Assembly (NCBI GenBank): GCA_951406725.2 | Contig: OX597814.1 | Span: 150,970,001 to 151,034,000 of the forward strand | Length of the DNA stretch: 64,000 nt | Origin: Octopus vulgaris | Taxonomy: Eukaryota | Reading direction: 5' to 3' | Part shown: positions 1-64,000 of the stretch, piece by piece | How positions within the stretch are numbered: position 1 is the first letter of the stretch | How the letters are laid out: each line of letters starts with the position of its first letter | Translations under genes and position numbers: made by a program | Notes under the pieces: generated by a model | Seen by the model: the letters and a program-made list of their open reading frames with translations, nothing else | Databases searched by the model: none | What the model was told of the DNA's origin: nothing

Positions 1-185
1 ATACATATATGCATGTGTGTGTTCTCTATCATGCTTGAGAACCGGTGTTAGTGTTTTCATGCCCGCGTAACTTAGCGGTTCGGCAAAAGCGACCGATAGA
101 ATATGTACTAGGGAAGATTTGTTTAACTAAAACCCTTCAAGGTGGTACCTCAGCCAAATGACTGAATCGTGATAAAGGATAAAGA
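1..185 (+). mobile_element. SINE family A, 3' half (diverged)
   Basis: GTAACTTAGCGGTTCGGCAAAA..ACCGATAGAAT matches the body of the full copies at 20094, 27408 and 32482. Confidence 0.7.
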
Positions 186-2519
186 CAATGTTAATGTTAT
201 AAAGTTCTATAAAGTGGTGATGAAATATGAGTAGATTCTCTTTGACATTAAAGAGAATGGAAAATTAATGATTTCGAGGTGTCTCTTGAAATAGTTTAAG
301 GGGAGTGATTACGTATATAGCTAGGTCGTTCTCTTTACAATCATGTTTCTGGGTTCGAACGGCAGCATGTTGGGTAAACCTCTTCTATCATAGATTGAGA
401 TTAGTCTGGCTCTTTCAAGTGAAATCTGAAAGAAGAAACTACAGGGAAGCCCGACGAAGGTATTGTTCCTATGGTAATTTTAATCCATCTAAAGGCGGCG
501 AGCTGGCAGAAACGTTAACACGCCGGGCGAAATGCTTAGCAGTATATAATTTCTTCTACCAGATTTCACTTGAAAGAGCCACACCAAACACAATCTCTGA
601 CAGAAGAGTTTTACCCAATAACAAAAATACAAGATGACAATCAATCAAATAGCTTATACCGCAAATGTGGCTTATATACACCCGTCTTCTTCAAAAGTTA
701 ACATCGTGTCAATAAGCCACACTCGTCCTCTGCGGAGGAAAGCATGTGTCAATAAGCAACACCCGACCTTAAAGGTTAATAGAAAATATTTGCGGTTTCA
801 GACTGCAAATTGAAATCATTGACATTAGGTGAATGCGATCCATATTTCCAAAGTTCTGAAACCCTCTAGCGAAACTAATGTAACGATTACAATTATGCTG
901 CTTTTGCTTAAGTCTAATAAATCCTAGCTGATCAAACCTTTGTTCAATGACACTCGCATTCCAGCCATGAAAATTTTTGTATTTTTAGAAGTGTACGACC
1001 CAGAACATATTAACTAATGTGTACTTTCTGCTTCTTAAAGCAATATGTGAGAGATTTGGCTGACATTTCTAACAAACTCAGCGACTGCACAGAGGCGCCA
1101 TTGTTGGCTGGTTTACAAGGATGATTTATTTTATAATGTATCTATATTGAAGAAGTAAATAATACAACACAAAACAAAATATATTTCTAGCTTTTATATT
1201 TATTTCGGATAAGATCAACAAATTTCGGTTAAATTCAAAGTAAAATAAACAATTGTATCTATCAGGTGATTTATTTTTATTTCCACATTCTTTCTTATTT
1301 TACTACTTTCATTCTGAATTCTTTACAACGAGATTCGGATATATCTTCAACACTGTTATTTCTCCCACCCGCACCCCCACTTTCTAAACAACTTTGTATT
1401 CCCCCTACTTTTCCATCAGCTTTTCGCTGATAGTTTATACAAATTATATACTTACTTTAAACAATTAACAACGAAAGCATGAAATCAAACCTAAGTGACA
1501 GAAAAATTCTGATATACAAACAGAAATGTAGAAACCTGGTTGAGGAAATAGAAACCTTTATTAACTGAGATATTTTTAGGTCAATCTTTAGACGTTTCTA
1601 TCCGAGCTGCCAGTAACTAAACATAGACAGAGACAACATGGTGGGAGTATTCTGTAAATGAACTTTTAGTTTTGTTGTTTGTCACGCAATACTAAAGACG
1701 CCAATCTCGTTTAACCAACTGCTACTACAAAAGTAAAAGTAATGGGTTCGATTTCGTTTTATTAACTTCCATTTTCTTTTAATTTCATTCTCCGAGTTTC
1801 GGAAACTACATTAAAATAAAACATTTTAGTATCTACTCTGTTGTTCGTACTTGGCATGTCAGTTATAAATTATATAATTTTGCTCACTAGGTCATCTATT
1901 AAGGGATCAATATTACCCAGTTACGAACAACAGGAATATTTCTATCAACAACAAGATATATAATTCTCAATACAAAGATACGCATCAACTGCTTCGATAG
2001 AAAATGTAGTCCATTAAATGATAAAGGGCTCAAGTGTTGAAAGGGACCACATCAAAACCAGTACTTCGTGAAATATTTACTCATTAATTCCATAGAGTAA
2101 ACTAAGCATTTTGACATGTAGATCTCATTGGCAAACTAACAAATTCAACATTATGATTAATAGCTTAAATTATATAGTATGATTATGCGTTAACGTGCAT
2201 TGCCTAAATTCTAAAATTTCTTGGGAATACAGTGGATAGTCTTCACACAATGGCTTGTGTGAAGACGTGAAGCGCCATCTTAAATATTACTTTAGAATAT
2301 TATAAGCGTTCCTACTCTGAACGAACAATTAAAGGTAAGAATACGATAGAAGTGACAGTTTATTTTATTAGTTACACTACGGCTACTATAATTCGCTGAA
2401 AACAGATGTACAGTGCAGCCAGTAATCTAGTATGACAAAAAATGTTTTGTAATTCGGATTACCTTTTCTCCGATCAGGGAATCAGCAATTGCCGAGTAAA
2501 CACTTGGTTCATTTATTTA

Positions 2520-2962
2520 TCTATACATATAAAGCTTGAGTTATCTGTGTGTGTGTGGCAGTTTTGTTAGCCTTCGGATAACTCTATCTCCTCCGATACC
2601 CTGCGGCGCAAGTTGACCAAAATTGAGTGTGATAAAATAAGGCTTGTTCTTCATTCCATAGTAGAAAAACTTTAAATCGGACCATGTTAAGACCAAAATG
2701 TATTTACATCAAAAAGGTGCTTTTCTTCTATGAAAATCCCTAATTTTTTCGATTTTTTGACTGCTGTGTCGCCATTTTTCGGTGTATTTCAACCATCAAA
2801 ATGTTCACTTAAAGAGAATAACAAGCTACATAATGCAAAATTTTTACTTTTCAAAAAAGATTTTGAAACTATGTCAAAACTTTATTAACGCGACATCAAA
2901 GTCTGCCGTTTTAAGCGCAACTAAAAAAAACAAACCCGAGCAACGCTGGGCTACACTGCTAG
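2520..2962 (+). mobile_element. Non-autonomous Helitron
   Basis: 5' A|TC (TCTATACATATAAAG); subterminal hairpin CCCGAGC-AAC-GCTGGG (2935-2950) followed by CTAG|T; no TSD; 3' end shared with 26302-26681. Confidence 0.75.
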
Positions 2963-3496
2963 TATAAACATAAACACTATCATCGAGTATTAGGTAGAGC
3001 ACGAACTATTCCTATTTAAAATACTTCGGTAGTAATTACGGACAAAGAATCGTGTGCTTGAGCGCTACACTAATGGGATGCAACGCTAACTTTTAGTGGT
3101 TTATGATGCTAAGAGAATACACTCGGTTTGACGTATAGTCAAAAATAAGGAAGATTTTATTCCTAATATTCTTATTTGAGATTTCAACATGTCTCTAAGC
3201 AACTCTCTTTAGCTTGATAGACTAAAATATTGAATAGAATTAACTTCAGACTCTAAGGATGATATGTTTCAGTTATGTGCTGCCATTTGAAAAAGCTGCA
3301 AATATCATGTATTAAAGGAAAGAATTATATATTTGGAGGACTAGATGAGTTTCATACTTTTAAACCTAACTTCTAAAATTTTCCAAACCTAGTACAGATT
3401 TTCACAATGCGTAAGGGACATGATAACATAAACTTAGATGTTAGAATATAAGAATTAGTTAATACAGATCTATATTTAAAGATGAAGAATTATGTA

Positions 3497-3820
3497 AATT
3501 ATTTACATTCGACGGATATTTTTCCTCATCTTGTTTGTTGTTAACACAACGTTTGGGCTGATATACCCTCCAGCCTTCAGTAGGTGTCTTGGGAAAATTT
3601 CTCATTCCTATGGTATTTTTCGATGTTGTTGTTGTTGTTGTTGTTCGGGTCACGGGCATATGGCGTAGTGGTTAAGAGCGCGGGCCACTAACCCCAAGAT
3701 TCCTAGTTCGATTCCAAGCAGTGACCTGAATAATAATAATAACATCGAAAATACATTAGGAATGTATGTGTTAACAACGAACAAGATGAGGACAAATATC
3801 CGTCAAATGTAAATAATGTA
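3497..3820. mobile_element. tRNA-headed SINE with an inverted partial copy of its own body and 3' part
   Basis: Head from 3654 with A box TGGCGTAGTGG and B box GTTCGATTCC; 3497-3653 is the reverse complement of the body and tail (ACAAGATGAGG..AAATATCCGTC..ATGTAAATAAT occurs on both strands). Confidence 0.75.
3543..3588 (-). ncRNA. Decayed minimal type I hammerhead motif in the SINE body
   Basis: Minus strand: GACAC-CTACTGA-A-GGCTG-loop-CAGCC-CAAA-CG-TT-GTGTT; stems I and II pair, core differs from CUGANGA/GAAA. Confidence 0.5.
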
Positions 3821-5179
3821 AAAAAGAATTAGTTAATATGAAATTCTGTATTGATAAAATTTGCTCTGATATTTATTTTAAAATTAAATTTCTCTGGGGT
3901 CAGCTGTAAAAGAAAAATCTTCAAGTTTTCCAATAAATTTACGACGATGATTTATTGCAGGAAAATATTCTTCGATTATTTATATTTCTTAGTTTAAATA
4001 ATGTTTATATTTTTGAAAAATAAAGCAGAAAAAATTTACTACAAAGTATTTTGATTACTTTCTCACGAAAGACATGCCAAAAGACATGTATAAAATTTAA
4101 GCATGTCTTGCAACCAACAGATCATTGAGACAAGAAAATTTAAGGAAAATACTATCATTAGACTGATATAATTATGGGAGTTAGTCCTCGGTGGTAATGA
4201 GTTTATTATATGTAGATATTACAGTTAGAAGTAGTTGGAATGAATCTTAGGTGCTGTGAAATTATTAGAGCCTTTATTCATAATCTCATTGTAAACTTGA
4301 ACAAGCTTAAAGTGTTCCTGACAATGAAATTATTGATGAGAAATGTCTAATACAAGATTAAATATATGTGATGTGCAACAGAGCGTATAGCTTCGGTAAT
4401 TGGTAAGAGTTGAGTTCATTTAGACCTGATATCTGTAAAAAGATGAAACATTCAATCAATATGATTCATGAAATTTTCAATAAATGTAATTAGCCTCGTA
4501 TGATGACATTTGCTCAATTATTAATTTCATAAATAGTTGCCGGGATCAACAAAAGCGAACTCTTAGATCAATGTGCCATTACAGAGGAGCTGCTGTGAAA
4601 AGTATACTTTGACAGCAACTACAGCTGCCACATATATTTAATAAGGGTAGCTACCGACGTAAAACTGGTTCTGATTTGCGGACAAAATAATGTGCGTTAA
4701 TTAGTCCGTCCCACTATACCTCTATTCAAATTCTACTGGGATTAACTTTAGCTTTCATACTTCTGTTGATCGATTTAATCGATTATTCCCTTTCGCAACA
4801 TTTGTGTCCTGCATTTATGTTAATCATTGTTATCGTGGAAATATTAACATCTTTCTGATTGATGTAGTTTCCATCTCGATGAACAGCAATTTATCTTGGG
4901 TTGTAAAAGACCTTTAGAACACGCAGGAACTCATCAACAGCTTAGTATTCTTTTATAAATACATTCATTCTTTGTTTATATAAGAAATTATATGTTCCGT
5001 CGTGATCTGAACCAACAGTACACTTACTTTAGATTCCAAATAAAAGCTATTTCAATCGGGTTACATTCAAAACTACTTTAGGGAAAGACAAAATCATCAC
5101 ATATTCCCAAATCGGCATTTTATATATAGAGAGAGAAAGAGGGGAGAGGGTGAGAAAGCGAGAGAGAGAGAAAGAGAGA

Positions 5180-5528
5180 GGCGCAATAGCCCACTGGTTA
5201 GAGAAGCGGTCTCACGGTCGTAGGATCGCGGTTTCGATTACCAGACCGGGCGTTGTGAGTGTTTATTGAGCGAAAACACCTAAAGCTCTACGAGGCTCCG
5301 GCAGGGGGTGGTAAAGATCCCTTATGTACACTTTCACCACACCTCTTTCTCAATCTTTCTTCCTGTTTCTGTTGTACCTGTATTTCAAAGGCCGGCCTTG
5401 TCACACTGTATGTGACGTTGAATCTCACCGAGTACTCAACCACTTGCACATTAATTTCACGAGCAGGCTCTTCCGTTGATCGGATCAACTGGAACCCTTA
5501 TCGTCGTAACCGACGAAGTACCACGACG
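5180..5528 (+). mobile_element. tRNA-derived SINE family C
   Basis: A/B-box-like head (..CTGGTTAG..GTTTCGATT), same head as 57496; followed by (CA)n(TA)n. Confidence 0.75.
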
Positions 5529-5616
<88 letters not shown>

Positions 5617-6449
5617 TGTGTGTGTGTGTATATATATATGTATAAGCGAGGGGAGGTGTATGTATGTATAAACTTTCAACTCCCTTTGTCTCCTTCATAT
5701 CTGATGCTGTAAATCAGAATATTTATATAACTAATCTACTGTAAATGGCATGTCAAGATAATTCCGCATGTTAAGAAATGGGTATCTTTTAGCAGTTTAA
5801 TTATATAATAATATCTAATACTTAACGACAATTATAACCAGCCTCCTATCTTAGTTTTCAGATTATTTGAACGAACAATATTTTATCTCTCAGACACATA
5901 ATCTGAAAGCGAAATCAAAAAGTTTTAACAATATGGTATTTTAGCGTATTTCTAATTAAAGATCGCCCATCCTATTGATTTAGCATTAGATACCATTGAT
6001 TTGGCTTCAATACAAATACGTGTCCTTGATTCATTACATTGTTTACAATTCATTTCATGTGTGATTTAATGGGATAATTTAAGCGTAATTACCATAGTTC
6101 TGTTGACATTACTTCTTATAAATAGGTTATAATGATTTAGATGCAATATGGTTGTTACTAAGACTTTAGTGAGCGATATCACTGAAAGACTTGTTCTCTT
6201 ACATCATTGTTGAATTAGAATGCTAAACTATTGTAGAAGCATTGTGAACATTAAAATAGACACACACTATTGTGTCATGCACTTCCTTTGTATTACTTTC
6301 TGATAAAGAATATATTATAACTATCCGTTATTTTGAAAACTATAAGATTGTTAAATATATTGAAAACCATGAAATGTATAATTTTCTTTGCAATAGTATT
6401 TGTGTTGTGTTCTTTTAAGTCTTAATAATAAGTACTAATATTGATATAT

Positions 6450-8250
6450 TCTACTAAGCCCTTGAAGACGGGGTCCCAGCATAGCTGCGATCCAAAGCTA
6501 CTCTTATGGAAAGGTATGTGCTTGGCGCAACATGTGAGCATGCAACAGAGAAATAACTTGTCAGCTCCACACCTGCAATTCCGAGAACTGTCTCTGAGGT
6601 ATTCTTGATGGTCGCAATGACATTCTCACTGGAAATTGAAGGCAGGTGCACTTAAATAGCATATCTAGTGGAATGTGGGAAATGCGTGGAATGAAAACAT
6701 TCCTTGGCATCAGCAACAGTAATAACAGCTTCGATCATTTGTGGCATAAGAATTTTTGCGGCTAGTCCTGTGTCATTAGAGATTTTGTGCATCCAAATTT
6801 TGTAGCCACACAATGGATCTTCTTACTTTCAGTTGCACATAGTAAAGAAGAACATAAGAATGATGATAATTTGGTAACTATTGGATTGTGTGTAGCATCG
6901 TTAACATCGACTACAATATGAACTTATTTGCATCGTTTTGATACCTGTTCAATGATGGCAGTATTAATATCCTGTCCAATATAATTTTTAGAAGCTAATA
7001 TGGACTGTTCAGAAGCTACCTATGGATTCTTCAATTCTGTGAGAAATGAGGATACACTTTTAATAGCATTAATAGAAATGCTCAACATTTTTTTTCTTTT
7101 GTATTGCGATATCAATCTATTATCTGAGAGCTTCAATATGATCCAAATTAAAGTAAAACATTTGCAAACTAGGATGTTGAGATATGCCTATTAAATAGAA
7201 CTTCTATGTTGGTAGTAAGATGAATTTTTTCCTCTCGCCTCTAAACATAGATTTTTTTGAGTCATACACTTAACTTGTCAGCGGTTACTTTCTTTGGAAT
7301 GAACATAAAGGTTTGCTTGAAATCATTATAGACTGTAACTTCACTCATGATGTTAGTGCTTACTTTGAAAGCTTATGAGATACAATTCTGTGCACTCGTC
7401 ACATACATTCAGCTTTACCAACTTCATAAAATCTAAACCCTTTGTCGATATAGCATTGAGAACTGACATTGTGTGCAAGACTGGATAAGCAGTCCTGCCA
7501 ACCGTGAGCAAAGTTGCAACAATTCATCTAAGACTACAGCAACAGCAGTTCGCTTGAATGGACGAACTTTTACAAGAATTTTGTTGATCAAAATTTTGTT
7601 GATCAAACTGTTCCTCCTTAGTCAGACGCTACAAATTTCCAAATTCTAGTTTAAGATATTTTTGTATTGAAACACATTTACTTCATTTTACTGAACATAG
7701 TGTTACAGTCAGTGAATGTCAGAGCTGGTGGCCTGAAGTATCTCTTGGCTGAGAATGATAACTGTAGGTCGTGCCACAACTGACACTAAACAGTGTTCAA
7801 GTTAATGATGCTACAGTATTGTATTTTCAATGAGCATCATTGCTTAGGAGTGGATGGGAAAGATAAAGTGTGTGTGGGTATTTCTTTTTTTTATGTTTGT
7901 TTGTGTTTGATACAATATATCTTCACTCATGCAGTCCTGGAGATTATGCTACATCTACTGAAGATTTCATGGCAAACAGACACAAAATTAGAGCACAAAG
8001 TTTCTCATCTTAGTTGGAAACTTCGAGACTGCGGCCTTTTCCGAGGAACTGTTCCAATCTGCATTACCTTCCTTATATTTTTCTTGAAAATTACGCAACA
8101 TGTTGCAGAAGCATATGAAATAATTATTCTGGGGTCCCAGAATAAGGTTGGAAATTTGTGCAGGAACTTCTTGAGATTTAAATAGATTATTAAAGTCCCT
8201 GCTTTTGAAATAATATTTTCAGAATGTTGGTACCCGTTTTCAAAAACTAC
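6450..8250 (-). pseudogene. Fossil Helitron RepHel (Pif1 helicase) coding sequence
   Basis: Minus-strand fragments in the correct order: IVATLLTVGRTAY (cf. IAATLLxGGRTAH, ~7480-7525), CDECT (cf. WDECT, ~7400), VFIPRISHIPLDMLFKCTCLQFPVR (6621-6698), AGVELTS..VACSHV (cf. YVACSRV); many stops and frameshifts. Confidence 0.75.
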
Positions 8251-9306
8251 AGAAGATAAACAATTCTTTTTAGTTTCTTCGTTATTTTACATTTAAATTT
8301 CTATATATACATATATATGAGAGAGCACGAGAGAAAATATTATTTTCTACTCTAGGCACAAGGCCCAAAATTTTGAGAGAGGGGGGCCAGTCGATTAGCC
8401 CGACCTCAGTACGTAACTAGTACTTAATTTATCGAATGAAATTAACAATACAGAGACAACACAAATGTAGCGATGATCAGGCCACGCTCCGACCCCACAA
8501 GCCCCGATCTATCACTGGTACCTTTTTTTGTTCTTCTTTTATAGCTCATTCACACGGTTCCTTGCACGCACAACACTCGTGCAACTCCCTTTTTGGACAT
8601 ACTCTCCGACAGACACCTCTTCTCCAGCCATTTATTCAAAACACTATATCTCTCTATTAAAATATTTTGTTGAATGTTAATACGGAAAAAACGTTATTAT
8701 TGTTGTTGCTCATTTCTTATTTGATATGTTGATGTAGTTGTTGTGACCTCCTTCATATCACCGTTTTCATAATACATATTTCACAAAAGCGTAGCACCTG
8801 CTCATAACACTATAGTGCATTCCTTAAGGAAAACATCATTTTCCTCTGTATTTCGCCATAGTTTATAATTTACTTTGTTTTTCAATATGACATGAAGACT
8901 ATTATTTTATTGGATATTTACAATAGGAAATGTAACTCTAATACAGAAATAATGAACAAAATGAAAATCCTTTTGAAATATTTTCATTTTCTAGTTTTTA
9001 TATTTTTCCGTGATCAACTCACCTCTGCACATTTAACTGCCATTTGCAAGTGTTCAAGATGTGCGTATGTGTATGCTTGTATCTAGAAATGAATAATAAT
9101 GTGTGTGTGTGAGAGAGAGAAGAAAGAAAGTGAAATCCTAATGCTTTGATACTTGAAACATCATTTGCATGTAATATATTTAAAGCAAATTAACTCGAAA
9201 AATTTCATTTCCCAATGAACTTTCTACATAATTTCAGAAACACACACACAGAGACACACTTAATTAGGTGTGTGTGTGTGTGTGTGTGCGTGTGTTTATG
9301 AATGAA

Positions 9307-9349
<43 letters not shown>

Positions 9350-9379
9350 TTGAGTTGTGGGGTATCGCACGAGTGGGAT

Positions 9380-10811
9380 TATATAAGAAAAAAGGTTTGA
9401 AAATGCAATTTAAACGATGTTTATTTACTTAACCGGTTTCACTCTTTGGTAAAAGATTGTCAAAAGTAACATTTAAGGAAACATTGAATAATATGGGTTC
9501 AAAAAAAGTTTTTTACATAATTGTCACATTGAATATTATGCATTCAAAAAAGTTTTTTACATAATTGTCACATTGGATATTATGAATTCAAAAATGTTTT
9601 TTTATACATAATTGTCACATTACATGTATAAATATAGTGTTTGGTAACAGAGAAGTTCAATAGTGTGATGAGAATATTTGGGAAAATTTGGCAGAAAAGG
9701 ATAAAACAAATATATTATTGGGAATTGGTTGCGTTAATTATTGGTTGTCGCAAATTGTCACATTACATGTATATATATATATACAGTCTTTGGTATATAT
9801 ATACAGCCTTTTGACAGCAAAAATTAAAATGGATTTTTTATACATCTCAGAATATTTTAAGTTTAAGGCGAGAATATGTTTTTACTGACCTGTCGGTATT
9901 AGCAGAAACGCTGAACTGAGAGAAAAGAAGAAGTAGCCAATGTGGTGTATACTTCCCCTTTATGCATGAATGATTTTGGGGTTATCAGGAGGTTAGTATG
10001 CGGGTGTGAATAGATGTGTCCATGCCCGCTGGTAAGATAGCGTCTGTTTGTCACACACATATATATATACACACACACACACATACAACAACAACACACA
10101 CACACACACACACAGAACACACACCCACACACAACGCACCCACATATATCACATATACACACAGCACACAAATATAACATGTATCTATATATAATATACA
10201 CAGATATATAACACACATACACACACAACACACACACACAACACACACACACACACACAACACACGCACACATACATACATAATATAAATATCACACAAA
10301 TACACATAGCATATATATACACATACAATACACACATACAGCATGTAAATAATACACACACAATATATGCATGCAATATACATACGCAATACATACATAT
10401 AATATATATATATATATAGACAATGCATATACATATATACATATATACATATAAATAGTGTTTACATACACATACATAGATATACCACATATACACACAA
10501 TATACATACATACAATGCATACACATACACGTACGCATACATATAATATATATATACACACACACACACATAACATACATACACAATGCATACATATATA
10601 TACACGCAATGCATATACATGTATTCATGCATATATAGCACACCTACAATATACATATATACAATGCACACATACACACACATATATACACTTAATTGTA
10701 CACATACATATACAATACACATACATACAATATAGATATACACAATGCGCATGCAAATAATGTACATGTTTATACACACATAAACATGCAAATAAATATA
10801 CACACACACAC

Positions 10812-10848
<37 letters not shown>

Positions 10849-11050
10849 CATACATACATACATACATACATGCACATACATATATTTTTTCACACACATA
10901 CACACACATATATATATGTAAAAAAAAAATCACCACCCCCCCCCACACAAATTACAAACCTATAGCGTACACACTCAAATATATCTCTACATACCGCACA
11001 CACAAACAAAGTACTAACATATACACACATACCATGCATATACACACACA

Positions 11051-11085
<35 letters not shown>

Positions 11086-11305
11086 AAAACAAATACACAT
11101 GTAAATACATACACACGTACACAATGCTCACACACACACACATACACACACACCCGCACACAGTGCACACATACACACACATATATACACACGTGCACAC
11201 ACACACACAACGCGCGCGCACACACACATATACACACACACGCACATAGTGCACACACACACACACACATATATATATACACCCGCGCACACACACACAC
11301 AACGT

Positions 11306-11343
<38 letters not shown>

Positions 11344-11661
11344 CACTCACACACATACATCACCTACATATATATAATGCATGCGTGTGCATGCCACGTA
11401 TGTGTGCGGTCAATGCCCGCTAGTGTGTCCTATGCGTGCCGATGCGCGCATGTGCCCGCCCGCACGATATGCTGTGAGCGTGCGCGCGTCCCTGTGTGCT
11501 TGCTCTGGATGTGTTTCCAGGGGGTATGTTAGAGTATGTTTAGTTGTGGTCTGTATTTTTGAATAAGATTACTTTCCTTATTTATTCGTGTTTGGTCTGT
11601 GGTGTTGTCCGAGCATTGGTATAGTGGGAAGACTAAGAATTTGGGGGACTTATTGTGTGCA
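9380..11661 (-). repeat. Left inverted arm (last ~44 codons of the ORF, 3' region and pseudo-LTR in antisense)
   Basis: Reverse complement of 13779-15864; mirrored ORFs 9688+/15354- (identical) and 11381+/13874- (near-identical); minus ORF 11529 ends with the same AHNKSPK...PQLNIL as the main ORF. Confidence 0.95.
9425..9469 (-). ncRNA. Minimal type I hammerhead motif (U3-A8 variant), left-arm copy
   Basis: TTACTT-TTGACAA-TCTTTT-ACCA-AAGAGT-GAAA-CCGG-TT-AAGTAA; first stem II pair is a U-U mismatch in this copy. Confidence 0.7.
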
Positions 11662-13911
11662 AAAATAGTGAATCTTTCTAACCTAAACCTGTCGACACCA
11701 CAAATAAAAATCCTTTCAAGAGGACTAAAATTCACCCCAACTCCGCAATACCCTAACCTGAGGGAAATACAGGATGACATCTCGCACTTTTGCAGAAAAT
11801 TACGCCTCACAGAGGAATTTTTTGACAGGAAAACTAATAACAACGACGAATCAATGGTCTGTAACAAAAGCAACTATAATCCCACAAAAGGCAAAAACAA
11901 AACCTTAGACAAATTTTGCGATTACATCTCCAACTTCCCTTATGGTGAACTCCCACAACCTAAACTCAAACCCAACACCAGTAAAAGAGAATGGGAAATC
12001 ATCCATACGCTACGAGACAATCATGACGTCACAATAAAGGAAGCTGATAAGGGTAGTACGGTCGTTGTTATGAATACTGAGCAATATAAAAACTCTGTAT
12101 CTCTCCTTTTAGAGGATACCACATACTATGAAAGAGTAGTCGACTACCAGCAATCCAAAACAATGACCAATCTGAAGGCACTCATTTACCAACACCGGAA
12201 TGACTTGACAGCAAAGGAATGCGACTACATTACTAAATTTAATTGCAAAACCAGCACACTCTATGGGCTTCCAAAAATACACAAGAGTCAAATTATCACA
12301 GAAGCTTGCAAAAAGTCCACTTCAACCTGCATCACTATACCACATCCCACTGATCTCAAACTGAGACCAATAGTGGCAGGCCCAAGTTGTGAAACACACA
12401 GACTTAGCAACTTTATAGATATCATCTTAAAGCCAATACTGAAACACATTCCAAGTATTGTAAGAGATGACCTAGACCTATTAAACCATCTCCCCAAACA
12501 TGCCGATAAAGACACCTTAATCGTTTCTTTTGATGTTATTAATCTTTACACCACAATCCCACATGAATATGGACTGGAAGCCATTAAATTCTGGCTGGAT
12601 AAATATCCCAATGAGATCCCGGAAAGAATTAAAAAAGAATTCATAATTGAGGGCCTCAAATTTATTCTGCAAAACAACTTCATGTATTTCCACAACAACA
12701 CTTACAGACAGGTCTCAGGAACTGCAATGGGTACGAAAGTTGTACCTACCTATGCAAACCTGGTGATGGCCTACCTGGAATCACATATCTATGAAAAATC
12801 CAAATATAAGTACGGCCAGTCTTTCCACAAATACCTGTTGGAGAACTGGAAACGCTACTTAGATGATTGCCTCATCCTATGGTCCCACACACTCGACCAA
12901 CTTATAGACTTCAAAAACCTTATCAGCAGTGTAAATAACAACATTCAATTCACAATGGAATATAGTCAGGACCAACTCCCTTTTCTTGACATCCTAATCA
13001 TTAAAAAAGGCGTCAACATTGAAACTGACATCCATTACAAACCCACTGACTCTAAACAATACCTTCTATTCACCTCCAATCACCCAAAACACACAAAGAC
13101 AAATATCCCCTTCAACCTAGCGAGAAGAATCTGCACTATTGTCTCAAATGACACAACACGAAATAGAAGACTCCGGGAACTAAGGGCAATTCTTCTCGAA
13201 AGACATTACCCGGCATCACTAGTAGACAACGGAATAGAACGGGCCAAATCAATCAACATTCAAGACTTTCGAAAACCCAAACACATCCACAGTACAGTAA
13301 ATAGCCTCCCCTATCTCTCAACACACAACCCAAGGAATGCAGAAGCTTACACTATTATATACAACAACATTCCACAACTAAATCAAGACCCACGCCTGAA
13401 AAAAATACTGGCAGCTCATAAAATAATAAAAAGTAAGAGACAACCTAAATCCCTAAAAAACCTCCTCACCAACGCAAAATTACACAACACAAACCCACCG
13501 CCCACCATCAAAAAATGTGGTCGCCCCAACTGCAAGACCTGCATCCACCTCATTGAGGGATCGTCGTACAAGTTCCACTCGGGACACACATTCATCATAA
13601 AAAATAATTTCACGTGCGCTTCAAAAAATTTACTCTACGTCATAAGGTGTGAAGGATGCCACGAAGACTACATAGGGCAAACGAGCCTTACCCTCAGAGA
13701 AAGAATGACAGTTCACCGACAACAACTGAGGGACCCCTCCACAAGACAGATACCACTAAGTGGACACTTAGACCTTTGTGCACACAATAAGTCCCCCAAA
13801 TTCTTAGTCTTCCCACTATACCAATGCTCGGACAACACCACAGACCAAACACGAATAAATAAGGAAAGTAATCTTATTCAAAAATACAGACCACAACTAA
13901 ACATACTCTAA
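11662..13911 (+). CDS. PLE polyprotein: reverse transcriptase + Cys-rich linker + GIY-YIG endonuclease (native 5' end missing)
   Basis: IVNLS..LSRGLKFTPTP N-terminal motif; LYGLPKIHK, LRPIV, SFDVINLYTTIP, GTAMGT, RYLDD, LPFLD, YKPT, SNHP; CGRPNCKTC linker; LLYVIRCEGCHEDYIGQT, R..H, ESNLI, PQLN; no stops. The first 21 aa of ORF 11599 derive from the inverted arm. Confidence 0.95.
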   Translation, partial: KIVNLSNLNLSTPQIKILSRGLKFTPTPQYPNLREIQDDISHFCRKLRLTEEFFDRKTNNNDESMVCNKSNYNPTKGKNKTLDKFCDYISNFPYGELPQPKLKPNTSKREWEIIHTLRDNHDVTIKEADKGSTVVVMNTEQYKNSVSLLLEDTTYYERVVDYQQSKTMTNLKALIYQHRNDLTAKECDYITKFNCKTSTLYGLPKIHKSQIITEACKKSTSTCITIPHPTDLKLRPIVAGPSCETHRLSNFIDIILKPILKHIPSIVRDDLDLLNHLPKHADKDTLIVSFDVINLYTTIPHEYGLEAIKFWLDKYPNEIPERIKKEFIIEGLKFILQNNFMYFHNNTYRQVSGTAMGTKVVPTYANLVMAYLESHIYEKSKYKYGQSFHKYLLENWKRYLDDCLILWSHTLDQLIDFKNLISSVNNNIQFTMEYSQDQLPFLDILIIKKGVNIETDIHYKPTDSKQYLLFTSNHPKHTKTNIPFNLARRICTIVSNDTTRNRRLRELRAILLERHYPASLVDNGIERAKSINIQDFRKPKHIHSTVNSLPYLSTHNPRNAEAYTIIYNNIPQLNQDPRLKKILAAHKIIKSKRQPKSLKNLLTNAKLHNTNPPPTIKKCGRPNCKTCIHLIEGSSYKFHSGHTFIIKNNFTCASKNLLYVIRCEGCHEDYIGQTSLTLRERMTVHRQQLRDPSTRQIPLSGHLDLCAHNKSPKFLVFPLYQCSDNTTDQTRINKESNLIQKYRPQLNIL

Positions 13912-14346
13912 CATACCCCTTGGAAACACATCCAGAGCAAGCACACAGGGACGCGCGCACGCTCACAGCATATAGTGCGGGCGGGCACATGCGCGCATCA
14001 GCACGCATAGGACACACTAGCGGGCATTGACCGCACACATACGTGGCATGCACACGCATGCATTATATATATGTAGGTGATGTATGTGTGTGAGTGTTAT
14101 ATGTAGGTGATGTATGAGTGTGTGTGTGTGTGTGTGTGTGCACGTTGTGTGTGTGTGTGCGCGGGTGTATATATATATATGTGTGTGTGTGTGCACTATG
14201 TGCGTGTGTGTGTATATGTGTGTGTACGCGCGCGTTGTGTGTGTGTGTGTGGGGGGGTGTGTGTGTGTGAATTTTTTTTACATATATATATGTGTGTGTA
14301 TGTGTGTGAAAAAATATATGTATGTGCATGTATGTATGTATGTGTG

Positions 14347-14379
<33 letters not shown>

Positions 14380-15614
14380 CTGTGTGTGTATGTGTGTGTG
14401 TGTATATTTATTTGCATGTTTATGTGTGTATAAACATGTACATTATTTGCATGCGCATTGTGTATATGTATATTGTATGTATGTGTATTGTATATGTATG
14501 TGTACAATTAAGTGTATATATGTGTGTGTATGTGTGCATTGTATATATGTATATTGTAGGTGTGCTATATATGCATGAATACATGTATATGCATTGCGTG
14601 TATATATATGTATGCATTGTGTATGTATGTTATGTGTGTGTGTGTGTATATATATATTATATGTATGCGTACGTGTATGTGTATGCATTGTATGTATGTA
14701 TATTGTGTGTATATGTGGTATATCTATGTATGTGTATGTAAACACTATTTATATGTATATATGTATATATGTATATGCATTGTCTATATATATATATATT
14801 ATATGTATGTATTGCGTATGTATATTGCATGCATATATTGTGTATGTGTATTATTTACATGCTGTATGTGTGTATTGTATGTGTATATATATGCTAGGTG
14901 TATTTGTGTGATATTTATATTATGTATGTATGTGTGCGTGTGTTGTGTGTATGTGTGTGTGTTGTGTGTATGTGTGTTATATATCTGTGTATATTATATA
15001 TAGATACATGTTATATTTGTGTGCTGTGTGTATATGTGATATATGTGGGTGCGTTGTGTGTGGGTGTGTGTGTTCTGTGTGTGTGTGTGTGTGTTGTTTG
15101 TATGTGGTGTGTGTTTGTATACTATGTGTGTGTGTGTGTGTGTGTGTTGTTGTTGTTGTGTGTGTGTGTGTGTATATATATATGTGTGTGACAAACAGAC
15201 GCTATCTGACCAGCGGGCATGGACACATCTATTCACACCCGCATACTAACCTCCTGATAACCCCAAAATCATTCATGCATAAAGGGGAAGTATACACCAC
15301 ATTGGCTACTTCTTCTTTTCTCTCAGTTCAGCGTTTCTGCTAATACCGACAGGTCAGTAAAAACATATTCTCGCCTTAAACTTAAAATATTCTGAGATGT
15401 ATAAAAAATCCATTTTAATTTTTGCTGTCAAAAGGCTGTATATATATACCAAAGACTGTATATATATATATACATGTAATGTGACAATTTGCGACAACCA
15501 ATAATTAACGCAACCAATTCCCAATAATATATTTGTTTTATCCTTTTCTGCCAAATTTTCCCAAATATTCTCATCACACTATTGAACTTCTCTGTTACCA
15601 AACACTATATTTAT

Positions 15615-15760
15615 ACATGTAATGTGACAATTATGTATAAAAAAACATTTTTGAATTCATAATATCCAATGTGACAATTATGTAAAAAACTTTTTTGAAT
15701 GCATAATATTCAATGTGACAATTATGTAAAAAAACTTTTTTTGAACCCATATTATTCAAT
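15615..15760 (+). repeat. Three ~45-bp tandem units just upstream of the hammerhead (mirror copy ~9482-9625)
   Basis: AATGTGACAATTATGTAAAAAA..TTTTGAA..CATAATATTC repeated three times. Confidence 0.8.
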
Positions 15761-15773
15761 GTTTCCTTAAATG

Positions 15774-15818
15774 TTACTTTTGACAAACTTTTACCAAAGA
15801 GTGAAACCGGTTAAGTAA
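15774..15818 (+). ncRNA. Minimal type I hammerhead ribozyme motif (U3-A8 variant), right-arm copy
   Basis: Stem I TTACTT/AAGTAA perfect; core TTGACAA; stem II ACTTTT-ACCA-AAGAGT (one G-U); GAAA; palindromic ACCGGT stem III; predicted GUU cleavage site at 15812; AATAAA at 15818-15823. Confidence 0.8.
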
Positions 15819-15855
15819 ATAAACATCGTTTAAATTGCATTTTCAAACCTTTTTT

Positions 15856-15891
<36 letters not shown>

Positions 15892-16634
15892 GTAATATAT
15901 ATTTAATATATGTCTGTGTGTATATATATATATATGTGCGTACGTATAACGGTTCTTAAGGTGGCATAGAACATCCTATATACAAATGTTCTATCTCAGC
16001 GCTCGCCTTTCAATGAATAAGCAGACTCAGGACACACAACCATAAACGTATATGATGGGATAGGGGATAAGTATTTGACTCAGCTCAGCATTAAAGTTTC
16101 ACTGGTGAAACCTTCACTTTATCAGATTTTAAAGACACTGTGAAAAAAATTTAAAAGAAATTTTAAATGATTTCATGATGAGAGTATTTAGACCTTCAAG
16201 TTTCGTGGGATTTTTTTGCTATCATACGTGGTGTAGCAGCCCAGATGTTAGCGTCACCTAGTGGGTATTTTTACGAGATAAAATTTTCAGCGACAGCAGG
16301 TTTTTACCCTGCATGTTACACGTTGTAGAATAGAAAATAAGTAGCTGTCAGTTATTTGTCTCTCAGGAGAGAGAGAGGGAGAGAGAGAGAAGAGCCTTAT
16401 AGGCTTGTTATCAAATAATTATGATGAATATTTTTATATTGGGAACTAAAATTTAATGCAACAAATCGTCAGAGGTAGAAGTATTTCCGACTTTAAAACT
16501 GGAACCAGTCAGTCAACAAGTAGCGACTTTTAGAAGATTGGACTGAATGAAGTTTTAGTGAGGTAGGTATGACAAAATATATTTCTTTCAACGGTTACAT
16601 TTATAATGGATAATTCGTAATGGATAATCCTTTC

Positions 16635-17445
16635 CTAGTCCCACCATACACACAACAACCTTTTACTCGGATGAAGATCTTGTTTCACGCGCGGTGTCGC
16701 TTGTGTACCGGGGCTAAGGCATTCCTTATGCTGCTTCATATTGATGTAAAGGCACCATTTTTCGTCGCCAGTAACGATTCGGTAAAGAAGTCGTTGCTTG
16801 TGTCCATGAGTTGAGCGGTGACGAACAAGCAAACCAGCGGAGATTATGGCTCGTTGATTTTTTGTTGTTGTCACTTAAAGCATGCAAACCCATGCTCCAT
16901 ACTTCTGAACCTTTCCCATCGAGTGAAGATGCTTTTCTATAGCAGTGTGGGAGCATTCCATTTTCTCTGCCAGTTCCCTTGTCATTTGAGGAGAATTTTC
17001 GTGCAAAGGTTGATTTAATCGCTCTTCATCGAACGGCCAGAACGAGGTGCGTCTTTGAGGTCAAAATTTCCATGTTTAAACTTGGCATACCAATCACGAG
17101 CGGTTCTTTCAGCTATGACACCCTCTCCATACACAGCGCAAATGTCACGAGCAGCTTTTGCGGCCTTAGAACCTTGATTAAAAGTAAAAAGAAGAAGGTG
17201 TCGAATATGCTCGTTTTTCTTATCTTAACATTCCATTTTAATGATCTGAAAAGGAACAAAAATTAACTAAAATTAACTAGAAAAAAGACAAAATAGATTC
17301 CAAAATGATTCAAAAATAGAATTCTCGAAAAAAAAATAGATTCCAAAATGATTCAAAAATAGAATTCTCGAAAAAAAATAGATTCCAAAACTTAAAAACG
17401 CAAAAAATTCTAAAATTTCAAAAACGGTGGAAACTTAATTGCCAT
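16635..17445 (-). mobile_element. Mariner DNA transposon remnant (5' half, transposase pseudogene)
   Basis: From ATG at 17236: MEC*DKKNEHIRHLLLF..AARDICAVYGEG..W..KFKHGNFDLKDAPRSGR; then RIVTGDEKW and HPSKRLLCVWWD; TIR-like AAAACGGTGGAAACTTAATTGCCA at ~17421-17445. Confidence 0.88.
17290..17390. repeat. ~43-bp tandem repeat in the mariner 5' UTR
   Basis: AAATAGATTCCAAAATGATTCAAAAATAGAATTCTCGAAAAA about 2.4 copies. Confidence 0.85.
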
Positions 17446-18115
17446 TGTTATGGTTCTAAGTAGTTACTAGTTGTCTAGTGAAGAAAAAATTTTTCTTTTA
17501 ATTTTCATCCTTACGCTTAGTATATTTAGAGAAAAGAAAGGAATTAAAATGATAATTCACAATAATGTCATTTTGGAATTAAATAAAGACCACTGGTCAG
17601 CTTCAATAATTTCTAAGAATTTGCATGTACATAACCGACAGATTTTCTAGACAACGTTGTACGAATTAGCAGATTTTAATATGGACCGTTCCAAGTCGTA
17701 GGGATTGTTTGGACATTCAAATTGAAGATATGCTCAGCAAGAGAAGTAGAATTCTTAGAGTTTTTTTTTTTTAGATAATAAATGACATATGTGTAATGTC
17801 TTCTTTATTCAATTTAGAAATTGAGAAGAATTTATGGGTTATAAAATTACATCTATAAACCAGATCATCCTTGCAGTGGCTATTAAAAAGACAATCTTCT
17901 TTCACTTGAATTTTTATTAAGATTTGGCTCGTAGGATTTCCAAGAGGCAGGTGGAAAATTGCTTGGATTGACACTAGAAATTTTATTATCACTTTCGTTA
18001 TCCTTATTACTCTGTAATAAATACAATCTTATATGCTGATTTTACTGCAATACTTACTGCTATTGTTAATATTATCATTATTAAAATCATTACCACATTA
18101 AAATCATTACTATTA

Positions 18116-18116
18116 C

Positions 18117-18176
<60 letters not shown>

Positions 18177-18193
18177 CATCAGCAGCAGCAGCA
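18116..18193. repeat. (TAG)n/(CAG)n microsatellite
   Basis: Direct reading. Confidence 0.95.
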
Positions 18194-19104
18194 GTGGAAG
18201 TCGGATGCTGCTGCTACTATTTTGATCATGATTATCAATGATACCTTAGATTAATTACAGGAAGCATGTATTTGATATGCCTAGATTGAGAATTATTGTT
18301 TTCTACTATCAATATTTGAAATGCCACAACTATATATATTCATAAATCCTTGATCACAGTAAAGTGACAAAAAATCATATTTGTGATATTTGGAGATGCA
18401 GTAGGAATGTTGGTCATTAGATTTTTCTGATGCATATAATATTTTGACAGCAATTTACAGAATTATAATTATTACTCGTAGTGAGTCTAATAGGTTTGGC
18501 CTAGGATAGTGTAGTGTTTTATTTATATATTATGAAAAATATACAGTATCGTTTATAGTATTATTTATAGGATAATTTGATGAGAGGTTGGAAATAGAAG
18601 ATTTTACTTATCTGTCAGGTATATTCATTCTTCCATTTCATTTCATTTAAGATTACTGTCACGTTGCCTATTAACATTTTTCTGAGAAGATAATTTATTT
18701 ATCTCCTTATCGTTTTTAATCACATCATTTAAGGTAATATTAATATTGATAGGATTAATTCGATTAAGTCGAAGTTTAAGTTTACCATTATGTCAATATT
18801 TCATTTTGTTATCTTATTCGCTTCGTTCTAGAAACATCATTACAGTATGCTAAACTATCATTAAAGGTTTTTTATTAGCTGAAAGATTAGAAATTCTAAA
18901 TGAAATGCTTACACCAAACTATTTAGGAATTTTAAAATTTATATACTGTAAAGATTTATTGAGTTTATAATATGCATAATAAAGACCAGAATTAGAATTA
19001 AGAATAACATCGAGAAAATTTTACAAGTTTAGTATCCATCTCAAAGGGAATGGGCAAATTATAAATTATGAAGGGACTTTCTAGATCATTCTGATTGAGA
19101 TAGA

Positions 19105-19327
19105 GTTTACTCATTTACTCTTTTACTTGTTTCAGTCATTTGACTGCGGCCATGCTGGAGAACCACCTTTAGTCAACCAAATCGACCCCAGAGTTTATTC
19201 TTTGTAAGACTAGTACTTATTCTATCGGTGTCTTTTGCCGAACCACTAAGCTACGGGGGACGTAAACACACCAGCATCGGTTGTCAAGTGATGTTGAGGG
19301 GATAAACACAGACACACAAACATATAC

Positions 19328-19362
<35 letters not shown>

Positions 19363-19408
19363 CGATGGGCTCCTTCCAGTTTCCGTCCGCCAAATCCACT
19401 TACAAGGC
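19105..19408 (-). mobile_element. SINE family A (5' truncated)
   Basis: Reverse complement of the family A body and tail. Confidence 0.85.
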
Positions 19409-19411
19409 CTA

Positions 19412-19979
19412 AATCTTCCATATAGATATGTATTCGGCTAAAACGATCGTTAAAACCAACTTATTAGCGAGAAAGCCTACATTATTATGTATTTAGTGAT
19501 AGTGGAGAGAAAATTCTCACGATATAGACCATCCCCCATGGTTTGTAATAATTTCTCTGCAATTCTAATAAAATGCATAATCCGACAGGGTCATTTATCT
19601 GAATCAGATGAACTCAAAGTTAACCCAAAATTACTACATCTAGATTTTGAAATCCTGTAATTATCAATGATAGATATAAGTGTGTTCCTGGATATTAAAA
19701 ACATAGTCTGTCTGTAGATGTGATATATTTTTGGCTTGATATACTTTTGATGGTTTGTGTATAACATTCTGAAATAATTTAAATTAAAATTAATATTAAT
19801 AAATTATGAATAATAATCACGTATTTTTAGAATTAGTGGCTTTATTCTTAATAAAGCGGCCGTTGAAAGCAATTTGAATATGATCTATCTGTGAAATGTA
19901 TGCTTTTTCGCTAATTTACTCTAAGAATACGTTGGTTTTAACGATCGTTTTAGCCGTATACATATCAATATGGAAGATT
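19412..19979. mobile_element. MITE-like element with ~70-85 bp imperfect terminal inverted repeats
   Basis: AATCTTCCATAT..CGGCTAAAACGATCGTTAAAACCAAC vs GTTGGTTTTAACGATCGTTTTAGCCG..ATATGGAAGATT. Confidence 0.65.
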
Positions 19980-20057
19980 CTTTCCGTCTGGATATACTAC
20001 AATATTATAACGTATCAGAATTTAACGATGCATTATTATTTGAGCTTTTTATAAATA

Positions 20058-20093
<36 letters not shown>

Positions 20094-20096
<3 letters not shown>

Positions 20097-20503
20097 AGTG
20101 GCTGTGTTGGTAAGTATCTTGCTTCCCAACCACATGGTTCCGGGTTCAGTCCCACTGCATGGCACCTTGGGCAAGTGTCTTCTACTATAGCCTCGGGCCG
20201 ACCAAATCCTTATGAGTTGATTTGGTAGACGGAAACTGAAAGAAGCCCGTCGTATATATGCATATATTTATGTGTGTGTGTGTGTGTGAGGTCGTGTGTT
20301 TGTGTCTGTCCCCACAACATCGCTTGACAACCGATGCTGGTGTGCTTACGTCCCCATAACCTAGCGGTTCGGCAAGAGACACCGATAGAATAAGTACTAG
20401 GCTTACAAAGAATAAGTCCTGGGGCCGATTTTCTCGACTAAAGGCGGTGTTCCAGCATGGTCACAGTCAAATGACTGAAAGAAGTAAAAGAGTAAAGAGT
20501 AAA

Positions 20504-20504
<1 letters not shown>
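20094..20504 (+). mobile_element. SINE family A, full length (tRNA-like head, internal microsatellite, LINE-like 3' end)
   Basis: TGGCTGTG(T)TGG / GGTTCAGTCCC boxes; CACCTTGGGCAAG; tail GGCGGTG..CCAGCATGG..CAGTCAAATGACTGAAA plus (AGTAAAG)n. Confidence 0.9.
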
Positions 20505-20537
<33 letters not shown>

Positions 20538-20905
20538 CACGTGGCGTCAGATTCTACTCAGAGTTGGCAGATGGTGACCTTTATGTAGTAAAACAAAAAA
20601 TAAGTGAAATACAGGCGCACGACTGAGTTGCAGGCAGATTTACTTCTGCCTATATAGCACGTAGAGAAAACAGTTTTGTAGGATTGTACGCAGCACGTGT
20701 AGTACAACAGTACAATGATTGAAAAACCCGGGCGAATTATGCCTACCTAATCTAGAAATGAAAATAGGCATATATTGCATTTTATGCATAGTATTAATAG
20801 TAACCTTCATAAATTTTTGAATTAGATGCATATTTTGCCATAAAAGGAAAATGTTGCTATTGATTATTTTATTCAAGATACGCACTGCCTTACCTTACCT
20901 ACCAA

Positions 20906-20960
<55 letters not shown>

Positions 20961-20963
<3 letters not shown>

Positions 20964-21442
20964 TGCTTTATTTTGAGATTGCTAATAATAAAATACAGAC
21001 TGGAGTTATAGGGCTCCAAGTGAGCTATATTCCGCTTATTAATCTGAATGGAGGCAATGCAAGCGGAAACTAGAGAAGCATACTTAAAAACCACACTCAA
21101 AATCAAATATATACACGTATTCTTCTATATTTATAAAACAGATATGAATCTTCCAAAGATATAAATATAAAACTACATATAAATAGAAAATATCCATATG
21201 ATATATAAAACAGGGAATTTTAGATTTAAAAGTTATAATACATTCGTGTAATACATTCGTGTCTTTTATATATCATCACGATATTTTCTATTTCTATTTA
21301 TTTTTATTTTTATGTACTTGGAATTATTATATCCGTTTTATAAATGTAGAAGAATATATGTATATATTTGATTTTGAGTGTGGTTATTAATCATGTTCCT
21401 CTAGTTTCCGCTTGCATTGCCTCCATTCAGATTATTAAGCGG
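20961..21442. repeat. Diverged fold-back insertion between (TA)n tracts
   Basis: 21032-~21210 is an imperfect reverse complement of ~21262-21442; extra sequence 20961-21031 on one side only. Confidence 0.8.
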
Positions 21443-21450
21443 TATGCAAA

Positions 21451-21467
21451 CATATATATATATATAT

Positions 21468-21530
<63 letters not shown>

Positions 21531-21557
21531 TATATACATATATATATACATATATAC

Positions 21558-21590
<33 letters not shown>

Positions 21591-21628
21591 CATATATACA
21601 TATATATATACATATATATATATACACA

Positions 21629-21690
<62 letters not shown>

Positions 21691-21943
21691 TATACATATA
21701 TATATATACATATATATACATATATACATATATATATACATATATATATGTATATACATATACATATATATACATATATACATATATATATACATATATA
21801 TATGTATATACATATATATATGTATATACATATACATATATATTTATACATATATATATACATATATATATGTATATACATATACATATATATTTATACA
21901 TATATATATACATATACATATATATATACATATATATACATAA

Positions 21944-22020
<77 letters not shown>

Positions 22021-22031
22021 ATATACATATA

Positions 22032-22095
<64 letters not shown>

Positions 22096-22257
22096 TTAAA
22101 TTAGAGACAAACACTATTATGCAAATCAATGCTTTGCATAATAATGGTTGTCTCTAATTTAATATAATATAATATTTTACTATAAAATTGGATTCAATCC
22201 TAAATCTGATTTTTCCCTGTAAGTTTGGATTTATTCCTTAATTTTTATTATTATTAT

Positions 22258-22290
<33 letters not shown>

Positions 22291-22300
22291 CATATATGTA

Positions 22301-22332
<32 letters not shown>

Positions 22333-22339
22333 CATATAC

Positions 22340-22376
<37 letters not shown>

Positions 22377-22465
22377 CATATACACATATATATATACATA
22401 TACATATATATACATATATATATATATACATATACATATATATACATATACATATATATACATAT
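21451..22465. repeat. Long (TA)n/(TACA)n microsatellite, interrupted at 22092-22255
   Basis: Direct reading. Confidence 0.95.
22092..22255. repeat. Short fold-back insertion in (TA)n
   Basis: 34-bp arms 22092-22125 / 22133-22166 plus a one-sided ~90 bp extension. Confidence 0.8.
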
Positions 22466-23967
22466 ACTTTGATACTTTGATACTTTGATAGGTTTCGGCC
22501 ATTATTGGCCCAGACCATGTCTAACTTAATAGCACCACCTGGTGAAGTCTTTCAAGTCAGAATTTGGGCACTATGGCCCACTCAAGTAGAGAGTTATTGT
22601 TTACAGAGACATATCCAGGTGTAGGGGGTTTATCCGGGATTTCTTGAAGGAATCTGTCCAAAGACTTCTTGAACCCTATAGGGTCAGTTTCTGTTTTAAT
22701 GTGTTTTGGTGTAATGTTAAAGAGAGCGGGGCCAATTGAGGTGAAATAATTGTGCCGTATTGTTGTTATGAGATGAGAGTGCGATTTTTGTTTTGGGCGG
22801 ATGGCACGGGGCCCAAGCCTTGGATGTACCTTAAAGGTGATGCCAACATCATTTGGGCAATGCTGATGGAATATTTTCCACATCATGCAGATGATGTAGC
22901 GCTCACGACGACGTTGGAGAGAATAGAGTTTTAGCTTTTCTAGCCGACCCCAATAGTCGAGGCCTGTCATGCCATCTTTCTTTTTTGTGATTGCCCTTTG
23001 AGGTGCTTCAACTTTTATGATACCTTGTATTGTGTGGGGAGACCACAGTGGACAACAGTATTCAAGGTGGGGTCGGGCAAAAGTGGAGAAGAGAAGGATA
23101 ATGGTGTGGATATCTCTCGACTGGAAAGTTCTGAGAATCCAGGAACACATTCTGCGGGCCATGTCAACTTTGGTGTTTATATGAGTGGCCCAGCTTACGC
23201 TGTTGTCCACAATTACTCCCAAGTCTCTGATGTTGTTGGACGCCGCGAGAGTTTCACCTGAAGGAAGGGAGTATGGGAGTTTCAGGGCATCCTCTTTTCC
23301 AAAGTGGATTAGCTCAAATTTATCCTCGTTCAGCAGCATATTGTTTTTTTCTGCCCATTGGATAACAGCCAGTAGATCTGACTGAAGGCATGTCCGGTCA
23401 CTCGCCTCATTTATGACCTTCTGTAGCTTGGAGTCATGTGCAAAGATTTTTATGTTGCTGTGCTTGATGATGTCATTAATGTCATTAATGTAAATGATGA
23501 AAAGAAGTGGGCCCAGCACAGTGCCTTGCGGAACGCCACTACTGACTTTGGCTGGGCTTGATTTTACCCCTTCAACTACAACATGTTGAGATCTGTCTGT
23601 CAGGAAACACTTAATCCATTTCAGTAACTTTCCAGAGACACCAATGTTGGATAGTTTTTTCAATAGGATCTTGTGATCGACCCTGTCGAAGGCCTTACTG
23701 AAATCAAGGTAGATGACATCGGTGTTGGAGCCCTCTCCCAAAGCTCTCAAAATGTCCTCAAAGTGATGCAGGAGCTGCGTTAGGCAGTCCCTTCCATTAC
23801 GGAACCCATGTTGGTTGGAGATCAGCCGTCTGTTGCTTTCCAGAAATTGGGTTATTCGAGATCTCACCACCCTCTCAAATACCTTGATGATATGAGAGGT
23901 GAGTGAAATCGGACGGTAATTCACTGCAAGGGACTTGTTTCCCTTTTTGAAAACTGGGACAACAGTT
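22466..23967 (-). mobile_element. 5'-truncated CR1-group LINE in (TA)n
   Basis: RT ORF, short 3' UTR, (TATCAAAG)3 tail; (TA)n on both flanks. Confidence 0.92.
22557..23965 (-). pseudogene. LINE ORF2 RT domain and C-terminus (5' truncated; catalytic FADD altered to FAHD)
   Basis: [60 protein letters not shown]. Confidence 0.9.
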
Positions 23968-23986
23968 TATATATACATATATATAC

Positions 23987-24043
<57 letters not shown>

Positions 24044-24063
24044 CATATATATACATATACATG

Positions 24064-24109
<46 letters not shown>

Positions 24110-24198
24110 TATACATATACATGTATATGCATATATATATATATATATACATATATATATACATATATATATACATATATATATATACATATATACAC

Positions 24199-24293
<95 letters not shown>

Positions 24294-24296
<3 letters not shown>

Positions 24297-24637
24297 TTGT
24301 TATATTTCGGAATGGTCATATTGCCAGTTTAGCCAATAAAAACACACGCACTATATATTTGGTGTTATTTTGCTTCAGTGATATTTATTTTTTACATTAA
24401 TCTTAATCTTATTTCTCCCAAAGTTCTTTCGTCACACTCCTGTGACCGCATCAGTGGTCCTTTGTTTTCTTCTCACTTATTTGTGTCTCTCCTTACTAAC
24501 CAAGCAAAATAACACCAAATATATAGTGCGTGTGTTTTTATTGGCTAAACTGGCAATATGACCATTCCGAAATATAACAATATCTGTTTCAACACACGAC
24601 TTCACATAAAAAATCTTGCACAACAAATATTTAAACG
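24294..24637 (-). mobile_element. Non-autonomous fold-back element (probable PLE terminus) in (TA)n
   Basis: Perfect 82-bp inverted repeat 24294-24375 / 24502-24583, hammerhead-like motif in the loop, one-sided extension 24584-24637. Confidence 0.75.
24418..24457 (-). ncRNA. Hammerhead-like motif (variant core)
   Basis: CCA-CTGATGC-G-GTCACA-GGAG-TGTGAC-GAAA-GAAC-TT-TGG; perfect 6-bp stem II, 3-bp stem I, A9 replaced by C. Confidence 0.55.
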
Positions 24638-24685
24638 TATATACATATATATATACATATGACTATGTATATATATACATATGAC

Positions 24686-26007
24686 TATGACTGGGTGTTG
24701 AAACAGCTACTAAATGACTCAAATGTGGATGTAATATATCTCGACTTTGCAAAAGCCTTTGATAAAGTCGACCATGGTATGATCTGTCACAAACTGCGTG
24801 GTCTCGGCATAGGCGGGAAACTTGGAGAGTGGCTGCACAACTTCCTAAAAGACAGAAAACAGGCAGTTGTGAGCAATGGAGCCACCTCCAAGGAAACGCA
24901 AATAACAAGCGGTGTCCCACAGGGCACTGTCTTGGGGCCACTGATGTTCATAGTGGCCCTTTCAGACATGCCTTCAGTTGCTACGATGACCACCCTTGCT
25001 AGCTATGCAGATGACACAAAAGTCTCCCACGCAATACAAAACCCTGAAAATATTGCGCATCTGCAACATGAGCTGGACACAATATACAGGTGGGCTGAGG
25101 ACAACAACATGCAGTTTAATGCAGGTAAGTTCCAGGCCCTGCGCTACTGGCACACAAAGGTAAATGACGTGAAGACTGGATACACTGGCCCAGGAAGAAT
25201 TGCAATCCCTGAGTCAAAATCAGTGCGTGACCTGGGCATTGACATGAGCAATGATGCATCTTTCCAAATGCATATTGCTAATCTGGTGATAAAATGCAGA
25301 CGGCTAGCTAGATGGATTCTCCGAACTTTCAGAACAAGAGAGAAGGAGACACTGATGGTCCTATGGAAAACATTCGTCCTCAGCCGCTTGGACTACTGCT
25401 CCCAACTTTGGTCACCACACAATATAAAACAAACAGCAGAACTCGAAGCAACTCAGAGAAGCTACACAAAGAAAATCGTCTCAATGCAAAATGTCAGCTA
25501 CTGGGAAAGACTGAAGGTATTAAACCTCTTCTCCCTGGAGCGGAGGCGGGAGAGATATGCAGTGATATACATCTGGAAAATCCTGGAGGGTCTTGTCCCA
25601 AACTTTGGCATTCAAAGTTACTCCAACCGCAGAACGGGGCGCCGCTGCGTGGTGCCAAGGATTCCAACATCACCATCAAAATACAGGTCCAGATACTGCA
25701 ACAGCTTGGGTTTCAGAGGACCACAGCTCTTTAACATCCTCCCTAAATGCCTGAGAGACTTACATGGTGTGGATGTGGGTTTCTTTAAAATTAAACTGGA
25801 TCTCTTCTTGTTGGGAGTCCCAGATGAACCTACCTCACGACAGGAGACACGGATGCGGGCAGCAGCATCGAACTCCCTTGTTGATCAAGTGCCACGTATC
25901 AGAGGTGGATTCACAAACTAGTGTAGCTCATTCAGCGGTGGTGCCCCAGCATGGCCGCGGCCTTCGGGCTAAAACATTTTTAAGGATTTAAGGATTTTAA
26001 GGATTTA
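24686..26007 (+). mobile_element. 5'-truncated CR1-group LINE in (TA)n (frame open to stop at 25921)
   Basis: [43 protein letters not shown]; 3' UTR stem-loop; (TTTAAGGA)n tail. Confidence 0.92.
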
Positions 26008-26024
26008 TACATATATATTTATAC

Positions 26025-26092
<68 letters not shown>

Positions 26093-26217
26093 ATATATAC
26101 ATATATATACATATATATATATATATACATATATATACATATATGTATATATACATATATGTATATATACATATATATACATATATGTATATATACATAT
26201 ATGTATATATACATATT

Positions 26218-26257
<40 letters not shown>

Positions 26258-26301
26258 CATATATATATATATTTATATATACATATATATATATATACCT
26301 A

Positions 26302-26681
26302 CTAGCAGTATCGCCCGGCGTTGCTCGGGTTTGTAAGGGAAATAACTATAAAGCATATATAGAGAGTTATAGCCAAAAAATAGCAAAAAAATGGGGAAAA
26401 AATTATGGTAAATTTGTTTTGTGAGTTAAAAAGGTCGAGTTGCGTTCCCTAGACCATCTGTGGTTTGTGTTTCTGATTGTCGACCCCATGACGAATTTAT
26501 CGATCTTTTTCAGAACTGGGGGAACTTTTCAAAATTTTTCCTGCGTTAGTTTTGAATTATGACATTGGGCTATGTGTGTGTCAAGTTTCATCAGAATCGG
26601 TTGAAAGCCGTGGTCAGGGTGAGGGTACAACCTAACAGACACACAGACACGCACACAGACAAACTGCCGTTTATATAGAGA
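26302..26681 (-). mobile_element. Non-autonomous Helitron
   Basis: Minus strand starts A|TCTCTATATAAA and ends CCCGAGCAACGCCGGG-CGATACTG-CTAG|T. Confidence 0.78.
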
Positions 26682-26767
26682 TATATATATATACATATTA
26701 TATAATATATACATATATTTATATATACATATATATATATATATATATACATATATTTATATACATA

Positions 26768-26825
<58 letters not shown>

Positions 26826-26832
26826 TATATAC

Positions 26833-27392
26833 GAGTGATGATACCTCTTTCCAAGTGCACATCACCAGTGTAAAATTAACAGCGGACCTTGAAGCAATCC
26901 AGAGAAGATTCACAAAGAAGATTGTCTCTTTGCAACGGCTCGGCTACTGGGAAAGGTTGAAACAGCTAAGACTCTACTCCCTGGAGAGAAGACGGGAGAG
27001 GTATGAAGTAATATATGTCTGGAAGATCCTGGAAGAAATTGTGCCAAATTTTGGCATTGTAAGCTACACCAATGCTAGAACGGGACGACACTGCATAGTG
27101 CCAAAGATCCCAGCAATGCCATCACGCTTCAGGACCAGCTTCTGCAACAGCCTGGGTTTCAAGGGCCCACAGCTTTTTAATATTCTCCCAAAGAGTCTGA
27201 GGAACTTGCACAAAGTAGATGTAGCGGTTTTTAAATCGAAGCTGGAGATCTTCCTGTCGAGAGTCCCAGCTGAACCTACCTCACGGCAAGAGGTGCAAAT
27301 GAGAGTAGCTATATCAAACTCCATTCTTCACCAAGTGCCACATATTAGACGAGGTGCATCAACATGGCCGCAGCTCGGAATGAAACTGGAGA
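26833..27392 (+). mobile_element. CR1-group LINE 3' fragment with an internal deletion
   Basis: [38 protein letters not shown]; homologous to the C-terminus of 24686-25921. Confidence 0.88.
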
Positions 27393-27407
27393 AAAAAATA
27401 TATATAT

Positions 27408-27565
27408 GTGGCTGTGTGGTAAGTAGCTTGCTAACCAACCACATGGTTCCGGGTTCAGTCCCACTGCGTGGCATCTTGGGCAAGTGTCTTCTGCTATAGC
27501 CCCGGGCTGACCAATGCCTTGTGAGTGGATTTGGTAGACGGAAACTGAAAGAAGCCCGTCGTGTG

Positions 27566-27600
<35 letters not shown>

Positions 27601-27815
27601 TTGTGTGTCTGTGGTTGTCCCCCTAGCATTGCTTGACAACCGATGCTGGTGTGTTTACGTCCCCGTCACTTAGCGGTTCGGCAAAAGAGACCGATAGAAT
27701 AAGTACTGGGCTTACAAAGAATAAGTCCCGGGGTCGATTTGCCCGACTAAAGGCGGTGCTCCAGCATGGCCGCAGTCAAATGACTGAAACAAGTAAGAGT
27801 AAAGAGTAAGAGAGA
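27408..27815 (+). mobile_element. SINE family A, near full length
   Basis: Colinear with 20094-20504. Confidence 0.9.
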
Positions 27816-27899
27816 GAGAGTATATATATATATATATATATTTGTACTAAACAATTGTAATAAACTACCGATCCACTCTTGTTGCTTATTATTTTTGGG

Positions 27900-27943
<44 letters not shown>

Positions 27944-27946
<3 letters not shown>

Positions 27947-28139
27947 CCAAACAAGAAAGCACAAAAACAAAACACAACAACGCGAGGACGTAGAACAAAT
28001 ATAGTATTATTGGACGGTCAGGAAAGAAGGAGGGTTTAACGTTTCGAGCGGAGCTCTTCGTCGGAAACATAGAAGGAAAGATCCAGAGATGGGAAGACAG
28101 AGGGAAAAAAATCGCCAACGGTACACACGAGGTCACATT

Positions 28140-28140
<1 letters not shown>
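27944..28140 (-). mobile_element. Short hammerhead-containing insertion between (TA)n tracts (probable PLE pseudo-LTR fragment)
   Basis: ~200 bp unique block bounded by TA repeats, containing the motif at 28034-28068. Confidence 0.6.
28034..28068 (-). ncRNA. Minimal type I hammerhead motif (U4C variant)
   Basis: GTTT-CCGACGA-A-GAGC-TCC-GCTC-GAAA-CG-TT-AAAC; palindromic ACGT stem III. Confidence 0.65.
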
Positions 28141-28210
<70 letters not shown>

Positions 28211-28213
<3 letters not shown>

Positions 28214-28710
28214 ACACAATACATGTCCTTAATTGATACTAATAATTTCATATGTTGAGAAATATCTGAAGCATTAATTTTCAAGCACAAACCATTTATC
28301 ATAACGAACTAAAAAAATTTTGAATGAGGAGAAACGTGAAAATCTGAGTAGGCAGCATATAGAAAACGCAGAAGATTAAAAAAAAAAAAAACAGAAAACA
28401 AAACACGGAAAACGAAAATACAAAAGCTAAAACGTAAAAAGTACGAAGTAAAAAGGTAAAAGAGTTATCCTCCTTAGACCTGCGTTTTCTACATGCTGCA
28501 TTTTCATTTTTTTCACATTTCTTCTCATTCAATTTTTCTTTTAGTTCGTTATGGTATGTGGTTTGTGCCTGAAGAATATGTTTGAGATATTTCTCGATAT
28601 ATGACACTACTAGTAGCACTTAAACACATGTATTGTGTCCTTTACATAATATTTATCACTCACCAGTTGGAGTACTTTTGTTGAATTTTCTATCACGGAA
28701 CAGTATGTTA
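28211..28710. repeat. Old diverged fold-back insertion next to (TA)n
   Basis: AGGACACAATACATGT / ACATGTATTGTGTCCT termini; inner pairs ATAACGAACTAAAA / TTTTAGTTCGTTAT and TAGAAAACGCAG / CTGCGTTTTCTA. Confidence 0.75.
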
Positions 28711-28795
28711 TATATTTGTGTGTGTTGATATATACATATATATACACAGACATATATACATTGATAGTTTATACATCTTTTATTATGGATAATTG

Positions 28796-28834
<39 letters not shown>

Positions 28835-29264
28835 AAGTGAGAAAGAGAGAGTGTCAACAAATGAGATCCAGAGATTCTCGGTATATAACATACTTAGTAG
28901 CGCTCAAATGATTCAAACTTATAACAAGCTGCTATATTTAATGGGTTTTTCCGCATAAGTGTGTGTGTATATGTGCGTAAGAGAGAGGGAGAGTTTGGAG
29001 GGATATCCGGGTGGATTTCCTGATGACTCTCAGTTATCTTCCAGGTTACGGCTAACCGCATTGATTAGTATTTATCGTCTATAACAACTATGAGTTGTCA
29101 CTCACGCTGTAAATTCTGTGCAGCTTCGTTCATAGTCTGTCCATTAGCTAGTTTCAAAGTGAACTGACTATAGTTGTTTTGGTTAGGGTTCCAGGGAAGG
29201 TGCTAGGATGAACATTCTCCAATATTTCATATAGTTATAAATACTGATGATTGACTTATTTTTT

Positions 29265-29537
29265 GAAGTCCTAGTGCTTATTCTATCGGTCCCTTGCTCG
29301 AACCGCTAAGTTACAGGGACATAAACACACCAACACCGTTTGTCACGTGATAAGGGCAGGGGCAAACACAGACACAGACATATATATATGTGTGTGTGTG
29401 ACAGGCTTCTTTCAGTTTCCGACTACCAAATCCATTCACAAGGCCCAAGGTTGTAGTAGAAGACAATTGCGCAAGGGGACTGAACCTGGAATCATGTGGT
29501 TGTGAAACAGGTTCTTAACACACAGCCACACCTGCGA
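29265..29537 (-). mobile_element. SINE family A (diverged)
   Basis: Reverse complement of head and body. Confidence 0.75.
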
Positions 29538-29658
29538 CTTCCTACTATACACCCACAACTTACAGTTTTCTCACTGCAGTGTAGCTGCACAGGATACGGA
29601 CTGAACTTGACTCTTCCATAATGATCCCACTTGCATGATCTCTGTAACAAAACTATAA

Positions 29659-29825
29659 ACGTTCTGAGTTCAAATTCCGCCGAGGTCGGCTTTGCCTTTC
29701 ATCCTTTCGGGGTCGATAAATAAAAGTACCAGTTTCGCACTGGGGTCGTTGTAATCGACTTAATCCGTTTGTTTGTCCTTGTTCGTCCTCTCTATGTTTA
29801 GCCCCTTGTGGGTAGTAAAGAAATA
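29659..29825 (+). mobile_element. SINE family B body
   Basis: GTTCTGAGTTCAAATTCCGCCGAGGTCG..TTTGCCTTTCATCCTTTCGGGGTCGATAAA..AGTACCAG (resembles the Deu/Nin SINE central domain). Confidence 0.8.
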
Positions 29826-30689
29826 TATAATCGTACTTAAATAGATTTTATGTAAATTGAATTCTATATACCAACTTCAAGATCCAATTTTCATTTTATA
29901 TTTTATCGTTTCTTGCATCACTTCTCTATTTCATACAATACATTTTGAGGCATAGTAGCATGTAATATGTAACAGACTAGCAATTAGACAGACACTCCCC
30001 GTGATTCAGCGACAATGACGTTATTCAAACATTTCGATAACATTTCTCGTTACTTTTATCGTACTAATAAAATAAATAAAACAATACCGCCACATTGCAA
30101 ATTCATACACGTAAAATTATCTAATAATTTCAGTTGGCTGTTTCCGCAAACATCAATGGATAGCAGCTGTTATTCCATAATTCTTATCATTTTACCCACT
30201 CTGAAGACATTCCAAAGATACTTATATTGAGAAGATATATTATTTGCTTCATAAATTACATTTATAATTAAGTAGCGTGAAAATTGTTTTGTTTTTGTCT
30301 GTTTGCTATCAATGAAGGCAAATAGTTTCTTCCATTCACTCCCGTATAAGTCCAAGTATTTGAAAATGTTATCTTTCAATTGCTTACTATCTTGCAGTAT
30401 GTTTAGATGTTTTAAACGACACAGAATAAAGCTGTGTATAATATCCTCGATTAAATTCTTAGTGAAATTGTTTTTCACGCCTACACAGTAATTATATAAA
30501 AATATTAAACACAGTCACATGAGTGTATACACACACGTGCGCACATACACAAATACAGTTTCAAGATACTTTGTTTCAGAGAAGCTATTAAAGAATTAAC
30601 GAAAAATGGAGACTCTTTGCTATAACTTTAGATCCGTACACACACAGACATAAGCGTTGTCTACTATACACACACACACCCGCCCCTGG

Positions 30690-32005
30690 CTCACGAATGC
30701 CTTGCGATTAGCTTTGGTAGACGGAAACTGAAAGAACCCCATCGTGTATATATATGTGTGTGTGTGTGTGTGTGTGCGTGTGTGTATGCGCGCGCGCGTG
30801 TTTGTTTGTTTGTTTCTCCTCTACCATCGTTTGACAACCAGTGTCGTTTGTTTATGCTCCAGTAATCTAGCAGTTTGGCAAAAGAGATCGAAGATCTTTT
30901 CCTTTTGATCGGCAGTTCGATAAATTATTTTTTTTTTTTAAAACTAAACTCTTTCAGACTTTGGATACTGGAAGAATGTGTCATTTAGAACATCTTTTAC
31001 TCTTAGCTTTGTTAAGAAAAGTATCTATTTACGAAGTTATTTCGTGTTAAAGTTGTCGTATTTCGGTAATATCAACCAATCAATGACGTGTATTCAGCTG
31101 AATAAAATTACTGCTATTGCTTGTCTACAACAACTATCGGCGGTATATATTTCGTTTGTCACTGTTATCTATGACATCATTCGTGCATTTGTACTGGTTT
31201 TAGCTTTAAGGTTTTAGGGTTCGGGTTTTGCGGTTAGGGTTTTAGGGTTAGGGTTAGGGTGTTGGCGTTTTAAGGTTAAGGAAAAAAGTGATAAACGAAG
31301 AAATTGGAGTGGAGGGGTAAGGTGTGGGGTCAAAAATTTTCAAAATTCTGATTTTTGACAATTTTCTGGAATATCCGTATCCGAAAAGCTGGGTTTTGGC
31401 AAAAAAAAAAACAATAAAAAAAAACAATAATTTACGAGAAAATGGGTGGGGACGTGAGGAAGTCTTTCCGGAAATTGTAGCTGAAAAACTGGAAGAAAAA
31501 CTAAAACTAGTAGAAATGCACGAACGATTATAATGGTGTCGTAAAGTAAACGTGCTTCAGATACACTCGTTCATACATACGAACGTAACTGAGATTTTAA
31601 ATATGTCATAAATAACAGTGACAAACGAAATATACACCGCCGGAAGTTGTTGTTGACAAACAACAGCAGTAACTTTATTCAGCTCAATAGACGTCATTGA
31701 TTGGTTGAAATTACCGAAATACAACTTTAACACGAAATAACTTCGAAAATATAAACTTGTCTCAACAACGCTAAGAGTAAAAGATTATCTATAAGACACA
31801 TTCTACCAGTATCTGAAGTTTGAAAGTCTTAAGTTTAAAAAAATTAATTTAACGACCTTCCGATCAAAAGGAAAAGATCTGAGATCGATAGAATAAGTAC
31901 CAGGCTTTAAAAATATGTACTGGGGTCGTTTTGTTCGACTACATCCTTTAAGGTGTTACCCCAGCACGGCCGCAGTTCAATGACCAGAACAAGAAAAGAT
32001 AATAG
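30690..32005 (+). mobile_element. SINE family A copy split by the TIR element
   Basis: ..GGCAAAAGAGATCGA | insert | GAGATCGATAGAATAAGTACC.. Confidence 0.8.
30892..31880 (+). mobile_element. Non-autonomous TIR DNA transposon with long TIRs, 8-bp TSD and internal (TTAGGG)-like array
   Basis: Ends AGATCTTTTCCTTTTG / CAAAAGGAAAAGATCT; TIRs ~280 bp; TSD GAGATCGA (30884-91, 31881-88); telomere-like repeats ~31200-31280. Confidence 0.9.
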
Positions 32006-32481
32006 AAATATATATATATATATATATATAGGTGTGTGCGCGAGTGTTGTCTGAAAAGATTTACACGAGTTTAAATATATCCATTTATAGAAAATCGGTT
32101 TCCTAAACAAGATTTGATGAAATATGAAAATGTAAAAACAGCCGTTTTTATAAAATGAGATTACTTTTCTATTCTATTGATAAATATAGTCTAGATCATA
32201 CAGTTGTCATTCTTCATTTATTCCACCTCAAAAATATCTGTTTCTGCAATGGTTTTCTTAGTTTTATCACTCACTCCTAAATTACTTTATGATCTGACTC
32301 AATTTACATTCGAAAATGTTTCCCGTATTTTTTCTGTCGACGCTGAAATTATTATATCTCTGAATTATCATGATAGCTAGTTACGAGCACATAAAACTGT
32401 TGAATTCTGTTTCGTTTATTTCTTAATAATAGCGTACGCTATGTGAAAAGGTTTTGTAGTACATCTTCGAACTGGAAACTG

Positions 32482-32878
32482 AGGAGTTGCTGTGTGGTAA
32501 GTAGCTTGCTTACCAACCACATGGTTCCGGGTTCAGTCCCACCGCGTGGCACCTTGGGCAAGTGTCTTCTACTATAGCTTCGGACCGATTAAAGCCTTGT
32601 GAGTGGATTTGGTAGACGGAAACTGAAAGAAGCCCGTCTATATATATATATGTATATGTAAGTGTGTGTTTGTGTGTCTATGTTTGTCCCCCCAGCATTG
32701 CTTGACAACCGATGCTGGTGTGTTTACGTCCTCGTAACATAGTGGTTCGACAAAAGAGACCGATGGAATAAGTACTAGGCTTACAAAGAATAAGCTCTGG
32801 GGTCGATTTGGTTGACTAAAGGCGGTGCTCCAGCATGGCCGCAGTCAAATGACTGAAGCAAGTAAAAGAGTAAAGAGA
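32482..32878 (+). mobile_element. SINE family A, full length
   Basis: Colinear with 20094-20504. Confidence 0.9.
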
Positions 32879-33849
32879 GGGTAATTCTGCTACATCATTG
32901 GAATAATCAGCCATGGATGCTATTAAGAAATAGACAAGAGGGAAGGTATCGGGGGGAGGGGGTATTTTAAATGGCTAAAATATCATTCACGATGATATTA
33001 CACCAGTTTCAGTACACGATCTCACATCAAGTCACTTGTTAAAGAAGTACAACAGTAACTTGTTAATATTGTAAATATTTCATTTTAGTTTCTCTCCACC
33101 TTTGAGTAGTAAAATGGCGAAATTTCATGCTTAGAAATTAATAAATACGCACTTTGCAAACACCATATGTAAATAATACAATGAAAATACGAAAAGGTTG
33201 TTTTTGTTTGTTTTTTTTTCCTAAAATTTATCATTCAACTGTTCGTCATTGTAAAAATAGCGTGAGCGCTCTATTCTTTTGTTAGAAAAAAACTCTTTGT
33301 TTATCGCAAGAATTCAAATGATTTAAACGAAATTTATTATGCATACATAAAAATACACATATACACACCTACACGAAGACTTAAAAAATAATTCAAATGA
33401 TCTTCAAATTGTATGAAAAAAAAAAACATAAGCAAAACATTTTCAACGCTGATTTCCATTCAAAAAGATACTGAATTTTAAAACTATAATTTGATAGTGA
33501 AACGACTACATCCGCTAAAATAAACTCATTTCTAAAACAAAAGCCATATGATATAAACAATGTTTTCAAAAATAGAATGAGGAAGATTGTATGAAATTAA
33601 GATATTTAAATAAGAATACAGGTAAAATTGTACACATAAGATCTAATTACAAGATCAAGTGTGTGTTACGAATAAATACGTAAATACGCTGAACCAGTTC
33701 CAAATATATCTCGTTTTACTATAAAATTAGACTGCTGAATATGTATGTTATATATAGGCCTAATTATATATATCGTACTTAAGGTATGATTTGCAGAGCT
33801 GGCAATTTCTAAACCGTCTATAATGAAACGCATTGTTCTTCATTTAAAT

Positions 33850-34060
33850 TATTGGTTTTCAGATATTGGCAGCAAGTTCGGGGATTGGGGTAAGTCGATT
33901 ACATCGACCATCAATGTCCAACAGGTACATTATTATCGACCTGGAAGGGATGAAAGGTAAAGTTGACCTTGGGGGAATTTGAACTCACATCGTAAAGACG
34001 GGCGAAATGCTGCCCGACATTTTGCCCAGTTCGCTAACGATTCTGCAAACTTGCCGCCTT
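33850..34060 (-). mobile_element. SINE family B (diverged)
   Basis: GGATGAAAGGTAAAGTTGACC..GAATTTGAACTC..GCCGCCTT. Confidence 0.7.
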
Positions 34061-34071
34061 ATTCAGTTAAA

Positions 34072-34295
34072 GGATATTTTCCCTTTGAACGGCAGATTGA
34101 GAAATTAATTTTTTGTAACTAAACACTTTCAAACTTCGGACACTGGTAGAATGTGTCATATAAAACATCTTTTACTCTTAGCGTTTTTGAGAAAAGTTTC
34201 TATTTACAAAGTTATTTCGTGTTAAAGTTGTCGTATTTCGGTAATTTCAACCAATCAATGACGTGTAATCAACTGAATAAAATTACTGCCGTTGT
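34072..34295. mobile_element. Solo TIR of the 30892/41361 family
   Basis: GGATATTTTCCCTTTGAACGGCAG..; colinear with 30892-31120; no convincing partner end. Confidence 0.8.
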
Positions 34296-35057
34296 TATAT
34301 CTTGCCTGATTGATACACTTTCAATTCTCCTATCTTCTGCAGAATATACTTTGTACACAATAGTCCTTTCCTGCATATCTTTTATTACTCCCTGGGGTGG
34401 CAACAACTTTGCGTCACCACCTTCTCTGTGTGCCATCTTCTCATAACTTTTCAACATTGACAGATCCACCTCCTTATTCGCAACTTACGCAAAACTTTTC
34501 TTCTTTAATTGACAATCCATTCTTTTCATCACTCGTACAAGTTCCTCTTCTGACGATGATAATTCCGACCCACTAAGGTCTGAATAAAATAAATTGTTCT
34601 TTCTATCCCTAGCTAACTCTCCTCAAACGAGGAGAGAAACCACAAACAATTTGCTGCAAAGCAGCACGAAAACAATTTGCAAAGTGCTTTAAAAAACACT
34701 GACACAAAACAAAACGATGTTAACACTGTAAAAAATACGGTCAAATTGATTCACGTACACCTTGAAAAACACCGGAAGCGTGCTGGTGTTTCTTCCTTAT
34801 TTTTACTTTTGTTTTTGATTAGCCAAATTTCATTTACATCTTGCCGCAAGATAGATGGCTTCACTATAAATATTAGAATACCATTACAACATATGTTATG
34901 AATAAATAAATTCAAAGTCAACGTTCTACCATTATTTAAATGAGTTGTCAATCACAAGGTTGGTTTGTTTAAATTTTAATAAGTAACCTTCCACGACAAC
35001 CATACGCTGTTCGGGAAGAAGTGTTTAGACAAGCTTGCTTAAGTGTAGAAATATTCA

Positions 35058-35450
35058 TGGTGCAGGCGTGTCTGAGTGGAAAGAAGTTTACTTCACAATC
35101 TAATGGTTCCGGGCTCAGTCCCATTGCATGGCACCTTGGGCAAGTGTCTGCTCTTGTAGCCTCGGGCTGACCAAAGCCTTTTGAGTGGATTCGGTAGACT
35201 AAACTGAAAGAAGCCAGTCGTATAGATAGATAGATAGATTGATAGATACGAGTGAGTCTTTGTACCTATGTTTATCCCCACACCGTTTGACAACCGATGT
35301 TGGTGTGTTTACATCCCCGTGTCTAGCAGTTCATCAAAAGATATTGATAGAATAAGTACCAGGCTTTAAAAAATACTAGGGTTGATTCATTCAACTAAAA
35401 GCTCTTCAAGGCAGTGCCCCAGAATGGCCGCAGTCTAACGACTGAAACAA
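35058..35450 (+). mobile_element. SINE family A (older variant)
   Basis: Head, CACCTTGGGCAAG and 3' stem-loop present. Confidence 0.8.
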
Positions 35451-37175
35451 CCAATTGATAGAGGGTAAAACATGTCGGTTCGATCCCTAACCTAAGCTGC
35501 CAAAAAGGATCTCCCGATAGGTCTCACTTGAAAGTAAAAATGCATGTATGTATGTGTAGAATCTATCTATCTAAAAATAAATATTAATACAGAAGCTGGA
35601 AAAATTCACCAAGGACGTCAATCTTCTTTACTTCAGATTATCTGTTCACTAATCTTATATCGGGATCTACGAGATAGACCGAAAACTTCAAGTTGTGTAG
35701 AGGAATCGAGAATTAAACTGAATGCCCTTCGTGCTTTTCTGAAGTACTTTAGTAAATATGTGAAACTAAAATGATACTAGCAGATTTATAAAACGTTTCC
35801 GAGATTGAATAAAATACATCCTAACTACTCTTCACAAAACAATGACATTACAACAATTCTTTACTTTTAGCCTGAAAGTTGAGGGAAGTGTTAGTTTAAA
35901 TCATCAACCTCAGAATTTGACTGGTACTTTATCTTCTCGACCCCGTTAGAATAAAATTCAATTGTTTCTCATTCACAAAGAGTAGTTTCTTTGACCATGC
36001 AAACTATTAACAAATCATCTTCTTCATCTTTTGAGTATCTCTTTCTCATCGATAGCCACTAGTATGGCTTCCGAATAAGTAGAGTTAATCTAAACGAGAC
36101 TGCTTTTGTATACCACTGCCCAATCGTATAGCAGAGCAATCATCCTTGAGAACTTTAACGAAAACAATATCGCTGCTCCTCCACGTCAGTAAAGTTGTAT
36201 CTGACTGGAGAATATCCAAGCTATATTTTCTCTCTTACACTTTCATTTATATCTCAATTCTTAGAATGAAGACTCTCTGTCCGAATCTATAGTTACAATG
36301 TGAGATACTAGACTCCTCCCAATCTATACTTTGCTAGACCCAAATGTTTTGCTTGCATTTCCCACACTCTTCTGTACATTAATGACTTATTTTCTGGCAT
36401 TTCGAAACATCACAGAATCCCTTATCAACGACATCACTTTTCACTCCACATACCACGAAGATACTTTATTACAGACAATCACTATTTCCATGAAAAGAGA
36501 CTTCAAACACACTGTTCAGCTGTGATATAAACATCAACGGTTTTTCGCTCAACAGCCAAAAAACAAAACTAGTACACGTTGAAGAACCATTCTAGTACTT
36601 CACTCTTTCTCTCTCTCCTCTCTCTTCCTCTCTCTTTCTTTCTCTCTCCCCCTCTCTCTCTCCTTAGTTCCTCTCTATTTCTATTCTCTCTCTCTCTACT
36701 CATAAATCACACAATGATAGCGTTATGGTCGCTACAAACTCTAAACCTCACTCGTTCTGTCGATACCTTATTCCTAATTCACTTCTGTAACATTAACAAT
36801 GTCACCATTATACAAGGAATTCTTTCTGGAACCAGAAAATATTCCATACCTAATCAGGTACATACTCTCTACAAAGTACATGTAAGAGACGCATTAGAGT
36901 ACTAACCACACAAGTGATGATGGCAACGGAAAATGCCGAAACTGACGCGCCAGTCTTAAGAATTCAGTATTTTGGGGACAGTTATGGTCCCTGTTAGTAC
37001 ATGTTTTCATTCATGTACGTTAACCACAGTATTAGAGCCTTATAGGTCTTATTTCTAGCTATGTAGGGTTTTTTTAACACTCTAGTCACATTTAGTGACA
37101 ATTAGAATTCTCCCCTTGTTGGTGAAATATTGCAACCTGCTGTTTACATTAATTTTGTTTATATATATATATATA

Positions 37176-37500
37176 TGGCTCAGTGGTTAGAGCGTCGAGC
37201 TTACGATCGTGAGGTTGTGAGCTCGAATCCCGGACCGGGCTGCGTGTTGTGTTCTCGAGCAAGGCACTTTATTTCACGTTGCTCCAGTTCACTCAGCTGT
37301 AGAAATGAGTTGCGACGTCACAGGTGCCAAGCTGTATCGACCTTTGTCTTTCCCTTGGATAACACTGGTGGCGTGGAGAGGGGAGGCTGGTATGCATGGG
37401 CGACTGCTAGCCTTCCATAAACAACCTTGCCCGGACTTGTGTCTAGGAGGGTAACTTTCTAGGTGCAATCCCATGGTCATTCATGACCGAAGGGGGTCTT
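37176..37500 (+). mobile_element. tRNA-derived SINE family D
   Basis: TGGCTCAGTGG and GCTCGAATCCC boxes; central TTCACGTTGCTCCAGTTCACTCAGCTG shared with 43160-43410. Confidence 0.8.
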
Positions 37501-37624
37501 TACTCTTTATATATATATATATATATATATAACGTTATTATTCTGAGACTATACGTAGAAAGATCACAGAGGAAGCAATTCAGCTGACTAGTAACGAATC
37601 ATTCAACACGTTCTAAATATGCTT

Positions 37625-38002
37625 TAGGTGCAGTCGTGGCCGTGTGGTAAGAAGTTTCCTTCCTAACCACCTAGTTCCGAGTTCAGTCGCACTGCGTGGT
37701 CAAGTGTCTTCTACCAATAGTATCGCGCTGACCAAAGCCGTGTGAGCTGATTTGGTAGACGGAAACTGAAAGAAGCCCGTTGTATATGTGTGTGTGTCTG
37801 TATATTTGCGCGTGCTCGCGTCTTTGTACTTGTGTATGTCTTCCACAGCCGCTAGACAACCGTTGATCTATTTACACCCCTGTAACTTAGCGATTTGGCA
37901 AAAGATACTGATGTGAGTCAGTTTGTTCGATTAAATTGTTTCACGACAGTGCCCCCAGCATGATCAAAGTCTAATGACTGAAACAAATAAAGATAAAAGA
38001 AA
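37625..38002 (+). mobile_element. SINE family A (diverged)
   Basis: Colinear with other copies. Confidence 0.8.
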
Positions 38003-38816
38003 ATTTAGGTTGGAGCTTCTTTCTATGATTCTTCTACCGTTACGCCCTCGACTTTTCTCGTCTAGCTAGTTGTATACCATTTTTGTACCATATCCATCCA
38101 ATGCTTAGGTCTCTGTCGTCATCCACATTGTGCATCGTCTATCAACTTATATTTCATTGTATTTCTCAAGTGTGTAAAGGAAGTAGTTCCTTTTTGCTTT
38201 ATTAGCGGTATTATTGCTTTATTGCTGGTACACCATTTATTTTACCAAAACGCATAAAGAAAGAAATGGCTAATGCTTATTTCGATTTATCATATACTCA
38301 AAGTTTTCTTGAACTCACATCTGATCTGGTGATAATAATTTGACCATAAGTTTATAAAAAATTTTAATTTTGATAGTAGTCGGTGGAATACTGCTTTTGT
38401 AAAAATGATAGTACACCGAGCTAAATACTTTGCTGAATTTACTTTCATTCTATGTTCTGAATTGGAACCTGATACAGTTTAGTTGTCGTTAAATCGCTCG
38501 CAATTCGAGAATAAGAAATCCGGAGAATCAAAAATATATAAGTCCAGTTAACTACTAAAACTCTTTTTCACAGTATTATGTCGTTCAAAATTATTCTATA
38601 TTCCTGCTATTTACATTATTTTTTTCTGCTCATTCTTTAACCACATTTAATGTGAAGATATGATGGAATGCTGTGACAAACATTTCTTTGTAGGAGTGTC
38701 AAGGACTAACTAACATAATGTGTCCTTCCCTTTTTAAAATGTTAGAGAGTAATTTCAAGATTTGGTCGCTATGTCTACAAGGAAGAGCAACTGCAAGAAG
38801 GCACACATACATACGC

Positions 38817-38864
<48 letters not shown>

Positions 38865-38867
<3 letters not shown>

Positions 38868-39060
38868 ATTATAACAATGGGGGTCTTTGCAACAAGTTGC
38901 TAGACCACATACATATGTAGTCTAGCAACTTGTTGCAAATACTCTCATTGTTATAATTATATATAATTTTACCGAATATGGTCCTTTTCCATACCGAAAT
39001 ACTACTTGGTGAAATTTGGTGATTTTATTAAATTAATTATATTTCACCCTTTATCTGTAT

Positions 39061-39062
<2 letters not shown>
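38865..39062. repeat. Short fold-back insertion in (TA)n
   Basis: ~47-bp arms 38865-38911 / 38913-38960 plus a one-sided ~100 bp extension. Confidence 0.8.
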
Positions 39063-39127
<65 letters not shown>

Positions 39128-39249
39128 AAGCGTTCAATGACCTTACATAATGTCTGTTAAGGGTCCACGTATCACGTGAGTAAAGCAGCGATGTTAGCTC
39201 ACACACATGGTACACAACAACTTCTGTTTGCCTTTCGATGCCTTGTTAG

Positions 39250-39820
39250 AATCAGACACTAAATTTGAGAGCCCTGAAGGAATCAGTTTACTTTTGAAAC
39301 CTTACAGATATTCCATCAATGTCTTGAGGGGAACCGACATCCTGAGCATTGCGACAATGATACACAAGCACTGATTGCGCTGGACTGGACACATTGTTCG
39401 TATGAATAATCAGAATATCCCTAAATGGTGAATTTGTTTGTGGAAAGCGTTCCCAGCAAAAACCAATACTACGATTTAAGGATTGCATGAATTCCTTGTT
39501 AAAGGCATGTAAAATATAGAAAGTCAATCGGGAAAGCAATATGTGTCATCGGCGCTAGTGTAGGAAGCGATTAAAGGAAGGAGTGGGTATTTTTGAAGAA
39601 ACGCGTATTTTATATAATGAACTGAAATGAACTGCTTGGAAACGCGCGGCTAACGTAGTGAATGCGAGATATTTCGTCAGTAATATCTGCAGACGTTTAT
39701 GACTATCAAGAGTGGGGATCATTAGTTACCAGGAGAGTCACAAGTGTAAAGTAGAATTTTGCCTCAGTGTTCTCCGTAATCAGTGATAGTATTTTCTAGT
39801 CACGAGAGGATAACCATCAG
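39250..39820 (+). mobile_element. RTE-clade LINE 3' fossil
   Basis: SIATMIHKH*LRWTGHIVRMNNQNIPK..GKRSQQKPILRFKD matches the RTE/BovB-type C-terminus; followed by (GACA/GATA)n at ~39820-39932. Confidence 0.7.
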
Positions 39821-39859
39821 CAGACAAATAGACTGACAGACAGATAGACAGATAGACAT

Positions 39860-39932
<73 letters not shown>

Positions 39933-41360
39933 AATAACTTTTTCGGGGAGATGAAACACTACTCAGCTACAAATGATAATAAAATTGTATTAATAAATTT
40001 AATCAAATATTTGCCACATATCTGTGGTTCCCTTGTAAATTAAACACAAAATTCAAATGTACTTATATGCTTGTTGTTACTTGAATCTCCTCCAGTTTTA
40101 TAGGTTATAAACTTTGACACAAATAATTTTGTGAGGTGAAGAATATTCAATTTGACTTTGTTTAATTGTACTGTCAATAATTAAAGTGGAAATAGGCTAA
40201 CAAATACTTCATCTCGTAACTATATATACAATACTATGTTTTTCATCGATTTTGGACAAGATGTAATATAATGGAGATTTTAATTAAAATTTCTTAGTTG
40301 GTTCATATCATAAGTGTTGTTTATAGAAGAGCACGAGGGATTTGGCTATATCCCTTTCAGCTGAACTTTCGTAACTCATGTTTCGTTTTTCTATAATTTG
40401 ATTTTTTTCAATCTGTTGTTTGTCCAGTACTATCGAATCTAGAAGTGTTTCAAAGAATTTAACCTCTGCATATAAGCTCAAGGCACTAAGAATTTAGTCA
40501 ACTCCAAAACATAGTCTATATTAATGTTGACGCATGAAAAAAAAATCCAACGAAATAATATGGAAGAGATGATCCAGGTAAATTGCTTTTGGTAACTCAC
40601 TTTATATATGGGATATTTATGTTTATTTAATTATTTAGTAATACAGAAGTTTTGATTTTTTATCAAGTCTTTCAGATGCTTGAAGTATCGAATACCTTTG
40701 CTGATTTACTCAAGGGTTTTATAGATGTTTAAAATATACAATTTATGTCCGTAATTTTGTTTGATAAATATTCAATACCAGCTGCTTCAGGGAATCTGTT
40801 TCAGTAAATATACCGATTGTTAATTAATAGAAAATGTAATTTTTTTATATTCAATACTACACGCTACTGGGTAGTAGATTAGTGAAAACTTTGGATTAAA
40901 TACATTATGGTGTCTCTTTTCGTTCTGTGTTCCATTCCCAATGATGTCTACTTTCCTTATCGAGTTCCCGAGTTTGATTAAACAGTTTCTAGTCGTGTAC
41001 TGAAGGCAATATATTCGAATATACCCGACTAAGTATGTACGGTGTACTGAATTTATAAATCATGTTTACATATTCCAGGAAATAAAAATCAACAGATTAT
41101 AATCTCATAATTCCTGAGATTATTTAGACTTCTGGATTAATCACAGCTTTAATTCTTGATATAACAGAATGGATATTTGAGTTGTTTAAAATATCATTTC
41201 GGTGTCTTAGCTGATAAAAGGCAAATATCATAATTTAAATATGAGTCGGAATATTGCTAGTTTCGCCGCGATAATACAGCTCTATGTCGTTTTCTTTTTA
41301 AAGAAAAAACTGTGGGATATATGCTTGATAATGAAAAGGCAACTTCCTGAAAGATATGCC

Positions 41361-42279
41361 GGATCTTTTCCTTTTGGTCGGCAGGTCGAGAAAATGATTT
41401 TTTTTTAACTAAACACTTTCAAACTTCGGATACTAGAAGAATGTGTCATATAGAATATCTTTTACTATTAGCGTTGTTGAGAAAACTTCAACCAATCAAT
41501 GATGTGTATTCAACTGAATAAAATTACTGCCTTTGTTTGTCAACAACTTCCGGCGGTGGATATTTCGTTTGACACTGTTATTTATGACATATTTCATTTC
41601 AGTTACGTTCGTATGAATAAACGAGTATATCTGAAGCATGTTTAATTCATGACACCACCATAATTGTTCGTGTATTTCTACTGCTTTTAGGGTTTTTTTC
41701 CTGTTTTTCAGCTACTTTTTCGGAAAGACTCCGCCCCCTCCCACGATTTTCTCGCAAATTATTGTTTATTTATTTATTTTGCCAAATACCCAGCTTTTCG
41801 GATATAAAGATTCCGGGAAATTACCAAAAATCGGAATGTTGAAACTTTTTGGCCCACTTACCCCTCCCCACTCCAATTTCTTCATTTTTCACTTTTTTCC
41901 GTAACCCTAACCCTAAAACCCCAACCCTGACCCTAACCCTAAAACCCTAACCCTAACCCTAACCCCCTAAAGCTAAAACCAGTACAAACGCACGAACGAT
42001 GTCATAAATAACAGTTACAAACGAAATATATACCGCCGATAGTTGTTGTTGAGAAACAACAGCAGTAATTTTATTCAGCTCAATAGACGTCATTGATTGG
42101 TTGAAATTACCGAAATGCGACAACTTTAACACGAAATAACTTCGTAAATAGAAACTTTTCTCAGCAACGCTACGAGTAAAAGATATTCTATATGACACAT
42201 TCTACCAGTATACGAAGTTTCAAAGTGTTTAGTTAAAGAAAATTAATTTATCGAGCTACCCATGAAAAGGAAAAGATCC
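41361..42279 (-). mobile_element. Second copy of the telomere-repeat TIR element (opposite orientation)
   Basis: Ends GGATCTTTTCC / GAAAAGATCC; TSD GATATGCC (41353-60, 42280-87); (CCCTAA)n at 41902-41970. Confidence 0.9.
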
Positions 42280-43159
42280 GATATGCCATTCTACTTAATA
42301 TACTCTAAAACTGAGTGTCAAGTATGTAATGAATTTTTTTTCTGACTTCTAAGTTGCAGTCATGAAAAAACAATAATATCATTGTTTAGAAGAAGAGGAT
42401 TTTCACTTTATGAAGATAAGCAAGTTCAGGTTTTGTACTTTAGGCTTCATTCCATTATTTCTCGACCTAAATATTGGTATGTCCCCCAGCAAGTTTTCGA
42501 TAACATCTTCTGACTTGTTCTCACTTGTTTACATTCAGATTCACGGCTGTGTTTTTTTTTCCGTTTTCTAAATGTATTGCTTCATTTCTTTTTGACATGC
42601 GCTGTCGTTTACAATCTCTGTCTATTTAGCGCTGAGATTTATTTGAAACTTATTGTTTTTAATCCTCACAATTAATCTTTAAAAAACATTCTATTATAGA
42701 TAGTAGCATTATTTAGGTAGATGCTATTGTGTGGCATGTCTATACACAGCTCTAAGAGTACAGAGGAAATAATGAGTTTTGGTACGGCGAAAATGCTGCT
42801 TCGCTTCTCACATATTTTCCCATGGTAGTGACAGAAATGCTCTCATCTTTATCGTGTGAATGAAATAAAAGTGGAATTTCGAATTAAAATTTTTCTTCAT
42901 CTCTCGAGTGGTAGAATGTGAATCCTTTGTAAAAAGTAAATTGATTTCACTCACATCTATATAATACATTAAAACAAATATGTTAGTTTTATACATTACC
43001 TGATTAATGATTCTTTTTCTGAAATTTTATATATTCATTCAATCTAAGACCTAATATGGGTATATAAGAAAAATCTTCACTGACGATGTTTTGGTAAGAC
43101 TGAATTCGGAGTGATCACTGTATTTACCAAATAAAACTCATATCACACAAAATAAAATA

Positions 43160-43410
43160 AATAAATAAATGCGCTCTTTTAATGCCTAGTCACGCTCATG
43201 GGCCCGGTTTCCCGGTTTCAATGGCGTACATGTTACCCAGCTGGACGGGACGCCAGTCCATCGCAGCGTTACTCATTTTTGCCAGCTGAGTGAACTGGAG
43301 CAACGTGAACTGAAGTGTTTTGCTCAAGAACACAACGCGTCGCCCGGTCCAGGAATCGAAACCACAATCTTACGATCATGATGCTGGCACCACTAAGTCA
43401 CGCGCCTCCA
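43160..43410 (-). mobile_element. tRNA-derived SINE family D relative (Meta/V-SINE-like body)
   Basis: GTTTCGATTCC B box; CTGCGATGGACTGGCGTCCCGTCCAG; (TTTA)n tail. Confidence 0.78.
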
Positions 43411-44785
43411 TAATTACACAAAATGCACTCATTTAATTTTTAATCAATTTAGATTTACGTGTTGTCTTTCATTCTTTTCTTGACAATCTTCATTAACGCT
43501 CATTAACTTTTTTTCTGTAACAGGTGTAAATTTTACTAATTAAGATTTTTCACTACATTGAGTATGTTAGCCTTCACTTAACTATATGGTAGCTATCGGT
43601 TTATCATACTAGGAACTCTGTCAGAAACACATAAAGACGAGACATATTGGCGATGCAATCTGAAGATGATTGGAGAAATGCCTTAAAATTTATCGCCCTC
43701 TTTTATAGATAGTTTAACGCCAATCAGGAGACGCCGATATATTTTTATACCATGATTGAAATCGTGATAGAATCAAAAGAAGATAGCTGTAGTTGTAAGA
43801 TTTTAAACATGTCTATTTTTCTAAAGTCTACTGTTGTCACGTATCCTAAAGAGATTGGGTGCAGTACTAGGGTTAACTAGCAGGACTTACTACTGCTAAT
43901 GGAACTGTCAAAACAAACTTCATTTGAAATTGTCGTCCAACTAAGTTACATTTTCAATTTGTTTTTCTAAATTAGTTTCTTCTAGTGTGTGTGTGTTTAA
44001 TTGATTTGTCTTTTGAATGGAATTTATATGTGCATGCAGAGTGTGAGTGTTGTGTGTGTGTGTTTGAATAAACTTGAGAGGCGAAAAATTACTGTCACTC
44101 CCTAAATGTCACAAATTTGATTCAACAAACAGTAAATGTTATTTCTCATCACTCTATAACTTTAGTGTGCGCGCGTGTGTGTGGGTGTGTGTGTGTGATG
44201 ATAAACGTCAACTAGAAACAATAAAAATACGAGAAATAACTTGCAGAAATGCTGTTTTTCAGTAGACGATATAATCGACTGGACCCCCAACCCCAACTTC
44301 CAAAAATAAAATTTCAGGTTTTGTACTTATTTTTATAGTCTACAATACTCTTCAATATGCAGAAGACGTTCGGTTTTGTAGGACTGCACGTCTTAGAAAT
44401 TTCGTTGTCCGGAAATTAATGGTCTGCGATTCTCACAGGAATATTAAACTCTTTTCTTTATTAACCACGTAGCTTTAAATAGAGAGAGGACGAAAACAAG
44501 GACTGGCATACAGACAAGGGGTCAGGGATAGAATGGAGTTGACATAATGTAATTTAAAAATTACAAAAAAATTACAAAATCGAATATTGACAAAGAAAAA
44601 GAATCGAATGCTTAAAATGAAGCGGAGGACGTAGGTGACCCCACTGAAGACTTTATTTTTTTTCCTTTCCTGTTCTCGCTTAAACAGATTCTTTCATTCT
44701 CAACACACTTGCCACAAACTTTCATCTTTTCCGAAACACACCGTGCGACAGGCATTTCTTCTCCAGCCTTTTTTTTTTTTTTCAT

Positions 44786-45048
44786 ATGGAAAAGGAAAAA
44801 GTCAACCAACCTAAGGCTGGAGATAAAAATGCCAGTCACAATCCCTTTCACTCTCGTCTTCCACACTACCTCTTTCGCGATAGCTATTACCGAGAAAACA
44901 GGCCTGCTCCTCCCTGTTAAGGAAGAAAGGAAAGTTAAACTGAACCATGAAGATTGCAATGTGAAACTCCACATTTATAACCTAAATGACCTGAATCAAA
45001 ACGTACGCACAGATTTAAGCCTCTATTATCCTTTTAGACTCACAAATG
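44786..45048 (+). other. Candidate first coding exon of an unidentified gene (needs a 1-nt frameshift at 44912-44914, or starts at the later ATG of MPVTIP)
   Basis: Unique, non-microsatellite sequence ending in a consensus donor G|GTAAGT at 45048/45049. Confidence 0.3.
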
Positions 45049-48000
45049 GTAAGTGTAACTTTTTTTGCTTACTTTTTTTTTACTTTATCCACTAAACTAA
45101 CACCGCGACAAAAAGTAGATGTAGTCTTTTCTGAATCTAGTGTGGCAGTAATCCTTTGATGTGGGTTCGAGATGGTATGATGAACGATATCCTTTCTAGC
45201 CTGCGCACAAACTCTATACTTCCTGAACCTATCTTACGAACAACCTTCGGGCTGCATCCACCATATTTACGGATGAAATCTATTTGATCGCACGAATCCT
45301 TTCGAGACAGTGCTTATAGCATGGCTGCAATTCAATAGTTAAAACAAGTATCAGAATAAAAGAGTTTATACACGTATGTTTTTAAAACACACACACCTTA
45401 TATATATGATTTTGTTATGAGGGCTCTTAAAAATCAGAGTGCATCAACCTATAAGACATGAGAAATGACTAAGTACGATAAGAAAGTGTTCACAGTAAAA
45501 TAAACATTTAGAAATTCGAAAGTTGATAAGATACGCAAGCATCAAATCCAATTCATATCTACAAATCCAACTCAAGAGTGGGGGTATATATATATGCATC
45601 CACACGAACATATACACATATTTTTCTACTATAGTCACAAGGCCTGAAACTCAACTGATATTTATTTTATCGATACCGAAAAGGATACAAAGCAAAGTTG
45701 ATCTCGGCGGAATTTGATCTCGGAACGTAAAAACGGACGAAATGCTGCTAAGCAATTTGTCCGGCGAGCTAACGGTTCTACCATCTCGCCGCGTTATGTA
45801 TATACATATATTATAATATATGGAAACAAAAACTGGCATTTGTGGTATTATTTTTAATTCTGTTGTTGCAATTGTTTCATTATAACATGGAAAGTACGGC
45901 TCAAAAATGTAATCTGTTTTATATACGGCATATTAAGAGAGAGAGAGAGAGATGTATAGGTACATTAATACACATATTTATACACGAATGCATACATACG
46001 TGTGTGTGTGTGTTGATGAGTTTGGTAACTTGCCTCTTTCTCATTTGAACCGAGTTCACTACAGCTTTTCAGTTCCTGTCAGTAACTGTTCCGCTTACGA
46101 CAATCCGATAATGATCACAAGAAGAGCATCAATATCTGCCTTATTGCTACGTGTTCCTTTTATATTGTTAGTGCTGAATATAAACTAATTTGTTTCTCTG
46201 CCACAACTGATGCTCTGTCATGCTACCCATATTTTATTATCGGCATTGATGTAATGATACAAGTCGAATACATTGTATATTACATGACAGCCAAACACCA
46301 TAAATGGCTCTTGGGTGTCAATTAAGAGAAAGATGCAAAGTAAGCGTAAGAAAGGTTGATTGTGGTGTCATCAATCTTTGAGAGAACTGGACAGATTCAC
46401 AAACGGTCAAGTAGTTTGGACAATCATAGAGTGAAGAATTTCATTGCTTCGAAATCAAATGACTGCGTCATGGAAGCATAAATGCTAGAAGAGATTGTGT
46501 TCAGCCCAACAGATATACAGATTTCAACATTTTTCTCGATGCAGCATTGTCTTTGATCACACGTATTCCATTGATGTTCATCCTATGTTTCTAATGCTAT
46601 CAAAGATTAAGATGACGTAACGTTATATCCTTCCCTTCTCTAACATGATTACGATGTTATTTATGGGAGATCCAGATTCTATATCTACCAGGTCGAGCAG
46701 CTGCATAGGGGCTTTCCATGAGCTGAGTTTCCTTGACAATTGTTAATGATGAACTCATTATATGAAAACTTCGTATCAGAAAACATTTTCTTTCTTGATT
46801 ATTCTATATTCCGTACCTTATGATAGTCATCACACCGTCTGTTGCAGTTTACACCCATACCAGTTAAGGCAGTAGAGCTCTCATGATTGCATGGTACCTA
46901 AAATAAGTATATGCCGGTGTGTACTATTATCTAAATTCAACACAATACTCTCCTACAAACTAAGCTAATTTCTTTTCACGGTCACCATCTAGAATTGATA
47001 AAATTCGTTATAATGCCTTCTGCTATAGGCACGGGGACTAGACTTTTGAGTAGGGAATAGTTGATTACACTGACCCAAGTTCATGACCAATACTGTATTT
47101 TATCGACCTCTAAAGACTGAAAGGTAATGTTGACGGGTCTTTTATTTTATCGTACTCGAAATATTGGAAGACAAGGATGACCTTGCAAGTATTTGAACTC
47201 ACAGAGAAAGGTTTCATTTCAAATAATTTTTTTTTATTTTATTGCCATTCATACATGTTATAAAAAGTGGTTAAAAAGACAAGTGGGGATGTATATAATT
47301 TGTGTATTATTATGATATTATCATTATTATAATAACAAAGGAGGTGGGCCAGGCAAAATTCTTAGCGGCATCTCGCCTGTCTGCGTTCTGAGTTCAAATT
47401 CCATCGAGGTCGACTTTGCCTTTTATCCTTTTGGGATCGATAAAATTAGTGCCAGTTGAACACTGGGGTCGATGTAATCAACTTTTCCCCTTCCCCTCAA
47501 AATTTCAGGCATGGTTCCTATAATAGAATATTATAACATCATCATACAAGAAAATACTTTTAAAAAAAAGAACAGGGAGAAAGGCATCATGCAGTAATTA
47601 GAAACATTAACTAATTCAATTTACACCCGAACAACTTCTAAAAAGTATTTGAAACCATTTTGTATTTAAGTAACCTATTTAGTAATGGCAGTAGGAATTC
47701 TGAAAGCGTAGTCACCAAAGTAAAATGAATTAGTTCAGGAAGCAATTACCTCTCTTGGAACAAAGAGTTTTTCTCCCAGAGTGAAAAGCAGCTTGCATGA
47801 TGCTTTTCGACGAACTTTAATTTCCCGCGAATACAGAGAATTTGAGAAAACTAGAGAGCAAGCATGAACCACCGCATATGTACTGTTAGTGTGTATGAAC
47901 TGCGGAGTAAACGTAAGCTAAGAGCAAAACTGAATTTAAGAGGTACTCTATTTAGTGTGAAAGAGAGAAGACTATTCCGATACGAGCATGTGATGTGTGT

Positions 48001-49554
48001 GGAAGCAGGTGTATAAAGTAGGATGTTGTATGTGTGTGTTTGTGTGAGGAATAGGGATCATCCTCACTTTCTCACTTTCTTTTATCGTTGTTTTCCGCTG
48101 CTCGCATTCGGTTAGCTGAGTTGTTTTCTCCTTTTCTGCTTCAAATTTTGTCCATCTTTCATTACCATCAGCTTCTCGTCACAATACGATTGCATGGTAC
48201 TGTTCTGGCTTGTTACGGCAGAGAGACGAGATGTCTGGTTGTTGTTTTTACTGTACCGAGATTGAAGTCGCTCTCTTTAGAAGTGTGACTCGTGGTGTTT
48301 CAGAGACTGGAATCTGGTACTGTTGCTATTGCTGTGGACACATTTCTTTTATCTTCTCATTGTCCTCGTTGGCTATGATCATGGAACGAGTCTGTCGTCT
48401 TTCTGAATAGTTTCTGACACAGAAGACAAGGTGATTTCCGCCTTTTTGGAAGCTACGGCCGACAGTGCTGTTGTATCGGCAGCCGATGGATCCTATCGTT
48501 GTTGCTGCCCACTTTTTCTCGTCTTGACCCTTCGAGGTAGAAAATATTCAAGTAGTTCTTCTACCACAATTATAATAGCTAAACCTGCTGCCCTGCACCG
48601 AGAGTTTGTGGCTTTATTTTCTGCGTCCGTAAGTAGCAGAGTAACGCAACGGGTATATGTTAATAAGGATCTTAAGAATAACCCAGTATCTCTACCAATG
48701 CGATACTATCATCTTTGCTTTGCGTTCATCCATATATTAGTGTAGAGTAAATGGGCATGCTTTTTCGCAGCTCATCTCATTACAATCGTTACAATCCCGG
48801 GTCACGAGTTAAGAAAAGATCAAGAATTGGTGCCTAGTATTTGAAATGTCATCAGGTGCTCTCCACCTTCTACCTGTCGGGCATTGCGGTTGGTGGAAGT
48901 TCCAATTTAACAACATATAGAGGACTAGTAATCAGGAAGTGCTACCAAATTAGGCAGTGTTTGAGCACTGATAACTTTTGGAGTTATGTCGAACAGCACA
49001 GCTGTTTTCATGTATAGGACGAATCCAGGCACCAGTTGAGTCTACTGTGAGGATCAACGCACCACTCACTGATATTCCTCTGGTGGCAATCGCAAAAGAG
49101 GTTAGGTGGTGGACGAAACTTTAAGAACTGAAGACATACACTTTCCCCTTCGGCTGTTCCTCTTGAAAAGGAAGATGAAAGTGAGAAAGGAATGCTGCCT
49201 CCCAGTAAAATTTTTAAAGGGTGATTGAATGTTGTAAAAATATCCTGAGTGAAAAAAACCTACTCTGACCATTCACCTGTAGGCTCAAATGTAGAGAGGA
49301 GAGGAGAGCACTTGCCACAGTACTATAAGTATTTAGGGTGGCACGCTATGTTTAGGATCCCTTGTTCGTCCCTGGATCGTCTTTTACCCTATCGACGAAT
49401 TTGGCTGTTATGATCTTATTGCATAATTGATTTTGGTCTTATTGTTTACACAAGTTTATGTAAATCTTCACCAACCTTTGTCTTTGTATTGTTCTAAATA
49501 AGGGTTTTTTGCGGTTCTTGTTGGCAACAAAGAAATAATAATAGTAATAGTAAT

Positions 49555-50640
49555 CCATTCTACTAAAGGTACGACGCCTGAAATTTTTGGTGGGAGGAGT
49601 CTAGTCGATTGCATCGTCTCCAGTGTCTCACTGGTATTTAATTTATCGCTCCCGAAAGGATAAAAGGCAAAGTCGACCTCGGCGGAATTTGAATTCAGTC
49701 AAACTACCTATTTCTTTAATACCCACAAGGGGCTAAACACAGAGAAGACAAACAAGGACAGACAAACGGATTAAGTCGATTACATTGACCCCAGTGCGTA
49801 ACTGGTACTTAATTTATCGCCCCCGAAAGGATGAAAGGCAAAGTCGACCTCGGCGGAATTTGAACTCAGAACGTAACGGCAGACGAAATACGGCTACGCA
49901 TTTCGTCCGGCGTGCTACCGTTTCTGCCAGCTCACCGCCTTAATAATAATAATGGTTTCAAATTTAGCCACATGGACAGCCATTTCGAGGGAGTTTTCAA
50001 CTAATACTTAATTTATTGACCCCGAAAGGATGAAAGGCAAAGTTTACCTCGGTGGTATTTGAACTCAGAACGTAGCGGCAGACGAAATACCTATTTTTTT
50101 ACTACCCACAAGGGGCTAAATACAGAGCGGACAAATAAGGACAGACAAACGGATGAAGTCGATTATATCGACCCCAGTGCGTAACTGGTACTTATTTAAT
50201 CGACCCCGAAAGGATGAAAGGCAAAGTCGACCTTGGCGGAATTTGAACTCAGAACGTAACGGCAGACGAAATACCGCTAAGCATTTGGCCCGGTGTGCTA
50301 ACGTTTCTGCGATAATTAGTAGTTATAATTAATAAGTAATATTAATTAATAATAGTAATGAATATCGCTTTCATCCCTTTGGAATGATAAAATAAAGCAC
50401 CAAACAGGTACTTAAGTCGGTAGTAATCGACTAAAATCCTCAAAATTTCTGAGCCTTCTGCCAAAATTAGCAGCAATTACTCAGCTCAACGTACTGAGTC
50501 CAAATTCCGCTAAGATTGACTTTGCTTTTCATCCCTTCGGTTTCGCTAAATTAGACACGTTTCAAGTACAGGGCTCGATATAATCGATAGCAGCCACTCC
50601 ACAAAGTTAAAGGCCTCGTGCCTATAGTAGAAAGGATTAT
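49555..50640. mobile_element. Cluster of nested or tandem SINE family B copies (mostly minus)
   Basis: At least four CCCGAAAGGAT(G/A)AAAGGCAAAGT..ACCT units, plus diverged plus-strand copies after 50360. Confidence 0.85.
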
Positions 50641-50653
50641 TATTATTATTATT

Positions 50654-51197
50654 GAGTGAGAGAGCAGTTCATGCCATCAAAGTGACACTGGGGTAAAATA
50701 TACGAAGCCCAATATACCCATCATGACTACCCGTCTGATAAGGGTACACCAGGCACATGCATCACAACCATATGTGCGCGACATGGTGATCTCATATCAA
50801 GATAAACAGCACATGACCTTGCAGGTGGGGCCCAGTTAGAATTTTCTTCAGGTTGAGTAGCCCATCCCGCTCAAAAGGTTCCCGAATAAGGGTTGTTTAA
50901 GGATGTTGAAAGAACCACCCATGTTTCCAGAGGTGAATTATTCAAACCCCAAAGAATCCCTCTCAACACATGGCTATGATGCTCCCCCACTACTTCTGCT
51001 CGTGATCAGAGATGCACATATCGTCAGCCATTAAGGGACATGCTCAACTGGTTAAAGTCAAACAACTGACAAGCAAATCTGTGGTATTGAGCAGAATATT
51101 TGCTATAGCCCATCTTTTATACCAAGACAAAACAATGTACATGATAACACTTCCAATCAGTTAAGATCAGAAGCCATGAGAGCCACTGCCTGGTACT
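50654..51197 (-). mobile_element. ~540-bp probable retroposon inserted in (ATT)n
   Basis: GC-richer block with (ATT)n on both sides; minus-strand 3' end CTCTCTCACTC(AAT)n. Confidence 0.55.
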
Positions 51198-51222
51198 TAT
51201 TATTATTATTATTATTATTACG

Positions 51223-51850
51223 AGGCGGTGAGCTAGCAGAATCAGGCGAAATGCTTAGCGGATTTCGTTCGACCTCACGTTCTGAGTTCGAATTCGCTGA
51301 GGTCGACTTTGCATTTCATCCTTTAATGCTCGATACATTAAGTACCATTTGCGTACTGAGGTCGATCTAATCAACTAGCCACGCCCACCCCACCCCCCGC
51401 CAAAAAATGTCAGGCCTTTTGCCAATAATATAAAAGATTATTATTGTGGTTGTTGTTGTTGTTGTTATCATGACGCGACGAGCTGGCAGAATCGTTAAGT
51501 CGTCGGGAGAAATGCTTAGCGGTATTTCGTCTGCCGCTACGTTCTGAGTTCAAATCCCCCGAGGTCAACTTTGCCTTTTATCCTTTCGGGGTCGATGAAA
51601 TAAGTACCAGTTACGCACTGTGGTCAATATAATCGACTTAATCGTTTGTCTGTCCTTGTTTGTCCTCTCTGTGTTTAGCCCCTTGTGGGTAGTAAAGAAA
51701 TAGGTATTTTGTTTGACTTCATATTCTGGATTCGAATTCCGCCGACGTCGACTTTGCCTTCCATCCTTTCGGGGTATTTAAATTAAGTACCAGTGAAATA
51801 AGCCCCCTCCCCTCAAAATCTCAGGTTTTGTGCCTATAGTAGAAAGGATA
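51223..51850 (+). mobile_element. SINE family B copies (nested)
   Basis: Heads GGCGGTGAGCTAGCAGAATC and GAGCTGGCAGAATCG; three central domains. Confidence 0.85.
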
Positions 51851-51871
51851 ATTGTTATTATTATTAATAAA

Positions 51872-51945
51872 TGGCGGTGCCCCAGCATGTCCACAGCTCA
51901 TAAGCTGAAACTGGAAAAATCAAAATCAAATCAAATCAAATCAAA
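51872..51945 (+). mobile_element. Extreme 3' fragment of a CR1-group LINE (or LINE-tailed element)
   Basis: GGCGGTGCCCCAGCATG..CAGCT-CATA-AGCTG-AAAC plus (AAATC)n tail. Confidence 0.7.
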
Positions 51946-52214
51946 ACTCTCATACAATGTAACGTATGAATGATCGCTGTTTGAACAGCCAGCTGTTAAA
52001 TGACCAAAATGTTGCATCCCTGCTTCAGTCGGAATGTAATACTTTGTAACGAACGTAGCTTCAACCCGTAAGACCTTATAAATTCTGTTCAGGCAAGCTG
52101 TTACAGAGCTGGCTTAGCTTATATCACCGAACTTTAATTAAAACGGTAGTCCTCTCGTCAATTAAATCGCAACAAGATATATGATACTGATATCGTGCGT
52201 ATAATGAGTTTCTG

Positions 52215-52231
52215 TATTATATACACATATA

Positions 52232-52267
<36 letters not shown>

Positions 52268-52380
52268 TGTACTTGCCCGTATGTTTGTTTTTGTGTATAT
52301 ACCTTATATTAATATATGTATTTATATATGTACATCATATGGAAGATTTTAAGGGTGCTTGTGTATGCCTATTCGCATTA

Positions 52381-52465
<85 letters not shown>

Positions 52466-52550
52466 CATACAAATTACTATATACGTTTGCGAAGTGTGAG
52501 AATCTTTATATATTTATGCATATCTCTACATACACACACACACATATATT

Positions 52551-52581
<31 letters not shown>

Positions 52582-53145
52582 ACATATATATATATGTGTG
52601 TGTGTACATATATGTACATATATATATGTGTGTGTGTACATATATATATATATATGTGTGTACATATATATTTATGTATGTGTACATATATATGTATGTA
52701 TGTATTTATGTATATATATATATGCATGTATGTATGTGTATATATACATAATATGTATGTATGTGTATATATACATAATATGTATGTATGTGTATATATA
52801 CATAATGTGTATATATGTGTATATATATAATGTGTATGTATGTGTATATACACATAAAAACACATGCATATATAGGAGTACAGGCGTGTATATATATATA
52901 TATATATATACATTCTCATATATTTCTGTGCATCTGCTCGCACACACGCACTCACGCACACACACATATGTTTATGTACGCGTATATTTATAAATTTATG
53001 TATATATGCACATACACGTGTATTTATCTATACGTATGTATGTATGTATGTATGTATGTATGTATGTATGTATGTATGTATGTATGTATGTATGTATGTA
53101 TGTGTACACATATGCATGTATGTATATGTATATCGATATGTGTGT
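52215..53145. repeat. Compound (TA)/(CA)/(TATG) microsatellite region
   Basis: Direct reading. Confidence 0.9.
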
Positions 53146-53830
53146 GTTCATCAGTTAATGTGATGACGATACGAGAAAGATACTAAATTTGAGAACACGA
53201 TTAGTCATGTCACGAACAGACACATTACTTCCTTCAAGGTCCAGTCACATACTAGAAGAGAAACGGTAGCCAAATCTTTCGAAATTTCATACTGTAGTTT
53301 TACAAAAGGACACATTGAATAATGTAGTCTACACACGCACATATATGTGTCTTAGGTTGACTGCATCTGAGTTAAAGGCTAGATGGTCATGGCTCTAGAT
53401 CCTTTGGTAATATATCTTAAAACAGCATCGATTGAACACGAGTGTGCTAACGACAGAGTTTGTATTACCTATAGGTCGTTTTACTACAAGAAATAATTAG
53501 ATATCACTTGAATTTGTTCCCTGTCATCCTGGAAAATGAAAGACGCACGTTATATAGCGTGGTCCTAGATACCTTAAACCGGAAGAAAGGATAGAATACT
53601 TTACGCGTGAATGTTTTTTTTTTTCTTTATAAAAGAATTGATCTACTAGCATTGATCTGGTACATAATAACGACAATGAAAACAAAACAAGTCTTACAAT
53701 GACGAATGTGTCATAACAAGATTTCATTAATACCGCTTGGATTTTTCAATCATGAAAACATAGACAACTGGACAAATCATTTAAAGTAAAATATATTGTT
53801 TATAATCAATTACACGGACATCTAGATAGA

Positions 53831-53882
<52 letters not shown>

Positions 53883-53887
53883 TAGAT

Positions 53888-56076
53888 ATGTTTCTTTATT
53901 GGCCACGTAGGGCTGAACACAGAAGAGACAAAATACAAAGTAGAGCTTTTCTTTTTTGGGAAGGAGAATAGAAGGGAAAAAAAAGTAAGAAAGAAAAAAG
54001 TGGGCCGAATTCCGATCAAAGGGAATCGTGAAAAAGAAGTGGGGGCCGATCAATAGGGATCGTGTATCACAGAAATGTCAATGTAAAAAGGGAAAACAGA
54101 TTAGGTTGATCCGTAGATGGAAAAGACCAGGGGAACCTTGGGCAATAGTGTCATGCAAAAAGAAAATACATTACAGTAAGTGGCACCCTTTTTTCCCTTC
54201 CTTTTTTTTTTTGTTTTTATTTTTGGTTCATAGGATTATGCTCAAGCTGGCTCCGTCATTCACACGTGCCATCCTTGCTACATTCACCCATCTTTTTTTA
54301 AAACATTCACTAGACAAAACTTCCCTCTCTACTCTCACCTTCCTCTTCAAGTGATACTTGAAGAAGTTGATGAGAGATTGACCAGAGAGGAAAGTGTTTG
54401 TCTCTAGACCTTTCAGACGCGTCCACCATACACATTCTTTCTCCATAGCCACAAGTACGACGAAAATGACTCTTCCTTCCCGTTTCAAAGAAGGGACGCG
54501 ACAATATTCACGATAGACTCGGTTGATAAACCGACTCGTCCCACATGCGATAGCAGTCGTTCGACATAGGCCCACAGGTCGGAAATGGTTGAACACTGCA
54601 CGAGTGCGTGCAGGACGGTTTCGTCGCACTGACCGCATCTCGGGCAGCTCGGCCCCGTGCTTCACGAGCCATGCCTGTAGAGCTTATCCCGAACGGGTAG
54701 CGCTTCTCGACAGCACTGCCAGGCCAGGGATCTCTGGAAGTTGTCCACAGGTACCGGCCCGAAAGTCGTCTCAAAAAGGCGGATCAGGTATTCCTCGTCA
54801 CCGCCCAGGTTCGCCCCGAAATCGTCGTCGTACCTCCCCTCCACTAATCCTCTATAGAATGCTTTGGTTGTATTGAAGTCACTCAAGGTCGACCCGGGAC
54901 GGCATAGTTGATTGAGAGCAATGCGACACTCGCGGTGCCATTCGCCCTACCTCGGCCTCTTTTTGATCCACGACTGCAGTTCGGTCATGGAGACGAGCTG
55001 CGGGAAAGCGCGTCTCACAAAAGGCGACCACACCTGTGCACCATCGTCTATGTAGAGCCGGAGATGTCGCAGTCTCAGCGTGTGTCTGCGCATCATCAAC
55101 CACGGCATACCCAGCCCTCCTTTTAACGGGTGTTGGCAGCAAACGGATCGCCTGACCATCGGAACGCATCATTTCCACAAGAAGCGGAAGGGAATGAGTT
55201 CTAGCTTGGTGATGGTAGGGTCGGGACAAGGCACGACGGTCAGGCGGTTGTACATGACGGACGTGATGTACGTGTTAGCCATCTCCACCCGACCTTTTAG
55301 GGATAGCTTCCTCTCGGCCCATTGCCGGGCGATAGTAACCACCCTACTCGCTTTCTCTTCCCAGTTCTCCATTTGGAGGTCCGGACCAAACCAGACCTCG
55401 AGCAACTCGACCGGACCGTCGGTCCAACGTCCCACGACAGCATGGGCTGACTTTTCCCGGTTGATTTTCGCTCTTGTTACTGCTTCGTAGTCTTTCAGTG
55501 TCTCGCCGACCAGCTCGATGTGCTTCTGGCTAGACACTATGACGGTGACGTCCTCCTCGTATGCAGACACGCTCGTCCCGCATCCCAATTCTAGCGGGAT
55601 GCCCCTCAGCGTCGCCAGCATCCTCGGTAGTAGCTCGTGAGTCAATACGTATGGAAGTGACGGACCGAACGTGCAATGTCGAAAGGTCTTGATAGATGTC
55701 CATTTACGCGAATTATCGAACGGATGCCTCTGTACAAAGCAGCTATCCAGCCGCGGAAGACGGGACCGAAACCAGCCGCTATGATTTCAACCTCCAAGTA
55801 TCGAAGGTCTACCCTATCTAAAGCTTTGGATTGATCCAAGTTAATCGGGGTCCCACCCATGCCAGGTTCCTTAATTACCCTGTCTATGATGTAGTGCATC
55901 AGATGAAGGTTGTCATGGATGCTCCAGCACGGCACGGCGCACGTTTGCGCCTTGTCGACCAGTTTCTCAATGACATGCGCCAACCTCTTGGCTAACACCT
56001 TCAGCAAAATGTTCAAGTCTGCATTGAGCAGAGTGATGGGCCTAAAGTTATCTATTACGTCCCTTTGTTTGGATCT
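53888..56076 (-). mobile_element. 5'-truncated Tx1/L1-clade LINE in a (GATA/GACA)n microsatellite, frameshifted ORF2
   Basis: RPITLLNAD.NILLKVLAKRL, SIHDN, NLDQSKALDRVD, AYEEDV (cf. AYADD), LSLKGR, zinc knuckle CPRCGQCDETVLHALVQC; AATAAA just before the 3' repeat; GATA/GACA tracts at 53824-53887 and 56081-56113. Confidence 0.9.
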
Positions 56077-56080
56077 TAGT

Positions 56081-56113
<33 letters not shown>

Positions 56114-56964
56114 GTGGCTCAGGTGATCAAAACTTCGAGTATTAAGTAATCCTGATATATATATATGCGTGTGTGTGTGTGTGTGTGTGTGCGTGTACCA
56201 AGCGCTAATCACCTACACACTTCCTTATACTTGCGTATCAGCTATGCTGGATCCACCATTTTCCCGAATGACCAAAATACTATGAATGTGTGTTACTCTG
56301 AACTTTCAACAGGAAAAATACACTGTGAGAGATCATATTAGGCGTTCACAGATGTCTCAATGTGAAAACTCACACTGTATCAATTAAATAAATGAGATCG
56401 AGTCTGTTGCAAAGAATAAAATGCATCAGAGAAATCTGTCAGATATATTTCTTTACGCATCAGAGAAATCTGTCATATAGCTGCGAATTCTTTCAGTAAA
56501 GACAAAGAGCACCAGAAATGTCAGATGAGAATTAGAAGACTTGCCACCATCAGTGAAAAACGACCGACAATCTCGTGCAGGGGACGTTATTGGGTGTTTT
56601 CAACCCATCTGGATCTCCACAGCTGCCTTAAAACTCATCTCAGATGAAGACGAAACGGAATAGTTGTAGTACGCTGGCCAACTCCTACCGAGGAAGCCCA
56701 CCATGACATATGCACATATTCACAAGCACACACATACACGCACAGACACACACACACACGCGCGCGCACACACAGATATACATATGTATATATCGCATGC
56801 ATAGTGAAGATATTTTTTTTTAGCATCAAGCGCTTTAAAAAAGTATTCGGGCAATATGAAAATAAATCCACATAGGTACTTAAATATAATCATAGCTAGG
56901 ACTAAAAGATACTTTAAAATAAGTAATGATTATGATTATGTGATTATGTGTTGCGCTCAAACAT

Positions 56965-57006
<42 letters not shown>

Positions 57007-57324
57007 CACTTTCACCCTCCGCAAAAAAATCCTAAATTTTATATAATTTGCTTTTTCCGGGAAGGATTCTTTTAACGAAGTCGCGTCTTGTCCTTTCCCT
57101 CGAAACGTGGAGTAGATAAAACTGGAGACAACTAATGAAGGAAGTGTTCTCTATGTTGCATGTCTCTTTTCTCTGTTTGTTTATTTTTTTCGTTATTCGA
57201 ACAAAAGTTTGTTTTCTAGGTTTTACTTTTTATGTTCTCGTTTCTCATTGTGCGTACGTTTTTTTTATGTCCTGCACCCATATATGCATGCATATATACA
57301 CATATATGTAGGTATGTACATATA

Positions 57325-57362
<38 letters not shown>

Positions 57363-57396
57363 TGTATATATATATGTATATATGTATATATATATG

Positions 57397-57796
<400 letters not shown>

Positions 57797-59054
57797 ATAT
57801 ATATCGTTGCTATTATGCAAAAGTGTGGTAAGTTCAAAATGTTGCTTTCTCCGAAAAAGAAAATATAGTTTCCCCGTTCCATTTCTAATTAACATTAGCG
57901 AGTTTCAGCTTAACAATGATCCTTTGTTTGCATAAAATCGTAACTCAATGCATGTATGATATTTTCAATCAGAAATATTTATGTGGGACTTACTACACTT
58001 TTGGAAAATGCTAAACTGTTGTTCTACATTTTGACAATTTTCATATCTTGGCATCTGCAGCAGCTGGAGATACGATAGTTTGACCAAAATAATCAGCTAT
58101 TGCAAACAAAATTAAATAGTGAAAAAAACACATTTGGCCAAATTTGGACATAATAGCAACGATATATTCACTCCCATCTCGACAGGAATTCGTTGTTTCT
58201 ATCTGTCCAATGTCAAATATAAAACGTATGATGATGTCATCAGTGGAGATAAGAGTCATGATAGAAGCATACGGATTATATACAAATAAAACAAAATACC
58301 TCCGGTTTTCAGCTACTGTTTTACTAATCTTGATATCTTTTATATACTCTTTTTCATTTCTTCTGTCTTTCGATAAGCGCAGTATCAGATGCTTTATGTT
58401 AAACAAGAGACATTCAGACAAGCCAGTTTGTGTCCGGAAAAGTATATATGAACATATACATGCATTTTTTATAATCATATATACGGCCAGTATTTATTTT
58501 CATATTTCATTACTTATGGGTATTGAGAGCGTGTGTATATATGTATTATATTCTTGCAATCGTATTGTGTGCAAGATTATGTGCAGAAATATATAAAGAA
58601 ACATACACATCCCTACACAACAGCATAAGTTTGTGACAGTCAGTATTAATTTTTAATAATATTCTCTTGATTAATTCCATCCTCCTATTTCATACTAAGT
58701 TTAAATGCCTCAAAGTCTGGTCTGCACTTGAAGTAGTTTTAATGAAGTTTATAATTTTCTTCATCACTGTACTTGCAAAAACAAGACCCGAAAAATTTAG
58801 TGGAGGTTTGTTGTGGTAAATTTACGTAGCGAAGTTCACGTATTTGGATTGGTTCGTATGTCGTGGTGTCAAGATGAAAGATATTTTTTAAACGTGCGCT
58901 AATCAGTAGTTCAGTGGATAATGAATTTATTAGTCCTAGCTTGAATACTTCTAGTCTGAACCCTACCAATTTTGCCGTACTTATTCTGGAATAAGTTATC
59001 ACATGAAACACAGAGATCGAACATACCAAATCAATTGAAATGTTTTAGTTAATT

Positions 59055-59240
59055 CTTTCAGTCATTGGACTGTGGCCATGCCGGAGTACAACCTTGAGTG
59101 GTTTAGTTGAGGAAATCGCCTTTCAAATCTCGTACTTATTCCATAGTTCTCTTTTATCAAACTGCTAAGTTAAGGAGACCTAAGCAAATAAACACCGGTT
59201 GTTACGCATTGGGGAAGGTTGTTAACCGTTGGCGACAAAG

Positions 59241-59278
<38 letters not shown>

Positions 59279-59960
59279 CAAACAGACAGACAGACAGTAC
59301 GAACTTCCATAGTTTCTTTTTTCCTTTATTGCCCACAAGGGGTTAAACATAGAAGGGATAAACAAGGACAGACAAACGGATTAAGTCAATTACATCGACC
59401 ACAGAGCGTAACTGGCACTTAATTTATCGACCCCGAAAGGGTGAAAGGCAAAGTCGAACTCAGCGGAATTTGAACTCAGAACATAATGGCAGACGAAATA
59501 CCTATTTCTTTAATACCCACAAGGGGCTAAACACAGAGGGGACAAACAAGGACAGACAAATGGATTAAGTCGACTTATATCGACCCCAGTGCGTAACTGG
59601 TACTTATTTAATCGACCCCGAAAGGCTGAAAAACAAAGTCGACCTCGGCAAAATTTCAACTCAGAACGTAACGGCAGACGAAATACGGCTACGCATTTCG
59701 CCCGGCGTGCTAACGATTCCGCCAGTTTGCCGCCTTTTGTGCATATTAAAAATATTTTAATAGTAGGTGGTGTGTTGGCACAATCGTTACCGCGCCGGAA
59801 TAAGTGCTTAGCGACATTTCTTACGACTTTACGTTCTGAGTTCAAATGCCACCGAGGTCGACTTTGTTTTTCCTCTTTTCGGGGTCGCTGAAATAAGTAC
59901 CTGTTGATGTAATTATCTTATCTTCTCCTCACACAATTTCTGGCGTTATACCAAAATTTG
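59055..59960. mobile_element. SINE cluster: family A (-), tandem family B (-, 59310-59736) and family B (+, 59765-59960)
   Basis: Matches to the families above. Confidence 0.8.
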
Positions 59961-62900
59961 AAAGCAATAGTATACTGTTTCAATTTGAAGTGAAGTAACA
60001 AGCTTCTTAGAGCGATTTCGTTTTTACTTTATTTTGATAATGAACTAAAAGAATCATTAAATATGTATTCTTGATGAGGCACAGTTGTATTTATGATTTG
60101 GGAATAAATACTGTTCTGTACAACTCAAATTACTTTAAAGAATTAAACTTAAGAGTCCTTAAGTGTTACTTTTCACTAAGTATTTCTTAGTGAATTAAAT
60201 CTTCGTTTAAAACCTGAAAAGAAAGCATAGCGTCTATTGTAATGATGACTTGGTTTCTTCCAACCCTATGGTTAACGTAATGTATCAATAATGTCAGCAT
60301 GTTATGTAATGTAGTGGTTGTAGGGAGTGGTATGAATAACAGTTGTCTTGGTGCATGTGGTGCTGAATGTGATAAAACCAGAATATGAAACTTCAGTCTT
60401 ACTTTAGATATTCGAAAAGTACACTTTGAAGCGTTTAGTCCTATATACAAATCTATGTGTGTGCATGCGCGTGCACTTGTGAGTATATTCACACAGCATA
60501 CACACACGCAAAAATAAGCGCGCACGCGCACACACACGCGCGCGCGCGCATACGCAAATTTGATGAAAACTGCCCAAAGGTCGGTGTTTCTCCTCTTAGA
60601 GATATGAAGTTTATTAGTTCACAATAATAATGGAGTCACCACAGTACTATTGATATATAACACTCTAGTGTACTCACGCTGTAGTTTGAATCTTAAGGAA
60701 TAAAATCTTATCAGTTTCTCAACGTTTTCTTAGATGGGTTCTTTGATGTATGTATATTGAATACACCGTAACGTAATCATTTTTACCGCACCATTTTTGT
60801 CTTCGTCACTTCCTGGTCGTCATCAGCATCACCTTTAGAAAAATAGAAATCCACAACGACGAAGATCTATGCAATGAGCTAAATATCTTTCATACAAAAT
60901 ATTCATTTTTCTTGGGTATTTTTGTTCGCTTGACGGTTGTTCGGGGAGGGGGTTGTTTTTGTTGACTTTTTGTTAGAAAGATGTTTTTGTTTTTGCCTTG
61001 TGATATCAAAACAATATCTTCTGTGGCGATGTCATGTACAGTATAGCTACTGTCGAATTCCCGGTAAGATGACATCTCGCTATGCATCTAATTTATATTT
61101 AGAAAAGGCCATGAATGCATAATTTCCTGTATACCTTTGCCAAGACAGCATCTCAATATACTAATGATTGATTCCAATAAGAAGACGTTAATACATAATC
61201 TTTTGATTACGTCTCCTTAAAATATACGGTTTTAGTACCTTTTCTAAACGAAATCAATACTTTCTGAAGTGTTGAAATTGCAGTGAATATTGATTAGATG
61301 CCTTAATCATCAGTGTTGTGTGCTCTTAGTAGAAATTGAAATTCTCTAAATCTTTCTCGGCTCATTTGAATGGCATTGGAGTAGGCAAGATAAAGGCGCA
61401 GAAATGCTTCCATTACTGAATATTGAACCTAAAGAAATTGATAAGAAATTCCAGGTTGAACTTTTCTGTAATAATAATCAATATAAAGAATTGATGGAAG
61501 GTTGAATGAATGAATTCTATTTTATGTTTTTGTTTGCTTCCAGAGGCAGCTAAGGGAATATTTAAATTTGCAATATAATAGAAGCATAAAGAAATCCTGA
61601 ATTCTGAAATTATCTTGATAGTGGCTCAGTAACCTTGTATGTGCGCATATTTAAGGAGAGATTCGTAAACAGAATAACAATTAGAGAGAGCAGTGTGAGA
61701 AAGGCTTCCTTAGAGGCAAATGTTGCTGACAATAGTGGTTTATGAAACAGATACTAATTATATGATCATTGCGTGATTTTTTTATAGAATAATTTCAGAA
61801 TATAATTTACATGAACTTCTTGATGATAAAGTAAACATAGAGTGCGGCTTTTACTTTTGTTTTAAATAATAACGTAAGTTTAGAATTTATTTTCCATCAA
61901 TGAAATACATACAATGTTGATTTAATGATATGTAACTCTAGGTCCAATTGTTTCTAACTTCTATTTTTGTCGTGATGAGATTCGAATAGAAGGGGAGTGA
62001 GAATGTAAATTACCAAACTAAATGTATACTTTTAATTTCGTCGTCGTGAGCGCCGCAAAAAGCATATGGTAGAATCTTACATATGTAGTATATGGAATTG
62101 AACAACTTCGATGAACAGAAGCTCTTTAAAGTATTTTGTAAGCAAATAATCCCTCTAGTAGCACTTCAAAATCTAAAATGCACTAGTAGTAGTATTTGTT
62201 GTTGTTGTTGTTCAATCCAAGTCAGCCGAGATCCCAGAGACCGCTGATCACAGACATTCGAGCTTTAGCCATACTGTTTACATTCTTTGGCTACTATTCC
62301 TCGGAGGACCAACGACCTAACATCTAATAGATTTAGCCGGCTAATCTCGATCGTTCGACACCATTAATGATGTTAATGGGGTTTAACACAAATCAGTATA
62401 GCGTAGACACACAACGAAAGGTATTCCATCTGTCTCCACTTATTTTAGATGCATCTCAGAGAACATTATCCAACATGTTCTTCCTTTTTTTTTTTTTTTT
62501 GAGTTGGGCTGAATTTGACGGAGATCCGGCTGATATTTATATCAGGTTACCTGACAATATATTATATATATTTTGGAGACACTATCTTTGGAAGATATGT
62601 TCACTTCAGCCTTTTATCAAAAAGTATCATTCATTTACGGGTAACATCACAATTTTTCTCTAACATAGTTAAATTATATGTATATATATTAGCAAATTTC
62701 TTCGTATGATTTTGGTTTTACAATCTCCAGTAAAATTTATCTTTTTTCTTAAGAAAAGAAAGCAATTTTTCTTTCGTTCTCCACTTCGTTTTAGCTAGTA
62801 TGCTATGATCATTCAGGAGCACCATTTTTTCTTACTCTTTTGTCTGGCACAAAGGAATGGTTGTGTGTGTGTTTTAGATACTTATAATTTAATACATAAT

Positions 62901-63866
62901 CTTATATTTATATTACACAGCCTTCTGGTGCAATTTTTAGCTCTCTATAAAGAATATTATTTCTGGCTTGTTATGAATCTACTGGTGACAGAATTCAACT
63001 ACCGCAAAGTACCAATTTCTTTAGTACCATGAAGTTACTGAATAACCCCTGATGATTTCTTCGCTTACGTTATATATTTCGTGGAAGAATATAATGGTAT
63101 ATTTGGCTTCCTACTTTTGAGTAACTCTAAAGCTAGATACAGACAATTTTGCCGCATACATCACAGTGCTCAGAATGTAAAAGACCGTAACTAAATACTA
63201 GAATGGATTTCGTCCAATGCTCTAGCATTCCTGGAATGGCATTATGATTTATCAGCCTACGAAGGATAAAAAAAAATCAAGATGAGTTCGGTACGATTTG
63301 AACTCAGAACATAAAGAGGCAGAGCAACTATTACACAAATATTGCGTCAGACATTCAAATGAGTCTGCCAATTCGCCGCCAATATTATCATGTGAGGACG
63401 AGATATTGAAAAATGACCTGTAATACAAAGAGACATTGTTCCACCGTAAGACTTCACATAGAGTGACAAGAATACATCAATTTGACAGAGGGCATCTCTC
63501 TTCAGGAGAAACTCATGGGGAATGAAATTACGCAACAAATTATGCACAAGCTCTTTCAGATATACAAATAATTATTCTGAACAGCGAAAACAACGAAAAG
63601 AGCAGCAGCAGTAGCAGCAAAAACAACAACAGCAAAATAGATAATGATTTCTTACATTATTTGTTCAAAAGTACAAATACATAAAGTTTTGTTCATTAAT
63701 TATTCATGGCGTAGACATGGGTATGTGGTTAAGAAGCTCGATTTTCAACCAAGTGGTGTTGGATTCAGTCCCATTGGCGAGACTTCATTGGAGAAGTGCC
63801 TTCTGCTTAAGCCTGGAGACGTTGAATGTCTTCTGAACGAATTTAGTAGACGTAAACTGCAAGATC

Positions 63867-63904
<38 letters not shown>

Positions 63905-63909
63905 GAATA

Positions 63910-64000
63910 TACGAGGGGTGCTGAAAAGTTCCTAGCTTTAAGTGTATTGATAAAGGCCTGGTTGGAAGCACAAACTTGCGAGTGCTTTTACAGGACCGCT
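63910..64000 (+). mobile_element. Start of a probable mariner-like element or MITE (TIR at window edge)
   Basis: TA|CGAGGGGTGCTGAAAAGTTCC resembles mariner TIRs with a TA target. Confidence 0.5.

Follow-up and report, generated by a model that had tools for sequence, protein, structure and literature searches.

Organization of the element

The window analysed here is a stretch of 64,000 nt from Octopus vulgaris (contig OX597814.1, positions 150,970,001 to 151,034,000). It contains a Penelope-like element (PLE) whose truncated reverse transcriptase-endonuclease (RT-EN) frame abuts, head to head, an inverted copy of the element's 3' end. As described in the first-pass annotation, two inverted arms are present, and arm alignment places them at 9346–11661 (2316 nt) and 13779–15863 (2085 nt), with a non-repeated spacer of 2.1 kb between them. 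The left arm (9380–11661, minus strand, without its terminal tail) is an inverted, 5'-truncated copy that covers the last 43 codons (about 44 had been claimed), the stop codon and the 3' UTR. The right arm (plus strand) consists of the ORF end of the main copy and its 1952-nt 3' UTR, and an internal TATA at its end merges with the target. The sharp junction reported at 11661/11662 is confirmed by the alignment. At 11660–11661 the inverted arm and the family sense sequence share 2 nt of microhomology, as the arm ends at 11661 and contigs of the same family align from 11660.

Over 986 nt, the unique parts of the arms are 99.5% identical, with 5 substitutions and one gap of a single base, which agrees with the few differences claimed for them. 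The microsatellite-like blocks of the two arms differ by 15 substitutions and 12 gaps (344 gap bases), bringing the total to 20 substitutions and 13 gaps (345 nt). Flanking (TA)n tracts, also noted before, are found at both ends by TRF: the left one spans 9309–9345 (18.5 units, 100%), and the right one, read from the sequence as well, spans 15864–15886 and degenerates to about 15935. No target-site duplication is distinguishable within the TA repeats at either end. PLEs are known to be biased to (TA)n targets (PMC8557442).

Two kinds of features had escaped the first reading. The first is a 34-nt tail at 9346–9379 (minus strand), found by arm alignment and present on the left arm only; one-sided tails of 30–40 nt have been published for PLEs (PMC8557442, PMC11167929). 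The second is a pair of predicted minimal hammerhead motifs with a U3-A8 core. One lies at 9425–9469 (minus strand, core 9463), with stem II flanked by U...U, and the other at 15774–15818 (plus strand), with a palindromic stem III and predicted cleavage after 15812. The descriptor, which was written after the motif had been seen, matched twice when the two strands of the window were scanned, once in each arm, and in none of 2000 shuffles. The stem III letters of the right motif are identical in loci L002, L003 and L004. Rfam returned no hammerhead in 9300–15950; its 71 matches were all below the gathering score and were miRNA/snoRNA look-alikes of repeats. Single-strand folding of the hammerhead regions was no better than that of shuffles (z −0.3 to −0.8), as expected, because such motifs are thought to act as dimers. 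A search of a viral collection gave neither a hammerhead match nor a relative.

The (TA)n target, the hammerhead near each arm end, the inverted truncated copy and the tail are all published PLE features. The arm length had been called unusual, which stands; the layout is not unusual. Inverted, 5'-truncated copies placed at the 5' end and bearing a tail on one side only are reported to be common (PMC8557442), and this layout is also described as frequent in D. virilis (PMC2377424). The head-to-head layout is textbook for PLEs, and this is a new element of an already described kind.

The 3' UTR is about ten times as long as that of relatives, and the distance from stop to hammerhead is 1869 nt here versus 84–448 nt in 9 relatives. 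The great length of the arms follows from this 3' UTR, which has taken in about 1.1–1.3 kb of TG/TA repeats between the stop codon and the hammerhead. The resulting microsatellite-like blocks, delimited by TRF and arm alignment, span 10047–11342 in the left arm (1296 nt, minus strand) and 14098–15195 in the main copy (1098 nt, plus strand). A largely microsatellite-like 3' region had indeed been proposed, and the repeat-like block makes up 56% of it, with a purine/pyrimidine alternation of 0.88 versus 0.53 for the window. TRF also detects a 44-nt tandem repeat in 3.1 copies at 9481–9621 (minus strand), whose mirror copy lies at 15621–15762. A study of penaeid shrimp (PMC7878876) likewise reports microsatellites carried within recently moved Penelope copies, which are >98% identical and whose internal repeats travel along and change length, though in a different host. 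The octopus family, whose 3' UTR includes about 1.1 kb of microsatellite, may help to spread such repeats.

The RT-EN frame and its classification

The frame is open for 782 codons from stop to stop, and 749 of these (about 750 had been claimed) lie past the junction, at 11662–13911 on the plus strand. The catalytic motifs are retained, as had been stated. The RT core (12262–12990; Pfam RVT_1 and motif reading) includes RT1 at 12262, RT3 at 12529, RT4 at 12718, YLDD at 12856 and RT7 at 12982. It is followed by a C-x4-C-xx-C linker of the Neptune/Nematis type at 13516–13542, with the cysteines invariant in 59 of the 59 rows of alignment A1, and by a GIY-YIG endonuclease with CCHH at 13615–13908 (Pfam PF01541, E 1.9e-5). 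The residues C652, C663, C666, Y670, G672, R681, H685 and H702 are invariant in A1. There are 675 homologs of the frame; its AlphaFold model has a pLDDT of 91.6, and telomerase RTs are all 8 of the top 8 Foldseek matches.

A telomerase-like RT fused to GIY-YIG, the CCHH residues, an inverted pseudo-LTR (pLTR) derived from a 5'-truncated copy, the 34-nt tail and a hammerhead motif per arm together place the element among the endonuclease-bearing PLEs. The earlier assignment to the Neptune type is supported, as the element has a CX2-5CxxC linker before a C-terminal endonuclease, a long spacer after the linker and a (TA)n insertion site. The spacer from the linker to the next Cys has 24 residues here, compared by eye with 25–27 in four Neptune-type rows and 7 in three Nematis rows of the Fig. 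S2 text (PMC8557442). RT3 and RT4 also look closest, by eye, to two Neptune rows. Other assignments were considered and rejected. Nematis needs a spacer of about 7 residues. The Hydra clade has neither CCHH nor GxKF and carries DKT and CxCX5C, whereas CCHH, GLKF, DKG and CX4CxxC are found here. Naiad and Chlamys carry an N-terminal endonuclease.

Among named relatives, Neptune-1_Ac, DrerioNep1 and Neptune1_Nv share the C-terminal GIY-YIG with CCHH, the Cys linker, (TA)n, the hammerhead, the tail and the inverted truncated copy (PMC8557442). The octopus element differs from them in its 1.95-kb 3' UTR with a 1.1-kb microsatellite block, and in having neither a direct upstream pLTR nor a start region. 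Penelope of D. virilis likewise has large terminal repeats in inverted orientation, whose size varies, and a 34-bp repeat, and in its active form a partial tandem between inverted repeats supplies the promoter (PMC2377424); unlike the element here, it lacks the Cys linker (PMC8557442). Poseidon of Anolis carolinensis (PAc), the source of the two-start-site model, shares the tail, the hammerhead and the AT-rich target (PMC11167929), but it belongs to a different clade and has a single ORF starting at the hammerhead. Penelope-13_HM of the Hydra clade also carries a 5'-truncated inverted copy (966 nt) at its 5' end, together with (TA)n and hammerheads with a U...U-flanked stem II (File S1/S2, PMC8557442).

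Coding status and formation of the copy

The element had been called coding-intact, and this description has to be withdrawn. The first ATG, at codon 65, lies beyond G21-L-K-F24 and further columns that A1 shows to be conserved, and the 5' sequence of the family is absent. The family contigs extend 5' of the junction, and in each of the 4 runs their loose end lies before 11660. In this flank, of which 30 letters are visible, an in-frame ATG precedes the conserved I-x-N-L-S motif by ten codons; the copy lacks this ATG. Both a sense pLTR promoter and a translation start upstream of the RT are missing. The pLTR is present in inverted form only, the direct pLTR being absent, and both pLTR ends point outwards. 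Furthermore, there are three private replacements: at residue 361, where 58 of 58 homologs have A, at residue 422 (conserved in 93%) and at residue 536 (conserved in 97%). The family contigs keep the conserved residue at all three sites, and for 361 and 422 they do so at full depth in each of the 4 runs. The copy is likely unable to make its own protein.

A recent insertion, as first suggested, is likely, since the copy differs by 0.2–1.2% from the dominant family contigs. These contigs show low divergence and a 3'-biased depth. We consider it probable, at roughly 0.8, that the locus holds a 5'-truncated copy of a multicopy Neptune-type PLE, inserted in (TA)n and joined head to head to its own inverted 3' end, probably through two target-primed reverse transcriptions of opposite direction, and that it is likely unable to make its own protein. 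The second, opposed round of reverse transcription that had been proposed is the best-fitting origin. In such a scheme, the TA tract would be nicked on both strands by a family RT-EN protein. One of the cDNAs would start at the proximal RT start site and run 4.2 kb to just before I-x-N-L-S; the other would start 34 nt further out, which accounts for the tail, and run 2.3 kb. The two cDNAs would then be joined via the 2-nt microhomology, leaving outward-facing pLTR ends and a frame with neither sense promoter nor start, and the copy would now be decaying neutrally. The basis for these steps is a single in vitro study, made with another clade, in which both strands were cut and extended and the tail equals the spacing of two RT start sites (PMC11167929).

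The choice between two primings and one fold-back for inverted pLTRs is listed as an open step (PMC8557442). A single copy is in itself of little importance. As a clean example of the PLE mechanism, with arms that have different 3' ends and diagnostic alleles, the locus offers a way to ask which of the two applies.

Upstream frame and translation start in relatives

In 10 of 13 close relatives (those with at least 32% identity and the 5' flank present), a T6[A/G] heptamer lies in the −1 phase under an upstream frame, without an in-frame ATG. The background rate of the heptamer is 2 in 5071 codons, and the three relatives lacking it are L013, L044 and L054. A quick IQ-TREE run of 84 unnamed rows groups the window element with heptamer-bearing relatives (SH-aLRT 99). 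Pseudoknot scanning 3' of the slippery sites, run without controls, gave candidates in 5 of 10 loci. An ORF1 with a frameshift is mentioned for some PLE type in a Fig. 1 legend (PMC8557442). The upstream frame and its −1 slippery site are absent from the copy here, and the upstream proteins of relatives found no match in the window (best E 0.91). None of the 161 upstream-frame homologs ends like the 30-letter 5' flank of the family, none could be linked to the octopus family and none is named from an octopus. The upstream protein matched no Pfam family above the cut-off and gave no usable match in the ESM Atlas. For annotation and for in vitro reconstitution of the PLE cycle, the upstream frame and conserved −1 slippery site of close relatives would be of consequence.

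A tentative alternative, which deserves real weight, accepts the same dead copy but has the family RT-EN initiate from an ATG of its own, with re-initiation past an upstream stop as one possibility, rather than by −1 frameshifting; the copy would then miss only about 9 codons and the promoter. The in-frame ATG in the family loose end points this way, as do the nearest homologs P0002–P0006, which open with Met 9–11 residues before the motif. A GNN second codon also follows 29 of 49 upstream starts versus a 35% background, the sequences being related and not independent. However, 71 of 120 homologs have no called start upstream of the motif, and an in-frame ATG occurs in 0 of the 10 heptamer-bearing loci. 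The ATG-G context can also come from a Trp codon read in the overlapping frame; upstream proteins often have Trp close to their end (29 of 92).

Alternative origins and roles of the arms

A fold-back or self-priming origin, in which the first cDNA served as template for the left arm and the right arm later lost its tail via deletion between TA repeats, is unlikely, though worth weighing. Self-priming has been proposed for inverted PLE junctions (PMC3846280), an 8-nt palindrome (13777–13784) adjoins the arm boundary and the terminal TATA of the right arm would permit such a deletion. Nevertheless, the junction itself is no palindrome, and one-sided tails are usual and are accounted for by two RT start sites (PMC11167929, PMC8557442). 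At the inner-arm differences, the left arm matches the family contigs where the right arm departs from them, at 3 of 3 sites (two-sided p 0.25, not significant).

The arms had also been put forward as a source of double-stranded RNA, and a role involving ADAR or siRNA is possible. Transcription across both arms, with the product folding into a hairpin whose 2-kb stem is edited by ADAR or diced into family-silencing small RNAs, appears improbable. The near-identity of the unique arm parts would suit such a stem, and in A. vaga Penelopes bidirectional pLTR promoters have been suggested and antisense small RNAs seen (PMC3846280). Against this, both pLTR ends face outwards, and Pfam found no host exon in the 143 of 166 open frames scanned, a search that short exons would escape. 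Most T>C and A>G differences are, besides, common to DNA runs. No RNA run carrying the element was found among the 24 runs listed. Two element-sense A>G differences, confined to run X4, share a contig with a private difference of another type and were not taken as editing. A bacterial promoter scan found nothing, such models being irrelevant to the host. Mu killer of maize is likewise an inverted duplication of a transposon end able to form a hairpin RNA. It is, however, derived from a DNA transposon, its host promoter is known and its silencing has been demonstrated, whereas the hairpin here is a candidate only.

A joint reading would place the parent in a wide, little-described two-gene Neptune sub-clade, with a helical ORF1 of no Pfam family and a −1 frameshift to RT-EN. 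The RT would stall at the foot of the frameshift structure and give headless head-to-head copies. With the microsatellite-swollen 3' UTR, such copies would turn into loci with 2-kb hairpins, which would spread microsatellites and supply substrate both to ADAR and to small-RNA silencing of the family they belong to. We regard this combination as a long shot.

That the copy serves as an active source, with translation beginning at a non-AUG or downstream codon of a read-through RNA, is very improbable. The long open frame with intact catalytic residues and the confident model would allow it, but the lack of an ATG before codon 65 and of a sense pLTR, and the three private changes at conserved columns, speak against it, and a read-through RNA would include the hairpin. 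Least credible of all is an assembly or library fold-back artefact: none of the contigs listed bridges the junction, yet the window has no N, the arms differ at the many positions given above and are separated by a non-repeated spacer, only one of them carries the tail, and the layout is the one published for PLEs (PMC8557442).

Structure and identity of the element

Alignment of the reverse complement of 9300-11700 to 13740-15900 places the arms at 9346-11661 and 13779-15863, with a sharp junction of arm and frame at 11661/11662. The fold-back, the junction and the (TA)n on both flanks, all proposed in the first-pass annotation, are thus confirmed, as is the small number of substitutions in the unique parts of the arms (5, plus one single-base gap, in 986 nt). 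In the repeat-like blocks (10047-11342, left; 14098-15195, right), the differences comprise 15 substitutions, plus 12 gaps that together span 344 nt. It was overlooked that the left arm runs 34 nt (9346-9379) past the right arm's end. The window has no N bases, and its self-BLAST gave no second copy of the element.

This inverted-arm layout is textbook for Penelope-like elements (PLEs). In D. virilis, the inverted repeats are large and variable in size, with a 34-bp repeat (PMC2377424, excerpt); the same kind of inverted repeats and short repeat is reported in rotifers (PMC3846280, excerpt), and both traits are listed as known peculiarities elsewhere (PMC8969392, excerpt). The inverted arrangement also occurs among the fetched PLE loci, such as L063 and L087. 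The arms of L087 (521-4862) measure 786 nt; those of L063 (4805-5015/6848-7061) measure 211 nt, and in L063, too, the arm abuts the beginning of the RT frame.

The frame at 11563-13911 is open for 782 codons, of which 749 lie beyond the junction, and the RT motifs, the C-x4-C-xx-C linker and the GIY-YIG/CCHH residues are all present, as expected of the annotated RT-endonuclease (RT-EN) frame of about 750 codons. Among 675 homologs of the protein, the best is 72% identical over its length; a predicted Octopus bimaculoides protein of 419 aa is 82% identical over 55%, which points to a probable octopus-like host. Its predicted structure is confident (pLDDT 91.6), and the top eight structural matches of the model are telomerase RTs. 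The Neptune assignment by the Cys linker is also supported: the spacer after it has 24 residues, fitting the 25-27 of Neptune, unlike the 7 of Nematis, in a by-eye reading of part of the supplementary alignment of PMC8557442. The Hydra and Naiad clades were excluded by motifs and domain order. In a quick tree of 84 rows without named references (the window, the 66 of 98 loci past a coverage filter and 17 of 120 homologs), the window falls within a 27-row group (SH-aLRT 99). The copy is a headless PLE of an already known sort.

The missing 5' end

The description 'coding-intact' has to be withdrawn, as the family's 5' piece is absent and the first ATG of the copy is codon 65. Region 11380-13778 was compared with assembled contigs of 4 runs out of the 24 listed. 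In all four, the contigs part from the window shortly before 11660, and the loose end is the same each time (median length 72-134 nt, with 30 letters displayed). This end holds an in-frame ATG ten codons ahead of the conserved I-x-N-L-S motif. The contig alignment reaches into the inverted arm by 2 nt, which amounts to a 2-nt microhomology.

Among 13 relatives with at least 32% identity and enough 5' flank, 10 (L001-L004, L007-L011, L081) carry T6[A/G] in the -1 phase at a distance of 57-201 nt before the RT frame, with an upstream frame in the other phase over the heptamer and no in-frame ATG; L013, L044 and L054 lack this arrangement. As background, the heptamer occurs at 2 of 5071 codons. 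The four long upstream proteins, 393-474 aa in length, share homology with each other; the upstream proteins have 819 relatives, and 59 of the 92 long ones end soon past F-L/F-F, the translation of the heptamer. No Pfam family scored above cut-off for them, their model predicts long helices and a disordered tail (pLDDT 68), and nothing resembling them was found in the window. By analogy, the copy's own family would also possess an upstream frame. A real rival is that the family starts RT-EN at its own start codon: the Met with which the nearest homologs start lies 9-11 residues ahead of I-x-N-L-S, and none of the 161 upstream-frame homologs ends like the family's loose end. Under either reading, upstream frame or own ATG, the copy is without the needed start piece.

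The literature searched, which did not extend to two key papers (2017, 2006), gave no description of Neptune elements with a T6[A/G] frameshift. An ORF1 with frameshift and pseudoknot is given for one PLE type in the Fig. 1 legend of PMC8557442, esterase ORFs are mentioned for Neptune-like elements (PMC5408684), and two ORFs are present in a Neptune of killifish (bioRxiv 2025.05.22.655539, excerpt). The available parts of bioRxiv 2026.07.22.740005, PMC6431247, PMC3124438 and PMC7998251 hold nothing bearing on the question. One locus, L027 (2569-4500), has an upstream frame of 643 codons with the same heptamer and a G-D-S motif, SGNH esterase-like by eye. Eighteen PLE loci (L081-L098) lie within bacterial MAGs and are likely mis-binned host DNA.

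Hammerhead motifs and long arms

A minimal hammerhead motif, missed in the first pass, lies in each arm, 83 nt from the arm end. With both strands of the window scanned, the descriptor matched only these two places, and it matched none of 2000 shuffled versions of the outer 668 nt, a generous control since the descriptor was composed after the motif was seen; Rfam reported no hammerhead. The U3-A8 core, which has been published as a variant (PMC4209133, excerpt), is found again in L011 and L085, and L002-L004 share the stem III letters. The left-arm stem II, flanked by U...U, resembles those of L004, L006, L011 and L083, as well as Hydra-clade rows in File S2 of PMC8557442 (excerpt). Directly upstream of the hammerhead, a 44-nt unit is repeated 3.1 times (9481-9621 and 15621-15762), part of it again 143 nt away.

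The arm length is indeed unusual and follows from a long, largely microsatellite-like 3' region: 1869 nt separate the stop from the hammerhead, compared with 84-448 nt in nine relatives, and alternation is 0.88 against 0.44-0.64 in these relatives, whose 3' regions are not repeat-like. Sitting within the element, with the ORF on one side and the hammerhead on the other, and shared by both arms, the repeat-like block was part of the template. Penelope copies with internal SSRs are described in shrimp (PMC7878876, excerpt).

Formation and age

In an anole element, cleavage and extension take place on both DNA strands, and the tail equals the distance separating two RT start sites (PMC11167929, excerpt). 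Here, reverse transcription was probably primed twice within the TA tract, in opposite directions and once from each start site, and the two cDNAs were joined through microhomology, which would explain the one-sided tail. The left arm agrees with the family contigs at 3/3 inner-arm differences, which is not significant but would fit separate templates. It is also possible that a fold-back formed and lost one tail afterwards (cf. PMC3846280, excerpt). An assembly artefact is unlikely because the arms differ, a spacer lies between them and the tail is present; no contig among those listed, with 1225 further pieces beyond the listing, bridges the junction. Since promoters sit near the pseudo-LTR end in Penelope and Chlamys-3 (PMC8557442), both of the copy's would fire outwards.

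The proposed recent insertion is likely, the dominant family contigs being only 0.2-1.2% from the copy (e.g. 6/1442, 5/547 and 4/999 nt). Their depth, which does not equal copy number, exceeds that of the rare variant contigs by a factor of tens to hundreds and rises toward the 3' end (1359 to 5260 in run X7; 293 to 850 in X8), the pattern to be expected if the family is multicopy and truncates at the 5' end. Twenty listed runs, of three coded organisms, contain 67-83% of the words. Three replacements relative to the contigs (residues 361, 422 and 536) fall in columns 93-100% conserved among 58 homologs, which suggests decay after insertion, though the numbers are small. O. vulgaris is reported to have 336 recently active Penelope-like insertions (PMC13282606, excerpt); young copies are therefore nothing unusual in hosts of this kind.

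Hairpin RNA and neighbourhood

A read-through RNA, if made, would pair over 2 kb. At 11458-11500, one contig of run X4 has two element-sense A>G differences missing from three other runs, next to a private non-A>G difference; allele or editing are both possible.

No host exon turned up in a scan covering 143 of the window's 166 open frames, which detected nothing beyond a mariner relic and fragments of LINEs. The broken mariner transposase (HTH_48, Transposase_1; 16638-17224, minus strand) lies 0.8 kb right of the element. The LINE fragments are at 22560-23966 (minus), 24635-25918 (plus), 26636-27496 (plus) and 55645-56079 (minus), three of the four with RVT_1 matches; those at 22.5-27.5 kb are also bordered by long TA-rich tracts, such as the 1-kb tract at 21452-22466. 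An inverted pair of 800 nt (30893-31712/41484-42278, 84% identity) contains (TAACCC)-like arrays, and two dispersed SINE-like repeats of 300-450 nt occur in multiple copies, some inverted, at 19106-37787 and 49557-59736.

Follow-up and report, generated by a model that had tools for sequence, protein, structure and literature searches.

Lopsided hairpins between TA repeats in an Octopus vulgaris contig match the known inverted-copy-plus-tail footprint of Penelope-like elements

Insertions of Penelope-like elements (PLEs) that carry an endonuclease (EN) have been described as containing an inverted, 5'-truncated copy and a one-sided tail of 30-40 bp (Arkhipova 2013, PMC3846280; Craig 2021, PMC8557442). 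According to PMC8557442, the tail occurs at either end, and a CX2-5CxxC linker upstream of GIY-YIG is found in Neptune, Nematis and Naiad elements and is tied to a microsatellite bias in Neptune. Biochemical work on a PLE other than those analysed here (PAc, a Poseidon element of Anolis carolinensis; Frangieh 2024, PMC11167929) describes, both in vitro, nicks made on each strand of AT-rich DNA and a tail that is defined by two adjacent, internal start sites of reverse transcription. Metazoan PLEs additionally carry minimal hammerheads, which occur as opposite-strand pairs 100-700 bp apart and include a U3-A8 variant (Cervera and De la Pena 2014, PMC4209133). PMC12602865 contains nothing on tails or pLTRs. 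Published work thus already covers the geometry, the targeting of (TA)n and the origin of the tail from two start sites (Arkhipova 2013; Craig 2021; Frangieh 2024).

We analysed a stretch of 64,000 nucleotides of Octopus vulgaris contig OX597814.1 (the window), in which a sequence-only reading had pointed out six unrelated inverted repeats (E1 to E6), each lying in (TA)n and running further on one side. Alignment of the arms located all six at the positions claimed. The (TA)n setting and the extension on one side, of 34 to about 100 bp, held for all of them, with a fuzzy border in E5, and none of 15 pairwise comparisons beat shuffles (best score equalled or passed by 11 of 100). Among 12 local inverted repeats with a score of at least 40, which we picked by our own sorting of the repeat list with dispersed-repeat pairs excluded, six showed the TA-lopsided geometry. 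Randomly placed stretches had a TA tract no further than 10 bp from one end and no further than 160 bp from the other in about 0.5% of cases (0.4-0.7%). The six lopsided hairpins are confirmed. Their outer ends were asymmetric in 6/6, and the symmetric fixed ends of MITEs, named in the sequence-only reading as evidence against it, were not seen in any of them. In contrast, the two TIR-type elements of the window (30886-31886 and 41360-42280) have symmetric ends and lack TA flanks. MITE status was rejected for E1, E4 and E5. None of the extensions was found to be a copy of nearby DNA, a scan of viral contigs revealed no relative, and target site duplications (TSDs) are unreadable inside (TA)n. 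As in the PLEs of PMC3846280 and PMC8557442, copies are inverted head to head, truncated at the 5' end and tailed at one end, and they lie in (TA)n targets where a TSD cannot be discerned. Since E1 is a near-complete PLE, E4 and E5 carry a hammerhead motif, and E2, E3 and E6 probably represent remnants of such elements, the footprint is one already described: the six insertions represent the known inverted copy plus one-sided tail of PLEs and no new system.

E1 (9346-15863) begins next to a (TA)n target (9309-9345) with a 34-bp tail (9346-9379, minus strand) whose outward-reading strand is 68% A+C. This tail sits on a second copy of the 3' 2.1 kb of the element, inverted and truncated at its 5' end (9380-11665, minus strand), which spans 2.3 kb and contains a mirror hammerhead (9463 to about 9431) as well as a CA/TA-rich stretch of about 1.2 kb. 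A stop-free PLE ORF of 748 aa follows (11665-13911, plus strand), with a reverse transcriptase (RT), a C-terminal GIY-YIG domain and a CX4CXXC linker, and the right arm, the sense 3' region of the element (13775-15863, plus strand), ends in TATATA where it meets the TA tract. Apart from the microsatellite part, the arms are identical at 677/680 and 285/289 positions. The ORF matched RVT_1 just under the Pfam cut-off (E 1.4e-6) and has 634 relatives, in which PF00078 and PF01541 are present. Its DKG and YLDD motifs and GIY-YIG core align with relatives, and linker cysteines C618, C623 and C626 are invariant across 21 sequences. Compared to relatives, the start codon and first ~20 residues are absent. 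The 5' end also lacks a direct pLTR. A minimal type I hammerhead motif with a U3-A8 core (15780-15812, plus strand), with a predicted cut 51 nt before the short end, was the sole match of its descriptor in the window, compared to 0.075 hits per shuffled window. It resembles the hammerheads of PMC4209133 in its U3-A8 core and palindromic helix III, and a related locus, L085, likewise carries a U3-A8 core behind its ORF. E1 shows the inverted partial copy with a one-sided tail of 30-40 bp that marks EN+ PLEs. ORF and hammerhead together establish its PLE origin, and we regard it as a young, near-complete element that is putatively Neptune-type, judged from its TA targeting and from the linker, which fits the CX2-5CxxC pattern given for Neptune in PMC8557442. 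It is not a Naiad, because its endonuclease is C-terminal and a hammerhead is present.

Hammerheads were predicted from sequence with our own descriptors in an iterative search, the first version of which missed the E1 and E5 motifs that later versions found. An Rfam scan of the window contained no hammerhead among the 150 matches listed of 236, nearly all of which were microsatellite-driven miRNA models below cut-off. In E4, the arms (24297-24375 and 24502-24580) are 100% identical. The longer copy with arm and loop (24297-24501, minus strand) carries a hammerhead motif at 24454-24421 with A9 changed to C, and the shorter inverted copy (24502-24637, plus strand) ends in an A+C-rich extension of 57 bp on the right (24581-24637). 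The arms of E5 (28212-28371 and 28480-28640) are 82% identical; the left one (minus strand) holds a decayed mirror hammerhead with a damaged core and intact GAAA, whereas the right arm with its extension (28480-28710, plus strand) has a decayed hammerhead at 28569-28615 with an intact core and GAAA changed to GACA, as good a match as which occurred in 0/300 shuffles. The E5 extension measures at least 70 bp with a fuzzy outer border, the next clean TA tract being at 28796, 155 bp off. The E5 pair lies on opposite strands 285 bp apart, as described in PMC4209133, but unlike the hammerheads of that report the E4 and E5 motifs have core changes and are probably inactive. Both face outward, 124 nt (E4) and 25 nt (E5) before the short end, and on this sequence evidence a PLE origin of E4 and E5 appears well supported.

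E2 (20961-21445) is part of a dispersed family, its half-element being represented by 133 contigs of one sequencing run. Its arms (21029-21212 and 21262-21445) are 86% identical, six unmatched bases precede the right TA tract, and the head-to-head junction bears a tandem duplication of 13 bp. The 68-bp extension lies on the left (20961-21028, minus strand) and consists of family sequence in 42/68 bases (20987-21028, at high summed depth). Family contigs run colinearly from the left arm into the loop (21029-21261, minus strand) up to 21252-21255, and the right arm (21262-21445, plus strand) is the shorter copy without extension. Summed contig depth, which is not equivalent to copy number, was 2000-7000 over 20987-21080 and 200-700 further inward. 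Among eight family pieces listed of 134, three start at 21022-21026 near the arm end and others cross the extension; three raw-read runs yielded 2, 0 and 0 reads, too few for weight either way. The contigs appear to fit a family truncated at the 5' side and having two 3' termini better than one with symmetric, fixed ends, and a dispersed family with depth dropping inward makes a PLE origin of E2 plausible.

E3 and E6 are hairpins with nearly no loop. E3 (22096-22254) comprises arms of 93% identity (22096-22125 and 22133-22162) within a near-perfect hairpin at 22096-22162 and a 92-bp extension on the right (22163-22254); E6 (38865-39062) comprises arms of 90% identity (38865-38906 and 38919-38960) within a near-perfect hairpin at 38865-38960 and a 102-bp extension on the right (38961-39062). 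Their short ends lie on ATATA and TATATATA runs. Unlike published EN-bearing PLEs, E2, E3 and E6 contained no hammerhead with two mismatches allowed, and the E6 extension was rejected as a hammerhead since core G8 is absent and extra bases precede GAAA. E2-E6 matched none of 120 PLE proteins, and the short elements matched none of 86 loci except for one weak, AT-rich 29-bp hit of E3; in these sets no short element was linked to a PLE ORF. The missing hammerhead or ORF link in E2, E3 and E6 lowers the case for PLE membership but not for PLE-like working, because a Naiad-type origin would lack the hammerhead. According to PMC8557442, Naiad PLEs have (TA)n targets and tails and no hammerhead, as in these three elements, and by this analogy Naiads are a possible source.

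We consider it likely that all six are PLE insertions, in which (TA)n would have been nicked on both strands and two cDNAs would have been begun, each at its own position in the 3' region of the RNA. As judged from the TA flanks, GIY-YIG would nick both strands of AT-rich DNA. Each nick would then prime reverse transcription on the pLTR/hammerhead RNA end with one start further 3', the extension corresponding to the gap between the two start sites. The anatomy suggests that both cDNAs end early and join head to head, with the loop or ORF coming from the cDNA that extends further. The two priming events put forward in the sequence-only reading are right in outline and match the biochemistry of PMC11167929, but are not new. 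As in PAc, two 3' termini lie tens of bases apart downstream of the hammerhead, the target is AT-rich, and tails are A+C-rich in E1 and E4. Several unrelated families would be involved, since the six ends have no sequence in common; the PLE origin proposed in the sequence-only reading is established for E1, well supported for E4 and E5, and plausible for E2. The tail-bearing copy would not be fixed. In E1 and E4 the extension indeed lies on the copy without ORF or loop hammerhead, as had been noted, whereas E2 contigs put the loop on the extended copy. With three cases for, one against and one ambiguous, and with tails reported at either end, we rejected this as a general rule.

Unlike the published tails of 30-40 bp, the extensions of the short elements measure 57, 68, 92 and 102 bp, and at least 70 bp in E5. 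In 4/6 cases and one outside locus the short end coincides with an ATAT/TATA stretch belonging to the element, an observation made post hoc, and in 4/6 cases it shares 4-8 nt with the TA target. This differs from PAc, whose start sites are non-homologous to the cut DNA and show no difference between strands (PMC11167929). The coincidence would be compatible with pairing of primer and template in families that target microsatellites. We tentatively propose, while holding it to be rather doubtful, that an AUAU inside the RNA pairs with the (TA)n primer left by the nick and so sets the second cDNA start, fixing the short end and giving extensions of 34 to about 100 nt instead of 30-40. Alternatively, all six could be PLE insertions whose tails once had the usual 30-40 bp and in which later slippage deleted DNA between the TA tract and the closest ATAT within one arm. 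Microhomology is the expected trace of such deletions, and the arms that bear the longest extensions are diverged (E3, E5 and E6; 82-93%), but E4 has 57 bp despite identical arms, the young E1 already shows a 6-nt overlap, and E2-family pieces share the short end, which makes slippage unlikely. We give an equally low probability to a snap-back origin of the loop-less hairpins (E3, E6, perhaps E2), in which the end of a single cDNA folded back and was extended on its own sequence over 30-180 nt before an internal TATA paired with the TA target, leaving the uncopied remainder as extension. The nearly loop-free E3 and E6 with their short ends on AT runs, the loop and extension shared by one copy in E2, and the interpretation of junction palindromes as self-priming in PMC3846280 agree with this; however, it cannot yield E1 or E4, since there the loop-lacking copy bears the extension and both copies thus hold unique sequence, and three other E2 contig pieces start near the same short end, pointing to a family-level site. 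Still less probable is that E3 and E6 (possibly also E2) were not made by PLEs, being instead old hairpins of MITE or Helentron-like origin or palindromes from template switching, which would favour TA repeats or give rise to them, with flanking DNA as extension. A very high AT content and the lack of a hammerhead and of a protein match speak for this reading; against it, the TIR-type elements of the window are symmetric without TA flanks and the E2 extension is largely family-derived.

These insertions leave the knowledge of PLE integration unchanged; the microhomology lead alone would add mechanism, namely how the second start is chosen in (TA)n families. If pairing of the primer with the RNA holds, priming would be homology-guided, unlike the homology-free initiation of PAc, and many 'MITE' or unknown hairpins of cephalopod genomes would be PLE stumps. 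For annotation, asymmetric short hairpins between TA repeats should here be checked as PLE ends before MITE or microRNA-like calls. Predicted folding of hammerheads and extensions was no better than shuffles in 9/10 cases, the E6 extension alone standing out (z -2.4). Outside the window, 13 of 27 inverted repeats listed in 86 loci were examined, three of which showed a TSD of 9-11 bp and a one-sided extension of 26-33 bp. These three agree with the PLE explanation; among them are locus L028, a palindrome of 346 bp with no ORF and a hammerhead in both arms, and locus L078, a PLE in which the inverted copy bears the tail.

Six inverted repeats with a one-sided extension lie in (TA)n DNA of the window, at 9346-15863 (E1), 20961-21445 (E2), 22096-22254 (E3), 24297-24637 (E4), 28212-28710 (E5) and 38865-39062 (E6), and all were located as the sequence-only reading had described them. 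Their arms are 30, 42, 79, 160, 184 and about 2100-2290 bp long, and their extensions, or tails, measure 34, 57, 68, at least 70, 92 and 102 bp. E5 is the untidiest, its far side fading into TA-rich sequence with the nearest clean tract 155 bp off; the short end of E2 (the outer end of the arm without tail, at the TA tract) has 6 unmatched bases. The reading had also called the six mutually unrelated, which held up in pairwise comparisons (0/15 above shuffles). Random placement yields this asymmetric TA-flanked geometry in 0.4-0.7%, and it was found in six of the 12 local inverted repeats of the window, a set we sorted ourselves from the inverted-repeat list, pairs of dispersed repeats set aside. 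The two TIR-type elements of the window end symmetrically and are not flanked by TA.

The six-hairpin pattern is real and is already explained in published work on Penelope-like elements (PLEs). PMC11167929 describes cleavage and extension on both strands from two adjacent internal start sites, with a 30-40 bp tail corresponding to the sequence between them, and reports neither a strand difference in start nor homology to the cut DNA. Other sources describe a 31-bp tail on one of two inverted terminal repeats (pLTRs) and junction palindromes (PMC3846280), truncated inverted copies with a (TA)n bias and a tail at either end (PMC8557442), hammerhead pairs on opposite strands 100-700 bp apart with a U3-A8 core (PMC4209133), inverted pLTRs with short 3' extensions as features for curation (PMC8969392), and Penelope-like families with recent activity in Octopus vulgaris (PMC13282606); the parts available of bioRxiv 2026.07.22.740005 and PMC12602865 hold nothing further on tails. 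By this route, the PLE enzyme would nick (TA)n on both strands; a pair of cDNAs would begin at two points in the 3' region of the PLE RNA, stop early and be joined head to head. Two-strand nicking and two start sites were seen in vitro for another PLE, whereas for E1 to E6 we infer them from anatomy. The mechanism probably underlies all six hairpins and almost certainly E1.

E1 is a PLE. Among named proteins, its ORF comes closest to one from Octopus bimaculoides (82% identity, 55% of the query covered), which points to an octopus host. The 5' end of E1 is joined to an inverted copy of the element's last 2.1 kb, which carries the 34-bp tail. The insertion is young, because the arms are identical at 677/680 and 285/289 positions outside a CA/TA-rich stretch. 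The short end is preceded, at a distance of 51 nt, by a minimal hammerhead motif whose core is of the U3-A8 type; the same core is found downstream of the ORF in the relative L085. The CA/TA-rich, low-complexity DNA (1.1-1.3 kb; 10059-11376 and 14064-15183) is part of the PLE 3' region; each arm received a copy of it, and its divergence has outpaced that of the remaining E1 sequence (at most 92% identity between arms). The element disperses microsatellite-like DNA. The head-to-head junction (11655-11670) falls within an 8-bp palindrome, TGTGCACA, of element sequence near 13775.

Among the short hairpins, E4 has an outward-reading hammerhead motif inside its loop, with the extension on the opposite copy, and E5 has one decayed, outward-reading hammerhead per arm, the core being kept in one and GAAA in the other; its match was equalled by none of 300 shuffles of E2, E3, E5 and E6. 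The E5 motifs had escaped the sequence-only reading. A hammerhead search of E2, E3 and E6 found none. The E6 extension (38961-39062) folds better than shuffles (z -2.4) into a three-way junction with GAAA, and its identity as a hammerhead was ruled out, a valid core being absent. For E3 and E6, which are loop-less, snap-back of a single cDNA is a rival to the two-start mechanism, as is an origin other than from a PLE. Later erosion of one arm is a further rival. A solo PLE-like end at 27945-28140 lies between two TA tracts without an inverted partner and bears a minus-strand minimal hammerhead (28064-28038, with C in place of U4), which is 93 nt ahead of the TA.

At the short end, T and A alternate in the long copy over 6 nt in E1, 5 in E3, 4 in E4 and 8 in E6 (one change in the tract allowed). 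E2 has a 5-nt run of this kind at most 3 nt from the end of the arm, a point at which further contig pieces begin, and no such run was found in E5. With per-element chances of 0.08-0.23, P(≥4/6) is 0.004, a post hoc value at n=6. L086 is a PLE that terminates in (TA)n, its tandem continuation lying on the same contig, and its overlap is ATAT; no T/A overlap was found at the short ends of the TSD-flanked repeat at 3495-3820 and of the outside PLE L078. Such a mark would be expected from pairing-guided priming, microhomology joining or later slippage. Short-end microhomology is a lead worth following genome-wide; a literature search, covering mainly open-access main texts, returned no listing of it or of a tail-side rule for TA-targeted PLEs.

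One half of E2 was compared with four runs: a contig run, in which 133 records matched, and three raw-read runs, with read counts of 2, 0 and 0. Summed contig depth, which is not copy number, is 2000-7000 at 20987-21080 and drops inward to 200-700; repeat-family sequence therefore makes up no fewer than 42 of the extension's 68 bases. Three of eight listed contig pieces start at 21022-21026, near the arm end, and others continue through the extension. Across the left arm and on into the loop the family stays colinear, as seen in a single listed piece, in several variant rows and in eight loose ends at 21252-21253, and no strand-switch joint occurs among the matches listed. Judged from this colinearity, the longer E2 copy bears the extension, an assignment based on one run and AT-rich matches of about 83%.

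The claim that the tail always belongs to the inverted, shorter copy was not borne out: E1, E4 and L078 follow it, E2 goes against it and 3463-3820 is ambiguous, a tally that gives it no support. Among 86 loci with relatives of the E1 protein, 27 inverted repeats were listed and 13 examined, three of which have a TSD of 9-11 bp and extend 26-33 bp on one side only. The PLE L078 carries its tail on the inverted copy, and this tail and the arm are shared with L070, likewise inverted; L028 is a 346-bp palindrome without ORF and with one hammerhead per arm; the orientation of L060 could not be assigned. PLE proteins at L080-L086 and P0016, P0033, P0045 and P0077 are catalogued under bacterial MAGs or symbionts and are likely host-animal DNA within those assemblies.

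In the window, the fold-back at 3448-3838 (arms 3495-3548 and 3767-3820) has a 15-bp TSD and a left extension of ~30 bp, which lies on the copy bearing a decayed hammerhead (3549-3590, minus strand); the opposite copy could exceed it in length, provided that a tRNA-like head is real. That head, near 3650-3725, is our reading of A/B-box-like motifs, and ARAGORN and Rfam found nothing there. The locus, which has a second, inner inverted pair (3603-3639 and 3728-3764), may represent the fusion of a SINE-like head with a PLE end.

The animal DNA of the window is rich in AT and dense in microsatellites, SINE-like repeats and LINE fragments. An inverted repeat at 19412-20050 (54-bp arms, 94%, loop of 460 bp) extends ~70-80 bp on the right up to a TA tract and adjoins a truncated SINE-like repeat on the left; it is a possible seventh case. 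Another, at 370-618 (72-bp arms), has a SINE-like fragment inside its loop and a weak candidate TSD of 7 bp with gaps of 26 and 18 bp. Symmetric TIR-type copies with internal (TAACCC)n-like repeats lie at 30886-31886, which splits a SINE-like repeat, 41360-42280 and 34072-34296. Three LINE RT fragments (22557-23966, 24690-25921 and 26834-27400; two strong RVT_1 matches, the third 74% like the second) are nested in the TA-rich block of E2-E4, each beginning or stopping at TA arrays.
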